The notes below the pieces were generated by a model. It saw only the letters and a list, made by a program, of their open reading frames with translations. It was not told the DNA's origin and ran no database searches. A stretch of 64,000 nt of DNA from Paraspadella gotoi (taxonomy: Eukaryota; Animalia; Chaetognatha), in the NCBI GenBank assembly GCA_051294375.1, contig CM119264.1:19599590-19663589 (forward strand), given 5' to 3'. The position numbers and the translations under genes are program-made. Within the stretch, counting starts at the first letter, position 1. Each line of letters begins with the position of its first letter. Positions 1 to 64,000 of the stretch are shown here, one piece after another.

Positions 1-15
1 TGTTTTTAATTATAG

Positions 16-119
16 CTGGTCGCTCTGATATTAACTTCCGTCGTGATGCTCAGCTAAAACATGCAAAAATTGTGAAGCATGAAATAGAAAAGGAAAGCTT
101 ACCTGCTTTTGAATTACAG
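16..119 (+). CDS. exon 1 (linker, GRSDINFRRDAQLKHAKIVKHEIEKE...)
   Basis: tatag acceptor, CAG|gtaaat donor, open frame. Confidence 0.8.
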
Positions 120-3100
120 GTAAATTCTTTTTTAATTGAAAAAAAAATTTTTCTTCTAAGATTTAATAAATTTTAATATCATATTTTTTTCAGCATACCG
201 AGATTCAATCAAAAGAAATACAAAAACCAAAATTGGTTATTCCAGAATTAAAATCAGTTCCATTTGAAGAACTTGAAGAAAGAGAAAAAATAGAACGGGG
301 AAAAGTGAAATATAGGTATAATCATTGGTGATTCGTAATGGTAAATGATTTTTATCAAAAATTTATTATTGCTCAATGCTTAGGGCTGAAATGGAACCGT
401 GGGTGGTTGGACATGTAAAGGATGTCAAAGTAAAAGAAGGACATCCTGCAAAGTTTATGGTAGAATATAGAGGAAACCCAATACCCCAAGTTGCTTGGTT
501 CAAGGAGACCTTAGAAATTGAGTCATCGACACAATTCCAAATTATGACTTGTGATACGCATTCATATCTATTTGTCCCCGAAGGTAATTACTTTTTTAAA
601 ACAAGTTTGAGCAAACGATGTCGGATCTGCCCACTATAGTTTAGGGGTAAGCAGCTAATCAGATGATTAATTATAACAAATCTGATATTTTTCATTTATT
701 CTATTTTATTTGTAATATTCAAATTATTCATATTTTATTGTTCTTTTCTAACCTTTGTACTTTTTATTTCAGTATTATGTTGCTTTGTCGATTTCGTTCA
801 TTTTACGTTTTGTTTCTTCCTTTGTTTCTGTTTTTTTTTTCAATTTTTTTTTTATTTTTTTCCTTCTCTCTTTCTCTCTCATTGTCTCTAGCTATGTTTT
901 TTTCTCACTCTCTTTCTTTCTCTCTCTCTCTTTTTATAACTTTGTTTCTTTATTTTTCTTTTTTTTCTTTTTATTTCTTTTTTCTTCATCTTATCTTTTT
1001 CTTTACATTTTAATCAATAGTTTTATTATATTTTAAATAATAAAATCTTTTTTTCTATTTTCATATTTTTGCATTTCTTTTTCTTTCTTTTTCTCTCTTT
1101 CTTTCTTTCTTTCTTTCTTTGTTTCTTTCTTATGGATGGAAAGGCATTCATTTAAAAAAATATAATTTGATGTTACGAGATGAACTTAACTGAACCAAAC
1201 AAATAATGGGAGGAGACCGACAGACCAGAGTTTAAATTTGTGACCAAAAAGAAGAAAATGCAAAGAAAACTATTCACGGTTTTCAATATACGATTTTTTT
1301 ATTAAAGATCATTAATTCAAAATGATAGTTATTTATTGATTCGCTAAACCGATAATAATCATTCATTGATGTGATAATAATCATTCACTGATATGACAAT
1401 AATAATTCACAGATGTGATGATAATTTTTGCATTTATTAATGGGATAATAATCATTTATTTATGCAATGATAAGGATTTATCGATGCAATGATAACGATT
1501 TATTGATCCGATAATAGTGGAATGCAAGAATTGAATTGAATTAAACAGTAGAGTGGAGCACTGGGGAACATAAATTTTATTTGAGTGAACAAACAAGGAT
1601 AATTAGACGTGAGATAGTATGATTAAGGAGTACAAAAAATATTTTGCTTATATTGTTTGGGGAACAGTATCATTAATTACAATATATTTATAGTAATATC
1701 CTTAAAAAATTATAAATTTTCAAAATAATTTTTTTTAAACTTCTATTAAAGATTCTGATTCTTCATAAAAAGTTAGATTAGAAATATAAAATATGTTATT
1801 AAAAATTTCAGCGAATCGAAACTGTTCTTAAAATTAAAAAAATATGATTTTAAAATATTATGATTTTATTAGGATATTACTATAAAAAAAATTAATTAAT
1901 GATACTGTTATGCAATTTTTTTTAAAAAAGGGCTTAATTATTTTTTATTACATATAAAAAAACATATACAAAACAGTGTTCCATCGCTCAATCTTTCCAT
2001 CACTCCACCCTATTGAACATGCGAGAGAGAGAGAGAGAGAACAAATCATAACAGATTTCTTAATAAATCAATAAAATAATATATTAATCAATCCTTCAAT
2101 CAGCCAATTAATCATTTTAACTAAGAGAGAGAGAGAGATAAAGAAACTTTAATATTGAAACAGAATTCAAATAAATGTGACCTTCTTTTTTTCCATTTAA
2201 ACTCTTTTCCACTTACACGATTCCATCTAAACTTTATACCTAGCTCAATCATACACTTTCCTACCCACACTCAAAATTTCATCTCAATTCATCTATCCAA
2301 GCATAAATAATTGGAATTCAAGTACCATGATGGAAAAAAAAGTGTCGCGGTTACATTATCACATTATCACTTGCAGCAACAACTCAAGCCTGGTTTACTT
2401 TATAAAGGATCAATCTTTTTCACTGCTTGCTAAGGACCATTTTTTGCCCCTTATTTCCACTCGCACAATTCTATCGTAACTTTATATCCAGCTCAATCAC
2501 ACACTTTTATAATTTCTTTCCATTCCAGCCATCCAATCATGCTAAGGGGGATGGACGGAGGGATATAATTTTTTTGGCATAATTTATCATAATTTGATGT
2601 TCTGACATGATCTAAGAGAATGAACGATAAAATTGTGGAGGTTGACCGACGGACCGACAAAGTGGATTATAGAGTCGGAATCTGTTGATAAGCAGATCCG
2701 ACTAAAAAGATGTTTTTTTTCCTCAGTTTTTCTGGATGATCAAGGTACATACTTTGTCCGAGTTTTTAACAAAATGGGAGAGGTGCGAAGCAAAGGGCTG
2801 TTACAGGTCAGTTACAGTTAAAAGTATCTTTTACAAAATTTTTATTTTTTATAATGAATATTAATATTTATAATTCGTGGAATCCTTAAAAAATTGAGGG
2901 GAGGGTCTTTTGTGGCATCGGTAAATATTGATATTATGCAATTATTCGTCAGCTAGTTTTCATGCTTTTGTATATTTTTTATTGTAAATCAGTAGCAGTG
3001 CAAAACGAAACAAAAAAAATAAAAAACTTTACGTATATAAAACTTAATTAAATTAAAATATATAAAATATTTAATTATGATTATATTTAACTATCATGGA

Positions 3101-4451
3101 ACTTAACTGATGGAAGATTGAATGCCAAAAAAGTCTTTAAAAAAATTTAACTTGGGTACATACTCATTACTCATCCTAATATTTTGTTTTAATGATTAAT
3201 TTTGGCAGGTCGAAGAAGAAAAACAGACGGCCTTCCCCCCAAAATTCGATGTCCGGCTCGTTGACAAAGAAATAAGAATTGGAGAACATATAGGGGAAAT
3301 ACGTGTCCAAGTTAGTGGAGTACCTCGTCCTGGAGTTAAATGGTTTAAGGTAATAAACTTTACAATCTGATTAAGTATATATTGCTTAATTTTACATTTA
3401 TATAAAATTAGTTACAAATTAAAATTGTTTTTCTAATTCTAATGATCATAATTTAATAATGTTAGATAAAATATAATTTTAGGAACAAACTTTCATAAAA
3501 TTAAAATTAGTTCATAAAAATACAATAAAAATTTACATAACAAGGTATATTTTTTTAGACTCTTATAAAGATAATTATAGCTTATTAACAAATACAGGAA
3601 TAAATAGAGAAAGAGAAAAATAAAATAAAAAGCAAAAAGGTCTAGGAGAAATAAAATTTTACCAAATTAATTAAAAATTCTTATTTTTCTTCAGTACCAG
3701 GCCTAAAACGCATAAACAATTTTTTTTCAGGATGGAGAACCACTTATTATTGACAACTTACATTTTAGAGAAGCTCAAGATGGAAACAAATACAACTTAC
3801 AGTTATGGAATACTGTGTCAGAGGACAAAGGAGTATATGAATGTGTAGCCGAAAATAAATGTGGGCGAACAAGAAGTCATTGTACAATTACAATGATTCA
3901 TCCAGTGGAAGATAAACCTTCAGATCCTTCACCCATTTTAAAGTCAAATCCAGATGATGTTAAAGTTAGAGAGGGCGAAAAAATAACATTAACTGCAATC
4001 TTTCATGATTTACCAGGTGAGTGCATCTCATTTAATTTTAATTTTAGTCAGCAAGAGGGAATCGATGGAAAAAAATTATTTTTGGTATTTATTTTTTATC
4101 GAGCCAGGACCGGCTTCGCCGGGTCCTGGCTCTATAACCATTTAGGGTTCCTTCTTTGTGACGTAGTCGTCGTCGTCATCGTCACGTTTTTTTGCAATCA
4201 TGGCTTCTGAAAGTGTGATATCATAGGGAGTTGAAAATTTATATATGGCTTCTAATCATCAAGATCTTTAAAATTGTCATGTTTTATATCAATATTCGTA
4301 TTTGTTTATGTTTTATTTACAAAACAAAAACCTTTTAATTATATGTCGCTTTCTCTCTCTCTTTTAATTATATGTCGCTCTCTCTTTCTCTCTCTCTTTC
4401 TCAGTCACTGCTTCTTCTGATTTGTTCCGGCTCTGCAGCGTCTGTTCTGCT

Positions 4452-4514
<63 letters not shown>

Positions 4515-4790
4515 TAATTTATATATATATATATATATTGTGGGCTCACCAATGTAGAAGACCATGCTGAGAGGAGTTAACCATCCGTTCTCCTTTTTTT
4601 AAAATTTTTAAATTTTTAAATTTTTATTTTTGCTTTTTTTATGTGAATCAGCATGAGATGAACCCAAATCCTTTGAGTTGGGAGGAGCTCGCGCTACCTC
4701 TGGCGCCATAGGTACTTTGACTTGGTATTTGGACGAGAAAAGGGGCTGTTGAGCTCCTCTCTCTCTCTGCAGCGGCTGTCCAGCGGCTGT

Positions 4791-4828
<38 letters not shown>

Positions 4829-5089
4829 TTATATGTCGCTCTCTCTCTCTTTCTTTTTTTTTTCTGAATATGGGTAGTCCCTCTCAATGGGGTGAATCAA
4901 AAATTTCGTATGGGAACATGCTCAAACGAAAATTTATGCAGTTTATGTATACTTTCAATCTACCAAAACATTTTTATATGGCTCTATACCTAAATATTTA
5001 TTTTTTAATATTTTTTTATAGAAAGGAAAAGAGTTCGTCCCTACTCAGATTCGTCGAAAAACGAGTTCAGCTCTGCAGCGGCGGTCCAG

Positions 5090-5126
<37 letters not shown>

Positions 5127-5309
5127 ATCTCTCTCTCTTTTCCTTCTAAAAACTTTTATTATCACCATTTATTCCGCGTTTTTTTCTCAATACAAAATCC
5201 CAAATTTACATCCGAGATTTTTGTGGATTTTTTTCCTAAAAATTCTGATTATTCTTTATATAAACGAGTGACCTAATAATGCGTCTCGTTGGCGGGAAAA
5301 CTGTCCAGC

Positions 5310-5356
<47 letters not shown>

Positions 5357-8300
5357 ACTCATACACGCATTTATTTGTTTTATTTACGATGAATGATTCA
5401 TCGCGTCAATGAATGACTATCATCGTATCAATAAATGATTATCATCACATCAGTCATTTTGTTATCATCGCATCAATTATTGGTTATCATCGCATCAATA
5501 TTTGGTTACCATAGAAAGCTGGCTCGATCCTTATGCTTTTAAGATTTATTTCAAATTGAGTAAGTTTTTTGTTTTTTTTAATTTGACAATGCTAAAGGCA
5601 TTGCACCTCTTTTTGGCTCAAAAAATGCCCTTATAGCTTTCAGAAAAAGAAGGAAAACACGCAACATCAACATCAAGCATGAAAAGAATTGTGTTAAAGA
5701 TGTGGAAAAACATTTCACTATTATACTTTAATTCGCTGTACAAGAGCATGCCCAGACAAATGCAGGCAGTAATCGATGCCAAAGGAGGGCATACCAAATA
5801 TTGAGAAAGTTTTACCAATATTTTTTATATTTTTATGGAATAAATGAACTTTCAACATTTATGTGATATACTTTTTACCTAGATAGTATTAAACCATAAG
5901 CAAAAAAAATAAGAGAGCAAAGGAAAAAAGTTAAAAATAACATAAATTATTGGGATTAAAGAGCCAAAATCCATGAAGGGTATAGGTTCCCAACTGATGA
6001 CCTTCCCATTGTATAAACATAAAAGATAAAAAATATTCAAAAAAGAAATAATTAAAAAATATGATAAAGAAAAAATAAAATTTTATTAAAGTATTTTAAA
6101 ATTATATTCATGACATAAAGGTGCCCCTATAGACCTTTCCCCAGTATGTATCCCTATCAGAACATACAATTCTACATGGTAGTCTTATCCCTATTGGTAA
6201 AAAAATCATATATAACGTTGGTCCCTCAAAAAATTATCCATTCCTACCCCTTTCTGTTCAGCCTCTTAGATATTATGATTTTTCATTAATGACTTTCTAA
6301 CAGAAATGATGTGTGATATCTATTAGAAAACTAGGACAGATAGTAATCTAACCTTGTGTTGTATAGATGCTCCCTCTATTTCCAGAAGACAACACGGACT
6401 TCCCCTTCCCAAATTGAATTATTAGATAAAAAAAAAAAAAATTAAAAAAGAAAGCAATATATGTTTGAATAAATAATATAAATTAAATACTAAATCCTTC
6501 ATAAAAATATTAAAATATTAAAATAGAAAAATAAAAAATAGTGAAACAAGTAATTTGCAAATTTTCATAAAAGAGACTGTGAGAGATTCTTGATTGAAAG
6601 CTTGCATGGACCTGCTATGTTATTATCTTGTAAGAGTGATGAGGCCCTAAACCACCAAAGCATGTCTAAAGTCAGGGGCAAGATAGCTTATTTATTAAAT
6701 GTATGAATAATTTTTATATTGGTTATACCAATTTCATAGACAAGAGCTATTGACCTATTGTGACTGGGAAATAAGTCAGTCATTGACTTGGTACCGGGTG
6801 TTGTTGAGTAAGGTTACCGTGAAGTAGACCGTGCCTGTAATTGTCCTGCCACATGCTTATTTCTCCATTGCGGGGCTTAGCCTTTTCTCTTTACTCTATG
6901 TTACGAGTTTTTCTTACTTTTGTCTCCCTTTCTTTCTCTCTTTCTCTCTTTTCTCTTCTGTAAATTGACTTTTCGTACAACACGTTTACTTTAAATAAAA
7001 TTTGTTTTATAGAAGTTTCTCTAAGTATAAGGATCTTATGTTTATTTATGTATTTAGTTTGTTTTCCCAAAGATAATTGTTTTATTATTATATTTTTCAG
7101 AACCACCAAAAGCAACATGGTACCATAATAATCAGATAATAAAAAAGTCGAAATATTTTGACATACGTCGGAAAGGTTGTGTCTTTACCCTGACAATCAT
7201 CGAAGCATTTGTTGAAGATGAAGGGGAATATAGATGTGTAGTTAAAAATGGAGGTAAGTTTAATTTTTTGATAAACAAAAAAAAGCCTGATTGTTGCAGT
7301 AACGTGCAATATCAGTTGGCGAAATTAATGGCCCGAATATATCCATTTGTAGACCAGGGATAGCTTTTTTTAAAATAATTTGAAATGAAATTACGAAAAA
7401 CATTTTTTTTTTAAATTTTGTAAATATTTGTTTGAAATTAAATAAATTTTATTCATAAATTGATTAATTTTTAATTCATTTATTTTTAATAATTATAAAA
7501 TTTAATTTAATTTCCAACGAAAAGATTCAAATAAATTTAATTTTGTTAAAAGCTTATATATAGCTTGTAATACTACAAGCTAGATTATAAAACATCTTTA
7601 TTGTATATTTACCATATTTTGTCATCTATTTTTAGGTGGACAAGCCGAAGCTAAATGCCAGTTGTTCATTGAGGCACCTCCACCTCGAATCTTAACTGAT
7701 TTGGTTGACCAAGTTACTGTCGAAGGATCAGACTTTGCTTTGGAAATTAAAGCTATTGGTGAAATTGCAGAATATGCGTGGTTTAAAGATGGGATTATAA
7801 TCAAACCTTCTGACGAATTTCAGGTTAGAACTTTTTTTTTCAAAGATGGTTTGAGTATTATTTTTTTCAATAGAATTTTTAGTCGGATCAATTGTCGACT
7901 TTGTCGGTCTGTCGGTCGCCCCCCATAATTTGGTCTGTCAGTCACTTAAATCTTCTTAGAATATCGAATTACGATAAATACTCCAGAGAAAATAAAAATG
8001 TAGGCTTCAGTTTTGGGACAAGGCATGCCGGTTGGTTTACTTACAGGTAAGACCCCAAATTAGGATATTTTAGGGGATCTCATTTCTAACTCACCCGTGA
8101 CGGCTGATTCGAGGTACTTACCCAAAATAGGAAAAAACCGACCTCGTCAAAATTATAGAACTTTTAAGCGTAACATATGCTTTATAATCGCTTGTTACAA
8201 TTCCACAAAAATTAGGTTCGCTATTTTGAAAGTTGTAGAATATCTTCAAATTTAGTTTTTAATCAGAAATAATACTGTATATTATATTGTTATCTATCTG

Positions 8301-11300
8301 ACTGATTATATTTTATTTTTTGGTTGGTTAGATGGTCGGTCAGTCTATCTGAAAGGCCATGCTTACATTCTTATATTTATATAATAGAGATATAATAAGG
8401 TAATATTGGTAACATCCATCTCAAAGTATTTTTACAAAATGATACTTCTATCTAATATATCTCCTAATCTGACTAATAATTTTAAAATTAAAATATTTTA
8501 AACTAATATTATTATTTTTAAAAAACAAAATAATAATATTACCATAATGAAAACCAAATAAAAAATCTACAAAGTAAATGTTTCCTTAACCCAGTATAAT
8601 TAAAGGTGACAAAACTATATAATTCAAAATTAAAGTACCCTATTCCAATGCAGCTACATTTAATCAATGAAACAATAAAATATTATAACTCAAATCAATT
8701 ATTTAAACAATTACTAAAAAACAATAATATTAAAATACTAAGCTAATAAATAAACATTATTCTCCGTCCCAATCTGATTCATCACTCTCCTCTCTCTTTA
8801 TTCCCTTCAACACGTGCTCCCCCAACTTCACCATCTCTTGGTGCGCGTTCCATTCGCGCACCTCCAAATCATTCGCTCCTACCAGGGCAAGGAATTAGCT
8901 AGAGACTGGAACCGAAGTCTCTAGATCCCCCGCCCATTTCGAATGAAGATGTGGTGATATTCTCTGCATCAATCGCAAGTCTTTGGGATTTTAAATTTTT
9001 CCGAGCGCACATAAACTGGGCGATCATATACATCCATGCGCTCAAAATGTACATAAAATTCGATATTAACGTATCTATTCATTATCCGTTCCATTTTTGA
9101 TATCTAAGTATAAAGTAAAACTCAAAATAAATTTTTAATACAAAAATCTTCAAAAATAAAACAAATCCAACTTTCTTAAAAATGTCTCTTAAGTCTTTGA
9201 AATATATTCACGCATTCCATAATATCCTAATAGCTACTTTTTTGTTGGTCTCAGAGTTCTTGGGACTAAATCAAAATAATTGTTTTTATTTTGAGTACTT
9301 GAGACTAAAACAAAAAAAATTGTTTTCATAGGTAAATATTATAATAATAGTATATAAATGTGTAAACATGTTAAAAATTGTTGGGATAATACAATTTATT
9401 AAAAAAAATCAAGCATTTACAGAAGGTGGCACAAGGTTTTGCAGATTATGTCTTTAAATATAACAAGGAATGACTTGATTAGGGAAAAAATTATACTATG
9501 CATTACCATCAATTATGAAGAACAAATATATATGAAATTTGTATAACAAATAAGCAAATTATTTATTAATTAATTATACTAGCCTGCCTACTGATTTTAA
9601 AAAAGGTATTGTAAGTTAAAGCATCTATTCAATAAGATATAAATATGGCAAAACCAAGCAAGCTTTGATAATTAACATCAAGATTCTCAAAAAATAAATC
9701 ATAAGCATAGGTTAAACAATAAATAGTAGCACAAAATTAATTAATAATTATACTAATTGCTATTAAAATTACAAAAGTTTTTAGAACATTTAAAACTATT
9801 AAATATGGTAATAAATATAAATGTATTAATAATCATTTGAATGACAGTAAAGATCATCGAACCATGAAGCAAGTTTTTCATCATAAGATTATATGTGGGA
9901 ATACAGATTATGACAAAATATTGGTTGTAGTGAAAAAAATATTCCCACATATCTTTTACTAAATAATAATCTCGATACATGCAATAAAACTCAAAAAATA
10001 TTTAAAAAGTTTTTTATTAGAAATTTAGGATTGGCCTTCAAACAAATATTTATTAAGTACATGTGCACAAAAGTGTGCACCTTAAGTTTGCATTAAGAAT
10101 TTTAAAAAATGGGAAAATACAAAAAGAATCATTTATTCAAGAACCAATTCTATCCTACTAAAAAAGTAAGGTTTAACTTTTTTTAAATTTGTAACAATAA
10201 ATAAAAACATTCATGTTACACATATCGGCCCTATTAGTTTTACACGAGATTTTTTTTAAAGCTTTTTGGTAAGTGTATCGCATTAGCCATACCAGGTAAG
10301 TTAGAAATGAGATCCCCCAAAAAAATCATTATTTGAGGTCTCAGTTTGAAGAAGATACTACGCGTTTTTCTCTCAGACAGAAATTTTTTTAGCTCTTCGA
10401 GACAGGCCGCCTCAATCTGTTATCTGTTAAGACCACAAATTGAAAAAATTATCGTGACTTATCATCTGATTAACTGATTACCGCTAAATTACTGTAAGCA
10501 GATTCAACATTGTTTGCTCAAACTTGTCATTACATGGTGACAATTTTACATATCAAAGTGGATTCTGATAAAATTTGCATATATAAATAGTTTGGGTTTT
10601 TACTTTTAAATTCATATTTAACGTTGAAAAAATCTTCATGGGTTTGAAAATTACAGCGTTTTTCTTCCAGCGCTTGTAAAATTGTCACCATGTATATATA
10701 CAGAATTTTCGAAGCTACCAGTAGTATATACAGGGGTGGGACCCTATATCGAGACAAAACTTTAAAAATCATTACTCTTAAGCTTTTAGACGATATATTG
10801 TTTTGAAATACTTTGATCTTATGCTTTTATGCAGCAAAGGCAACTGCTCGGTTTTCTCCACGCGGTTTGGAAGAAAAATATTTGAATATGTATTTTTAAA
10901 TCTCATTCCAATACATAACAGTTAAAAATATTTTTGGAAGTACTTATTAGTAGTATAATAATGCTTCTGGCAAGATGTATATGGTATTTTGGTTAAAATA
11001 AGATTTGAAGGTAAGATTTGGGTAAGTTTCTGTTATGGTTTAATTTTTATTAAAACTTACTTTTATCAAAAAATTTATTAACTATATTGTCAGATTATTG
11101 AATTAACCATGTAAGATTTCTGTATGCATAATAAAAACGTCCAAAAGGTAATAAATATATAAAGTATTTAACAATTTTGGCATCTTCCCCAAAAAAATTA
11201 TAGGTTTAATTTAGATAGTGAAGAAAACCTTAAAAACAGATGAATTGAAGATAAGACAAAACACAGTCATGTTCAAAAACAACCAGTGAAAAATATTAAC

Positions 11301-14300
11301 AAATATGGTTTTTATCGTGTGCAATATAATGTGCGCGCATAAAAACGACTAAATGTTTTGAAAACATCCACGACGCCTTGTAGTTGCTTAAATTTTTTAT
11401 TGTATATGAAAGTAAAAAGCCAAAAAAACTTTTGCCACTCATTTTATTATTATATTTCAAATCGTTCAGACAGGGAAGGACGTTAAGTTTTGTCTCGATA
11501 TAGGATTCCTCCCCTGTATTTAAATATCTTCTTCAATCTTTTGGTATTACAATAAAGTACTAAAAATAAAAATTATAATTTCAAATTAGATATCCATCAA
11601 TCAACAGTAAAGGCTATTTTTTCGTAACGCCGGAAGTATTCTCTTTTTTTGTCTGTAAGGTTCAAAAGCCTATAGCCGCCCATAAATCAAAAAATGTTAA
11701 CTTTACAGATAAGTGATCAACCTTAAGACGCTTGCTAGGCATGCGTTTCATATTTGGATAATCAAATCATTATATGAAAATGCATACATGTAATAAAAAA
11801 ACGCGCAAGACATTTTTTTATAAGTTTAAAGGAAAATTAACAAATTTTGCTAATTAAATAATGAACTTTTTCAAATTTTTTTCAGATTGGCAAAGATACA
11901 GAAAAAATATGGTTAAAGGTTAAAAATGCAGTGCTGTCAGATGCTGGAGTCTATACAGTTTCAATTTCAAACGGAGTCGATGTGATGGAATCCACTTGCA
12001 ACATAATTGTTGAACGTATGTTATAAAAAAAATACAAATTTACTGTGCTACTATGTACAATTTTTTTTCTTATGTATATTTTAATGGATTTAAATGATGG
12101 AATTTATTATTTTCTATATGTATGATTAAATTTGAATATAAAGAAAAATTTTGTTTCATTGTAGTGGATTGTAAATTTTTGGAATATTTTTATTGAATAT
12201 TATTGAATATAGTAATAAAATTCGTTTAAATTAAATCCTTTATACTTTATTTATAATTAATTAAGTAGTAGTAATGGTAATGTGAAGAGTATAAAAGCAG
12301 TCTGTGTTTAGCCTTTTAAAAAAAGTAGTTAAAATTTATTTCATGTTTATAGCATGTTTAATAAAAAAATAAAAAAAATAAAAATTATATTGTTATGCAC
12401 TAAATTAGATTTGATGTATTGAAATTTGAGTAAGATTGGCAGTTATTTTTAGTAAAGATAATAAACTTTGAGATACCAGACACTATCATGGTAATTAGAA
12501 ATACAGTTAACTGCCTAAAACTGTTTCAAAGTTCCTTGATTTATTCTTTTTTTTTTTTTTTTTGCATGTTCTGCATGATTCTTCATTTTCACTGCATGAC
12601 GATAACAGTTAATGAAGAGTTCATCACTTTCAACAAAGCTATTGATGAAGAGGTTATAAAAGCAAGAGCCCAACTTAAAATAGATATGGTTAGATTAAGA
12701 ATTGAATTGGATGAACAAGAAAAAAGGGATATTGCTGCTGCCAAACAACGTTATTTGGATGAATTAGCAGCTAAGAAAGAACAAGGTAAACCTAATTTTA
12801 TCATAGATGTAAAGCTCTGAAATAATTAACTTGAATGCAAATTCGCTTGTGATAAATTTAATGAAAATGAATTTGATACGGATCATTGTTGCATTCAATG
12901 TTTATAAAAATAATAGTTTACAGTACCCAGACCTCCAGTATTTTGTTCATTATTCATCATTGTTTTAGCTATTTAAATATAACCCTTGCTTCATGAGTGA
13001 TTAAATTTAAAAAAAAGATTTATATTTTTGTGTGCATAAATTTTGTTGCTGTGTACTCTGTTATGATTTTGTAGAAAAATATTTTTTTCTCTGCAGCCAA
13101 GCAAGAGCTCACCAAAAGAAAGCCTCAACTGACTAAGAAATTACAGGGAGTTGTAAAGGTCGTAGAAGGTTCATCTATAAAGTAAGTCAAAAAACAAATA
13201 AACTTAAAATTTTTGTTCATTTTTATTGTTCTATTAAATTTCATGAAAAAAATTAAATGATTTTAATATTATCTTACTCAATGCTGATTACTTCGTTTAC
13301 TTTTTATAACAAAATCATTAGAAAATTTATTCTATATTAAACATTTTTTATAATTTTTATATAATTAACCATTATGAACTAATACTTTTTCTTTTTTTAA
13401 ATATTACTTGATTAAACATTAGCTAACATTATTTTTTTTAAGGTTGGAAGTGGAACTCCTTAAAAATATGGAAACAACTTGTAATTGGTATAAATCAGGT
13501 GTTAATATAGAACATTCTGATAAATTTCAAATTTGGCATGGGGAAGCACTAGAAGCTGCTGTTGGCAGCGTGCTTCTGATTATGAACATAACTCTTGATG
13601 ATGCTGCAGAGTATACTTTTAGAGCTAAAAATGCAAATGGAGAATGCGCGACATCTGCAACCGTGATTGTTCAACGTGAGTTAAAAAATATTTCCATACT
13701 TGATTCTTAAAAAACATTACAAACTAAAGAAAAAGTTTTGTTTTTAATATTCTAAGAGGTGACGTTATTGTTTCCTTAATTGTTATAATCTGCTTGTTAA
13801 TTTTTAATTATTCTTTTTTGAAAACTTAATAGTTGGTTAAATTGAATTATTTTATTGCCATTTTTTAGCTGAAAATATTTTTACCATTTTTTATTAAAGG
13901 TATTTTGAAATAATTTTATTTTTTTATATAAGAAAATTAAATTTACTGGTATGGCAACAGCCGGGTTGCCTGTGATGCCCATTGGGATGGGGCATCTCAC
14001 TGTTGGCTTTGGGGGCTTCCGACCCTCAGTGACGCCTCCAGTCACTGGCGCGGTTACCCTAGGACGGTCTCGCTTTGCCAACGCAGAGGGAAGTCGTTAG
14101 GACTGTGGATGAAACACTATGCCTGGGATGGCCAAGACATCACTCAGGTTCCTCAAGCCTGAGAGGCGTTTGTCGACATTTCCTCTCTATAAATAAATAT
14201 TAAAAAATTGAAACATAAAGTTGGTCAAAAATTAAAAAATCTATATTTTAAGTTGAAAATCAAAGTTTTGATTTAATTTGTACAACGATTTTATTTTTGT

Positions 14301-17300
14301 ATCTTAGCAGACATGTTTCGGCTCATAAATTCGAGCCTTCATCAGCGTTTTTGACAGTTGTAAATTTGAACAGATTTTGTGAGTTAAAGAAAGGGAGGGA
14401 GAGAGAGAGAGAGTGAAGAAGAAGTTCAAGGTTAAAGTTTCCAACAAAGAATTGAGAAAAGACAGTGGTCAGTGGTGAGGACAGATTTTAGACAAGGCCA
14501 GTTTGAATAAGTTGTGAAAAAGAAGTGAAAATTTGATGAGAGAGAGAGAGAGAGAGAGAGATAGAAAGGGGGAGAGAGAGAGAGAGAGGAAATATATACA
14601 ATTACATTTGGCAATGTACAACAGGGATAAAGATAATGGAAACTTGAAATGTTCTGACTAATAACAATTTGAAAATAAGAAATTGAAGATGAAAAAGAAT
14701 ATTGAAATTTGATATTTTTAGATTAGAGGGATAGATAAGTAAAGATTGTAGTGAAATATAAGGATTGAGAAAGAGCTCAAAATGAGCTGGGCCGCCCCCG
14801 GTCTCGTGAAGGAAAGGCATTGCTGACTGTGCCGGGTCATTGGCGTGTCATAGGTTGGGAAGATAATAGGATTGATCTCGTGTTAGCTGGCTCAGGTATT
14901 GTTCCCTGAGGAAACAAACCCAAGGCCACCCTAATATCCCTCTGGCCTGATACGCCTGCCGACGGCCCTCTTCTCACCTGACGGTGAGGTGGGCGGGTGT
15001 CCACTCTTGCCATTTTGTTGACAGGGATGGTGGAGTCCTCTTCATCCTCCTGCAGCCGTCGCTTGGGACGACGCCCAGCCCTCAGAGAAAGGGGCTGAGT
15101 TGCTGTTGGAGATTCGGAGGTGTCAGGTGCCCATCGGTTGACCGAAGGTCTCCGCCTGGCTCGTTGAGTAGGGACAGGGGAGTCATTGTGCGGTTGTGGT
15201 GGTGTGGGGTGTTCCACCACTGCTTTGATAAGCGAATCATAGTTTGGAGGGAGATCGAATCATCCTCCATCGCGGTTCAAAGAGGGTTCGAGGGCCTTGA
15301 TGTAAATGGCCTCTCTAATACCCCTTGAGAACCAGTTAGGGTCATGGGACAGCACGAGACAGTCTTCCTCTCTGAATCGATGACCACTGAGCGTTGCGTG
15401 CTCTGCTATAGCGGACATGATATGCCCACGCGCGTCTCTGTAGGGTCTTACGTGCTGCTGGAAACGGTCTGAGAGAGACTTGCCTGTCTCGCCCACATAT
15501 GCTGCTGCACAGGGTTGGTTGCCCGCCCCTGCACAGGCCGCCCAATAGACGGCTCCTGATGTTTTCGGTCTGGGGATTTTGTCTTTCGGTTTCACCATTT
15601 GCTCACGTAGGGAGCCGCGGGCCGTCACTGAGATGGAGATCCCCTGCTTTGCTAGCACCCGCACCAATAACTCAGTGATCCCCTGGTGGTAGGGGAGGGA
15701 CAAGTGGCCCACGTTCCTGGGTCGCTTCTGCTTATCTTCCAATTGCGCTGTGGTGGGCGCGGTAGATGTTTCAGCAGCAAGCTCCCCACCATCCTCCTGG
15801 GGGGCAGAGGATGGGACAGCGTCAGCGGTTACTTGGGTAGAAAGGATTATACCATGAAGTTGAAAATCAAATCTTTGTATATTAAATATTTTTTTTATTT
15901 CTAAACTACCTAATGAAATAATTTTTTAAAATAAGTTATTTTTTCTTTTATCAACTTTTGACGAGGAAGTCAAATCTGCGATCAAAATTAAAAAAGTCCA
16001 TATTAAAATGTTTGGATTTTTGAAGGATAGTACTATATATAAATATAATGTAAAAATTAAAAAATAAAAAAAATTTTTTTTTATAAATTTATGTTTAATG
16101 GTGGTACGCTGGTAAAAATTGACAAATAGAATTTTCATACGTGACTTTCACGAGGCACTACTAAGCAGTGATTTTTTAAAAGTAACTACTAAGTTAAAAC
16201 TACTTAGTACTCAAAAAGAATATCAGAGCAGAAAAAAATTAAGGTATTTTTAACCTCTTGTGTTTATGGAGCTGGAGCTCCGGAATGACTAGACCGACTT
16301 TCTTTAAAGTTACACATATGAATTCCTCTTTTAAAAGTCTTTATTTCCCATTCACAATTTTTTTAGAAAACATAAATATAAAACCCATAAATTAAGGCTA
16401 AAAAGTATCTTCGGTTTTTGGCAGATCTTCAAAAATGTTTTTGTAGTAACTCAAATGATGAATGTTTTTGACAACTTGTCTTTCGGGAGCTATAGCTCTT
16501 GAATGCCTGAACCGATTTTCTTTTAACTTACACATATGGATTTCCCATTTCAAAATCTACATTTATCATTTATAAATTTTTATAATATGTGAGTAAAACA
16601 AGGCGCAACCTAAGTTTGATGGGTGGCTTCTTTTTTTTGCACAGGTCTGTATAATGGAGTTTCAGTATTCTATATAATAAAGAAATATCTTTTAATTTTG
16701 GATCTTTCTTCAAGTTACAGCGATACAAATTATGCAAATTGTATATTCATATTTTTATTGTATTTCTGATTGACCACGTCATGATGTTAAAATAACTTTT
16801 TTTAAAAATATTTTTATATACAATATTTTTTTAAAGAATTGGGGACGTCTATTATCTCTGGCGGAATAACTGATGTTAAAGATGAGGAATCTAAAAGTGA
16901 CCTTGCAACTAAATATTTCTCAGATGGAAGACAAATAAGTGGTCAAAGAGAAGCAAACCTAAATTTTACTGAGGATTCGATTCCCCCTAGAAAAAATCGA
17001 ATTGCATTTTTTGAATCATCACTTAAAGATTTAACAGTTGCTGAAAATTCCAGTGTTTCGTTGTCCACAACTATATTTGAAAAATGGATAAATCATGAAA
17101 ACTCTCCTAAACACTTTATTTGGTCACACAATGATAGTGTTTTAGTAGATGGAACAAAAAGATGTTCCATTGAGGAATCTGAAGGTGCCATTACCTTTTA
17201 CAAATCTAAGGATGAGAATTGCTTGTCCTATTATTATCCGGATTCTGGAAAAGTTATTTTTATGATAACAAATATGAAAGATAAACTATATGGAGGCTAC

Positions 17301-20300
17301 AAAGTAGTAGGTTTAAATTCACAAGGGGATTTTGATGAAGCTATAGGAAACATCAACAAGAAGAGTGAGTTTACTTTCATGTTACAATTGCCTGGATCTT
17401 CTTTGATTAATTGAGATTGAATTTTGGTTATGAAGTCTTTACTTAAATCTGTTGTTTTCAAACCTAACAAAGCTACAGTGAATGCATGAAAAAGTAAAAA
17501 GTATTTTAAACTTATAAATATTTTTAATGAAGCTATAAATAAATGCATGAAATCATAGGCCCTGTTAAATTTATTAATATTTAACTCTATATTTATAACT
17601 AATATAAAAAAGAATTAAAGACACTGAATGCTTGTGTCAACTCATTATTAAGGTAGTTAGAGATTTCAAGTTTGGGTTTGAGATAAAATTTTCTAAAAAA
17701 TTCTTTTTTAGTTACTCCGCATATATACAATCTCTCATCAAAGTCTATTAAAATTTTTGGAGAACTTGGTTGTACATACTAAGAAATTTTTTTTTCATTG
17801 AAATGAAATAAAGTTAGTGGATTTATATTCATATTTATTATCTTTTATTTAGATAAGCAAATGGTAGGGAAGTGGAATTAAGTTTAAATGTAAAAGATCC
17901 ATCATCATTTTTTGTTTTGCCTGCAATATTTTGTCTTTATTGTAGCGGTAGTATTTCATGCCCCGTTACTCGTCTGAGATTCAGCAGAACCTATGGCGCC
18001 GAATTTAGGGTTAATAAATAATTTATATTAGTTATTCATAATAATGATGATAATGATAATTATTCATCAACATTTTAAAGGATTATAGTACTAACTTTTA
18101 TTTAATTTTCTGAACTTTGTCAGAATATGTTCTTAAAAATAAATTAAATGTATATGATAATAAATACCACAAAGCTTCAGTTTTACAACCCAATAAACTA
18201 ATTAAAAAAGTTACATTAAAAATCGCTTAAGCAGTAGAAGAAAAAAAATAATAACTTGATGTTAAAAAAGTATTCAATTTTGCAATAATATGTGGATAAG
18301 GAGCTAAGTGGGCTGGTCTTTAGATACTCTCTGTATCTTCCGTGCCCCCTGAGCAGCAATGGAATGGGTCCGGGCTTGGAACCACACTTGAGGGTTTTCT
18401 ATGCCCGCAAAGCGGTTTACGGCCGTTTTCATGCTTCCCGCAGGGTAAGTACTATTGGGGATCAATACCGGTACCCAATGGTCATGTGCTGATTGTATGC
18501 TTACAATTTTAATGTCTATACATCTATCATTATTTACAGAGCATAAGCTTTAATTTGAGACCTCTTCCAACTTTCTACGATTTTTTGTTAATTAATTATA
18601 AGTAAAAATCATAATTTAAAAAAAAAAATTTTAATCAATCAGTTTCTTTCAAACAGATTATTTCTTAAAAATAAAAGTACAAATATGTTCTAAAAATGCA
18701 GTTCTACTTATTAGGCGTTAAAATAATTTAATATAAAATTATTATAAAAGATTACCAATACAGATAATTAATTTTTTTTTTAAAAATGTGTGATATTTAA
18801 TTAAAACTTAATCTCAAATAAACTAACAGATAAATATTAGCTGAGCACTTTAATTCAAAATCATCCAGCTTTTAAAAGTAATTATATATTTTATTATTTA
18901 TCAAAAGAAAATTTATTTATAAAATTATATTATAATAATAGCTCACTCAATATTTGATATATATTATTAATAGACAAATGAGTAAAAATATTAACAAATA
19001 TAATGCTTTAACTTTTAGTACTTAATTAAAGTATATATTAATATTTTTCAAAATATTTTTTTAATTTTTAAAATTTTTTATATTAAAATGATTATTAATT
19101 AAAAAAAACTTCTTTTGAAGCCTAATAAGTAGAATTGCATTTTAAAAACATATTTGTATCTTTATTTTTAAGAACTAATCTGTTCAAAGGTACTAATTGA
19201 TTAATTTTTTTGAAAGAAAAAAAAAAAATTTTTACTTATATTTCAATAACGCAAAGTAATAAAAAGTTGGGAGAGGTTTCAAATTAAAGCTTTTGTTTTG
19301 TAGATATTGATAGACATATAGAAATTCAAATTGTAAGCATATTCACTAAACTACTTGAAAATTTTTAGAAAAAAATTTCAAAAACTTTAATTAGCATTTA
19401 AACAAAATCCTGCCTTTATCGAATTTTACTGACCTACCACATTAAGTGTCTCATGGGTATTCTTTAAGATTTTATAGGTTTCAGAGATGGCACTTTTTTG
19501 TTTCTTTCACATCCTCTCTGCCCTACCGTGTAATAATTTAGAAACATTATGCAAAACAAATAATTTTTTTATTCCTTGCAAGTTGAAAGTTATAATCGTA
19601 AAAAGTTCACAGTGTGTCAAAATTTTGATAAAACATGAATTTTAATCATAATATAACCCGCCCCTAAAAAACATTCACCAAAGGAAAACGTGAAGAGATT
19701 TTAACATTTTGAAAAGAGATACTTAAAGATAAGACATACTTATTTTTTATGTATAAATATCATTTATTTTAGTTTACTTTTACTTTAACAGGAAGAGGTA
19801 AAAGATAGCTTTGAAAATGATCTCCCGGCTCGATAGCCTAATGTTTTTGAATGAAAAATTTATAGCTTACTTTCTGGACAAAAGATAGCTTTGAAACTGA
19901 TCTCTCGGCTCAGTTAGCCTAATGTTTTTGAATAAAAAATTTGTATCCCATTTTCTGGACAATTTATAAAAAAGACTTTCAAAAATAACAATAATGTTTA
20001 TATTGTCTTAAAGCCCTTTAAAAACTGTACACTGAAGAGACAGTAATTATTGTTATGAGTTAGTGATAGAACCGTTCAATATAAGCAGTCTCTGAGCTTC
20101 GGATCAGGCTGTAACACCATGTTACAGGCGGGTTAAGCGTCCCGTCCCTCTAAACTGCTAGGCGGCCACCGGGCTAGAACCCCTGACCTTTGGGTTGGGA
20201 AGCGAATGACTTGCCTCCGGCACCAATGGTCGCTGATGAATGGTTGGTGGATTTTAGTCCACCATAATACTATGATACATTTGTTGATTCTGTAGTATAA

Positions 20301-23300
20301 AAAAAATTATTTTTTTAGGCCAAGTAAAAGTTATAAGATATAGATTTTAACTACCATACTTTTAAGGATAGTGGCTAAGTATATTTCTGTTAAGAAATTA
20401 TAATCAATATTCCTGAATAAATTTTTAACGGGCTTTCTTATGATACCCATATTAGCACTAATTAGTGAGATTATGATTGTTTAACAGAGCAAATTTATAC
20501 ATAAAAATGAGTATGTCTTGTCTTTATATATCTTTTTTCAAAATGTTAAAATCTACGAGTTTTCATATTGTGATTTTTTTTTATAGCGGCGGGTTTCAAA
20601 TGGTCACGCGGTACTCTTTGTCACTTGGATCGTTAAAAAAACATTTAATATTTATTGATATTTATTAATATTTATTGATACTTAAATATTACAATTTTCT
20701 GCATGAAAGAATGCCAATTTTTTTTTTTAATATTTATTTGTAGTAATTGAAAGAAATTTGAAAAGCTTAATAGTAAAAAAATATATTTGTTAAAAATATT
20801 TCTAAAAGTAGAGGGTATATAATTAAAATGTAACAATAATTTTAGTAAAACGTTGAATAAATATGAATCAAATTTAATATTTTATTGTGATTTAATTTTG
20901 TTTAATATTTTAGGTTCTGAAACAGTTGTCGATGAAACTCCTGCGACATTGTTACCACAAGTCTTTGGAAAAATTCAGCCTGCTACTGCAAATGAAAAAA
21001 TTCATGATGAAATAAGGTGAGATTAAATTTATTATTCAACTTGCCAATCTTTCTCTTCAAAGAAGAAATTACCATTATCTAGGATTCTTTTAATCAATAT
21101 ATTTTTTTTCCTTTCAGTATCATTTTTTATTTTTTTATTATCTATAGTTTAAACAAAGATAATAAACATAAACAAATAAATCAAAGATTTATACAATTAA
21201 AAAAATTCAGAAACTTGTTCCGTTTTATACACATAAGAACAATTTTTAATTGTTTACGTTTTAATTAATTAATTTTATTTAATTAACTGTTTTTTTCTCT
21301 CTATTTTATTGATTTCGATTACTCAGAATAGTCTAAGTTTGTTGATGATTGTTTTACGGAATCAACCTTGTTGTATTCGAATAAAATCGCATATACACTC
21401 CGTTAATATTTTTTAGTCGGATCTGCTATCAGCAGATCCCGACTCTATAATTCTCTTTGTCGGTCCGTCGGTCCGCCCCCTCAATCTTATAGGGCATTCA
21501 CTTATATCATGTCAGAATATCGAATTATGATAAATTATGCAAAAAAAAAAAGATGTCTGTCCATTCGTCCGTCCCACCTTAGCAAAAAACTCCAATTACT
21601 CGTGATTGGATGGATGGATTAGAATGAAATTTTGTGTGTGGGTGATTGAGTTGAATAAAAAGTTTTGATGGAATTGTGCGAGTGGAAATGAGTTTAAATG
21701 GAAAAAAACCAAAAAAAAACTATTTCACTATTTAAATGCCAATTACTCATAAGTGGACAAGTCGATTGACTATAAATTTTGTATGTGGGTAGAAAAGTGT
21801 GTGATTAAGCTGGAAATCAAGTTTCGATGGAATTGTCTGAGTGGAAATGAGTTTAAATGGAAAAAACTAAAAACCTTTTTCACTAATTGATTATGGTTCT
21901 TTTTCTTTTTATAATAAATGTAAATGCAAGATATATTAATTAATCAAATAATTAATTAATTAATAAATAATTATTTAATCTGTCAATTAATCAATCAATT
22001 ATTCAATCAATCAATTTATTTAGTTATCTATTAATTAATTATTTAATCAATTAATCAATCAAGCAAGTCAATCTTTATCGGCATTATCGTCATCGTCGCC
22101 ATCATCGTCGTCGTTGCTTTTGTCGTGGTCAGTGACGAAAAGACCTAAAAACAAACATTTCGGATTAAATTAATTAATTTAAATTATTATTTTAGTTTAT
22201 ATAGTTTGTATTAATTAATTAATTACCGCTAATGATCGTGGGTAGATCCGACATTGTTTGCTCAAACTTGTTTTAATAAATGCCGTTTTATTTACCATTT
22301 TCTTTTTTACTATTTTTTATCCTACAGTCTCGAAGCGTATTTTCAAGGCGTGCCTGCCCCTAGCACTAATTGGAGTTTTGGCGGAAAACAAATAAAACCT
22401 AACTCTAAATATGACGTTGTTACTGGAAAAACCAACAGCAAACTGATTATTAAAGAACCAGTTCCAGAGGATGATGGCGAATATTTGTTCACTACTACTA
22501 CTGAATTTGGAACATCTGAGGCAACTGGGAGACTCACAGTCATACGTAAGTTTTGAATAGCCCGTAATGATTAACATTTTAATTGTACGGAATGTTTTTT
22601 CTGCTGCATATAAAAGAATACTAAAAAGTATATAATTGGTAAAAACTATAACTTATCGTATAAGCACCAATTTCTTCGGTATTTTAATTTTTTTTAAATT
22701 CTATACTAAAAAAAACTGACTAAATTTAAAATACCATTTTTTTCTTTTTCTTTTGTTTATTGTCAACATGAAATTGATACCTATATATATAATATCCAGG
22801 CCCCAACTGCAATGTTTTTTTAAATAAAAAACTTTGTATTATTTTCTCTCTTTTCGTTGCTAAGTGAATATTAAGAAAGGTTTATTATTGTGCCAATACA
22901 ACGAAATAAAATTCGTTGTATTGGCACAATAATAAACCTTTCTTAATAAAAAACTTTTAAAAGTTTGTAAACGATAGCATTTTTTTACAGGCAGACTTCT
23001 GATTATCACTTTATACTAATATATTCGCCAGTAGAAGGTACTATCAAACTTTTTCAAAGGTTTTGTAATAATTTTATATCATGTTTTTAGGTAAGGCTGA
23101 ATTCTTTTTATGCTGTAAAAAAGCATATTAAAACGCGAAGTTAATGGGTTAAAACAAATAGCTTATTTATTAAATGAATGGATAATTTTTATATTGGTTG
23201 TACCAATTTCATATATTTGTTAGCTGCGCCACCGCCTCCTGCTCCTCCCCCGGCAAAAGATAAAACAAAAAGACCAAAGATTAAACGTGGAACTGTTCCA

Positions 23301-26300
23301 ACTATGGAGGTATTGCTGCTTTTTCTCTTATTTTTTTCTTTTTTGATCTTGTGGTATATGCTTTAACTTTTACAATAGATGCATGTCTTTGTAAAAAAAT
23401 CCACAATCTCCTTAGAATATGCACGTTTGTTTGTTAGAAAGAGAAAGTTATAATTTATTAAAACAATGACAGTTATTATTTATTGATAGAAATACCATTT
23501 AACACAGTACCTGTGGATAAGGCGCTAAGTGGGCTGAAGATGACTATCCGTAACTTCTATAACCCCCTTTAGTAGCCATGAAACGGGTCCTGGGCTTGGA
23601 ACCAGGCTTGAGGGGTTGCCACGCCCCCAAGGCGGCTTACGGCCGTCCTCACGCTTCCCACAGGGTAGGTACCGGGTTGGGATTGAACCCGGTACCTAGT
23701 GGTCATGAGCTGATGGCTTTACTCAATGAGCCACCGGGTCAGGACTGAAGGTGTCATGCTTATAGGCAATGCCCGACTACAGAAGAGAGTAAAGAGAAGG
23801 AGTAAAGTGAACTTTAAACCACTTTGGGCTGGGACGTTGCGACTTCTCAAGCCTAGCTCCAAGCCCAGGCCCCATTCCATTGGAGCTATGGATAGTAAAG
23901 CGTTTAAAGATAACAACATATAAAATGCTAATAAAATGGTACAACAACTTTAGGGTATTATAGAATTAAATTATTAAAATTTTAAAAAAATCATATTTAG
24001 CTTTTAAATATGAAATTAAACTCCTTTAAGTTTATTTTGTAATGTTTATTATCAAATACTATTTATTTTTGGAAGCTAATTATTTATAATTATAAATAAT
24101 TTTAAGTAAAAAATAAGCTAAAGTTAGAAAATAATAATTTGAAAATTTTGAAATCAGATTTAAATGACCTACAAAAAGTTAATATGAAAAAGTATATTCA
24201 ATTTTTTTAAAAATATTTCATTAAATTTGCTAAAAACGTTAAAATATATTTTTTATCTGATTTTTTATAATTTAGCCAAAAATATAGTTTTTAAAAATTT
24301 TGACTGACTTAATGATATAATTTTTTAAAAAGATTTATATTTTTATAATCAACTTTTTGCAAAAAATTCAAATCCGATTTAAAAAATTTGAAATTGTTAT
24401 TTATTTTTTTACTGATTTTTTTACTAGTATATAATAAAACTTAAAAATATATTTTTTAAAATATTTTTGTAGGTTTTTATTTATATATTTTGTATGCTAA
24501 TTATGAGTTCTAAAATTTTTTATTTGTTTTAATTATACCCTTTCGTGTTAAAAATCGTTATTTGCGACAAGAAAGATGAAAGTTTTAAAAAATGATCATC
24601 GCCGTCAAATTCTTCGGATTTTATTACAGTAAAATAATTTTGAACGAAATCTAATATTCCCCGATCTAATACTTAAGGTAGTCGTCTTTTCATACAATTT
24701 AAACTTTCTTTGAAATATTATACCACTTCATTGATAGGGAAGCCAGATACTCTGGGAGTGAATAAACGAGACTGTGAGAGAGTCTTGATTGAAAGCTGGC
24801 CTTAAACCACCAAAGCCTGTCCAAAGTCAGGGAAAGATAGCTTATTTATTAAATGAATGGATAATTTTTATATTGGTTGTACCAATTTCATCTAATATTT
24901 GGTTATCTTTAAACGCACTAATGGATCTTTAGCCAACATTAGCGCCAGCCGACCATATGAACATTAAATAAATCCGTTATAGGTATTAATTAAAACTTAG
25001 TACTCATAAACTTAGGGCTTTACTCAATGGACGATAGATTACAACTGAAAGGACAAAGTTTATTGGCAGAGTAAACCTGCCCACAGCGCAGACAAGGAGA
25101 ACGATAGAAACTGATTCAAAAATAAAAATATTGTAGTACTAGTACCCATACTTTTAGACCATCTTTTATTTGGAAACTTACCATAAAGTCTCGAAAAACG
25201 TATATATATATACATATCGTAAATCGATTCCATCTTCGATGGTATTACACAAAATTATAAATTTGATATTTAAAAATTCAGAAATTTATCTTAGATTATT
25301 ATTAAAGTTCGGGTAACCCGCAACCATTAAAAAGCAAAATTTTAAAGTTAGGAGAAAAACAATTTGATTTGTTTTGGCAACGAATTGTATTTAAGGCATT
25401 AAGCAAACATGTTTCGACTCTGTAGTTTAGAGTCTTCATCAGTGTTTTTCTCCTAATCAATTGTTTTTCTCCTAATTACTAAAACAACGAAAGTCGAAAG
25501 TCTTTACACAATTTTAAAGTTAAAATTTAAAATATTTATATATTTTTTTGTGTCAGTTTCGGTAGCTCTCGTTGAATTTTATTTGAATTCTTTTTCTATT
25601 TATATAATTTAAACTTTCTTACATGTCATAATTGTATTGATAATAATCTTGCATGAATATAGTATATGCTGGAGTGGTCCTCTTTTGAAGAAGAAGATGA
25701 ACCAGAACCGGTGGAGAAAATAGTTTATAGATCACCGCATGATGATTTCGAACCGGTGGTAGATGAAGAGCCCTCATTCCCAAAACCCCCGAAGGAACGT
25801 AAATTACAAAAGGTATTTTTTGGACTGAATTCTGTCATTACATGCTGTATCCGCTATCTCTCATCACTTTCCAGCATAAAAGTTAAGTATTCCTTTTTAA
25901 ATATTTTATAGCCAAAAAGTCTCACCACTGAAACTTCAACCGATGAAAAGGATCCAGATTCAAAAGCACGTCGAGAACAATATCCTGTCATCATGACTCG
26001 AATGCAAGACCAAACTGTAAAGGAAGGCGAGCCGGTTCGATTTTTCGTGGAATTTGTAGCTTGGCCTCTCCCGAAGGTAGGAAGAAAATTTAAAAGAAAT
26101 TAAAACCTATGGCTGCGCCAATACATGGGAAACGCTTTCAAGGAATTAAATTGATCTGCTACAACTGTGCAAAGGGTTCTTTTTCTGTCAAAATTATTCC
26201 ACGCATCTGAAAAAATTTACGCTTGGAAGATAAAGGATTAAATAATAATATGAAGTTTTCGGAAAAAAAGTAGATTTTTAGGGATAAACTAGTTTGAACA

Positions 26301-29045
26301 AACAATGTAGGATCTGCCTACGATAATTTAGCGGTAAGCAGCTAATCAGACATGATGAATCGTTCAATTTGTAATCATCAAACATTTTAAACAAATCATA
26401 AAAAATAAATCAAAATTTTTTTAATAAATCTATAAAAAAATGTTTCAATCAGTTGACCAATCAGTCAATGACAAATTATGATGTCCTTCCGTCCATCCGT
26501 CTGTCTATCCGTCCGACCTTAGCATTAAACTCCAATTACTCGTGATTGGATAGATGGATTTGAATGAAATTTTGTGTGTGGGTATGAAAGTGTGTAATTG
26601 AGCTGGATATAAAGTTGCGATGGAATCGTGTGAGTGCAAATGAGTTTAAATGGAAAAAAACACAAGTCACTTTTATTAAAATCTTTTTACTAATTTTAAC
26701 CCATAATTACTCTAATTAATCATAATTGGATGGATAGATTGAGATGAAATTATGTTTGTGGGTAGGAAAGTGTGTGATGAAGCTGGATAAAAAGTTTAAA
26801 TGGAATCGCGCTCGTGGAAATGAGTTGAAATGAAAAAAAACATAAGTTACATCTACTTGAATCCTTTTACTAATTTTAACCCATAATTACTCAAATTAAT
26901 CATAATTGGATAGATAGATTGAGATGAAATTTTGTGTGTGGGTAGGAAAGTTTGTGATTGAGCAGGACATAAAGTTTTGATGGAATCGAGGAATGGAAAT
27001 GAGTTAGCATGGAAAAAACCAAAGTCACGTTGACTTGAATTTTTATTATTTATGCTTATTCATAAATGTTTTAATTAATTATAGAGAAACAAGTTTGATC
27101 AAACAATGTCGGATCTGTCCACGATCATTAGCGGTAATTAATTAATTTATTAATTAAATTAATTAATTGTTTAACTAATTATTTAATTCAAAATGTTTGT
27201 TTTTAGATCTTTTCGTCACTGATCAGGGATCACGACAAAAGCAACGATGACGATGATGGCGACGATGACAATAATGCCAATAACGATTGACTTACTTGAT
27301 TAATTAATTAAATAATTAATTAATAAATAAATTGTTGATTAATTAATTAATAGATAAGTTGATTTATTTAATAATATATTGATTGATTAATTGACTGATT
27401 AATTTATTATTGATGAATTAATTTATTAATTAACTGATTAATTTTTTGATTAATTAATAATTCTTGCATTTACATTTAATTTTAAAAGAAAAAGAAGCAT
27501 AATCAATTAGTGAAACAGGTTTTTTGTTTTTTCCATTTAAACTCATTTCCACTCCAACGATTCCATCAAAACCAAATTTCCAGCTTAATCACACACTTAA
27601 AAAAATTCAAGTCAATTTCCCCATCCAGTCTCGAGTAATTGGCATTCAAATAGTGAAATATATTGTTTTTTCCAATTAAACTCATTTCCACTTGGACGAT
27701 TCCATTGAAACTTCATATCCAACTCAATCATACACTTTCCTACCCATACACAAAATTTTATTCCAATCCATCTATCCAATCACGAGTAATTGGAGTATAA
27801 TGCTAAAGGGGACGGACGGACAGACTGATAGACGGATGGACGGACACCTTTTTTTACATATTTTATCATAATTTGAGGTTCTGAGATGATCTAAGTGAAT
27901 GACCGACAAGATTGGGGGTGTGGACAGACGGACCGACAAAGTGAATTATAGAATCGGAATCTGCGATATGCAAATCGGACTAAAAATGATACAATTTTTT
28001 AAAAAATGATGCAAGTTAAAAAATTATGCAAGTTGAAAAAATGAATCGAGTTGGAAAAATCATTTGAGTTGAAAAAATGATGCAAATTGAAAAAATGATG
28101 CTAGTTGAAAAAATGATGCAAGTTTGAAGAATTATGCAATTTAATCAAATGATTTGAGTTAAAAAAATGGAGCATATTAAAAAAATTATGGGAGGTGAAA
28201 AAATGATGCAAATTAAAAAAATGATGCGAGTTGAAAAAATGATGCGAGTTGAAAAAATGATGCAAGTTGAAAAAATGATGCGAGTTGAAAAAATTATTTT
28301 AATTATTTTAATTATTTCTACCAGTTCAGTTTAATCCCTTGCAAGCGATTTACATGTATTGGCAAAGCCACTAGTTATGTATTGTACGATCTGTTATGAT
28401 CAGTTAAGATCACAAATTGAAAAAATTATCGTGATTTATCATCTGATTAGCTGATTGCCGCTTAATTATCGTAAGCAGATCCGACATTGTTTGCTCAAAC
28501 TTGTTTTTAAATCTTTTGGCGCGTCTGATTGACTGATTTTATTTTATGTTGATAAAAATCAATACAACAACAAAATAGATTGGAAGTCCCTGCTTAACCG
28601 AGTTTTTACCTATACTTAGGTCATCTGGTACCGCGAAGGAAGAGAAATAGAACTTTCGGACTTCTTTAAATTTTCTAGCGGCGATGGTCATTGCGAACTG
28701 AATATTAAACAAGCTCTCCTTCTTGAAGAGGGAACTTTTCACTGCAAGATTATAAACAAACACGGATATGCAATGACCAAAGCTCGTTTAAACGTCCTTC
28801 CAAAGGGGGACTCTGTTGCGCTGCCGCCTAGATTTATTTCACAAGCACCAAACGTCATTGGCTATGAGTCGCAAGTCTTAAGAATGACTGTTCAAGTAAG
28901 TTCGATACCAAGACTTTTTGTGGTTTTGAATATTTCATATGAAAAATATGTTTCTCCTACTCTCTCCCCCCCCTCTCTCTCTCTCACTCTCTCTCTCTCT
29001 CTCTTTCTCTTTCTCTCTCTCTCTCTGTCTCTCTCTGTCTCTCTC

Positions 29046-29134
<89 letters not shown>

Positions 29135-32100
29135 GTCTCTGTCTCACAAAAAAATTGACCTTTTATTCCCTTTTTGTCTCTCTTCCTTTCTTGACTATGA
29201 CTCAGTCACCGAATTGCTGCCCCATGTCAAGAAAAAAATATTGAGAAAAATATTTTTTATTTTCTTTGTTAGGTCTTGTCGGACACTCCTGTCAAAGTGA
29301 AGTGGTTTCGCAACAAGAAGCAATTAACCGAAGAGGGTGACAAATATCGATTTGACGAGGAAGGCGATTCTCAATCCCTTCTGATCACTGACGCAGTTCT
29401 TCGCGACACTGGAATGTATGAGGCAATTGCCGAAAACTCAAGAGGAATTACCAAAATAGTCGGAAAACTTACCGTCAAATGTAAGACAGTGGAAACATTC
29501 TATTCTCTGCAGACAAGCCGAAAAAAGAAGTTTTGAGTAAACTCTGTCGCGTCTGTAGGCGACACTTTACTCACTCAGCTAAAGAATGACTATTATTCCT
29601 TTTTAGTTGGCGCGATTTTGTTTGCTCAAACTTCTTTGTGAAAAAATAATTGATCATCATAAGTAATTTTAAAAAAAATTGTTTTTCACTTCAGCGAAAT
29701 TAAAAAAAGTAGCACAAAAAAAGCCAGAATTTCTCTTCAAGCCTCGAGCTATCAATAAAGGAAGCAACAAGAGGACGATGATATTTGAAGTTATCACGGA
29801 TGGAAACCCCGAACCTTTGTACAATTGGTATATGAACAATGAAGAGGTAAGACTCAAGTTTAGTTAAAGGGTCTTTTTAATCCAATTTTAAATGGCTCAA
29901 AAAACAGTCCGGATTCACAAAGTTGACCTGGCAATTTCAAAAAAGGGATCGCTTTAAACATTTATATCTCTTTAATATATTTTAATAAAAGGACATTTTG
30001 AAATTTCACTTCGTTTCCTTGAAAACGAATTGTTTTTAAACATTTACCCTAAAGGAATCTTGACTGTAAAGAGACAGTAATTATTGTTATGTGTTAGTAA
30101 CAGAACCGTTCAATATAAGCAGTCCCTGAGCTTCGGATCAGGCTGTAACACCATGTTACAAGCAGGTTAAGCGCCCCGTCCCTCTTAACTGCTAGGCGAC
30201 CACCGGGCTAGAACCCGGGACCTTTGGGTTGGGAGGAAAACGATTTGCTTCCGGCACCAATGGCCGCTGATGAACGGTTGGTGGCTTTTAGTCCACCATA
30301 ACTGTAACAGTTAATTAGGCTACAACTTTTTTTTATTTTTTATCGAGACAGACCGGGCGAAGCCAATTATACCGCGCTTTTTTCTCAATACAAAATCCCA
30401 AATTTATATCCGAAATTTATTTTAGAAAAAGTGAAGAATAACTTCCTTGACCTAGATTTCGTGGCCGTTGCGGGACAACGAGTAAACAATGTTGAGGAAC
30501 ATGACCTAATAACGCGTTTCGATGACAACGGAAAAGTTATGTGTATAAAAAAAATCAACATGACCCAATTTCACACGGCGGAAACGTTACGTATATAAAA
30601 AAAAAATCAAATTGACCTAGATCACGCCGCCGTTGCAAGGCAACAGATAACCGTTATAAATAAGAGTGACCTAATAATGCGTCTCGTTGGCGCGAAATCT
30701 CTGTCTCTCTCTCTATCTCTTTTTTTTTTTTAAAGTTTTTATTCACTTTTTTTCGCTTTTCTTGTGTGAATCAGCAGGGCACGAACACGAGTTCTTTGGA
30801 TTGGGAGGAGCTCGCGCTAACTCCGGGGCTACCGGACGAGTAAAGGGGCTGTTCAGTAGGGTGGAGTGATGAAAAGATTGAGCAATTGAACATTATTTTT
30901 TTGCTGCTTATGGATATATAATTAACAAATTTTAAATCCTTTTAATTTTTTTTTAGCATAACAGTATAATAAATTCAATTATTTATGTAATCCTTATAAA
31001 ATCATTAAATTTTAAGATAATTTTTTATTATTTTTAAAAGCAGATTTGGATTTGCCGTAAAACACTAAAAAACTTATAAAATATGTTATATGATACTTTA
31101 ATTTTTGGATTGCAAAAAATGACTTAAATGTTCTAACATATATAAGTTTCTATTATAAAGAATAAAAAAGTCATAATTTTTTCCCCCATTTTAAAAGCTG
31201 AAGATGACAGAATTTTTGATAACATGTTTTATATTTTTGATTTAACTTTTTATGAATAATCTGAATTTTTATTAAAATTATTTTTAAAATTTACTATTTT
31301 ATATGAATATTACTACAAATATAATATATTTTACTATTCTGTTCCTGAGATAATATGAAAAAAATATTTTTGTACTAATTAATCATTCATTCGTCATTCA
31401 TCTTGTTCGATCATTCAAATAAATATTTTGTTTTTGAGTGCTCCACTCTACTGTTCAGTAGGGTGAATTGAAAGTTTGGAATCAAAATTTAGCAATTATA
31501 TCTTGAAAACTATTATATTAGTGAATACTAATCTATAGTTATTTTTCTTTTTTTATAAATATAGTAGCCCAGTCAGCTTATTTTGTATGTAGTACTACCC
31601 TTATATAATGTCAAAATTTTAAAATGTTTTTCTTAAATTCTGAGAACAGATTCAGATTCTTTGTTAAAAGTTGTTAAAAGAAAATATAAATCTTTTTCAA
31701 AAATTATGTCATTAAGTAGGTTAAAATTATAAAAAATTATATTTTTAAGCTCAAAATTAAAAATCGGCATCTTAAATATAGTTTTTTAGATTTTTGACCA
31801 ACTTCATGAAAGAATTTTTAAAAAAGAATTATACTTTCATTATATTAACTTTTTGCAAAAAATTAAAATCCAATCTTAGAGGCAATTTGTCTAACATTTC
31901 ACAAATTATTTGACTCTGAAGAAGGCTTGAAATCAAAGCCGAAACATGTATGTTTCTCTGAAATAAAAATCGTTGTCAACATGAAACCAAATTGCCTCTA
32001 ATACCAAAAACAACAATTTAAAAATTTGTATTTTAAAATTTTAGCTAGTATCTACTTATTACTATATATAAATGTAGCTTACCCATTAATGTATGAAATT

Positions 32101-35100
32101 AAAAAATAAATTTACTAAAGTATTTTTAATGCTTTTTATTTTTACGTTTTATATGCTACATGTGATAATCCTTTCTTTTTCGTTGTTATTTGGTATTTAG
32201 AGGAAACAAAGTGTTTTTGAATTTGTTACAACGATTTATTTTTAATAAAGGGACATGTTTCGACTCTTTGGGTTTGAGTCTTCATCAGCATTTGAAATTC
32301 ACAAACTTTTCAGTTGTTTTCATTGACTTTGGAGAGAAAGAAGGAGAGAGAGATTGAGAGAGAGAGCTTCTAACAAAGAATTGAGTAAAGGACAGTGGTC
32401 AGATGTAAGGACAGGTGAAAGTGAGGGAAGGGAAGGAGAGTAAGTAAATGTGAAATTTGGTGAAAAATGAGAGAGAGAAAGAGAGAGAGAGATAAAAATT
32501 AATACATTTGGTAATGTACAACAGTGAAAAAAAAAATAAACTAAATAAATAACAAAGAATAATAAATAAATGTTTGTAAAAAGTTGGAGATTTGGAATAA
32601 TGAAAAATTGAAGAATTGAAATTTGAAATGGAAGAATAAGTTATGAGGGATAGATAAGATAATGGTAAGGGAAAAATAAGGTGAGAAAGAGCTCAAAATG
32701 AGCTGGCCCCCCCCTAAATTTTAATTTTTTACAATTTTATCATTTTCACATCACTCTACTGTTCAGCTTCTCTCTCTCTCTATTTTAATTATATGTCGCT
32801 CTCTCTCTCTCTTTTTTATCGGATCTGCTTTCAGCAGATCCCGACACTAATAATTCACTTTGTCGGTCCGTTGGTCCGCCCCCTCAATTCTTGTCGGGCA
32901 TTCACTTATATCATGTCAGTACATCGAATTATGAGAAATTATGCAAAAAAAAAACGATGTCGTCCGTCCATCCGTCCGTGCCCACCTTAGCAAAAAACAC
33001 CAATTACTTGATTGGATGGATGGATTGGAATGAAATTTTGTGTGTGGGTAGGGAAGTGTGTGATTGAGCTGGATATGAAGTTTCGATGGAATCGTCCGAG
33101 TGAAAATGAGTTTAAATGGAAAAAACAAAAAAATATATTTCACTATTTGAACACCAATTACTCATGAATGATGACTTGAAAATTTTGTATTTGTTAAAAA
33201 GTGTGTGATTAAGCTGGAAATCAAGTTTCAATGGAATCGTTTTTGTGTAAATGAGTTTAAATGGAAAAAACAAAGAACCTGTTTCACTATTTGATTAATA
33301 TTATGCTTCTTTTTCTTTTTATTTTAAATGTAAATGCAAGATATATTAATTAATCAAATAATTAATCAGTTAATTAATCAATTAGACAATTAATTAATCA
33401 ATTATTAATTAATCTGTCATTTAATCAATCAAAACATACATTTCGGATCAAGTTAATTAATTTATTGACTAATTAATTAATTAACCTGAATTAATTAATT
33501 ATTTAAGTACCGATAATGATCGAGGGCAGATCCGACATTGCTTGCTCAAACTTGTTTAATATGAAATTCTAATTTTTTTTTACGTTTTCATATTGTTTAT
33601 ACCAATTTCATTTAGTTGGCTGTTAAAAAAATTAAGGGAACTCGTACCTTTTATATTTATTCTATCCATGCTCTTGATTTTGAATCATTTTGTAAGATTT
33701 TTCCAACATCTTTTCTCAAGCTTCAACCTTCGGGAAGATTCAAGATTAGGACCTTTGGTAACCGCAGTCAACTAATCATATCGAAGATGAAATCAAGTGA
33801 TTCGGGACACTTCATTGTTAAAGCTTCAAATTTTATTGGAGCTAGCGCCAGCGAATTTTATTTATCCGTTCCAACTGAAGAAGCAGAAGCCGAGGAGGCT
33901 GAAGGTAGATTATGAATTATATGTTGCATATAGGAATCTACCCAGACTTATTTCATTTTTTTTTAATTTTTAGCGGAAGTCGCTGAAGCAGCTCTAACAG
34001 GCCCTGTTGTGGTGACCAATCTTAGAACAGCAGGCATGATCGTACCTGGGCGTGATTGTCGATTTGAGTGTGGGGTTGAACCAAATCCTCACAATGTTGT
34101 CCAATGGCTTTATAATGATAAAATGATGGAACCGTCTGACAGAATCAAGGTTTGAAAAACAAACTTGTGACAAAAACTTCATAAATATATATATTATATA
34201 CATGTACTATAAAATTAAGAAAATAATTTTTGTAAAGCTATACCCTGTCAAGTGGTATAATAAAATATTTTAATACATGATTATCTCGGTTTTAACAGAT
34301 GGATTTGAAAGAAGATGGTATAACTTACAGAATGATCATTTCGGAAATAAAGTCTACAGATTCTGGAGAATATACTTGCTTCATTACTAATGATGGTGGA
34401 AAGGCTGAATCTTCGCTGAAAATTGATGTTAGTTAAAATTCCTTTACTTTTAGTCTTGGCACTGTCATATTATAAAATTTCGGCTCCCTACTTAAGATCA
34501 TCTTTAGAGGCTTACGCTTTTGAGGTGTTTTATTCATATCAAATTATGATACATATGCATACAAACATATACATTAAGAGCGAAATGACAACAAATAATA
34601 AGCAATTTAGGGAGTAATGCTATTTTTTAACTATATACCTTAAAAACTAATTCTTCGTGTTGAGAAAATTGTCAATAAATCCCGTTTCCCTTTTGTGGAT
34701 GACGGTGTAAATGTCAGGGTACCCAAATGATTCCTTAAGTGTTCTAATACTTTGCGATCTGTTCAACCCAAAAATTTTACTTATACGATCATTTAAAGCT
34801 ACATTTAGTTTGCTAATTTCTTTGTATAAAAACTGTTTCACTTTGCATCCATATGTCAGCAGCGACAAGTAATTCATTGGGTGTTTTCAAAACATTAATA
34901 ATAAAATTAGAGGATATATAAAATTATATTATATCAGGCAGCGTCAATCATGTTTTGAATTGAGTGTGAGAGACAAGGACAAGGTCATCGGCATAGAATA
35001 TACAATATATAATTTAAAACTAAATTTATCAAATTATTTTAAGAGATCTTTTTTATATTCCATATGCTAAATTTTAATTTTATAAATTTTTATTCGTTGG

Positions 35101-38100
35101 ACATTGGGTAATTTAACAACTTTTTTCAGGTACAACTAAAGAAAATTGGAAAACGTGAATTGGAGTTTGAAACTGACCAAGGACCTGTGCTTATTACGCA
35201 GTTAAAACAACAAGCTATTAGAGAAGGAGACCCTGTAACATTTTCAGTACAATTTTCCGCCGCTCCTTCTCCTGATGTTACTTGGTATAGAGAAGGTCGA
35301 AAGATAGAAGCATCGAATGATTTTCAAGTAAGAACAATAAATAGTTTTGTTTGAGAATATTTTTGTAATAAAACAAAACTAATTATGAATATATGAAGTG
35401 TTTTAGAAAATAACGACAAATACTGGTTAATTAATTATATAGAAATAATAAAAAAATTGGCAACAGAATCTAAAAATCATATTATATTCATTCTATTATC
35501 CAAATAAACTGTACACTTAGTAATTACGATTTAATTTTATGGTTTGAAAATGGCAAAATATTTTTACTATATATTAAATAAAATTTTTTTTAACGGAGAG
35601 AGGGATGTTAGTGTTGTCTTCTGGAAATATAAGCAAGTGGAAAGTTCGTCACCAAGTTGAGGCATGACGCCTGATGTTTAGTTGGCAGAAAGTGCATCGC
35701 CAGTTTAAGGCATGTCGCCTGAAAGTGTTGATGTTGCTGAAGTCGGGCTCACCAATGAAGAGACAGTGATAATTGTTATGTGTTAATGACAGAACCGTTC
35801 AATATAAGCAGTCCCTGAGCTTCTGATCAGGCAGTAACACTGTGTTACAGGCGGGTTAAGCGCCCCGTCCCTCTTAAGTGCAAGGCGACCACCGGGCTAG
35901 AACCCGGGACCTTTGGGTTGGGAGGCAAATGACTTGCCTCCGGCACCAATGGCCGCTGATGAACGGTTAGCGGATTTTAGTCCACCAAATTACGATACAA
36001 GGTTAAAAATATTTTCTGTCCAAAGTTTCTAATTAGATATTAAACATCGTTCTTGTTGGGAAGTCATTTATTGAAATATCAAAATATGTTAATGAAATAT
36101 GTTTATTAAAATATCAAAATAAGTTATGCATTATTCATTAATCGAATATTAAAATGCATTATAACGTCGCATTTATTTTTCTACATTTGTTTTCTACTAT
36201 GTAAAAAATATAAAATGAACCATTATTAACCAACAACTTCTTTAATATTGATAAGAAATCATGGTCACTGACTATCCGCCAATCAATGAACAGTTATCGT
36301 TTTTATGATTTCGGAATGGCAGGGATCACTTGTGATGCCCAGGGTGCGGGGCGAGTGATACCGTCTCGCTTTGGCTTAGTCGGAGGCCGCTGGGATTTAA
36401 CCTGGAACGCGTTGTTTGGATGATGCGTTAAGCCTTGGCGACTTAATTCTTCCCCTTTATTGTATAGAATAAAAATGATTGTATAAATGTTATTTACTTT
36501 ATAGTATTTTTTGGTAATTTTACTTGCGAGTATCACTTTTCTTAGATTTTTCGATTTAATTTAATGGGTAATATTTTTTTTAAAAAGATTACCACAACGG
36601 CAACTTCATCCACACTTTTTATTACGGAATGTTTCATGCATGATTCTGGCTTACTTACTTGCAAAGTTGATAATAAATATGGATCTTGTTCAACAAAGGC
36701 TATGTTAGACGTCAAAGTTGAGAGAGAACCAGAAAATCCGCCAAAATGGATATCCCGTCCAAGGTGATCAAAAAAAAATATTTTTAAGAAGTTGCATGTA
36801 GTTAACACTTGTGTTTAAAGAAAAACAATCTACACAAAACGAATTTTGAAAATACAGTGTGACCCAATCGTACTGTAAGTTAACTTTTAACTTTTCGAGA
36901 CTACTGTGTCAAAGATAAGTTCTTACAATTTATGATACTATATTTTGAATTTAATTTCTAGAAAATTTTCCTTGCAAAACATTGCATTGAAATGAGTCTT
37001 AGTTTTCCACTTTTTTTAACTTTTAGAATAGTTTTTATGTTTTTAAATTAATTTTGTTTAAAAATTTATATATTGAAATATTTTAAAACATATAAATTAA
37101 GCGGTAATCTGCTAATCAGATGATAAATCACGATAATTCTTTCAATTTGTGATTCTAACTGATCATAACAGATCGTACCATACCAAACCTGTAGCTGCGC
37201 CAATACATGTAAATCGCTTGCAACTCGCATCATTTTTCAACTCTCATCATTTTTTATTTTTGCATCATTTTTTCAATTTGCATCATTTTTCAACTTGCAT
37301 CATTTTTTAACTTGCATTTTTTTTTAACTTGCATCATTTTTTAACTTGCATCATTTTTCAACTTGCATCATTTTTTAAAATTTGCATCATTTTTAAAATT
37401 TGCTTCATTTTTTTAACTTGCATAATTTTTTTAAGTTTATCATTTTTCAACTTGCATCATTTAACTCGCAATCAACCAATCAATCATTTTATCTGAGAGA
37501 GAAAGAGAAACTTAAAACAACTTCAAGTGAATGTTACTTTTTTTTATATTTCCGCTGGCAAGATTCCATCGAAACTTTATATCTTGCTAAATCACACACT
37601 TTCCTACCCACACACAAAATTTACTTTCAAACTATCCATCCAATTAGAATTAATTCGAGTTATCATGGGTTAAAATTAGTAAAAAGATTGAAGTAAATGT
37701 GACTTATGTTTTAAGCTCATTTCCACTCGCACGATTCCATCGAAACTTTATATCCAGCTCAATCACACACTTTCTTACGCACACACAAAATTTCATTCAA
37801 ATCCGACTATCCAATCACGACTAATTGGAGTTTTATTGATAAGGGGGGATGGACAGACGGACGGACGGACGGACATCATTTTTTTGGCATACTTTATCAT
37901 AATTTGATGTTCTGACATGACAGTGAGTGCCCGACAAGATTTAGGGGGGGACCGACGGACCGACAAAGTGGATTATAGAGTCGGGATCTGCTGAAAAGCA
38001 GAGCCGACTAAAAATATATTATTTTTAAAAAAATTAATATGCTAAAGAAAAACATCGATTTGGGAAACAGTGCTAATTTTATTTAGACCATGCATTCAAA

Positions 38101-39267
38101 CCATTTAGCTGGTTCATTATTCAAGGCCAGAGAAAAAAAAAATCTCTGGCCTTGAATAATGAACCAGCTAAATGGTTTGAATGCATGGTCTAAATAAAAT
38201 TAGCACTGTTTCCCAAATCGATGTTTTTCTTTATCAAACTACTCGGTGCATGAGATGACACTTAACAATAAATTAATATGCTATTATGAAAGCTATCACT
38301 GTCCTGCATCGAAGGAAACCATTTAAAAAAATATTTATTTGATCTTGTAAATTATGTTTGAATATTTATAAATCATAATTCATTTTGGCATTTTCTTTTA
38401 AAAAAGTATTGAAAGAAATTTTAGATACCTTCAATTTTTTAAATTAAAGTATCCTATAAAATGGTCGGATTTATCATATTAGATTAAAATTTTATCATCT
38501 GCTCTAGGAGCAGTAATCTTTTAATCTTTTATTAACGGAGCGTACCATTGGGAAACACGGTATTAGATACCCAGATTAGCTTTCCTTAACACTCATCATT
38601 TATTACATTACCAGTAATGAGGAAATAGTGCCAGTGGGCAAACCTGCGCGGTTTACCGCCCAAATTCATGCTTTCCCCCGGGCTGTTGTTACTTGGTATT
38701 TTAATGGAGAATTGATTGAAGTCACCAACCCTCACTATAAACAGTTTAATGAAGGAACTTATTATACGCTACTTTTACTTGATACGACGGAAGCCGATAC
38801 TGGAACGTATTCTCTTAAAGCTGAAAATAGAAATGGAACTCTAGAATCTCAACATAAGCTCATCTGCAAGGTAAAGTAATTATGTTTAAATTTTGTATTT
38901 TTTTTGGTCAAAATTTATTTTAGGTTAAAACGGGTAAAAACTTATTATAGGTATTAAAATATGCATATAGCTTTTGTACAAATAGAAAGAAATCGGTAAA
39001 ACTGATTATGATATCGACTTTAGAACATTTTCATCCCTTCTTACCTGCAACTGTCTGTCCATTTTTGTGAGTCGCTTTCTGCTTCAAATTCTATTATCCC
39101 AATTATTTTGAGAATATTTTAATACTAAGATTTTTTTATTATTTTATTTTAAAATAAATATCTATAGTAAATGTGGCAGTTTTATATTGTATTTACAATT
39201 TTATAACTTCAGCTAAGTTTTTAATTGAACATAAAAGCGTAAAATATAATTGTAAAACATTTTTTTT

Positions 39268-39317
<50 letters not shown>

Positions 39318-42300
39318 AAAACACAAATCTTCCAATAAAGAATTAGAAAGAAGAGGAAAGGAGAAAAAGTCAGCTGATAATGGGAGATTGAAGGTGACAA
39401 CGTAACCGGTATCTCTCTTTATCTCTCTCTTTCTCTCAAAGAATAGAAGAGAAAACAAAACTTTAAAAAATATAAAAGAAAAGAAAACATTAAAGAAAAA
39501 ATAAAGAACAAAGAAAAGAAAAAAGTGAAAAGAAAAAAAGAAAAGAAATTAAAGAAGAAAAGAAAAAAAGGAGACTAGCCTAGGTACCTCTTTTTTCCTT
39601 CCTAACCTTACATAGCGAGAGTGCCGAGTAAAATGCGGAGGATAAACTGTAACTTAAGTTTTTTTATACTTTCATGGATAGTGGGATACTTACTTTTTTT
39701 ACTTAGCATTAGGATTTTGGCAAATTAAATTATAAATTTATAACATTTTCAGGTTGTCGAGGCAGCTCGTGCTCCATCATTTCCACAACAATTAGAATGT
39801 TTAAGTGGAGAAATTAGAGTTGGAAAAGAAATACGTTTGGAGTGTACATTGGATGCATATCCAGAAGCTAAAACTTGCTGGTACTTTAATGATGAAAAGA
39901 TAAGCAGAACTCGTAAGCATCAAATATGTATGGAAGGAGCAAATAAGCATATACTAACGGTAATGGACGTAACTGAAGAAGATGCAGGTAATCTTAAGTC
40001 CAAATTCTCGAAGGTATGGATATTATTTATTAAAAAGAAAGGGTGAACAGTGAACACTGAAGGATTTAATCATTAGCAGTTTTTTAGTCCGATCACCTTT
40101 ACTTTCAGCAGACCCGATTCTATAATTCACTTAGTCGTTCTGTCAGTCGCCACCGCATTATTTGGTCAGTCAATAACTTAAAAAAATCTTACAGAACATC
40201 GAATTATAAATACGCTAATTTCAAATGGGATTGAATTGAAAAAAATTGTTATAACTCTTAACTGTGATTAATATTTGTTCATTTAATATTGAATTGAATA
40301 TAAAGTTTCGATGGAATCGTGCTAATGGGAATGAGTTTAAATTGAAAAAAACTTAAGTCACATTTACTCATAATTATTATATTTATTAAAAAATGGATTT
40401 ATAAATTCAAATAAAATTTTGTGTGTGTGTGTCGGAAAGTATGGAATCAAGCTGGATATAATTTTTTTTTATGGAAACGAGTTAGAAAACTAAAAGACAC
40501 ATTTATTTGAATTTTTAAAAGTTTCTCTCTCTCTATTTCTTTCTGATTGATTCATTGATTGAATGATTGATAGTTAATTGGATTAAAAGATTAATTGATA
40601 ACTTTTTTAATTGATTAATTTAGAAAATCTGTTACGATTTATTATGTTATGATTAGTTATGTTTGTTTCTCTCTATTTATTTATGAATTTTTTTGTACCA
40701 TTCATCGGACATCAAATCTTATAAGCTGCTTACTGCTAAATTATCGTAGGCAGATCCGAAATTGTTTGCTCAAACTTGTTTTAGTTTAATTTAAACATTC
40801 AGTAGTTTTCTAACTAATAGATTTCATGAAAATTATATTCGTATTACTCCAGATTGAAGTCCGTTTAGAGTTTAAGCATGACTAAAAATGGGTGCTGACC
40901 GACAGACTGACAAACTGAAATTTAGATCATGAATGAGGAATGCAGTCGCGACTAAAGAACAGATGCATTTAGCATAAAAATTAATTAAAATTGTAAATTT
41001 TAATTATTTAGAATACTTGTTCGCGACAAAGTAAAAGAGTTATTTTTATTTTAAAAATACCACAGAATATTTGTTATATCTTAAATAGCGTGAAGTCCTA
41101 TATAGCAATACTATTTCGAAATTATGCAGGAGAATATTCGATTGAAGCAAAAAACTCTTCTGGTGTATGTAAGTCTGATTATCTTATCAAAGTACTGAAA
41201 GCTTTGCCTGGAGAAGAGCCAAAAGCTAAACAGAAACTATCACCTTTGTCAAAGGCACCAAAAATAATAAAACTAATCAAACCACTGACAACAATTGCAA
41301 ATGGAGCTGTTTGTAGGTAATTTTTTTGTTGTATTAAGTAAAATATTTTTACTATTATTTTGTTCAAATTGATATTTTAAATTATTTATGTTAAATTATT
41401 TCAGATTGGAAATTGTTGTTGATGCAGTTCCTGATGTCGTATTTGAATGGTACAAGCATGGTGAAGTTATCAAAGCAAGTTCCAAACATGAAATCCATCA
41501 TAATCCTAACCATGGTATCTTGGTGATCAATAATGTTCAACAAGAAGATGCAGGAACATATGTCGTTTCTGTTTCAAATGAGTCTGGGCAAGTAACTCAT
41601 GAAATGCCTCTGGCTGTCAAAGGTAAAGAAATGCATTTGAAATAGTTTATTGGATATGCAATAAGTTTTTTTATTACATTTTAGATTCGACTGCCTCCCG
41701 ATTTCCACAAAAACCTGTTATTGCACGTAAGTTTGAAAATCAAAATGTATGTTTTTACAAAAAAATTGATTAGAATACTTTATTGTTGCTTTACTTCTTC
41801 ATTATCAAGGGAGCCCTGTTCATGGAGAACCAAAGTATGTCAAAGGAGTCACTTTAGATGGAGAAGCAAAGCCTGGACAAACAACTTAGTAAAAAATGTT
41901 CACTAGTAGAATAATCACGATTTGAGATAAATCAATTATATTTTTTTTCAGCCTGGATGCATTTGTTAAAGGAGCACCACAGCCCTTAATAACATGGTTT
42001 GTCAATGGAATGGAGATTCTTCCATCTGAAAAGTATAAGATGGAGTACGAAAAAACGAAGGCTGTTTTAGCTATCAATGATACTACTGCCAAAGACAGTG
42101 GAGAATATACTTGCATGGCAGAAAATGATTTAGGCATGCAAACAAGTACATTTTACTTACATGTACGCGGTAAGTACCTGGAGTGCATGTATTCAGTGCA
42201 TTATTTTAATAATCTTTTGAGGACAGCTTTAGCATTTTATATGACTGTTTGGTTTTTTTTTCAATTCTTTTAATTGAAAAAAAAATTGTATTTTCCTTTA

Positions 42301-45300
42301 TTAATGATTTACTTACGATAAGTATAAGGTTTTGTTACTTTGAAAAATTGGATCAAAGTATGTTCACTATTAAAATAAAAATGGAAAATATATATTATTA
42401 AAATATTGCAGGTAATTCATAAATATATTTTCTATTTGATTACTATTAAATAAAATAACAATATAATTACTATAAAAATAATATATAATAATATATAGAT
42501 CATAAACTTTTTTTCATATTGATTTTTAGTTTTTTAAAATTAAACAATATATTTTCCATTTGATTACTATTAAATAAAATAACTATACAATTACTATAAA
42601 AAAAATATATAATAATATATAGATCATAAACTTTTTTCATATTGATTTTTAACTTTTTAAAATTAAACAATATATATAAATGCTTTATGGTTTATTCATT
42701 TTAGTACAAAATTAATATATTTTTTGCAAGATTTTCACATGTCATGAGGTATTATGTGTCATGAAATCTGCTTTGCAATATAGTTAGTTCCCACCATCAA
42801 TGCATGATTTCATTTCTTTAGGTCTCAAAGAAATGAACTTTAAGAATTATAAAAAATCAAGCTTTTAAATAAAAAGCACCCTTTCAAATTGAGTGGAAGT
42901 TTTAGACATTGCATGAGTTTAGCTTGTTAAAGGTGTTAGACTATATTATATAATTTTTTTATAATTGAATTTTTTTAAAGTGAAACAAGATGAGCCCTAC
43001 TTCTCACAATGCCTTTCAAAAACATCTGCAAAAGCAGGAGAAACTGTGGTATTAGGATGTTATTCTGTCATATCAAAGGGAATTCCAAAATTGACATGGT
43101 TTAAAAACGACCAAATTTTAAAGTCTAATGACAGATTCAAGAGTAATTTCGATAAAAAATCAGGAGAAATAACCTTAACTATCAGTTCTGTTACTTTGGA
43201 TGATGAAGGATCTTATATGTGTCAAATTGATAACGGTTTCGGAATTGCAGAATCTGAATCACCTCTTGTGATATGTAAGTATTTTAGTTGATTTAAGGTA
43301 TATGGCTAAAGGGATTTCTTGCCTATCATTAGTTGATTTTTTCTTGGTTTTAGATGACCACCAATTTGGGATCGAGGAAAATAAAAATATTAAAAACATT
43401 TTTTTATTAAAAGATCATGAACAAATGCACAACAGACCCAAAGTGTCATTTACAGATCAACCAGATGTAAAGCAGTTATCTCCAAGGTATTCGGAGAGTC
43501 TTACTCAAAAGCAATCTCTTCATGTACCTCATGAAAATCTTAAAGAAACACTTGACAGCAAAGTTTATAGTATTTCTATCAAACCAGAAGAAAATGTTAA
43601 AGCTAATGCTCAGCTCTCAGGTAGATTAAAATTATTAAGTTTTGATAATGTATTTGCTGATACAAAACCGTTAGTCCAAGTTAAAACAATTATTAGCAGA
43701 GAGAAAGATGTCTCCCCAAAGCTTGTAGTACCTAATGAATTTGATGATAAGTTGAAAGATATTTTTGCTACCCCACAATCACAAGTTTTTGAGGTAGATG
43801 AAAAAATTATGTATACTGAAATAGACAAACGATATTTGGCTGAACTTGAAACTCAAGAAGAATTTGAGAAATTGTCTCAAGGACTCAGCATAATAAAGCC
43901 AGAAAAAGACAAGGCAAGATCTACTGTTGCTGGTAAAGTAAAATTAGACACTTCTTCCTCAATTGTAGAAAAACTAACTGAAAAATCAGTGTTGCCTTAC
44001 TCAGCAATTGATTCGCTTGACATCATTGAACCATTGACTGCTGAAGAAATAGAAAGTAAAACTACAGAAAAATCAAAAGCATCGTTACTCCATCTTAATG
44101 AACCACAAGAAACTATTATCAAAACTCAGGTAGAAAAAATAATAACAGCTGAATTAAAAGAAACTGAAATGGAAGAAGAAAGGACGCTAATAAAAAAATG
44201 TTGTACGCCTACCCAATGTAAAGCAGAAATTAAATTTGTTTCTAAAAAGAAAGTAGGAGAAATAGCCAGTGCCCGAGAAGAGCCTAAGATTTTGATATGC
44301 CAGGGTGATAAAAAAATTGAGAATGAAATCATTATTGATCAAGCTACTCAAACTCATCCAATTGAGAAAATGGAAACTAATGATGCTAAAAAAAGTAAAG
44401 AAATTCTTGAAAAACATTCAATACAACTTAAGTTGTTAGAAGAAAATAAAGAAGAGATACATAAGAGCAGAAAAAACTATGAACCTGCTAATGCAAGTAC
44501 TAAAATACAGAATAAAAAGAAAGTAAAAACAGTACATGCTATTAGCTTTGACAAACCTCAACTCCTGATAAAACCATTTAATGCCAATGAATCAATTGAA
44601 AAATTCAGTTGGCAGATACCAGTCGAATACATTCCTGTCGGTTTTCAGATAGCATCTAAAGAAAATGTTGAACAAATGTTAACTGAAAAAATAAAACCAG
44701 ATACCCTTAATAAGATGTTTGTTGTGCATGGTACGTTAATAGATGGAAGTACATTTGAGGTTCCTATGGTAAAAGAAAAAGAAAAAGTTGAAAAATCTGT
44801 AGCACATACAAAGTTACAGGGTAAAATAAAATTTAAACCGGAAAAACTAGATTCGTTAACAAAACCGACTGTTGAAATTAAATCATTTAGTTCAGTGCAA
44901 TCAATTGAAAATTTTTGCTGGGAATTACCTGAAGAATGGACACCAACTGGATACGTTGTTGCATCACCTGCTGAAATTACAGATCTAATTTCAGAAACAG
45001 TTGATAAAGATACTGTAAATAAATTCTTTGTGGCTGAGGTCATGCTTGCAGATGGTACTCATTTTGAAGTCCCAGTTCTTACAGAGAAAGAAACATTTGC
45101 AAAGTTTAAAGCTCAGCATAAGTTGCAAACTAAATCTTCCAAAAAGCTGGATAAAGAGGCAATTTTAATCGGAAAGCCAATTATATCTGTGCTCCCATTT
45201 ACTTCAAACGTATCAGTGGAAAAATTGTCATGGGAATTTCCTAATGAGCACGGTCCGCCAGGATTTGAATTAGCAACATATGACGTGGTTAATAATTTTC

Positions 45301-48300
45301 TTAATGAAAAATTTGATGTAAATAATCCTAAAAAATTATTTATTGCCCAAATAAAATATGAGTGTGGTAGGGAATTTGAAGTTCCAGTTATTCAAAAAAG
45401 TGAAAAAATTAAAGGATCTACTGCTCACACAAAAATACAAGGCAAAATAAACTTAAAAGAATCATCAACTATTTTACCCAAGCCTAATATACAATTACGA
45501 CCACTGTCACCTCAAGAAGCTATTGATTCATTAACCTGGGAGTTTAATGATGATTGGACTCCATCTGGTTATGAAATAGCATCAAAAAAAGACATAAAAG
45601 AAGCAATATCTCAAAAGGCTTCTTTAGATCAAATTAAGAAAATGTATGTTGCTGAAATTTCTTATACTGATGGAACAGAATTCAAAATTCCAGTTATTTT
45701 AAAAGATACAGTTGAAAAGTATATTGCAAATACAAAATTACATGGGAAAAGGAAATTTAAACCGGAAAAAGTAGATTCATTAGCAAAACCAAATGTTGAA
45801 ATTAAACCAATTAGTTCAGTACAATCATTTGAAAATTTTTGCTGGGAATTGCCTGAAGAATGGACACCAACTGGATATGTCATTGCATCACATGCTGAAA
45901 TTACAGATTTAGTTTCAGAAACCGTGGCTAAGGATTCTGTAAATAAGTTTTTTGTGGCTGAAGTCAAGCTTGCAGATGGTACTCATTTTGAAGTACCCGT
46001 TGTTAGAGAGAAAGAAAAATTAGTAGAGTTCAAAGCTCAACATAAGTTACAAACTAAATCTTCTAAAAAAATTGTTAATGAAGCAATTTTAACTGGAAAG
46101 CCAAATATATCTGTGCTCCCATTTACTTCAAATGTAACTGTAGAAAATTTTTCATGGGAATTTCCTAATGAACATGCTCCGCCAGGATTTGAAATAGCTA
46201 CATATGATGTGGTTAATAATTTTCTTAATGAAAAATTTGATGTAAATAATGATAAAAAATTATTCATTGCCCAAATAAAATATGAGGATGGTAATGAATT
46301 TGAAGTTCCAATTATTCAAAAAAGTGAAAAAATTAAAGAATCTACTGCTCACACAAAAATACAATACAAAATAAACTTAAAAGAATCATCAACTATTTTA
46401 CCCAAGCCTAATATACAATTACGACCACTGTCACCTCAAGAAGCTATTGATTCATTAACCTGGGAGTTTAATGATGATTGGACACCAGCTGGTTATGAAA
46501 TAGCATCAAAAAAAGAGATAGAAGAAGCATTATCTCAAAAAGCTTCTTTGGATCAAATTAAGAAAATGTTTATTGCTGAAATTTCTTATACCGATGGAAC
46601 AGAATTCAAAATGCCAGTTGTTTTAAAAGACACAGTTGAAAAGTATATTGCAAATACAAAATTACATGGAAAAATGAAATTTAAACCGGAAAAAGTAGAT
46701 TCATTAGCAAAACCGAATGTTGAAATTAAACCAATTAGTTCAGTCCAATCATTTGAAAATTTTTGCTGGGAATTGCCTGAAGAATGGACACCAACTGGAT
46801 ATGTTGTTGCATCACTGCTGAAATTACAGATTTATTTCAGAAACCGTGGCTAAGGATTCTGTAAATAAGTTCTTTGTGGCTGAAGTCAAGCTTGCAGATG
46901 GTACTCATTTTGAAGTACCCGTTGTTAGAGAGAAAGAAAAATTAGTAGAGTTCAAAGCTCAACATAAGTTACAAACTAAATCTTCTAAAAAATTTGTAAT
47001 GAAGCAATTTTAACTGGAAAGCCAAATATATCTGTGCTCCCATTTACTTCAAATGTAACTGTAGAAAATTTTTCATGGGAATTTCCTAATGACCATGCTC
47101 CGCCAGGATTTGAAATAGCTACATATGATGTGGTTAATAATTTTCTTAATGAAAAATTTGATGTAAATAATGATAAAAAATTATTCATTGCCCAAATAAA
47201 ATATGAGGATGGTAACGAATTTGAAGTTCCAATTATTCAAAAAAGTGAAAAAATTAAAGATCTACTGCTCACACAAAAATACAAGGCAAAATAAACTTAA
47301 AAGAATCATCAACTATTTTACCCAAGCCTAAAATACAAATACGACCACTGTCACCTCAAGAAGCTATTGATTCATTAACCTGGGAGTTTAATGATGATTG
47401 GACACCAGCTGGTTATGAAGTAGCATCAAAAAAAGAGATAGAAGAAGCATTATCTCAAAAAGCTTCTTTAGATCAAATTAAGAAAATGTTTATTGCTGAA
47501 ATTTCTTATACTGATGGAACAGAATTCAAAATGGCAGTTGTTTTAAAAGATACAGTTGAAAAGTATATTGCAAATACAAAATTACATGGAAAAATGAAAA
47601 TTAACCCGGAAAAAGTAGATTCATTAGCAAAACCGAATGTTGAAATTAAACCAATTAGTTCAATGCAATCATTTGAAAATTTTTGCTGGGAATTGCCTGA
47701 AGAATGGACACCAACTGGATATGTTGTTGCGTCACATGCTGAAATTACAGATTTATTTCAGAAACCGTAGCTAAAGAATCTGTAAATAAGTTCTTTGTGG
47801 CTGAAGTCAAGCTTGCAGATGGTACTCATTTTGAAGTACCCATTGTTAGAGAGAAAGAAACATTAGAAGAGTTCAAAGCTCAACATAAGTTACAAACTAA
47901 ATCTTCTAATAAACTTGTCAATGAAGCAATTTTAACTGGAAAGCCAAATATATCTGTGATCCCCTTTAGTGCAAATGTGACTGTAGAAAATTTTTCATGG
48001 GAATTTCCTAATGACCACGCACCGCCAGGATTTGAAATAGCAACATATGATGTTGTTAATAATTTTCTCAACGAAAAATTTGATGTAAATAATGATAAAA
48101 AATTATTCATTGCCCAAATAAAATATAAGGATGGTAATGAATTTGAAGTTCCAATTATACAAAAAAGTGAAAAAATAAAGGATCTACTGCTCACACAAAA
48201 ATACAAAGCAAAATAATTTTAAAAGAATCATCAACTATTTTACCCAAGCCTAATATACAATTACGACCACTGTCACCTCAAGAAGCTATTGATTCATTAA

Positions 48301-51300
48301 CCTGGGAATTTAATGATGATTGGACACCAGCTGGTTATGAAATAGCATCAAAAAAAGAGATAGAAGAAGCATTATCTCAAAAAGATTCTTTGGATCAAAT
48401 TAAGAAAATGTTTATTGCTGAAATTTCTTATACTGATGGAACAGAATTCAAAATGGCAGTTGTTTTAAAAGATACAGTTGAAAAGTTTATTGCAAATACA
48501 AAATTACATAAAAAAATGAAATTTAACTCGGAAAAAGTAGATTCTTTAGCAAAACCGAATGTTGAAATTAAACCAATTAGTTCAATGCAATCATTTGAAA
48601 ATTTTTGCTGGGAATTGCCTGAAGAATGGACACCAACTGGATATATTGTTGCGTCACCTGCTGAAATTACAGATTTAATTTCAGAAACCGTGGCTAAGGA
48701 TTCTGTAAATAAGTTCTTTGTGGCTGAAGTCAAGCTTGCAGATGGTACTCATTTTGAAGTACCTGTTGTTAGAGAGAAGGAAACATTAGTAGAGTTCANN
48801 NNNNNNNNNNNNNNNNNNNNNNNATTAGCAAAACCGAATGTTGAAATTAAACCAATTAGTTCAGTCCAATCATTTGAAAATTTTTGCTGGGAATTGCCTG
48901 AAGAATGGACACCAACTGGATATGTTGTTGCATCACCTGCTGAAATTACAGATTTATTTCAGAAACCGTGGCTAAGGATTCTGTAAATAAGTTCTTTGTG
49001 GCTGAAGTCAAGCTTGCAGATGGTACTCATTTTGAAGTACCCGTTGTTAGAGAGAAAGAAAAATTAGTAGAGTTCAAAGCTCAACATAAGTTACAAACTA
49101 AATCTTCTAAAAAATTTGTCAATGAAGCAATTTTAACTGGAAAGCCAAATATATCTGTGCTCCCATTTACTTCAAATGTAACTGTAGAAAATTTTTCATG
49201 GGAATTTCCTAATGACCATGCTCCGCCAGGATTTGAAATAGCTACATATGATGTGGTTAATAATTTTCTTAATGAAAAATTTGATGTAAATAATGATAAA
49301 AAATTATTCATTGCCCAAATAAAATATGAGGATGGTAACGAATTTGAAGTTCCAATTATTCAAAAAAGTGAAAAAATTAAAGATCTACTGCTCACACAAA
49401 AATACAAGGCAAAATAAACTTAAAAGAATCATCAACTATTTTACCCAAGCCTAAAATACAAATACGACCACTGTCACCTCAAGAAGCTATTGATTCATTA
49501 ACCTGGGAGTTTAATGATGATTGGACACCAGCTGGTTATGAAGTAGCATCAAAAAAAGAGATAGAAGAAGCATTATCTCAAAAAGCTTCTTTAGATCAAA
49601 TTAAGAAAATGTTTATTGCTGAAATTTCTTATACTGATGGAACAGAATTCAAAATGGCAGTTGTTTTAAAAGATACAGTTGAAAAGTATATTGCAAATAC
49701 AAAATTACATGGAAAAATGAAAATTAACCCGGAAAAAGTAGATTCATTAGCAAAACCGAATGTTGAAATTAAACCAATTAGTTCAATGCAATCATTTGAA
49801 AATTTTTGCTGGAATTGCCTGAAGAATGGACACCAACTGGATATGTTGTTGCGTCACATGCTGAAATTACAGATTTAATTTCAGAAACCGTAGCTAAAGA
49901 ATCTGTAAATAAGTTCTTTGTGGCTGAAGTCAAGCTTGCAGATGGTACTCATTTTGAAGTACCCATTGTTAGAGAGAAAGAAACATTAGAAGAGTTCAAA
50001 GCTCAACATAAGTTACAAACTAAATCTTCTAATAAACTTGTCAATGAAGCAATTTTAACTGGAAAGCCAAATATATCTGTGATCCCCTTTAGTGCAAATG
50101 TGACTGTAGAAAATTTTTCATGGGAATTTCCTAATGACCACGCACCGCCAGGATTTGAAATAGCAACATATGATGTTGTTAATAATTTTCTCAACGAAAA
50201 ATTTGATGTAAATAATGATAAAAAATTATTCATTGCCCAAATAAATATAAGGATGGTAATGAATTTGAAGTTCCAATTATACAAAAAAGTGAAAAAATCA
50301 AAGGATCTACTGCTCACACAAAAATACAAAGCAAAATAATTTTAAAAGAATCATCAACTATTTTACCCAAGCCTAATATACAATTACGACCACTGTCACC
50401 TCAAGAAGCTATTGATTCATTAACCTGGGAATTTAATGATGATTGGACACCAGCTGGTTATGAAATAGCATCAAAAAAAGAGATAGAAGAAGCATTATCT
50501 CAAAAAGATTCTTTGGATCAAATTAAGAAAATGTTTATTGCTGAAATTTCTTATACTGATGGAACAGAATTCAAAATGGCAGTTGTTTTAAAAGATACAG
50601 TTGAAAAGTTTATTGCAAATACAAAATTACATAAAAAAATGAAATTTAACTCGGAAAAAGTAGATTCTTTAGCAAAACCGAATGTTGAAATTAAACCAAT
50701 TAGTTCAATGCAATCATTTGAAAATTTTTGCTGGGAATTGCCTGAAGAATGGACACCAACTGGATATATTGTTGCGTCACCTGCTGAAATTACAGATTTA
50801 ATTTCAGAAACCGTGGCTAAGGATTCTGTAAATAAGTTCTTTGTGGCTGAAGTCAAGCTTGCAGATGGTACTCATTTTGAAGTACCTGTTGTTAGAGAGA
50901 AGGAAACATTAGTAGAGTTCANNNNNNNNNNNNNNNNNNNNNNNNNAATTGCCTGAAGAATGGACACCAACTGGATATGTTGTTGCGTCACATGCTGAAA
51001 TTACAGATTTAATTTCAGAAACCGTAGCTAAAGAATCTGTAAATAAGTTCTTTGTGGCTGAAGTCAAGCTTGCAGATGGTACTCATTTTGAAGTACCCAT
51101 TGTTAGAGAGAAAGAAACATTAGAAGAGTTCAAAGCTCAACATAAGTTACAAACTAAATCTTCTAATAAACTTGTCAATGAAGCAATTTTAACTGGAAAG
51201 CCAAATATATCTGTGATCCCCTTTAGTGCAAATGTGACTGTAGAAAATTTTTCATGGGAATTTCCTAATGACCACGCACCGCCAGGATTTGAAATAGCAA

Positions 51301-54300
51301 CATATGATGTTGTTAATAATTTTCTCAACGAAAAATTTGATGTAAATAATGATAAAAAATTATTCATTGCCCAAATAAAATATAAGGATGGTAATGAATT
51401 TGAAGTTCCAATTATACAAAAAAGTGAAAAAATCAAAGGATCTACTGCTCACACAAAAATACAAAGCAAAATAATTTTAAAAGAATCATCAACTATTTTA
51501 CCCAAAAGATAGAAGAAGCATTATCTCAAAAAGCTTCTTTGATCAAATTAAGAAAATGTTTATTGCTGAAATTTCTTATACCGATGGAACAGAATTCAAA
51601 ATGCCAGTTGTTTTAAAAGACACAGTTGAAAAGTATATTGCAAATACAAAATTACATGGAAAAATGAAATTTAAACCGGAAAAAGTAGATTCATTAGCAA
51701 AACCGAATGTTGAAATTAAACCAATTAGTTCAGTCCAATCATTTGAAAATTTTTGCTGGGAATTGCCTGAAGAATGGACACCAACTGGATATGTTGTTGC
51801 ATCACCTGCTGAAATTACAGATTTATTTCAGAAACCGTGGCTAAGGATTCTGTAAATAAGTTTTTGTGGCTGAAGTCAAGCTTGCAGATGGTACTCATTT
51901 TGAAGTACCCGTTGTTAGAGAGAAAGAAAAATTAGTAGAGTTCAAAGCTCAACATAAGTTACAAACTAAATCTTCTAAAAAATTTGTCAATGAAGCAATT
52001 TTAACTGGAAAGCCAAATATATCTGTGCTCCCATTTACTTCAAATGTAACTGTAGAAAATTTTTCATGGGAATTTCCTAATGACCATGCTCCGCCAGGAT
52101 TTGAAATAGCTACATATGATGTGGTTAATAATTTTCTTAATGAAAAATTTGATGTAAATAATGATAAAAATTATTCATTGCCCAAATAAAATATGAGGAT
52201 GGTAACGAATTTGAAGTTCCAATTATTCAAAAAAGTGAAAAAATTAAAGGATCTACTGCTCACACAAAATACAAGGCAAAATAAACTTAAAAGAATCATC
52301 AACTATTTTACCCAAGCCTAAAATCAAATACGACCACTGTCACCTCAAGAAGCTATTGATTCATTAACCTGGGAGTTTAATGATGATTGGACACCAGCTG
52401 GTTATGAAGTAGCATCAAAAAAAGAGATAGAAGAAGCATTATCTCAAAAAGCTTCTTTAGATCAAATTAAGAAAATGTTTATTGCTGAAATTTCTTATAC
52501 TGATGGAACAGAATTCAAAATGGCAGTTGTTTTAAAAGATACAGTTGAAAAGTATATTGCAAATACAAAATTACATGGAAAAATGAAAATTAACCCGGAA
52601 AAAGTAGATTCATTAGCAAAACCGAATGTTGAAATTAAACCAATTAGTTCAATGCAATCATTTGAAAATTTTTGCTGGGAATTGCCTGAAGAATGGACAC
52701 CAACTGGATATGTTGTTGCGTCACATGCTGAAATTACAGATTTATTTCAGAAACCGTAGCTAAAGAATCTGTAAATAAGTTCTTTGTGGCTGAAGTCAAG
52801 CTTGCAGATGGTACTCATTTTGAAGTACCCATTGTTAGAGAGAAAGAAACATTAGAAGAGTTCAAAGCTCAACATAAGTTACAAACTAAATCTTCTAATA
52901 AACTTGTCAATGAAGCAATTTTAACTGGAAAGCCAAATATATCTGTGATCCCCTTTAGTGCAAATGTGACTGTAGAAAATTTTTCATGGGAATTTCCTAA
53001 TGACCACGCACCGCCAGGATTTGAAATAGCAACATATGATGTTGTTAATAATTTTCTCAACGAAAAATTTGATGTAAATAATGATAAAAAATTATTCATT
53101 GCCCAAATAAAATATAAGGATGGTAATGAATTTGAAGTTCCAATTATACAAAAAAGTGAAAAAATTAAAGGATCTACTGCTCACACAAAAATACAAAGCA
53201 AAATAATTTTAAAAGAATCATCAACTATTTTACCCAAGCCTAATATACAATTACGACCACTGTCACCTCAAGAAGCTATTGATTCATTAACCTGGGATTT
53301 AATGATGATTGGACACCAGCTGGTTATGAAATAGCATCAAAAAAAGAGATAGAAGAAGCATTATCTCAAAAAGATCTTTGGATCAAATTAAGAAAATGTT
53401 TATTGCTGAAATTTCTTTATACTGATTGAACCAGAANNNNNNNNNNNNNNNNNNNNNNNNNTTCAAAATGGCAGTTGTTTTAAAAGATACAGTTGAAAAG
53501 TTTATTGCAAATACAAAATTACATAAAAAAATGAAATTTAACTCGGAAAAAGTAGATTCTTTAGCAAAACCGAATGTTGAAATTAAACCAATTAGTTCAA
53601 TGCAATCATTTGAAAATTTTTGCTGGGAATTGCCTGAAGAATGGACACCAACTGGATATATTGTTGCGTCACCTGCTGAAATTACAGATTTAATTTCAGA
53701 AACCGTGGAAGATAGAAGAAGCATTATCTCAAAAAGCTTCTTTGATCAAATTAAGAAAATGTTTATTGCTGAAATTTCTTATACGATGGAACAGAATTCA
53801 AAATGCCAGTTGTTTTAAAAGACACAGTTGAAAAGTATATTGCAAATACAAAATTACATGGAAAAATGAAATTTAAACCGGAAAAAGTAGATTCATTAGC
53901 AAAACCGAATGTTGAAATTAAACCAATTAGTTCAGTCCAATCATTTGAAAATTTTTGCTGGGAATTGCCTGAAGAATGGACACCAACTGGATATGTTGTT
54001 GCATCACCTGCTGAAATTACAGATTTATTTCAGAAACCGTGGCTAAGGATTCTGTAAATAAGTTTTTGTGGCTGAAGTCAAGCTTGCAGATGGTACTCAT
54101 TTTGAAGTACCCGTTGTTAGAGAGAAAGAAAAATTAGTAGAGTTCAAAGCTCAACATAAGTTACAAACTAAATCTTCTAAAAAATTTGTCAATGAAGCAA
54201 TTTTAACTGGAAAGCCAAATATATCTGTGCTCCCATTTACTTCAAATGTAACTGTAGAAAATTTTTCATGGGAATTTCCTAATGACCATGCTCCGCCAGG

Positions 54301-57300
54301 ATTTGAAATAGCTACATATGATGTGGTTAATAATTTTCTTAATGAAAAATTTGATGTAAATAATGATAAAAATTATTCATTGCCCAAATAAAATATGAGG
54401 ATGGTAACGAATTTGAAGTTCCAATTATTCAAAAAAGTGAAAAAATTAAAGGATCTACTGCTCACACAAAAATACAAGGCAAAAATAAACTTAAAAGAAT
54501 CATCAACTATTTTACCCAAGCCTAAAATCAAATACGACCACTGTCACCTCAAGAAGCTATTGATTCATTAACCTGGGAGTTTAATGATGATTGGACACCA
54601 GCTGGTTATGAAGTAGCATCAAAAAAAGAGATAGAAGAAGCATTATCTCAAAAAGCTTCTTTAGATCAAATTAAGAAAATGTTTATTGCTGAAATTTCTT
54701 ATACTGATGGAACAGAATTCAAAATGGCAGTTGTTTTAAAAGATACAGTTGAAAAGTATATTGCAAATACAAAATTACATGGAAAAATGAAAATTAACCC
54801 GGAAAAAGTAGATTCATTAGCAAAACCGAATGTTGAAATTAAACCAATTAGTTCAATGCAATCATTTGAAAATTTTTGCTGGAATTGCCTGAAGAATGGA
54901 CACCAACTGGATATGTTGTTGCGTCACATGCTGAAATTACAGATTTAATTTCAGAAACCGTAGCTAAAGAATCTGTAAATAAGTTCTTTGTGGCTGAAGT
55001 CAAGCTTGCAGATGGTACTCATTTTGAAGTACCCATTGTTAGAGAGAAAGAAACATTAGAAGAGTTCAAAGCTCAACATAAGTTACAAACTAAATCTTCT
55101 AATAAACTTGTCAATGAAGCAATTTTAACTGGAAAGCCAAATATATCTGTGATCCCCTTTAGTGCAAATGTGACTGTAGAAAATTTTTCATGGGAATTTC
55201 CTAATGACCACGCACCGCCAGGATTTGAAATAGCAACATATGATGTTGTTAATAATTTTCTCAACGAAAAATTTGATGTAAATAATGATAAAAAATTATT
55301 CATTGCCCAAATAAAATATAAGGATGGTAATGAATTTGAAGTTCCAATTATACAAAAAAGTGAAAAAATTAAAGGATCTACTGCTCACACAAAAATACAA
55401 AGCAAAATAATTTTAAAAGAATCATCAACTATTTTACCCAAGCCTAATATACAATTACGACCACTGTCACCTCAAGAAGCTATTGATTCATTAACCTGGG
55501 AATTTAATGATGATTGGACACCAGCTGGTTATGAAATAGCATCAAAAAAAGAGATAGAAGAAGCATTATCTCAAAAAGATTCTTTGGATCAAATTAAGAA
55601 AATGTTTATTGCTGAAATTTCTTATACTGATGGAACAGAATTCAAAATGGCAGTTGTTTTAAAAGATACAGTTGAAAAGTTTATTGCAAATACAAAATTA
55701 CATAAAAAAATGAAATTTAACTCGGAAAAAGTAGATTCTTTAGCAAAACCGAATGTTGAAATTAAACCAATTAGTTCAATGCAATCATTTGAAAAATTTT
55801 TGCTGGGAATTGCCTGAAGAATGGACACCAACTGGATATATTGTTGCGTCACCTGCTGAAATTACAGATTTAATTTCAGAAACCGTGGCTAAGGATTCTG
55901 TAAATAAGTTCTTTGTGGCGNNNNNNNNNNNNNNNNNNNNNNNNNCTGAAGTCAAGCTTGCAGATGGTACTCATTTTGAAGTACCTGTTGTTAGAGAGAA
56001 GGAAACATTAGTAGAGTTCAAAGCTCAACATAAGTTACAAACTAAATCTTCTAAAAAACTTGTTAATGAAGCAATTTTAACAGGAAAGCCAAAGATATCT
56101 GTGCTCCCATTTACGTCAAACATATCCATAGAAAATTTTTCATGGGAATTTCCTAATGAGCATGGTCTGCCAGGATTTGAAATAGCAACATATGATGTGG
56201 TTGATAATTTTCTCAATGAAAAATTTGATGTAAATAATGATAAAAAATTATTCATTGCCCAAATAAAATATGAGGATGGTAATGAATTTGAAGTTCCAAT
56301 TATTCAAAAAAATGACAAAATTAAAGGATCTACTGCTCACACAAAAATACAAGGCAAAATAATTTTAAAAGAATCATCAACTATTTTACCCAAGCCTAAT
56401 ATACAAATACGATCACTGTCACCTCAAGAAGCTATTGATTCATTAACCTGGGAGCTTAATGATGATTGGACACCTGTTGGTTATGAGAGAGCATCAAGAA
56501 AAGAGATAAAAGAGGCATTGTCTCAAAAGGCTTCTATGGATCAAATTGAAAAATTTTTCATTGCTGAAATTTCTTTTGATGGAACAGAATTTAAATTTCC
56601 TGTTCAACAACAAAAAAGTTCTGATTGCTATGTTCATCATAACGCGGTTGCTGAAAGTAAAATAGTCAACATAAAACCTTTTTCAACTTCAGAATCAATT
56701 AAAAATTTAACATGGGAGCTTGAACGTAATCTAATGCCAGTTGGATATGAAGTTGCATCGAAAGAAATTGTAAATGACGCTCTTTCAAAACCATGCAAAA
56801 TGGATGTAACTCAAAAGCTTTATATTGCTGAAATAAAGAATATGAGCGGATCCAAATTTGAAATTCCTCTTTTAAAGCAATCCTCGCCAAAATTAGAATT
56901 TAAAGCAAAATCTAAATTACATACAAAAATGAGAATGAAATTTGGTATTTCAAGTGAACTACCTCAGCCTGCTATTGAAATCCGGCCATTTTTTACCCCT
57001 GAAGCCTTCGAAAAAGTAGTTTGGGATTTGCCTAACGAATGGGATATTATTGGACAAGAAATAGCTTCACAAAAGGAAGTAAAGGACTTTATTTCTGAGC
57101 AGTTAAAAAAAGATAGTACTGAAAAATATTTTGTGGCAAATATAAAATATACTAATGGAAAGCAATACGAGATTCCTTTAATTAAAGAAAAAGAATTATT
57201 AGAAAAAATAAAAGCTAGAATAAAAATACAAAGCAAACAAAAAATCAAATTTGATGAAAAAATTATACTTTCAAAGCCTGACATACTTTTGAGACCGTTT

Positions 57301-60300
57301 TCTTCTTCTGAGGTAATTGAAAATTACTTATGGGAAATTCCTGAAGAGTGGGCTCCTGTTGGATACCATGTTTGTAATCAGGGAGTAATCGACGAGATAT
57401 TAGCTGGTGGTATAAAAAAAGATACAGCACAAAAATTATTTATTGGTTTAGTTAATTTTGATGATGGCACTAAATTTGAAGTTCCTTTGTTTTATGAAGA
57501 AAAAACAATTGAAAACAATTATTTTGCTAATGAAACTAAAAATAAAGATGAATTTCTTGATCAAGCAAAAACTATTGGAAAACCAAAAGTAAAAATAGGG
57601 CCATTTCCATCTATAGGAAATATTAATGAATTGTCATGGGAACTTGAACAAGAATTAGTGCCTGTTGGATTTGAAGTCGCACCTGAAGAGTTTGTAAAAG
57701 AGGTACTTAGCAGAAATGCAGAAGGTGAAATAATTCAAAAGCTTTATATTGCGCACATTGAGAATTTGAATGAAACAAAGTTTCAAGTACCACTTGTAGA
57801 AATCAAAGAAATGAACTTAAAATCAGAAGCTAAAAGTAAGATACACACTCAAATTAAAATGCAGGTTGACACATTAAAAAGATTACCAAAGCCTAATATT
57901 AAAATCCGCCCATTTTCTTGCAATGAAATGATTGAAAACTTTGCTTGGAACCTACCTCTTGAATGGAATTCAATTGGATTAGAAATAGCATCACAACGAG
58001 ATGTCGAAGATTTCAATTCTGAAAAAGCAAAAAGAGAAGAAACTCAAAAACTTTTTGTAGCCCAAATTGAATATACAGATGGATCAAAATTTGAAGTTCC
58101 TGTAATTAAAGAAAAAAAACTGGTTGAAAAATTGAAAGCAAATATAAAGTTAAATAGTAAGTTTAAAGTTAACAGGGATGGAAGAATAGAAACATCAAAG
58201 CCTACAGTGCATTTAAAACCTTTTTCTTCTTCTGAATCAACTGAAAAATATTTTTGGGAAGTACCAACCGACTGGGCTCCGGTGGGATATCAAGTGTGCA
58301 ATGAAGAAATAATAAATGAAATCCTTGCTGACAGAGTAAAAACGGAAAACGCTCAAAAACTGTATATTGGGAGAGTTATTTGCGCAGATGGAACAGAATT
58401 TCAAGTGCCTTTTATTCAAGATTGTGTTTTAACGGAGAAACAGAAAGCCGAAATAATGTTCCAACCAGACCACATATTGAATGATGAAAAAAATCAAAAA
58501 AGTTTACAACCTCAGATTGAAATTAGACCATTTTCTTCCAATGAGTATTTAGAAAGCTTTGCTTGGGAATTACCCATTGATTTGAATATAAATGGATTTG
58601 AGGTAGCAACAAAAAAAGAAGTTAATCACTTTATGATTCAGCAAGTAAAAAGAGAAGAAACGCAAAAACTATTTGTTGCCATAATTAAATTTGTAGATGG
58701 AACAAAATCGGAGGTTCCCGTGATAAAAGGAAAGGATTTGTTTGACAAGTCAAAGGCAAATATAAAGTTACACAGAAAGCTGGAAGTAAACACAGATGGT
58801 AGAATTGAAATATCAAAACCCACTATATATATAAAACCATTTTCCTCCTTTGAATTTAGTGAAAATCATTTTTGGGAAATCCCAGAAGAATGGTCACCTG
58901 AAGGGTATCAGGTTTGCAACGATGAATTAATGGCTGATATTGTAGCTGGAAAAGTAAAAGAAGATACATCTCTAAATTTATTTATTGGACAAGTCAAGTT
59001 TTCTGACCAAACTAAATTTAAAGTGCCTTTGATGCAATGCCAAAAGAAATTGGAAGAGCAGAAAGCTGATATTGTATTAGGAGAAAAAAAAGTAATAAAT
59101 TCGGAGAAACTAAAAACAGCTCTAACACGAGATGAATATGAAATCAACGCTGGAATGGAATTATTTATAGAAGTGAAAACAAATTTGGTTTCAAACATTC
59201 AAATTGTTTGGTATCATAATGGATATGTGATAGAAAATTCTTGTAACAACATAATGAATTTTGATGAAAATATTGGAATAGCCTCTTTGAAAATTGTAGA
59301 AGTCCTTCCAATGCATTCAGGAATTTATGAATGCAAAATCACTGGATGTAATGATGAAAAAGTTCATAAAACCATGCATGTTAAAGTTATTGGCACAGTT
59401 GAAATTCGACCAAAGTTTACAGAAACAATGTCTCCTGATTTTATCCAAGTTGGTGAAACTGTGAATGTATTTTTAAAATTGATAGGAAATCCAATCCCTA
59501 CAGTAAAATTAGTAAAAAATTCCATGGTTCTCAATAGTGACTTGACAGACAACATTAGCTTCTCTTATAATGATGAAAGTGGAGTTGTAAACATAATACT
59601 ATCTAAAGTAACCCTAGCTCAAAGTGGTAGATATGACTGCATTGCTAATAATTCAGTTGGTGAAGCAACATTTTCATTTGATTTGAATATAAATGAGCCC
59701 CAAAAAACTTTACCAACTTTTATAAAAAAACTAGAAGATTTAACAGCAATTGAAGGAAGCCAAGTTTCATTGCATGTTGTAGTAAGTGGCCAACCAAATC
59801 CAGATATATCCTGGTATGTTCAAGATTCAAAGCTCGAAGATAGTGATCCATTATACTCATTTATTTATGATGATGATACAGGAGAATGCACTTTATTGAT
59901 TAAAAAAATGTCACAATCCACTGCGGGAAAAATTGTATGTTTGATTAGCAATTCTGTAGGAGAATCGAAAAGTGAAGCAAAATTATCTATCGGTGGTTCT
60001 CTACCAATTATACTAAAAGAACTTGAAAATATTGAAAGTAAGGTTGGTGCAATTAACATACAATTGAAATGTGTTATTAAACCCGAATTACATATAAAGT
60101 GTGAATGGTTTCAAAATGAAATTCCTTTAAAAGAAGCAAAAAGTGAATATGATAATAAAACGGGAAAAATATCCTTGATTATACCAAAATTGTTAATAAA
60201 ACATTTTGGCTATTATAAGCTCAGGGTTGCAAATGAATATGGTTATTCCGAAACACATTGCAGAATTCAAATTATTAGTCCTCCTAAGATTTTGGAAGAT

Positions 60301-62749
60301 ATAAAATATTTAGAGATTCAAGAAGGAGAAGATGCTTTGATCTCATTAAAATTTGAAGGAAAACCTGAACCAAACTTAACCTGGGTTCACCAGAATATAA
60401 TTGTACATGACTCCGAAAAATATAAGATTACCTTTGATCATGCTTCCGGTTATACAAGTTTACTTATAAAAAATATTTCTTTAGCAGATAAAGGATCTGT
60501 ATGTTGCAAAATAACAAATATAGTAAGCCAGATAAAATCAACATGTGAATTAAAAGTTAATAAAAAAATTAAATTGATACCCCCAGTAATTCTAAAACCT
60601 CTAAAACCTAAGCAAATTGCAGTTGGAAAAGATTGCTTTCTGACTTGTGAATTTGAAGGCTCCCCTAAACCTTATCCTATATGGTACATGAATGATCAAA
60701 TTATTGATTCAAGATTCATAATTAATGAAAAGAATACTTCAAAATTAAATATAAAAAATTGTCAAACAAAAGATACTGGAGAATATACCTGTAAACTCGA
60801 GAACCCAGAGGGCGTTGCTGTTACCAGCACAACTGTTATTGTATTTACAAAACCAATATTTTTGGAAAAACTTCTCAGTAATTTAACTTTAGAAGAAAAT
60901 TCATTGATCTCCTTAAAAGTTGTTATTAGTGGACATCCATTTCCAGATATTAAATGGTTAATTAAAGACAAGTATGCAGATGAAAATGAGTATTCATTAG
61001 ATCCTGCCAATGGAATTTCTGTTTTAAGTATAAGTGCCAAGATGGCTCATTCCGGTTTGATTACTTGTAAGGCAAAAAATCTAGGTGGAGAAGTAAAAGC
61101 TTCCTGTAAAATTGTGGTAAAGAAATCAACTAAACCTGAATCACCTTTATTTACAAAAGTTCTTGATAAACAGTTAATATTTAAAAAAGGGTTATCATTA
61201 TCAGTTGACGTTGAAGTAAAGGGTAATCCCTTCCCAGAAATAAAATGGCTTCTAAACAACAATATAATTAAAAATGCTAAAAGCAATGTAGATAAAATTG
61301 GAGGATTATGCAGTTTAAAATTTTCTACAATGAAAGATGGTGATGAAGGAGAATTAAAATGTATTGCATCAAACCAGGAAGGTACAACTTTTACTGCATC
61401 ACAGATTAATTTGGCTGTGAAACCAAAAGTTAGTAATTGGCTTTCCAATATATTTGCTTTAGAAAATGAACCATTTTCTTTCACATGCAAGTTAGAAGGA
61501 AAACCTTTTCCAGATGTTAATTGGTTAAAAGATAATAGTCCTATTGAGAGTTCTTTAAAAATTAAATCTTTATTGGATTCTGATTCTGGCATCATTACAC
61601 TTCAAATTGAAAAAATGACAAGTTTGCTTACAGGCTCATACACTCTAGTTGCAAAAAATATTGCTGGTAATCTAAATCAATCATTTAACCTGGAAATTGA
61701 AAAAAATAACTCGATGCTATCTGAAATTAAAACACCACCAGTGTTTATGGAAGAACTTGCAAATCAGTGTGAATTTGAGCATAGTACTATTGTTTTAAAA
61801 GCTAAAGTCGATGCGAAAACTGTTCCACTAATTAAATGGTTCAAAGGTGATAAAGTTGTCAATGAAAATGAAAACTATCAAATTACAACAATAGGAAATG
61901 AATGTCATTTAATACTTAAAAATGTAGATTCTTCTTTCATTGATATTTATACATGTGAAGCAAGAAATGATTTTGGTGTTGCAAAAACCTCTGCTTCTGT
62001 TGTAGTGGATAAAAATAGGATGACTACTAAGAAAAAACTAGGTAGTCCTGCAATTAAAAACGAAAGTTTAGAAAAACTTTCAGAAGCTATTATAGCTAAT
62101 GAAATGGCTGAAAATAATAAAAAACTGGAAAAACCCAAAATTTTAAAAACATTGTTAAAATATGTTGAGGTAAAAGAAGGCGATTCTGTTACTTTTACAT
62201 GTAAGTTTAAAGGGGCTAACTTAGATGTTACATGGATTAAAGATGGTGATAAACTTGAAGAAAATAAAAATCTTGAAGTTGATACTGTTATCAATGGCAA
62301 TATCGGTCAGTCTTGCATAAAATCATTGCTTACCCCCTTAAGTTTTGCTGGAAATTTACTTTGTAGAATATCTAATGAGATAGGTGTTGTCAAAACAGAG
62401 TCTCTCATCACAGTGCTTCCTGGAATGCCGAATCTTAAGGGATTCAAACTGTCAAAACCAGAAGCACCATCTGTTTTAAAACCATTAGATAGCAAAGATA
62501 TTGAAGATTTTGCCCCATTAGAGATAAGTTGTATTTTTAAAGGATCAAAACCACTTTCTATAAAATGGTTTAAAGATGAATTACTCTTAACTGAAAGGAA
62601 AGGTTTAAGTCTAACCTATGAAGAAACTAATTGCGTTGCTAGTCTAAAATGGGATAAACTTCCAAAAGACATGCAGGGAACCTACAAATGTCAGGCTTTC
62701 AATAAAGTAGGCAAAGCAGAAACTCATGGTACTATTTGCTTCATATCAT
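16..62749 (+). CDS. Giant multi-exon titin/kettin/sallimus-like muscle protein gene (internal part, 35 exons, ~29 I-set Ig domains plus a novel repeat region)
   Basis: Manual splice tracing gives GT-AG introns with matching phases throughout. Recurrent I-set motifs: P.F/I...L, G.P.P.V.W.K, D.G.Y.C.A.N..G. No signal peptide, Fn3 or kinase domain seen. Orthology not assignable by eye. Confidence 0.92.
194..315 (+). CDS. exon 2 (E/K/P-rich linker)
   Basis: ttcag acceptor, AG|gtata donor, phase 0 to 2. Confidence 0.82.
384..583 (+). CDS. exon 3 (Ig domain N-part)
   Basis: GNPIPQVAWFK motif, phase 2 to 1. Confidence 0.92.
599..2708 (-). mobile_element. Non-autonomous Helentron/DINE-1-like element (family H1) with nested insertions
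   Basis: Ends AACAAGTTTGAGCAAAC..GTCGGATCTGC and GTCGGAATCTG..CAGATCCGACTAAAA; subterminal inverted repeat, terminal hairpin and GGAC-type microsatellite match the DINE-1/HINE layout. Confidence 0.75.
1546..2015. mobile_element. MITE with CAGTAGRGTGGAG TIRs and 2-bp TSD (aa)
   Basis: cagtagagtggag ... ctccaccctattg; homologous to 30854-31453 in reverse. Confidence 0.7.
2727..2806 (+). CDS. exon 4 (Ig C-part, DDQGTYFVRVFNKMG)
   Basis: cctcag acceptor, CAG|gtcag donor. Confidence 0.9.
3209..3349 (+). CDS. exon 5 (Ig N-part, FPPKFDVRL...GVPRPGVKWFK)
   Basis: own translation, phase 0 to 0. Confidence 0.9.
3731..4016 (+). CDS. exon 6 (Ig C-part plus next Ig start)
   Basis: EDKGVYECVAENKCG, donor G|gtgag. 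Confidence 0.92.
4093..5550 (+). mobile_element. Second Helentron-like repeat family (H2), rich in (CT)n
   Basis: 5' ATCGAGCCAG plus hairpin, 3' CTGGCTCGAT; internal blocks shared with 30340-30853. Confidence 0.55.
5640..5888 (+). mobile_element. Tc1-type transposase C-terminal fragment and right end
   Basis: Translates as MWKNISLLYFNSLYKSMPRQMQAVIDAKGGHTKY* (stop 5802-5804), a typical Tc1 C-terminus. Confidence 0.85.
6573..6737 (+). mobile_element. Short dispersed repeat, family T4 (other pieces 23159-23212, 24768-24892, ~33590-33611)
   Basis: Shared GAGACTGTGAGAGA..TCTTGATTGAAAGC and GATAGCTTATTTATTAAATG..TACCAATTTCAT. Confidence 0.75.
6624..6685 (+). ncRNA. Degenerate P5-type twister-like motif without P3
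   Basis: TATCTTGT-AA-GAGT-GATG-AGGCCC-TAA-ACC-ACC-AAA-GCATG-TCTA-AA-GT-CAGG-G-GCAAGATA. Confidence 0.5.
7101..7253 (+). CDS. exon 7 (Ig core, PPKATWYHNN...EDEGEYRCVVKN)
   Basis: own translation, phase 1 to 1. Confidence 0.9.
7636..7823 (+). CDS. exon 8 (Ig end plus next Ig N-part)
   Basis: PPRILTDLVD...YAWFKDG, donor CAG|gttag. Confidence 0.9.
7877..10527 (+). mobile_element. H1 Helentron-like copy with a nested long-inverted-repeat element (~7985-10375)
   Basis: H1 termini at both ends; GGGGATCTCATTTCTAAC (~8073) inverted at ~10300. Confidence 0.6.
10731..11516. mobile_element. Tc1/mariner-type MITE with TA TSD
   Basis: TA-CAGGGG..CCTATATCGAGACAAAACTT and AAGTTTTGTCTCGATATAGG..CCCCTG-TA. 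Confidence 0.85.
11886..12015 (+). CDS. exon 9 (Ig C-part, SDAGVYTVSISNG)
   Basis: ttcag acceptor, C|gtatg donor. Confidence 0.9.
12563..12598 (+). promoter_or_regulatory. Cluster of three TGCATG (Rbfox-type) splicing elements just upstream of exon 10
   Basis: TGCATG at 12563, 12572, 12593. Confidence 0.7.
12609..12785 (+). CDS. exon 10 (helical/coiled-coil insert, probable cassette exon)
   Basis: 177 nt, symmetric phase 1-1, DEEVIKARAQLKIDMVRLRIELDEQEKRD; alternative in-frame acceptor possible at 12639. Confidence 0.72.
13097..13181 (+). CDS. exon 11 (Ig start, KPQLTKKLQG)
   Basis: ctgcag acceptor, AA|gtaag donor. Confidence 0.85.
13443..13675 (+). CDS. exon 12 (Ig, CNWYKSG...DDAAEYTFRAKN)
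   Basis: phase 2 to 1, donor C|gtgag. Confidence 0.9.
13945..14190 (-). mobile_element. GC-rich multi-hairpin repeat, family T3 (deleted relative at 36311-36460)
   Basis: Shared AAAGCGAGAC, GGGCATCACA and TGCCAT motifs; several perfect hairpins. Confidence 0.6.
14002..14082 (-). ncRNA. P5-type twister-ribozyme-like motif
   Basis: GTTGGC-AAA-GCGA-GACCG-TCCTAGGG-TAA-CCGC-GCC-AGTGAC(7)GTCACT-GAGGG-TCGG-AA-GC-CCCC-AAA-GCCAAC. Confidence 0.72.
14305..14351 (-). ncRNA. Minimal type I hammerhead ribozyme (Penelope type)
   Basis: CTGATGA-A-GGCTC-gaatttat-GAGCC-GAAA-CATG-TC. Confidence 0.85.
14837..15843 (-). pseudogene. Penelope ORF remnant: linker plus GIY-YIG endonuclease plus C-terminal extension
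   Basis: LPYHQGITE..GAVYWAAC..YVGETGKSL..R..H..SAIAEH..REAIYI..LNRDGG; one in-frame TGA at 15260-15262, then the same frame continues into ORF 14837-15220. Confidence 0.88.
16837..17364 (+). CDS. exon 13 (linker plus divergent Ig, probable cassette exon)
   Basis: 528 nt, symmetric phase 1-1; LKDLTVAENSSVSL...FIWSHND...GGYKVVGLNSQG. Confidence 0.75.
18292..18494 (-). mobile_element. Family T2 tRNA-headed repeat, degenerate copy with twister-like motif at 18364-18441
   Basis: Aligns with 23513-23714. Confidence 0.75.
18495..19342. mobile_element. Foldback/MITE with ~220-bp imperfect inverted arms
   Basis: 18495-18720 is the reverse complement of ~19113-19342. Confidence 0.7.
19800..19961. 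repeat. Tandem duplication of an ~80-bp unit
   Basis: AAAAGATAGCTTTGAAA...TTTCTGGAC twice. Confidence 0.8.
20034..20265 (-). mobile_element. Family T1 tRNA(Gly-like)-headed repeat, copy 1
   Basis: tRNA-like head 20161-20233 with A/B boxes (TGGTGCCGGAGG, GGTTCTAGCCC); near-identical copies at 30069 and 35757. Confidence 0.85.
20085..20158 (-). ncRNA. P5-type twister-ribozyme-like motif
   Basis: GCAGTT-TA-GAGG-GACGG-GACGCT-TAA-CCC-GCC-TGTAACA(3)TGTTACA-GCCTGA-TCCG-AA-GC-TCAGA-GACTGC. Confidence 0.72.
20914..21016 (+). CDS. exon 14 (linker plus Ig start)
   Basis: tttag acceptor, AG|gtgag donor, phase 1 to 2. Confidence 0.85.
21411..22273 (+). mobile_element. H1 Helentron-like element, complete
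   Basis: Both termini, GTCC microsatellite, ~170-180-bp internal tandem unit. Confidence 0.8.
22328..22545 (+). CDS. exon 15 (Ig, GVPAPSTNWSFG...EDDGEYLF)
   Basis: phase 2 to 1. Confidence 0.92.
22836..22944 (-). mobile_element. Foldback mini-insertion (37-bp perfect arms) with Penelope-type tail
   Basis: Arms 22869-22905 and 22912-22948; direct repeat AATAAAAAACTTT at 22823 and 22945; CAACGAAAAG tail on the minus strand. Confidence 0.65.
23224..23309 (+). CDS. exon 16 (polyproline/basic linker)
   Basis: APPPPAPPPAKDKTKRPKIKR, phase 1 to 0. Confidence 0.85.
23513..23739 (-). mobile_element. Family T2 tRNA(Met-like)-headed repeat
   Basis: Head 23671-23739: A box TGGCTCATTGAG, CTCATGA loop, B box GGTTCAATCCC. 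Confidence 0.8.
23583..23662 (-). ncRNA. P5-type twister-ribozyme-like motif
   Basis: GTGGG-AA-GCGT-GAGGA-CGGCCG-TAA-GCC-GCC-TTGGGGG..CCCTCAA-GCCTGG-TTCC-AA-GC-CCAGG-A-CCCGT. Confidence 0.72.
25351..25509 (-). mobile_element. Penelope-type mini-insertion with minimal hammerhead (25401-25447)
   Basis: CTGATGA-A-GACTC..GAGTC-GAAA-CATG-TT; 13-bp TSD AATTTTAAAGTTA at 25338 and 25510. Confidence 0.85.
25663..25812 (+). CDS. exon 17 (PEVK-like, symmetric phase 0-0)
   Basis: YMLEWSSFEEEDEPEPVEK..., 150 nt. Confidence 0.8.
25912..26076 (+). CDS. exon 18 (linker plus Ig N-part, YPVIMTRMQDQTVKEGEPVRF)
   Basis: own translation, AAG|gtagg donor. Confidence 0.9.
27087..27986 (-). mobile_element. H1 Helentron-like element, complete, within other H1 pieces (26286-27050, 28320-28505)
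   Basis: Both termini present; close match to 21411-22273 in reverse. Confidence 0.8.
27990..28295 (+). repeat. 18-bp minisatellite AAAAAATGATGCAAGTTG (reverse copy 37220-37470)
   Basis: Direct inspection. Confidence 0.9.
28620..28895 (+). CDS. exon 19 (Ig C-part plus next Ig start)
   Basis: VIWYREG...EEGTFHCKIINKHG...PPRFISQ, CAA|gtaag. Confidence 0.9.
28960..29146. repeat. (CT)n microsatellite
   Basis: Direct inspection. Confidence 0.95.
29273..29480 (+). CDS. exon 20 (Ig, VKWFRNK...DTGMYEAIAEN)
   Basis: phase 0 to 1. Confidence 0.92.
29695..29846 (+). CDS. exon 21 (Ig N-part, GNPEPLYNWYMN)
   Basis: phase 1 to 0. Confidence 0.9.
30069..30300 (-). mobile_element. Family T1 copy 2, twister-like motif at 30119-30192
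   Basis: Aligns with 20034-20265; ACTGTAA direct repeat at 30063 and 30301. Confidence 0.85.
31911..31954 (+). ncRNA. Minimal hammerhead motif in a mini-insertion (~31876-32014)
   Basis: CTGAAGA-A-GGCTT..AAGCC-GAAA-CATG-TA, bracketed by inverted TTAGAGGCAATTTG. Confidence 0.75.
32165..32715 (-). mobile_element. Solo Penelope pLTR-like copy with hammerhead (32247-32293)
   Basis: Colinear with 14265-14800; CTGATGA-A-GACTC..GAGTC-GAAA-CATG-TC. Confidence 0.82.
32812..33557 (+). mobile_element. H1 Helentron-like element, complete
   Basis: Both termini present. Confidence 0.8.
33721..33904 (+). CDS. exon 22 (Ig C-part, SDSGHFIVKASN)
   Basis: ctcaag acceptor gives the correct Ig spacing; donor G|gtaga. 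Confidence 0.85.
33974..34149 (+). CDS. exon 23 (Ig N-part, CRFECGV...VQWLYND)
   Basis: own translation, phase 1 to 0. Confidence 0.88.
34299..34427 (+). CDS. exon 24 (Ig C-part, TDSGEYTCFITNDGG)
   Basis: aacag acceptor, GAT|gttag donor. Confidence 0.88.
34525..34877 (-). mobile_element. 3' fragment of a non-LTR retrotransposon (ORF2 C-terminus plus 3' UTR)
   Basis: LLTYGC...LNVALNDRISKIFGLNR..S.R.L resembles LINE post-RT regions; AATAAA near 34530. Confidence 0.6.
35130..35327 (+). CDS. exon 25 (Ig N-part, AAPSPDVTWYREG)
   Basis: phase 0 to 0. Confidence 0.92.
35757..35988 (-). mobile_element. Family T1 copy 3, twister-like motif at 35808-35881
   Basis: Aligns with copies 1 and 2; L4 TCCG changed to TCAG. 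Confidence 0.85.
36588..36763 (+). CDS. exon 26 (Ig C-part, HDSGLLTCKVDNKYG)
   Basis: phase 0 to 2. Confidence 0.88.
37095..38014 (-). mobile_element. H1 Helentron-like element carrying the 18-bp minisatellite
   Basis: Terminus GTCGGGATCTGCTGAAAAGCAGAGCCGACTAAAA, GGAC repeats. Confidence 0.75.
38045..38269 (+). mobile_element. Foldback mini-insertion: 91-bp perfect arms, A9 loop, 36-nt tail
   Basis: Arms 38043-38133 and 38143-38233; 14-bp TSD AAATTAATATGCTA at 38031 and 38270. Confidence 0.85.
38615..38870 (+). CDS. exon 27 (Ig, AFPRAVVTWYFNG...DTGTYSLKAEN)
   Basis: phase 2 to 0. Confidence 0.92.
39753..39987 (+). CDS. exon 28 (Ig, AYPEAKTCWYFND)
   Basis: phase 0 to 1. Confidence 0.92.
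40080..40782 (+). mobile_element. H1 Helentron-like element, diverged
   Basis: Degenerate 5' end, intact GCAGATCCGA..TTGTTTGCTCAAACTTGTT 3' end. Confidence 0.7.
41130..41316 (+). CDS. exon 29 (Ig end, linker, Ig start)
   Basis: GEYSIEAKNSSG, phase 1 to 2. Confidence 0.9.
41405..41622 (+). CDS. exon 30 (Ig, FEWYKHG...EDAGTYVVSVSN)
   Basis: phase 2 to 1. Confidence 0.92.
41685..41726 (+). CDS. exon 31 (42-nt linker exon, symmetric phase 1-1)
   Basis: tttag acceptor, C|gtaagt donor; DSTASRFPQKPVIA. Confidence 0.75.
41810..41888 (+). CDS. exon 32 (Ig start, EPKYVKGVTLDG)
   Basis: needed to bridge phase 1 to 2; TA|gtaaa donor. Confidence 0.75.
41952..42169 (+). CDS. exon 33 (Ig, GAPQPLITWFVNG...DSGEYTCMAEN)
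   Basis: phase 2 to 1. Confidence 0.92.
42426..42670. repeat. Tandem duplication of an ~123-bp AT-rich unit
   Basis: ATTTGATTACTATTAAATAAAATAAC...AAATTAAACAATAT twice. Confidence 0.8.
42981..43274 (+). CDS. exon 34 (complete Ig, symmetric phase 1-1)
   Basis: PKLTWFKND...DDEGSYMCQIDN. Confidence 0.9.
43354..62749 (+). CDS. exon 35, giant exon: unique E/K-rich region, ~103-aa repeat array, 12 tandem Ig domains
   Basis: tttag acceptor in frame with ORF 43302-46853; T|gtaagt donor at the end of ORF 55753-62757; internal frameshifts confined to the gapped repeat array. Confidence 0.85.
44790..56610 (+). repeat. Coding tandem super-repeat, 924-bp (308-aa) unit of three 104/102/102-aa subunits
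   Basis: Trp codon of WELPEEW at 44919, 45843, 46767; WEFPN at 45231; WEFND at 45537. Confidence 0.95.
48799..55945. other. Region with four 25-N assembly gaps (48799-48823, 50922-50946, 53437-53461, 55921-55945) and many 1-bp indels
   Basis: N runs seen directly; the same three repeat variants recur four times. Confidence 0.95.
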
Positions 62750-63024
62750 GTAAGTAAAAAGTATGAATATATTAATTTAATAAGTTTTGAAATTGATTTC
62801 AAAACTTATCATTAAGTCTCGTTACACAATGAATGTTTTTTTTTTCATGTCAATACATACTAAAGGTTATAAAAAAAATTTACCAAATGATCAACAAACA
62901 ACAAAAGAAAGGATTAATACAATTATCATACAATAATATAAGCAATTTAGGATAAATTTAATAGATAAAAAATAAAACTATAAAAATTAATATTAAAACA
63001 TTTGTAATCGAATTTACCAGTGCA

Positions 63025-63733
63025 TTTTTAGTCGGATCTGCAAATTCCGACTGTATAATTCACTTTGTCGGTCCGTCGGTACGCCCCCACAATTTTGTTG
63101 GTCATTCACTAAAATAATATCAGAACATCGAATTATGATAAATTATGCTTAAGGTAAGAAGAAAATTTTTGTAAAACAACAATTTAATTAAGATAGAATC
63201 GGACAAGTTTCTGCTCAGTTTTGATCCTTCATCAGCATTTGTGATAAATAATGCTGATGAAGGCTCATCTCAAAACTGAGCCAAAACATGTTCAATTCTA
63301 TCTAAATTAAATTGTTGTTTTACGAAAATTTTCATCTTACCTAAATCTAAACAAACAACAAAAAGAAAGGCTTAACACAAAGATAAATTATGCAAAAAAA
63401 CGATATCCGTCCGTCCGTCCGTCCCCCCTTATGCCAAATTAAAAATATAAAATTAATTTTATTTATAAAGTAATGTTCACTGGTAGTACGTTGTTCATAA
63501 TTAACAATTAGAATTTTCACACATTAAGAGTCTTATGGGTATACTATAAGATTTTATAGGTTTCAGAGATGGCACTTTTTTGCTTCTTTTACATCCTCTC
63601 TGACTTACCGTGTTATGACTATTGATTGTAAAATATAATGAAAAAAAATAGATATTTTACCATCTGATCTGATTTGCTGCTTACTGCATAATTATCGCGG
63701 GCAGATACGACATTGTTTGCTCAAGCTTCTTTT
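63025..63733 (+). mobile_element. H1 Helentron-like element with nested insertions
   Basis: Both termini present. Confidence 0.7.
63149..63381 (+). mobile_element. Foldback Penelope-type mini-insertion with two degenerate hammerheads in opposite orientation
   Basis: 12-bp TSD GATAAATTATGC at 63137 and 63382; CTGATGAAGG on both strands (63201-63240 minus, 63250-63296 plus). Confidence 0.8.
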
Positions 63734-64000
63734 TATTTTTTTTAAATTTATTTATTCAAAGGACGGGCCGGGGCATAGCCATAGGTCGCTCTTACAAATA
63801 ATCACATAGTAGGTTACGATATTAACAAATGATCACAGACATTAATTCAAAGTTACAATTAATGACATAGTAGCCTACCAAATGATCACTAAGGCGTAAA
63901 GTTGCAGATCAAATTTCGAATACAGTGTGTCCCAATGGTACTGTCAGTTAACTTTTACATATTGTACGGAACTGTGTTATTAAATGTTATTTCTGAGATA

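Follow-up and report, generated by a model that had tools for sequence, protein, structure and literature searches.

The repeats in this part of the Paraspadella gotoi genome raise the question of how a twister ribozyme might cleave when a self-complementary segment of 6-8 nt takes the place of the P1 hairpin. The window, by which we mean the whole stretch of 64,000 nt analysed (GCA_051294375.1, contig CM119264.1, 19,599,590-19,663,589), includes four repeat families that we name T1, T2, T3 and T4, and which are distinct from the twister pseudoknots T1 and T2. We suggest as the best reading, and one that we hold with a little more belief than doubt, that a strand-swapped dimer would cut better than the monomer.

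Judged by sequence, the repeats of families T1 to T3 carry genuine type-P5 twister folds. A strict type-P5 descriptor has four matches in the window, with a mean of 0.01 and a maximum of 1 in 100 block shuffles. The GA with the general base and the U^AA cleavage triplet are present in the P5-permuted order, as is an L4 of the form UnnnAAGC closed by P4. Pseudoknot T1 has three Watson-Crick pairs, CCG/CGG, UCC/GGA or CGG/CCG, over four copies, and is disrupted in copies T1c and T2a and in family T4. Pseudoknot T2 is GC/GC in families T1 to T3 and covaried to AC/GT in both T4 copies. P2 has two or three pairs with a mismatch or bulge, the family T1 consensus having just two Watson-Crick pairs and a C-A mismatch and family T2 being irregular; twisters that have been assayed tolerate such flaws in P2 (PMC11662667). 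No window copy matches Rfam RF02684 or RF03160 at the gathering score: the scores below cut-off are 21.5, 16.8 and 15.2 bits, the best being 21.5 and 16.8 for Twister-P5 against a gathering cut-off of 37.6, and copy T1b has no Rfam twister match even below cut-off. As the motifs fall below the Rfam cut-offs, twisters of this type are probably under-counted. A twister-like motif at 38595-38671 was rejected, being within an exon and having no L4, and about 50 rows from a relaxed descriptor were mostly AT-rich chance matches or re-registers of family T1, so the strict descriptor was used instead.

Within one molecule P1 closes at best by 1-2 bp, with an energy of +2.7 to +5.6 kcal/mol, in line with the view in the initial annotation that the segment is too short for intramolecular stability. 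Since P1 is reported to be dispensable, we take the lack of an intramolecular P1 hairpin to mark a variant of the type-P5 twister. In families T1 to T3 every segment lies in minus-strand sequence, with GA-NNN before it and TAA after it, and the letters are as initially annotated, including GACGCT in copy 1 of family T1, our T1a.

Three T1 copies are present, all on the minus strand. T1b is the full-length element (30069..30300), defined by loose-end piles in four runs, flanks and alignment, and is the only one of the three to be flanked by a direct repeat, of 6-7 bp. It has a tRNA-like head (30195..30267; ARAGORN -ps90) with a 7-bp acceptor-like stem and a B-box-like T loop, followed by the twister (30119..30193; strict descriptor and structure) with P5, P2, GA, a T1' strand of CGG, the P1 segment, U^A at 30169/30168, P3, P4 and an L4 of UCCGAAGC. 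The P1 segment GGCGCT (30170..30175), self-complementary with G-U ends, is supported by both the sequence and the population letters. T1c (35758..35987, head at 35956-35884; ARAGORN -ps90) has the same palindrome at 35864-35859, and one pseudoknot T1 pair broken in L4. In T1a (20030..20266, head at about 20234-20160; alignment and ARAGORN -ps80) the palindrome is broken, GACGCT at 20141-20136 not being self-complementary.

T2b (23512..23745, minus strand; Twister-P5 16.8 bits) has CGGCCG at 23645-23640, U^A at 23639/23638 and pseudoknot T1 as UCC/GGA, and by eye there are A/B-box-like motifs in its head. In the alignment to the Twister-P5 model its P1 has three pairs and a loop of zero bases. 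An ARAGORN -ps90 match at 23583-23674 overlaps the T2b ribozyme hairpins and was taken as chance. T2a (18291..18493, minus strand), with 76% identity to T2b, has CGGCCG at 18425-18420 and a T1' strand mutated to AAA, while T2c (23815..23885, plus strand, inverted relative to T2b) is a degenerate T2-like twister 3' half, the homology beginning at the TAA cleavage triplet. The single T3 copy in the window (13945..14172, minus strand, ends approximate) has a 6-bp P5, pseudoknot T1 as CGG/CCG, the segment TCCTAGGG at 14064-14057 and U^A at 14056/14055. We rejected T3 as part of the adjoining Penelope-like fragment, as the matching terminal-repeat stretch at about 32200-32700 has no T3 beside it.

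Both T4 copies are damaged and on the plus strand. T4a (6570..6735), with the covaried pseudoknot T2, lies outside the range of the initial annotation and has AGGCCC at 6642-6647, with the 5-mer GGCCC in register. T4b (24765..24895; Twister-P5 21.5 bits) has a 40-nt deletion removing the twister 5' half, and reads TGGCCT at about 24797, at the deletion breakpoint. The annotated AGGCCY is thus a reconstruction from two damaged copies: AGGCCC occurs only in T4a and AGGCCT in no T4 copy in the window. In register the T4 segment is not palindromic, and the statement that every family has a palindrome holds for three of the four, namely T1 (two of three copies), T2 and T3.

How much weight these palindromes can bear depends on how often they arise by chance. 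Among k-mers drawn from the elements, 78 of 1621 6-mers and 24 of 1605 8-mers are fully self-complementary with G-U allowed. With the families taken as independent, the joint chance of three palindromic families is 3.5e-5 unconditioned and 1.5e-3 given an outer pair able to form a hairpin; on the same assumption it is about 0.02 from permutations of the same letters, of which 24/60, 8/20 and 192/1680 are self-complementary. The innermost pairs, which are unable to form within one strand, are of Watson-Crick type in each of the three families, for which the joint chance is about 0.01.

In the energy models the difference between the twister-compatible swapped dimer and two closed monomers is predicted to be -19.5 kcal/mol for T1b and T1c, -18.9 for T2b and -15.4 for T3, and just -6.1 for the non-palindromic T1a. 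When co-folding is left unconstrained, just two of six domains have every palindrome base paired between strands, and the dimer gain is better than in permuted controls only for T2a (1/20 as low), the others being at 10/20 to 60/60. The estimated duplex Kd for bare segments is about 1.4 uM for T1 and 20-30 nM for T2 and T3. For the monomers, rival non-twister folds are lower by 8-15 kcal/mol, and on these models competing monomer folds could damp cleavage without any role for a dimer.

Such competing folds favour the alternative in which the monomer cleaves alone, with P1 dispensable and the segment a relic of a 1-2-bp hairpin, its inner symmetry being incidental or that of a compact loop; full-length spread would then be possible because the RNA misfolds, is covered by protein or is quickly taken up by reverse transcriptase. 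We think this possible, though on balance unlikely. It draws on P1 tolerance in tested twisters (PMC11662667, PMC8501958, PMC6154101), on the GC-rich letters that make palindromes common in the first two permutation sets given above, and on the antisense bias of the four strict matches and six whole-core copies with damage to the three sense copies. However, the P1-poor twisters that have been tested are open-ended or two-stranded and lack a closed linker of 6 nt, and the innermost pairs are of Watson-Crick type in the three families as in the one Naiad motif described below. Also against it are the microbial controls, which have true hairpins. The control scans gave no loci for one viral pattern and 7, 7, 2, 11 and 11 for the others, making 38 microbial and viral loci, of which 32 failed a filter for P2 and P4. 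The four with full P2 and P4 were used as type-P5 controls, and in each of the four P1 is a hairpin with an unpaired loop, at -7.9 to -20.9 kcal/mol. Two near-duplicate loci passed just two of three P2 pairs and have an unstructured 10-nt segment. Apparent short P1 segments in loci L010 and L011 were discarded as mis-registers within long hairpins. There are no relatives of T1 to T4 among the 38 loci.

Family T1 is the only one surveyed genome-wide, using contigs from four runs (12,654, 9,340, 2,518 and 885). Runs X10-X22, with a word share of 0.05 or less, were left out; run X9 may be RNA, and no run recorded as RNA had more than 0.05 of the words of the window. Throughout this population (runs X1, X3, X5 and X9; thousands of contigs) the P1 segment is GGCGCT, with every variant letter below 4%, so for this family the genome-wide consensus is self-complementary as the dimer proposal had anticipated, and the GACGCT change of T1a is below 4%. 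The CpGs at 30197, 30204 and 30275 likewise have no variant at 4%, and given these equally invariant sites the conservation of P1 is not exceptional. The population core has only two listed variants, both of them CpG transitions in the pseudoknot T1 strands.

Those population data bear also on the proposal that the ribozymes have lost all or nearly all activity and are relics on a retroelement 3' end, with the palindrome serving RNA pairing in reverse transcription or protein binding, which we consider improbable. The weak P2 of families T1 and T2 is in keeping with it, as are the scores of every copy under the Rfam cut-offs and the absence of any pile of T1 copies beginning at the cleavage site among the 24 rows listed of 796 loose-end rows. 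Yet the catalytic G, the UAA, L4 and both pseudoknots are retained and covary across families, the T1 core is as uniform as just described, and the P2 imperfections are of a kind tolerated in tested twisters. The six whole-core copies in the window all run antisense to the host gene, whose pre-mRNA does not contain them; this makes moot the initial argument that single intronic copies are nearly inactive, and all three sense copies are damaged. That whole-core copies are all antisense hints that sense copies do cut, a point against our dimer reading.

The T1 element is SINE-like and dispersed: it is non-coding, of about 232 bp, in high copy number and with defined ends, the order being leader hairpin, tRNA-like head, type-P5 twister and a tail of about 50 nt. 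All three heads emerge in ARAGORN only when its settings are relaxed, T1b and T1c being two of the four matches at -ps90 and T1a one of 39 at -ps80, and neither ARAGORN at default nor Rfam tRNA gives a match for the T1 heads. A 7-bp acceptor-like stem is present in the sequence, and the head upstream of the ribozyme is likely to be tRNA-derived. The tail has no A-rich or microsatellite stretch, and no partner element was found for it in the window. The loose-end piles place the ends at 30069 and 30300/30301, away from the cleavage site, and the flanks are mixed (agreement 0.40-0.47). Contigs with the 5' end are as many as those with the 3' end (181/182, 174/169, 109/116 and 37/49), from which we infer that the family spreads uncut and at full length. 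A further reading, of retrozyme-like units whose cleavage needs tandem or rolling-circle multimers and which pass on through circular RNA, is a very poor prospect. Non-LTR retrozymes and Schistosoma SINE-like repeats give a precedent (PMC6765202), and, the survey being of T1, arrays of T2 to T4 are possible elsewhere. Against it, the T1 ends and flanks do not fit, there is no head-to-tail joint among the best 15 of 61 (their depths fit single or few copies) and there is no tandem unit in the window. For family T1 the same data go against the initial claim that only multimeric or rolling-circle transcripts are cleaved, and the tandem arrays that it would lead one to look for in the contigs were not seen within those limits.

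According to Kojima 2018, a SINE whose head is followed by a ribozyme becomes 5'-truncated, so that for T1 something must damp the ribozyme. In the strand-swapped dimer that we prefer, the T1 to T3 twisters would cut efficiently only as dimers of two RNAs, whose palindromes are predicted to form one common P1 of 6-8 bp. Each active site would comprise the 5' half of one RNA (P5, P2, GA, T1') and the 3' half of the other (UAA, P3, P4, L4). A lone T1 transcript, probably tRNA-headed, would survive uncut and be copied at full length. Partners would find each other in trans at high levels of SINE RNA, or in cis on a common transcript, and not in tandem arrays; the cut would separate the promoter head from the tail and so be a concentration-dependent brake on the element. 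The dimer as initially put forward is supported indirectly, by three unlike palindromes, the fixed T1 palindrome, the modelled gain of 15-20 kcal/mol, the hairpins of the controls and the full-length spread of T1, but does not extend to T4. With less assurance, the ribozyme and tail may have belonged to a Penelope-like element of Naiad type and been captured from its 3' pseudo-LTR, where tandem copies might provide the partner in cis; no such Naiad element was seen in the window. The fuller proposal is of obligate-dimer twisters in tRNA-headed SINEs with captured Naiad or Penelope-like 3' ends that those elements copy, the palindromic P1 being a concentration sensor through which rising RNA levels lead to the destruction of the element's transcripts, and perhaps of host transcripts that carry sense copies. 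This we offer as speculative and rather doubtful.

Dimer-dependent cleavage is known for hammerheads; for twisters, our searches of the open-access literature gave no such report. If our reading is true, two unrelated ribozyme folds have converged on the palindrome trick in animal retroelements, and we would have a natural two-strand, concentration-gated ribozyme scaffold. It would also bear on the want of hammerheads in Naiad elements, and explain how a ribozyme can lie behind a SINE promoter without the death of the element, the conflict raised by Kojima 2018.

With regard to known systems, the repeats have in common with the type-P5 twister (RF02684) the strand order, GA, UAA, L4 UnnnAAGC, both pseudoknots, P2, P4 and the closing P5. 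They differ in that P1, of about 20 positions in that model, is here a palindrome of 6-8 nt with no room for a loop, in having a P3 hairpin in T1 to T3, and in scoring below the gathering cut-off. In a study centred on type-P1 permutes with open-ended P1, natural twisters cleaved just as well with an imperfect P1 (PMC11662667), which weighs against a need for the dimer. P1 terminates the P1-T1-P2-T2 stack (PMC6154101), which makes head-to-head joining plausible. The Schistosoma twister T-variants with altered P1, which cleave, are likewise degenerate-P1 twisters in an animal retroelement, at the 5' end of Perere-3/RTE (PMC8501958). Those are 5'-terminal with P1 derived in part from the insertion site, whereas ours are internal, of type P5, 50-80 nt from the element 3' end and with a fixed P1.

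Naiad Penelope-like elements are reported to lack canonical hammerheads (PMC8557442). Word matching on 70-letter lines in part of that paper's supplement gave one twister-like motif, of type P5 and about 200 nt from the 3' end of the Naiad-1_Movir consensus, which by eye has a palindromic P1 centre. Its P2 and T2 are irregular, its 11-nt segment could also form a small hairpin, and the likeness that we draw to T1 to T4 is one of motif.

A parallel in mechanism is with the minimal type-I hammerheads found in Penelope-like elements and with those of newt and retrozyme sequences, which are reported to cleave as dimers and have a palindrome as the helix at the cleavage site (PMC6765202, PMC7761336). 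Four such palindromic hammerheads, with a CATG centre, are in the same window. The ribozyme class is different, T1 is non-tandem so that the partner would be in trans, and for the twisters the role of the dimer is predicted. The Schistosoma hammerhead SINE-like repeats, as described in PMC6765202, resemble T1 in being of Pol III type and in having an internal ribozyme that on cleavage parts the promoter from the remainder, but are said there to need tandem copies, whereas T1 has a twister and is dispersed at full length.

The T1 to T4 repeat families are twisters by their anatomy, as read from sequence, each with the type-P5 order P5, P2, GA, T1', P1 segment, UAA, P2, GC, P3, P4, L4, P5. T1 has three copies, about 90% alike, T2 two copies and a fragment, T3 one copy and T4 two copies, both damaged. 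The T1 pseudoknot pairs in each family despite different letters (CCG/CGG, UCC/GGA, CGG/CCG), and a strict descriptor requiring it to be perfect gave 4 matches in the window versus a mean of 0.01 in 100 block shuffles. The P2 helix is short and imperfect, and in T4 both sides of the T2 pseudoknot are altered (AC/GT). Rfam at its cut-offs detects none of the copies and below them gives weak twister matches only; in its alignment of the T2b copy, P1 is three pairs closing a zero-base loop. The T2 fragment, T2c (23815-23885, plus strand), is homologous from the TAA cleavage triplet onwards and is flanked by a weak, degenerate direct repeat. It may represent the insertion of a 3' cleavage product, a hint only from a single degenerate copy.

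The initial annotation held that the P1 segment, between the GA-NNN strand and the UAA cleavage site, is too short for a stable intramolecular P1, and indeed closure within one strand reaches at best 1-2 bp, with energies of +2.7 to +5.6 kcal/mol. It also held that the segment is palindromic in every family, which is confirmed in part, for three families of four: T1 (2/3 copies), T2 (2/2) and T3 (1/1), but not T4, where the fuller copy reads GGCCC in register and a deletion interrupts the position in the other. The homoduplex energies are -8.3, -10.7 and -11.0 kcal/mol. The chance of three palindromes is 3.5e-5 for k-mers drawn from the elements, 1.5e-3 when the outer pair is hairpin-able and about 0.02 with the same letters kept, and for the innermost pair alone in three families it is about 0.01, all assuming independent families, of which T2 and T4, with their common GGCC centre, may be related to each other. 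For comparison, 38 loci from five collection scans were filtered for full P2 and P4, and in all four that remained P1 is a hairpin (-7.9 to -20.9 kcal/mol) with an unpaired loop. Canonical twisters of type P5 in which P1 is a long hairpin are present on viral and metagenome contigs (L002, L010, L011 and L031), with a purine-rich stretch and an ATG close downstream in L002, L010 and L011.

We lean towards cleavage favoured by a strand-swapped dimer, in trans and in a SINE setting, and the earlier interpretation is supported in part. The palindromes of two RNAs would pair into one P1, and each active site would take its 5' half from one RNA and its 3' half from the other. P1 terminates the coaxial stack P1-T1-P2-T2 in the accessible part of PMC6154101, and two cores could therefore sit head to head. 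When the secondary structure of the twister is enforced, pseudoknots being left uncounted, the swapped dimer is predicted to lie 15.4-19.5 kcal/mol below two closed monomers in the four palindromic copies tested, and just 6.1 kcal/mol below in T1a, whose palindrome is broken. Relative to the closed twister fold, competing monomer folds are predicted to be more stable by 8-15 kcal/mol; the palindromic dimers differ from those competing folds by -1.5 to +5.5 per strand. In unconstrained co-folding the entire palindrome was predicted to pair between strands in two of six domains, T2a alone doing better than permuted controls. That the monomer is itself active seems rather unlikely, and that the twisters are relics improbable. 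Counting against the dimer are the CHiTA survey, which in the text available to us focuses on type-P1 permutes with open P1 and reports cleavage not lowered by P1 imperfections (PMC11662667), and two-strand T-variants that still cleave with altered P1 (PMC8501958). However, none of the constructs in the available parts of those papers has a closed 6-nt linker.

T1 is probably a tRNA-headed SINE whose ribozyme lies between head and tail. The twister is immediately preceded by a tRNA-like unit of 73-75 nt that has an acceptor-like stem of 7 bp and a loop resembling a B box. ARAGORN calls this unit in 3/3 copies at relaxed thresholds only and in none at default; Rfam gave no tRNA match. T2b has A/B-box-like motifs by eye. 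The T1 tail is neither A-rich nor microsatellite, and a flanking repeat of 6-7 bp is present at T1b (30069..30300, minus strand) and absent at T1a and T1c. A ribozyme behind a SINE head leads to 5' truncation according to Kojima 2018 (PMC5786205, as available), so that T1, being full-length and high-copy with a conserved core, needs a damping mechanism.

Contigs of four runs aligned to 30030-30320 at 80% likeness gave 12,654, 9,340, 2,518 and 885 records. Summed contig depth in run X1, which is not a copy number, is about 0.7-5.7 million within T1 versus 160-330 on the flanks, and we infer that T1 copies number thousands. No alternative letter reaches 4% at 30165-30177, so the population consensus here consists of GGCGCT, UAA and the adjoining bases, while the GACGCT of T1a is a private change. 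P1 conservation in T1 is ordinary, three other CpGs being likewise without a listed variant. Within the core, variants are listed at just two positions, 30134 (13% in X1) and 30178 (4%); each is a CpG transition in one of the T1-pseudoknot strands, and if linked the pair would compensate for each other. The two ends of T1 lie at 30069 and 30300/30301, and its flanks are mixed and AT-rich (agreement 0.40-0.47). Contigs reaching the 5' and the 3' end number 181/182, 174/169, 109/116 and 37/49 in the four runs. No head-to-tail joint is found among the best 15 of 61, and in 24 of 796 loose-end rows there is no pile beginning at the site of cleavage. T1 is therefore dispersed, spreading as uncut full-length RNA, and the tandem or rolling-circle version proposed earlier is highly improbable.

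The window is AT-rich (30.5% GC), and its plus strand carries a large gene that consists of Ig I-set repeats, has titin-like proteins as its best matches and holds the twister motifs in its introns; we infer that exon-like stretches upstream are part of it. The region was also found in nine public sequencing runs, all of one organism. All four strict matches and 6/6 whole-core copies are antisense to this gene, with a one-sided probability of 1/64; the three copies in sense orientation are all damaged. The pre-mRNA here thus never carries an intact twister, and the argument that single intronic copies are nearly inactive falls away. There is a weak suggestion that copies in sense orientation can be cleaved, either on their own or together with SINE RNA in trans. 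At 44400-59000 (plus) the gene has a repeat of about 102 aa, three units of which make up a super-repeat of 308 aa, and W-E...W-x-P-x-G motifs are conserved. Pfam gave no match on an 817-aa stretch of this region, where frameshifts and gaps of N suggest errors in the assembly. An intron holds a near-perfect inverted repeat (38035-38241, 99-nt arms, 9-nt spacer) with microRNA-model matches below cut-off. A large unclassified repeat family is present in both orientations at 21400-22270, 26280-27990, 32800-33550, 37090-38000 and elsewhere, with internal tandem units of 18 bp and longer and ATTA-rich tracts. A GC-rich insert at 36280-36450 (minus), with a B-box-like motif and no twister core, has short words in common with T3 before GA and in the tail, and BLAST found no link between them.

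Beside the twisters there are four minimal type-I hammerheads, at 14302-14345, 25398-25442 and 32244-32288 (minus) and 31916-31958 (plus). Their stem II has 5-6 bp and their stem III is palindromic (CATG). They are of the known Penelope type, and Rfam at gathering score detected none of them. A Penelope-like fragment at 14270-15925 (minus) has a 221-aa open frame, 37% identical to P0009 and with no Pfam match, that ends in what we take to be a GIY-YIG-like stretch. After the frame comes a hammerhead-bearing terminal repeat, and another terminal repeat resembling it is located near 32200-32700. The palindromic stem III of Penelope hammerheads is itself a precedent (PMC6765202, PMC7761336, as available). 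In open-access literature, including the available part of PMC10085705, we found neither dimeric twisters nor tRNA SINEs that carry a twister. The text available for the Naiad paper (PMC8557442) discusses hammerheads alone, but the Naiad-1_Movir consensus of its supplement has a twister-like motif with a 10-bp P5 and a 4-bp P4, in which by eye GA-GUG pairs with L4 U-CAC-AAGC and the P1 segment, UUGGGUACCCG, has 10 self-complementary bases. The motif was located through the L4 word and is thus free of P1 bias; P2 and T2 are irregular in this motif, and a small hairpin is an alternative fold of its P1 segment. A Penelope-like origin of the T1 to T4 twisters is plausible, and an RTE origin may be the alternative. 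Animal retrozymes have been argued to come from Penelope-like repeats (bioRxiv 10.64898/2026.07.22.740005, as available), and the T1 to T4 twisters resemble the Naiad motif in position, lying 50-80 nt from the 3' end where the Naiad motif lies about 200 nt from it.
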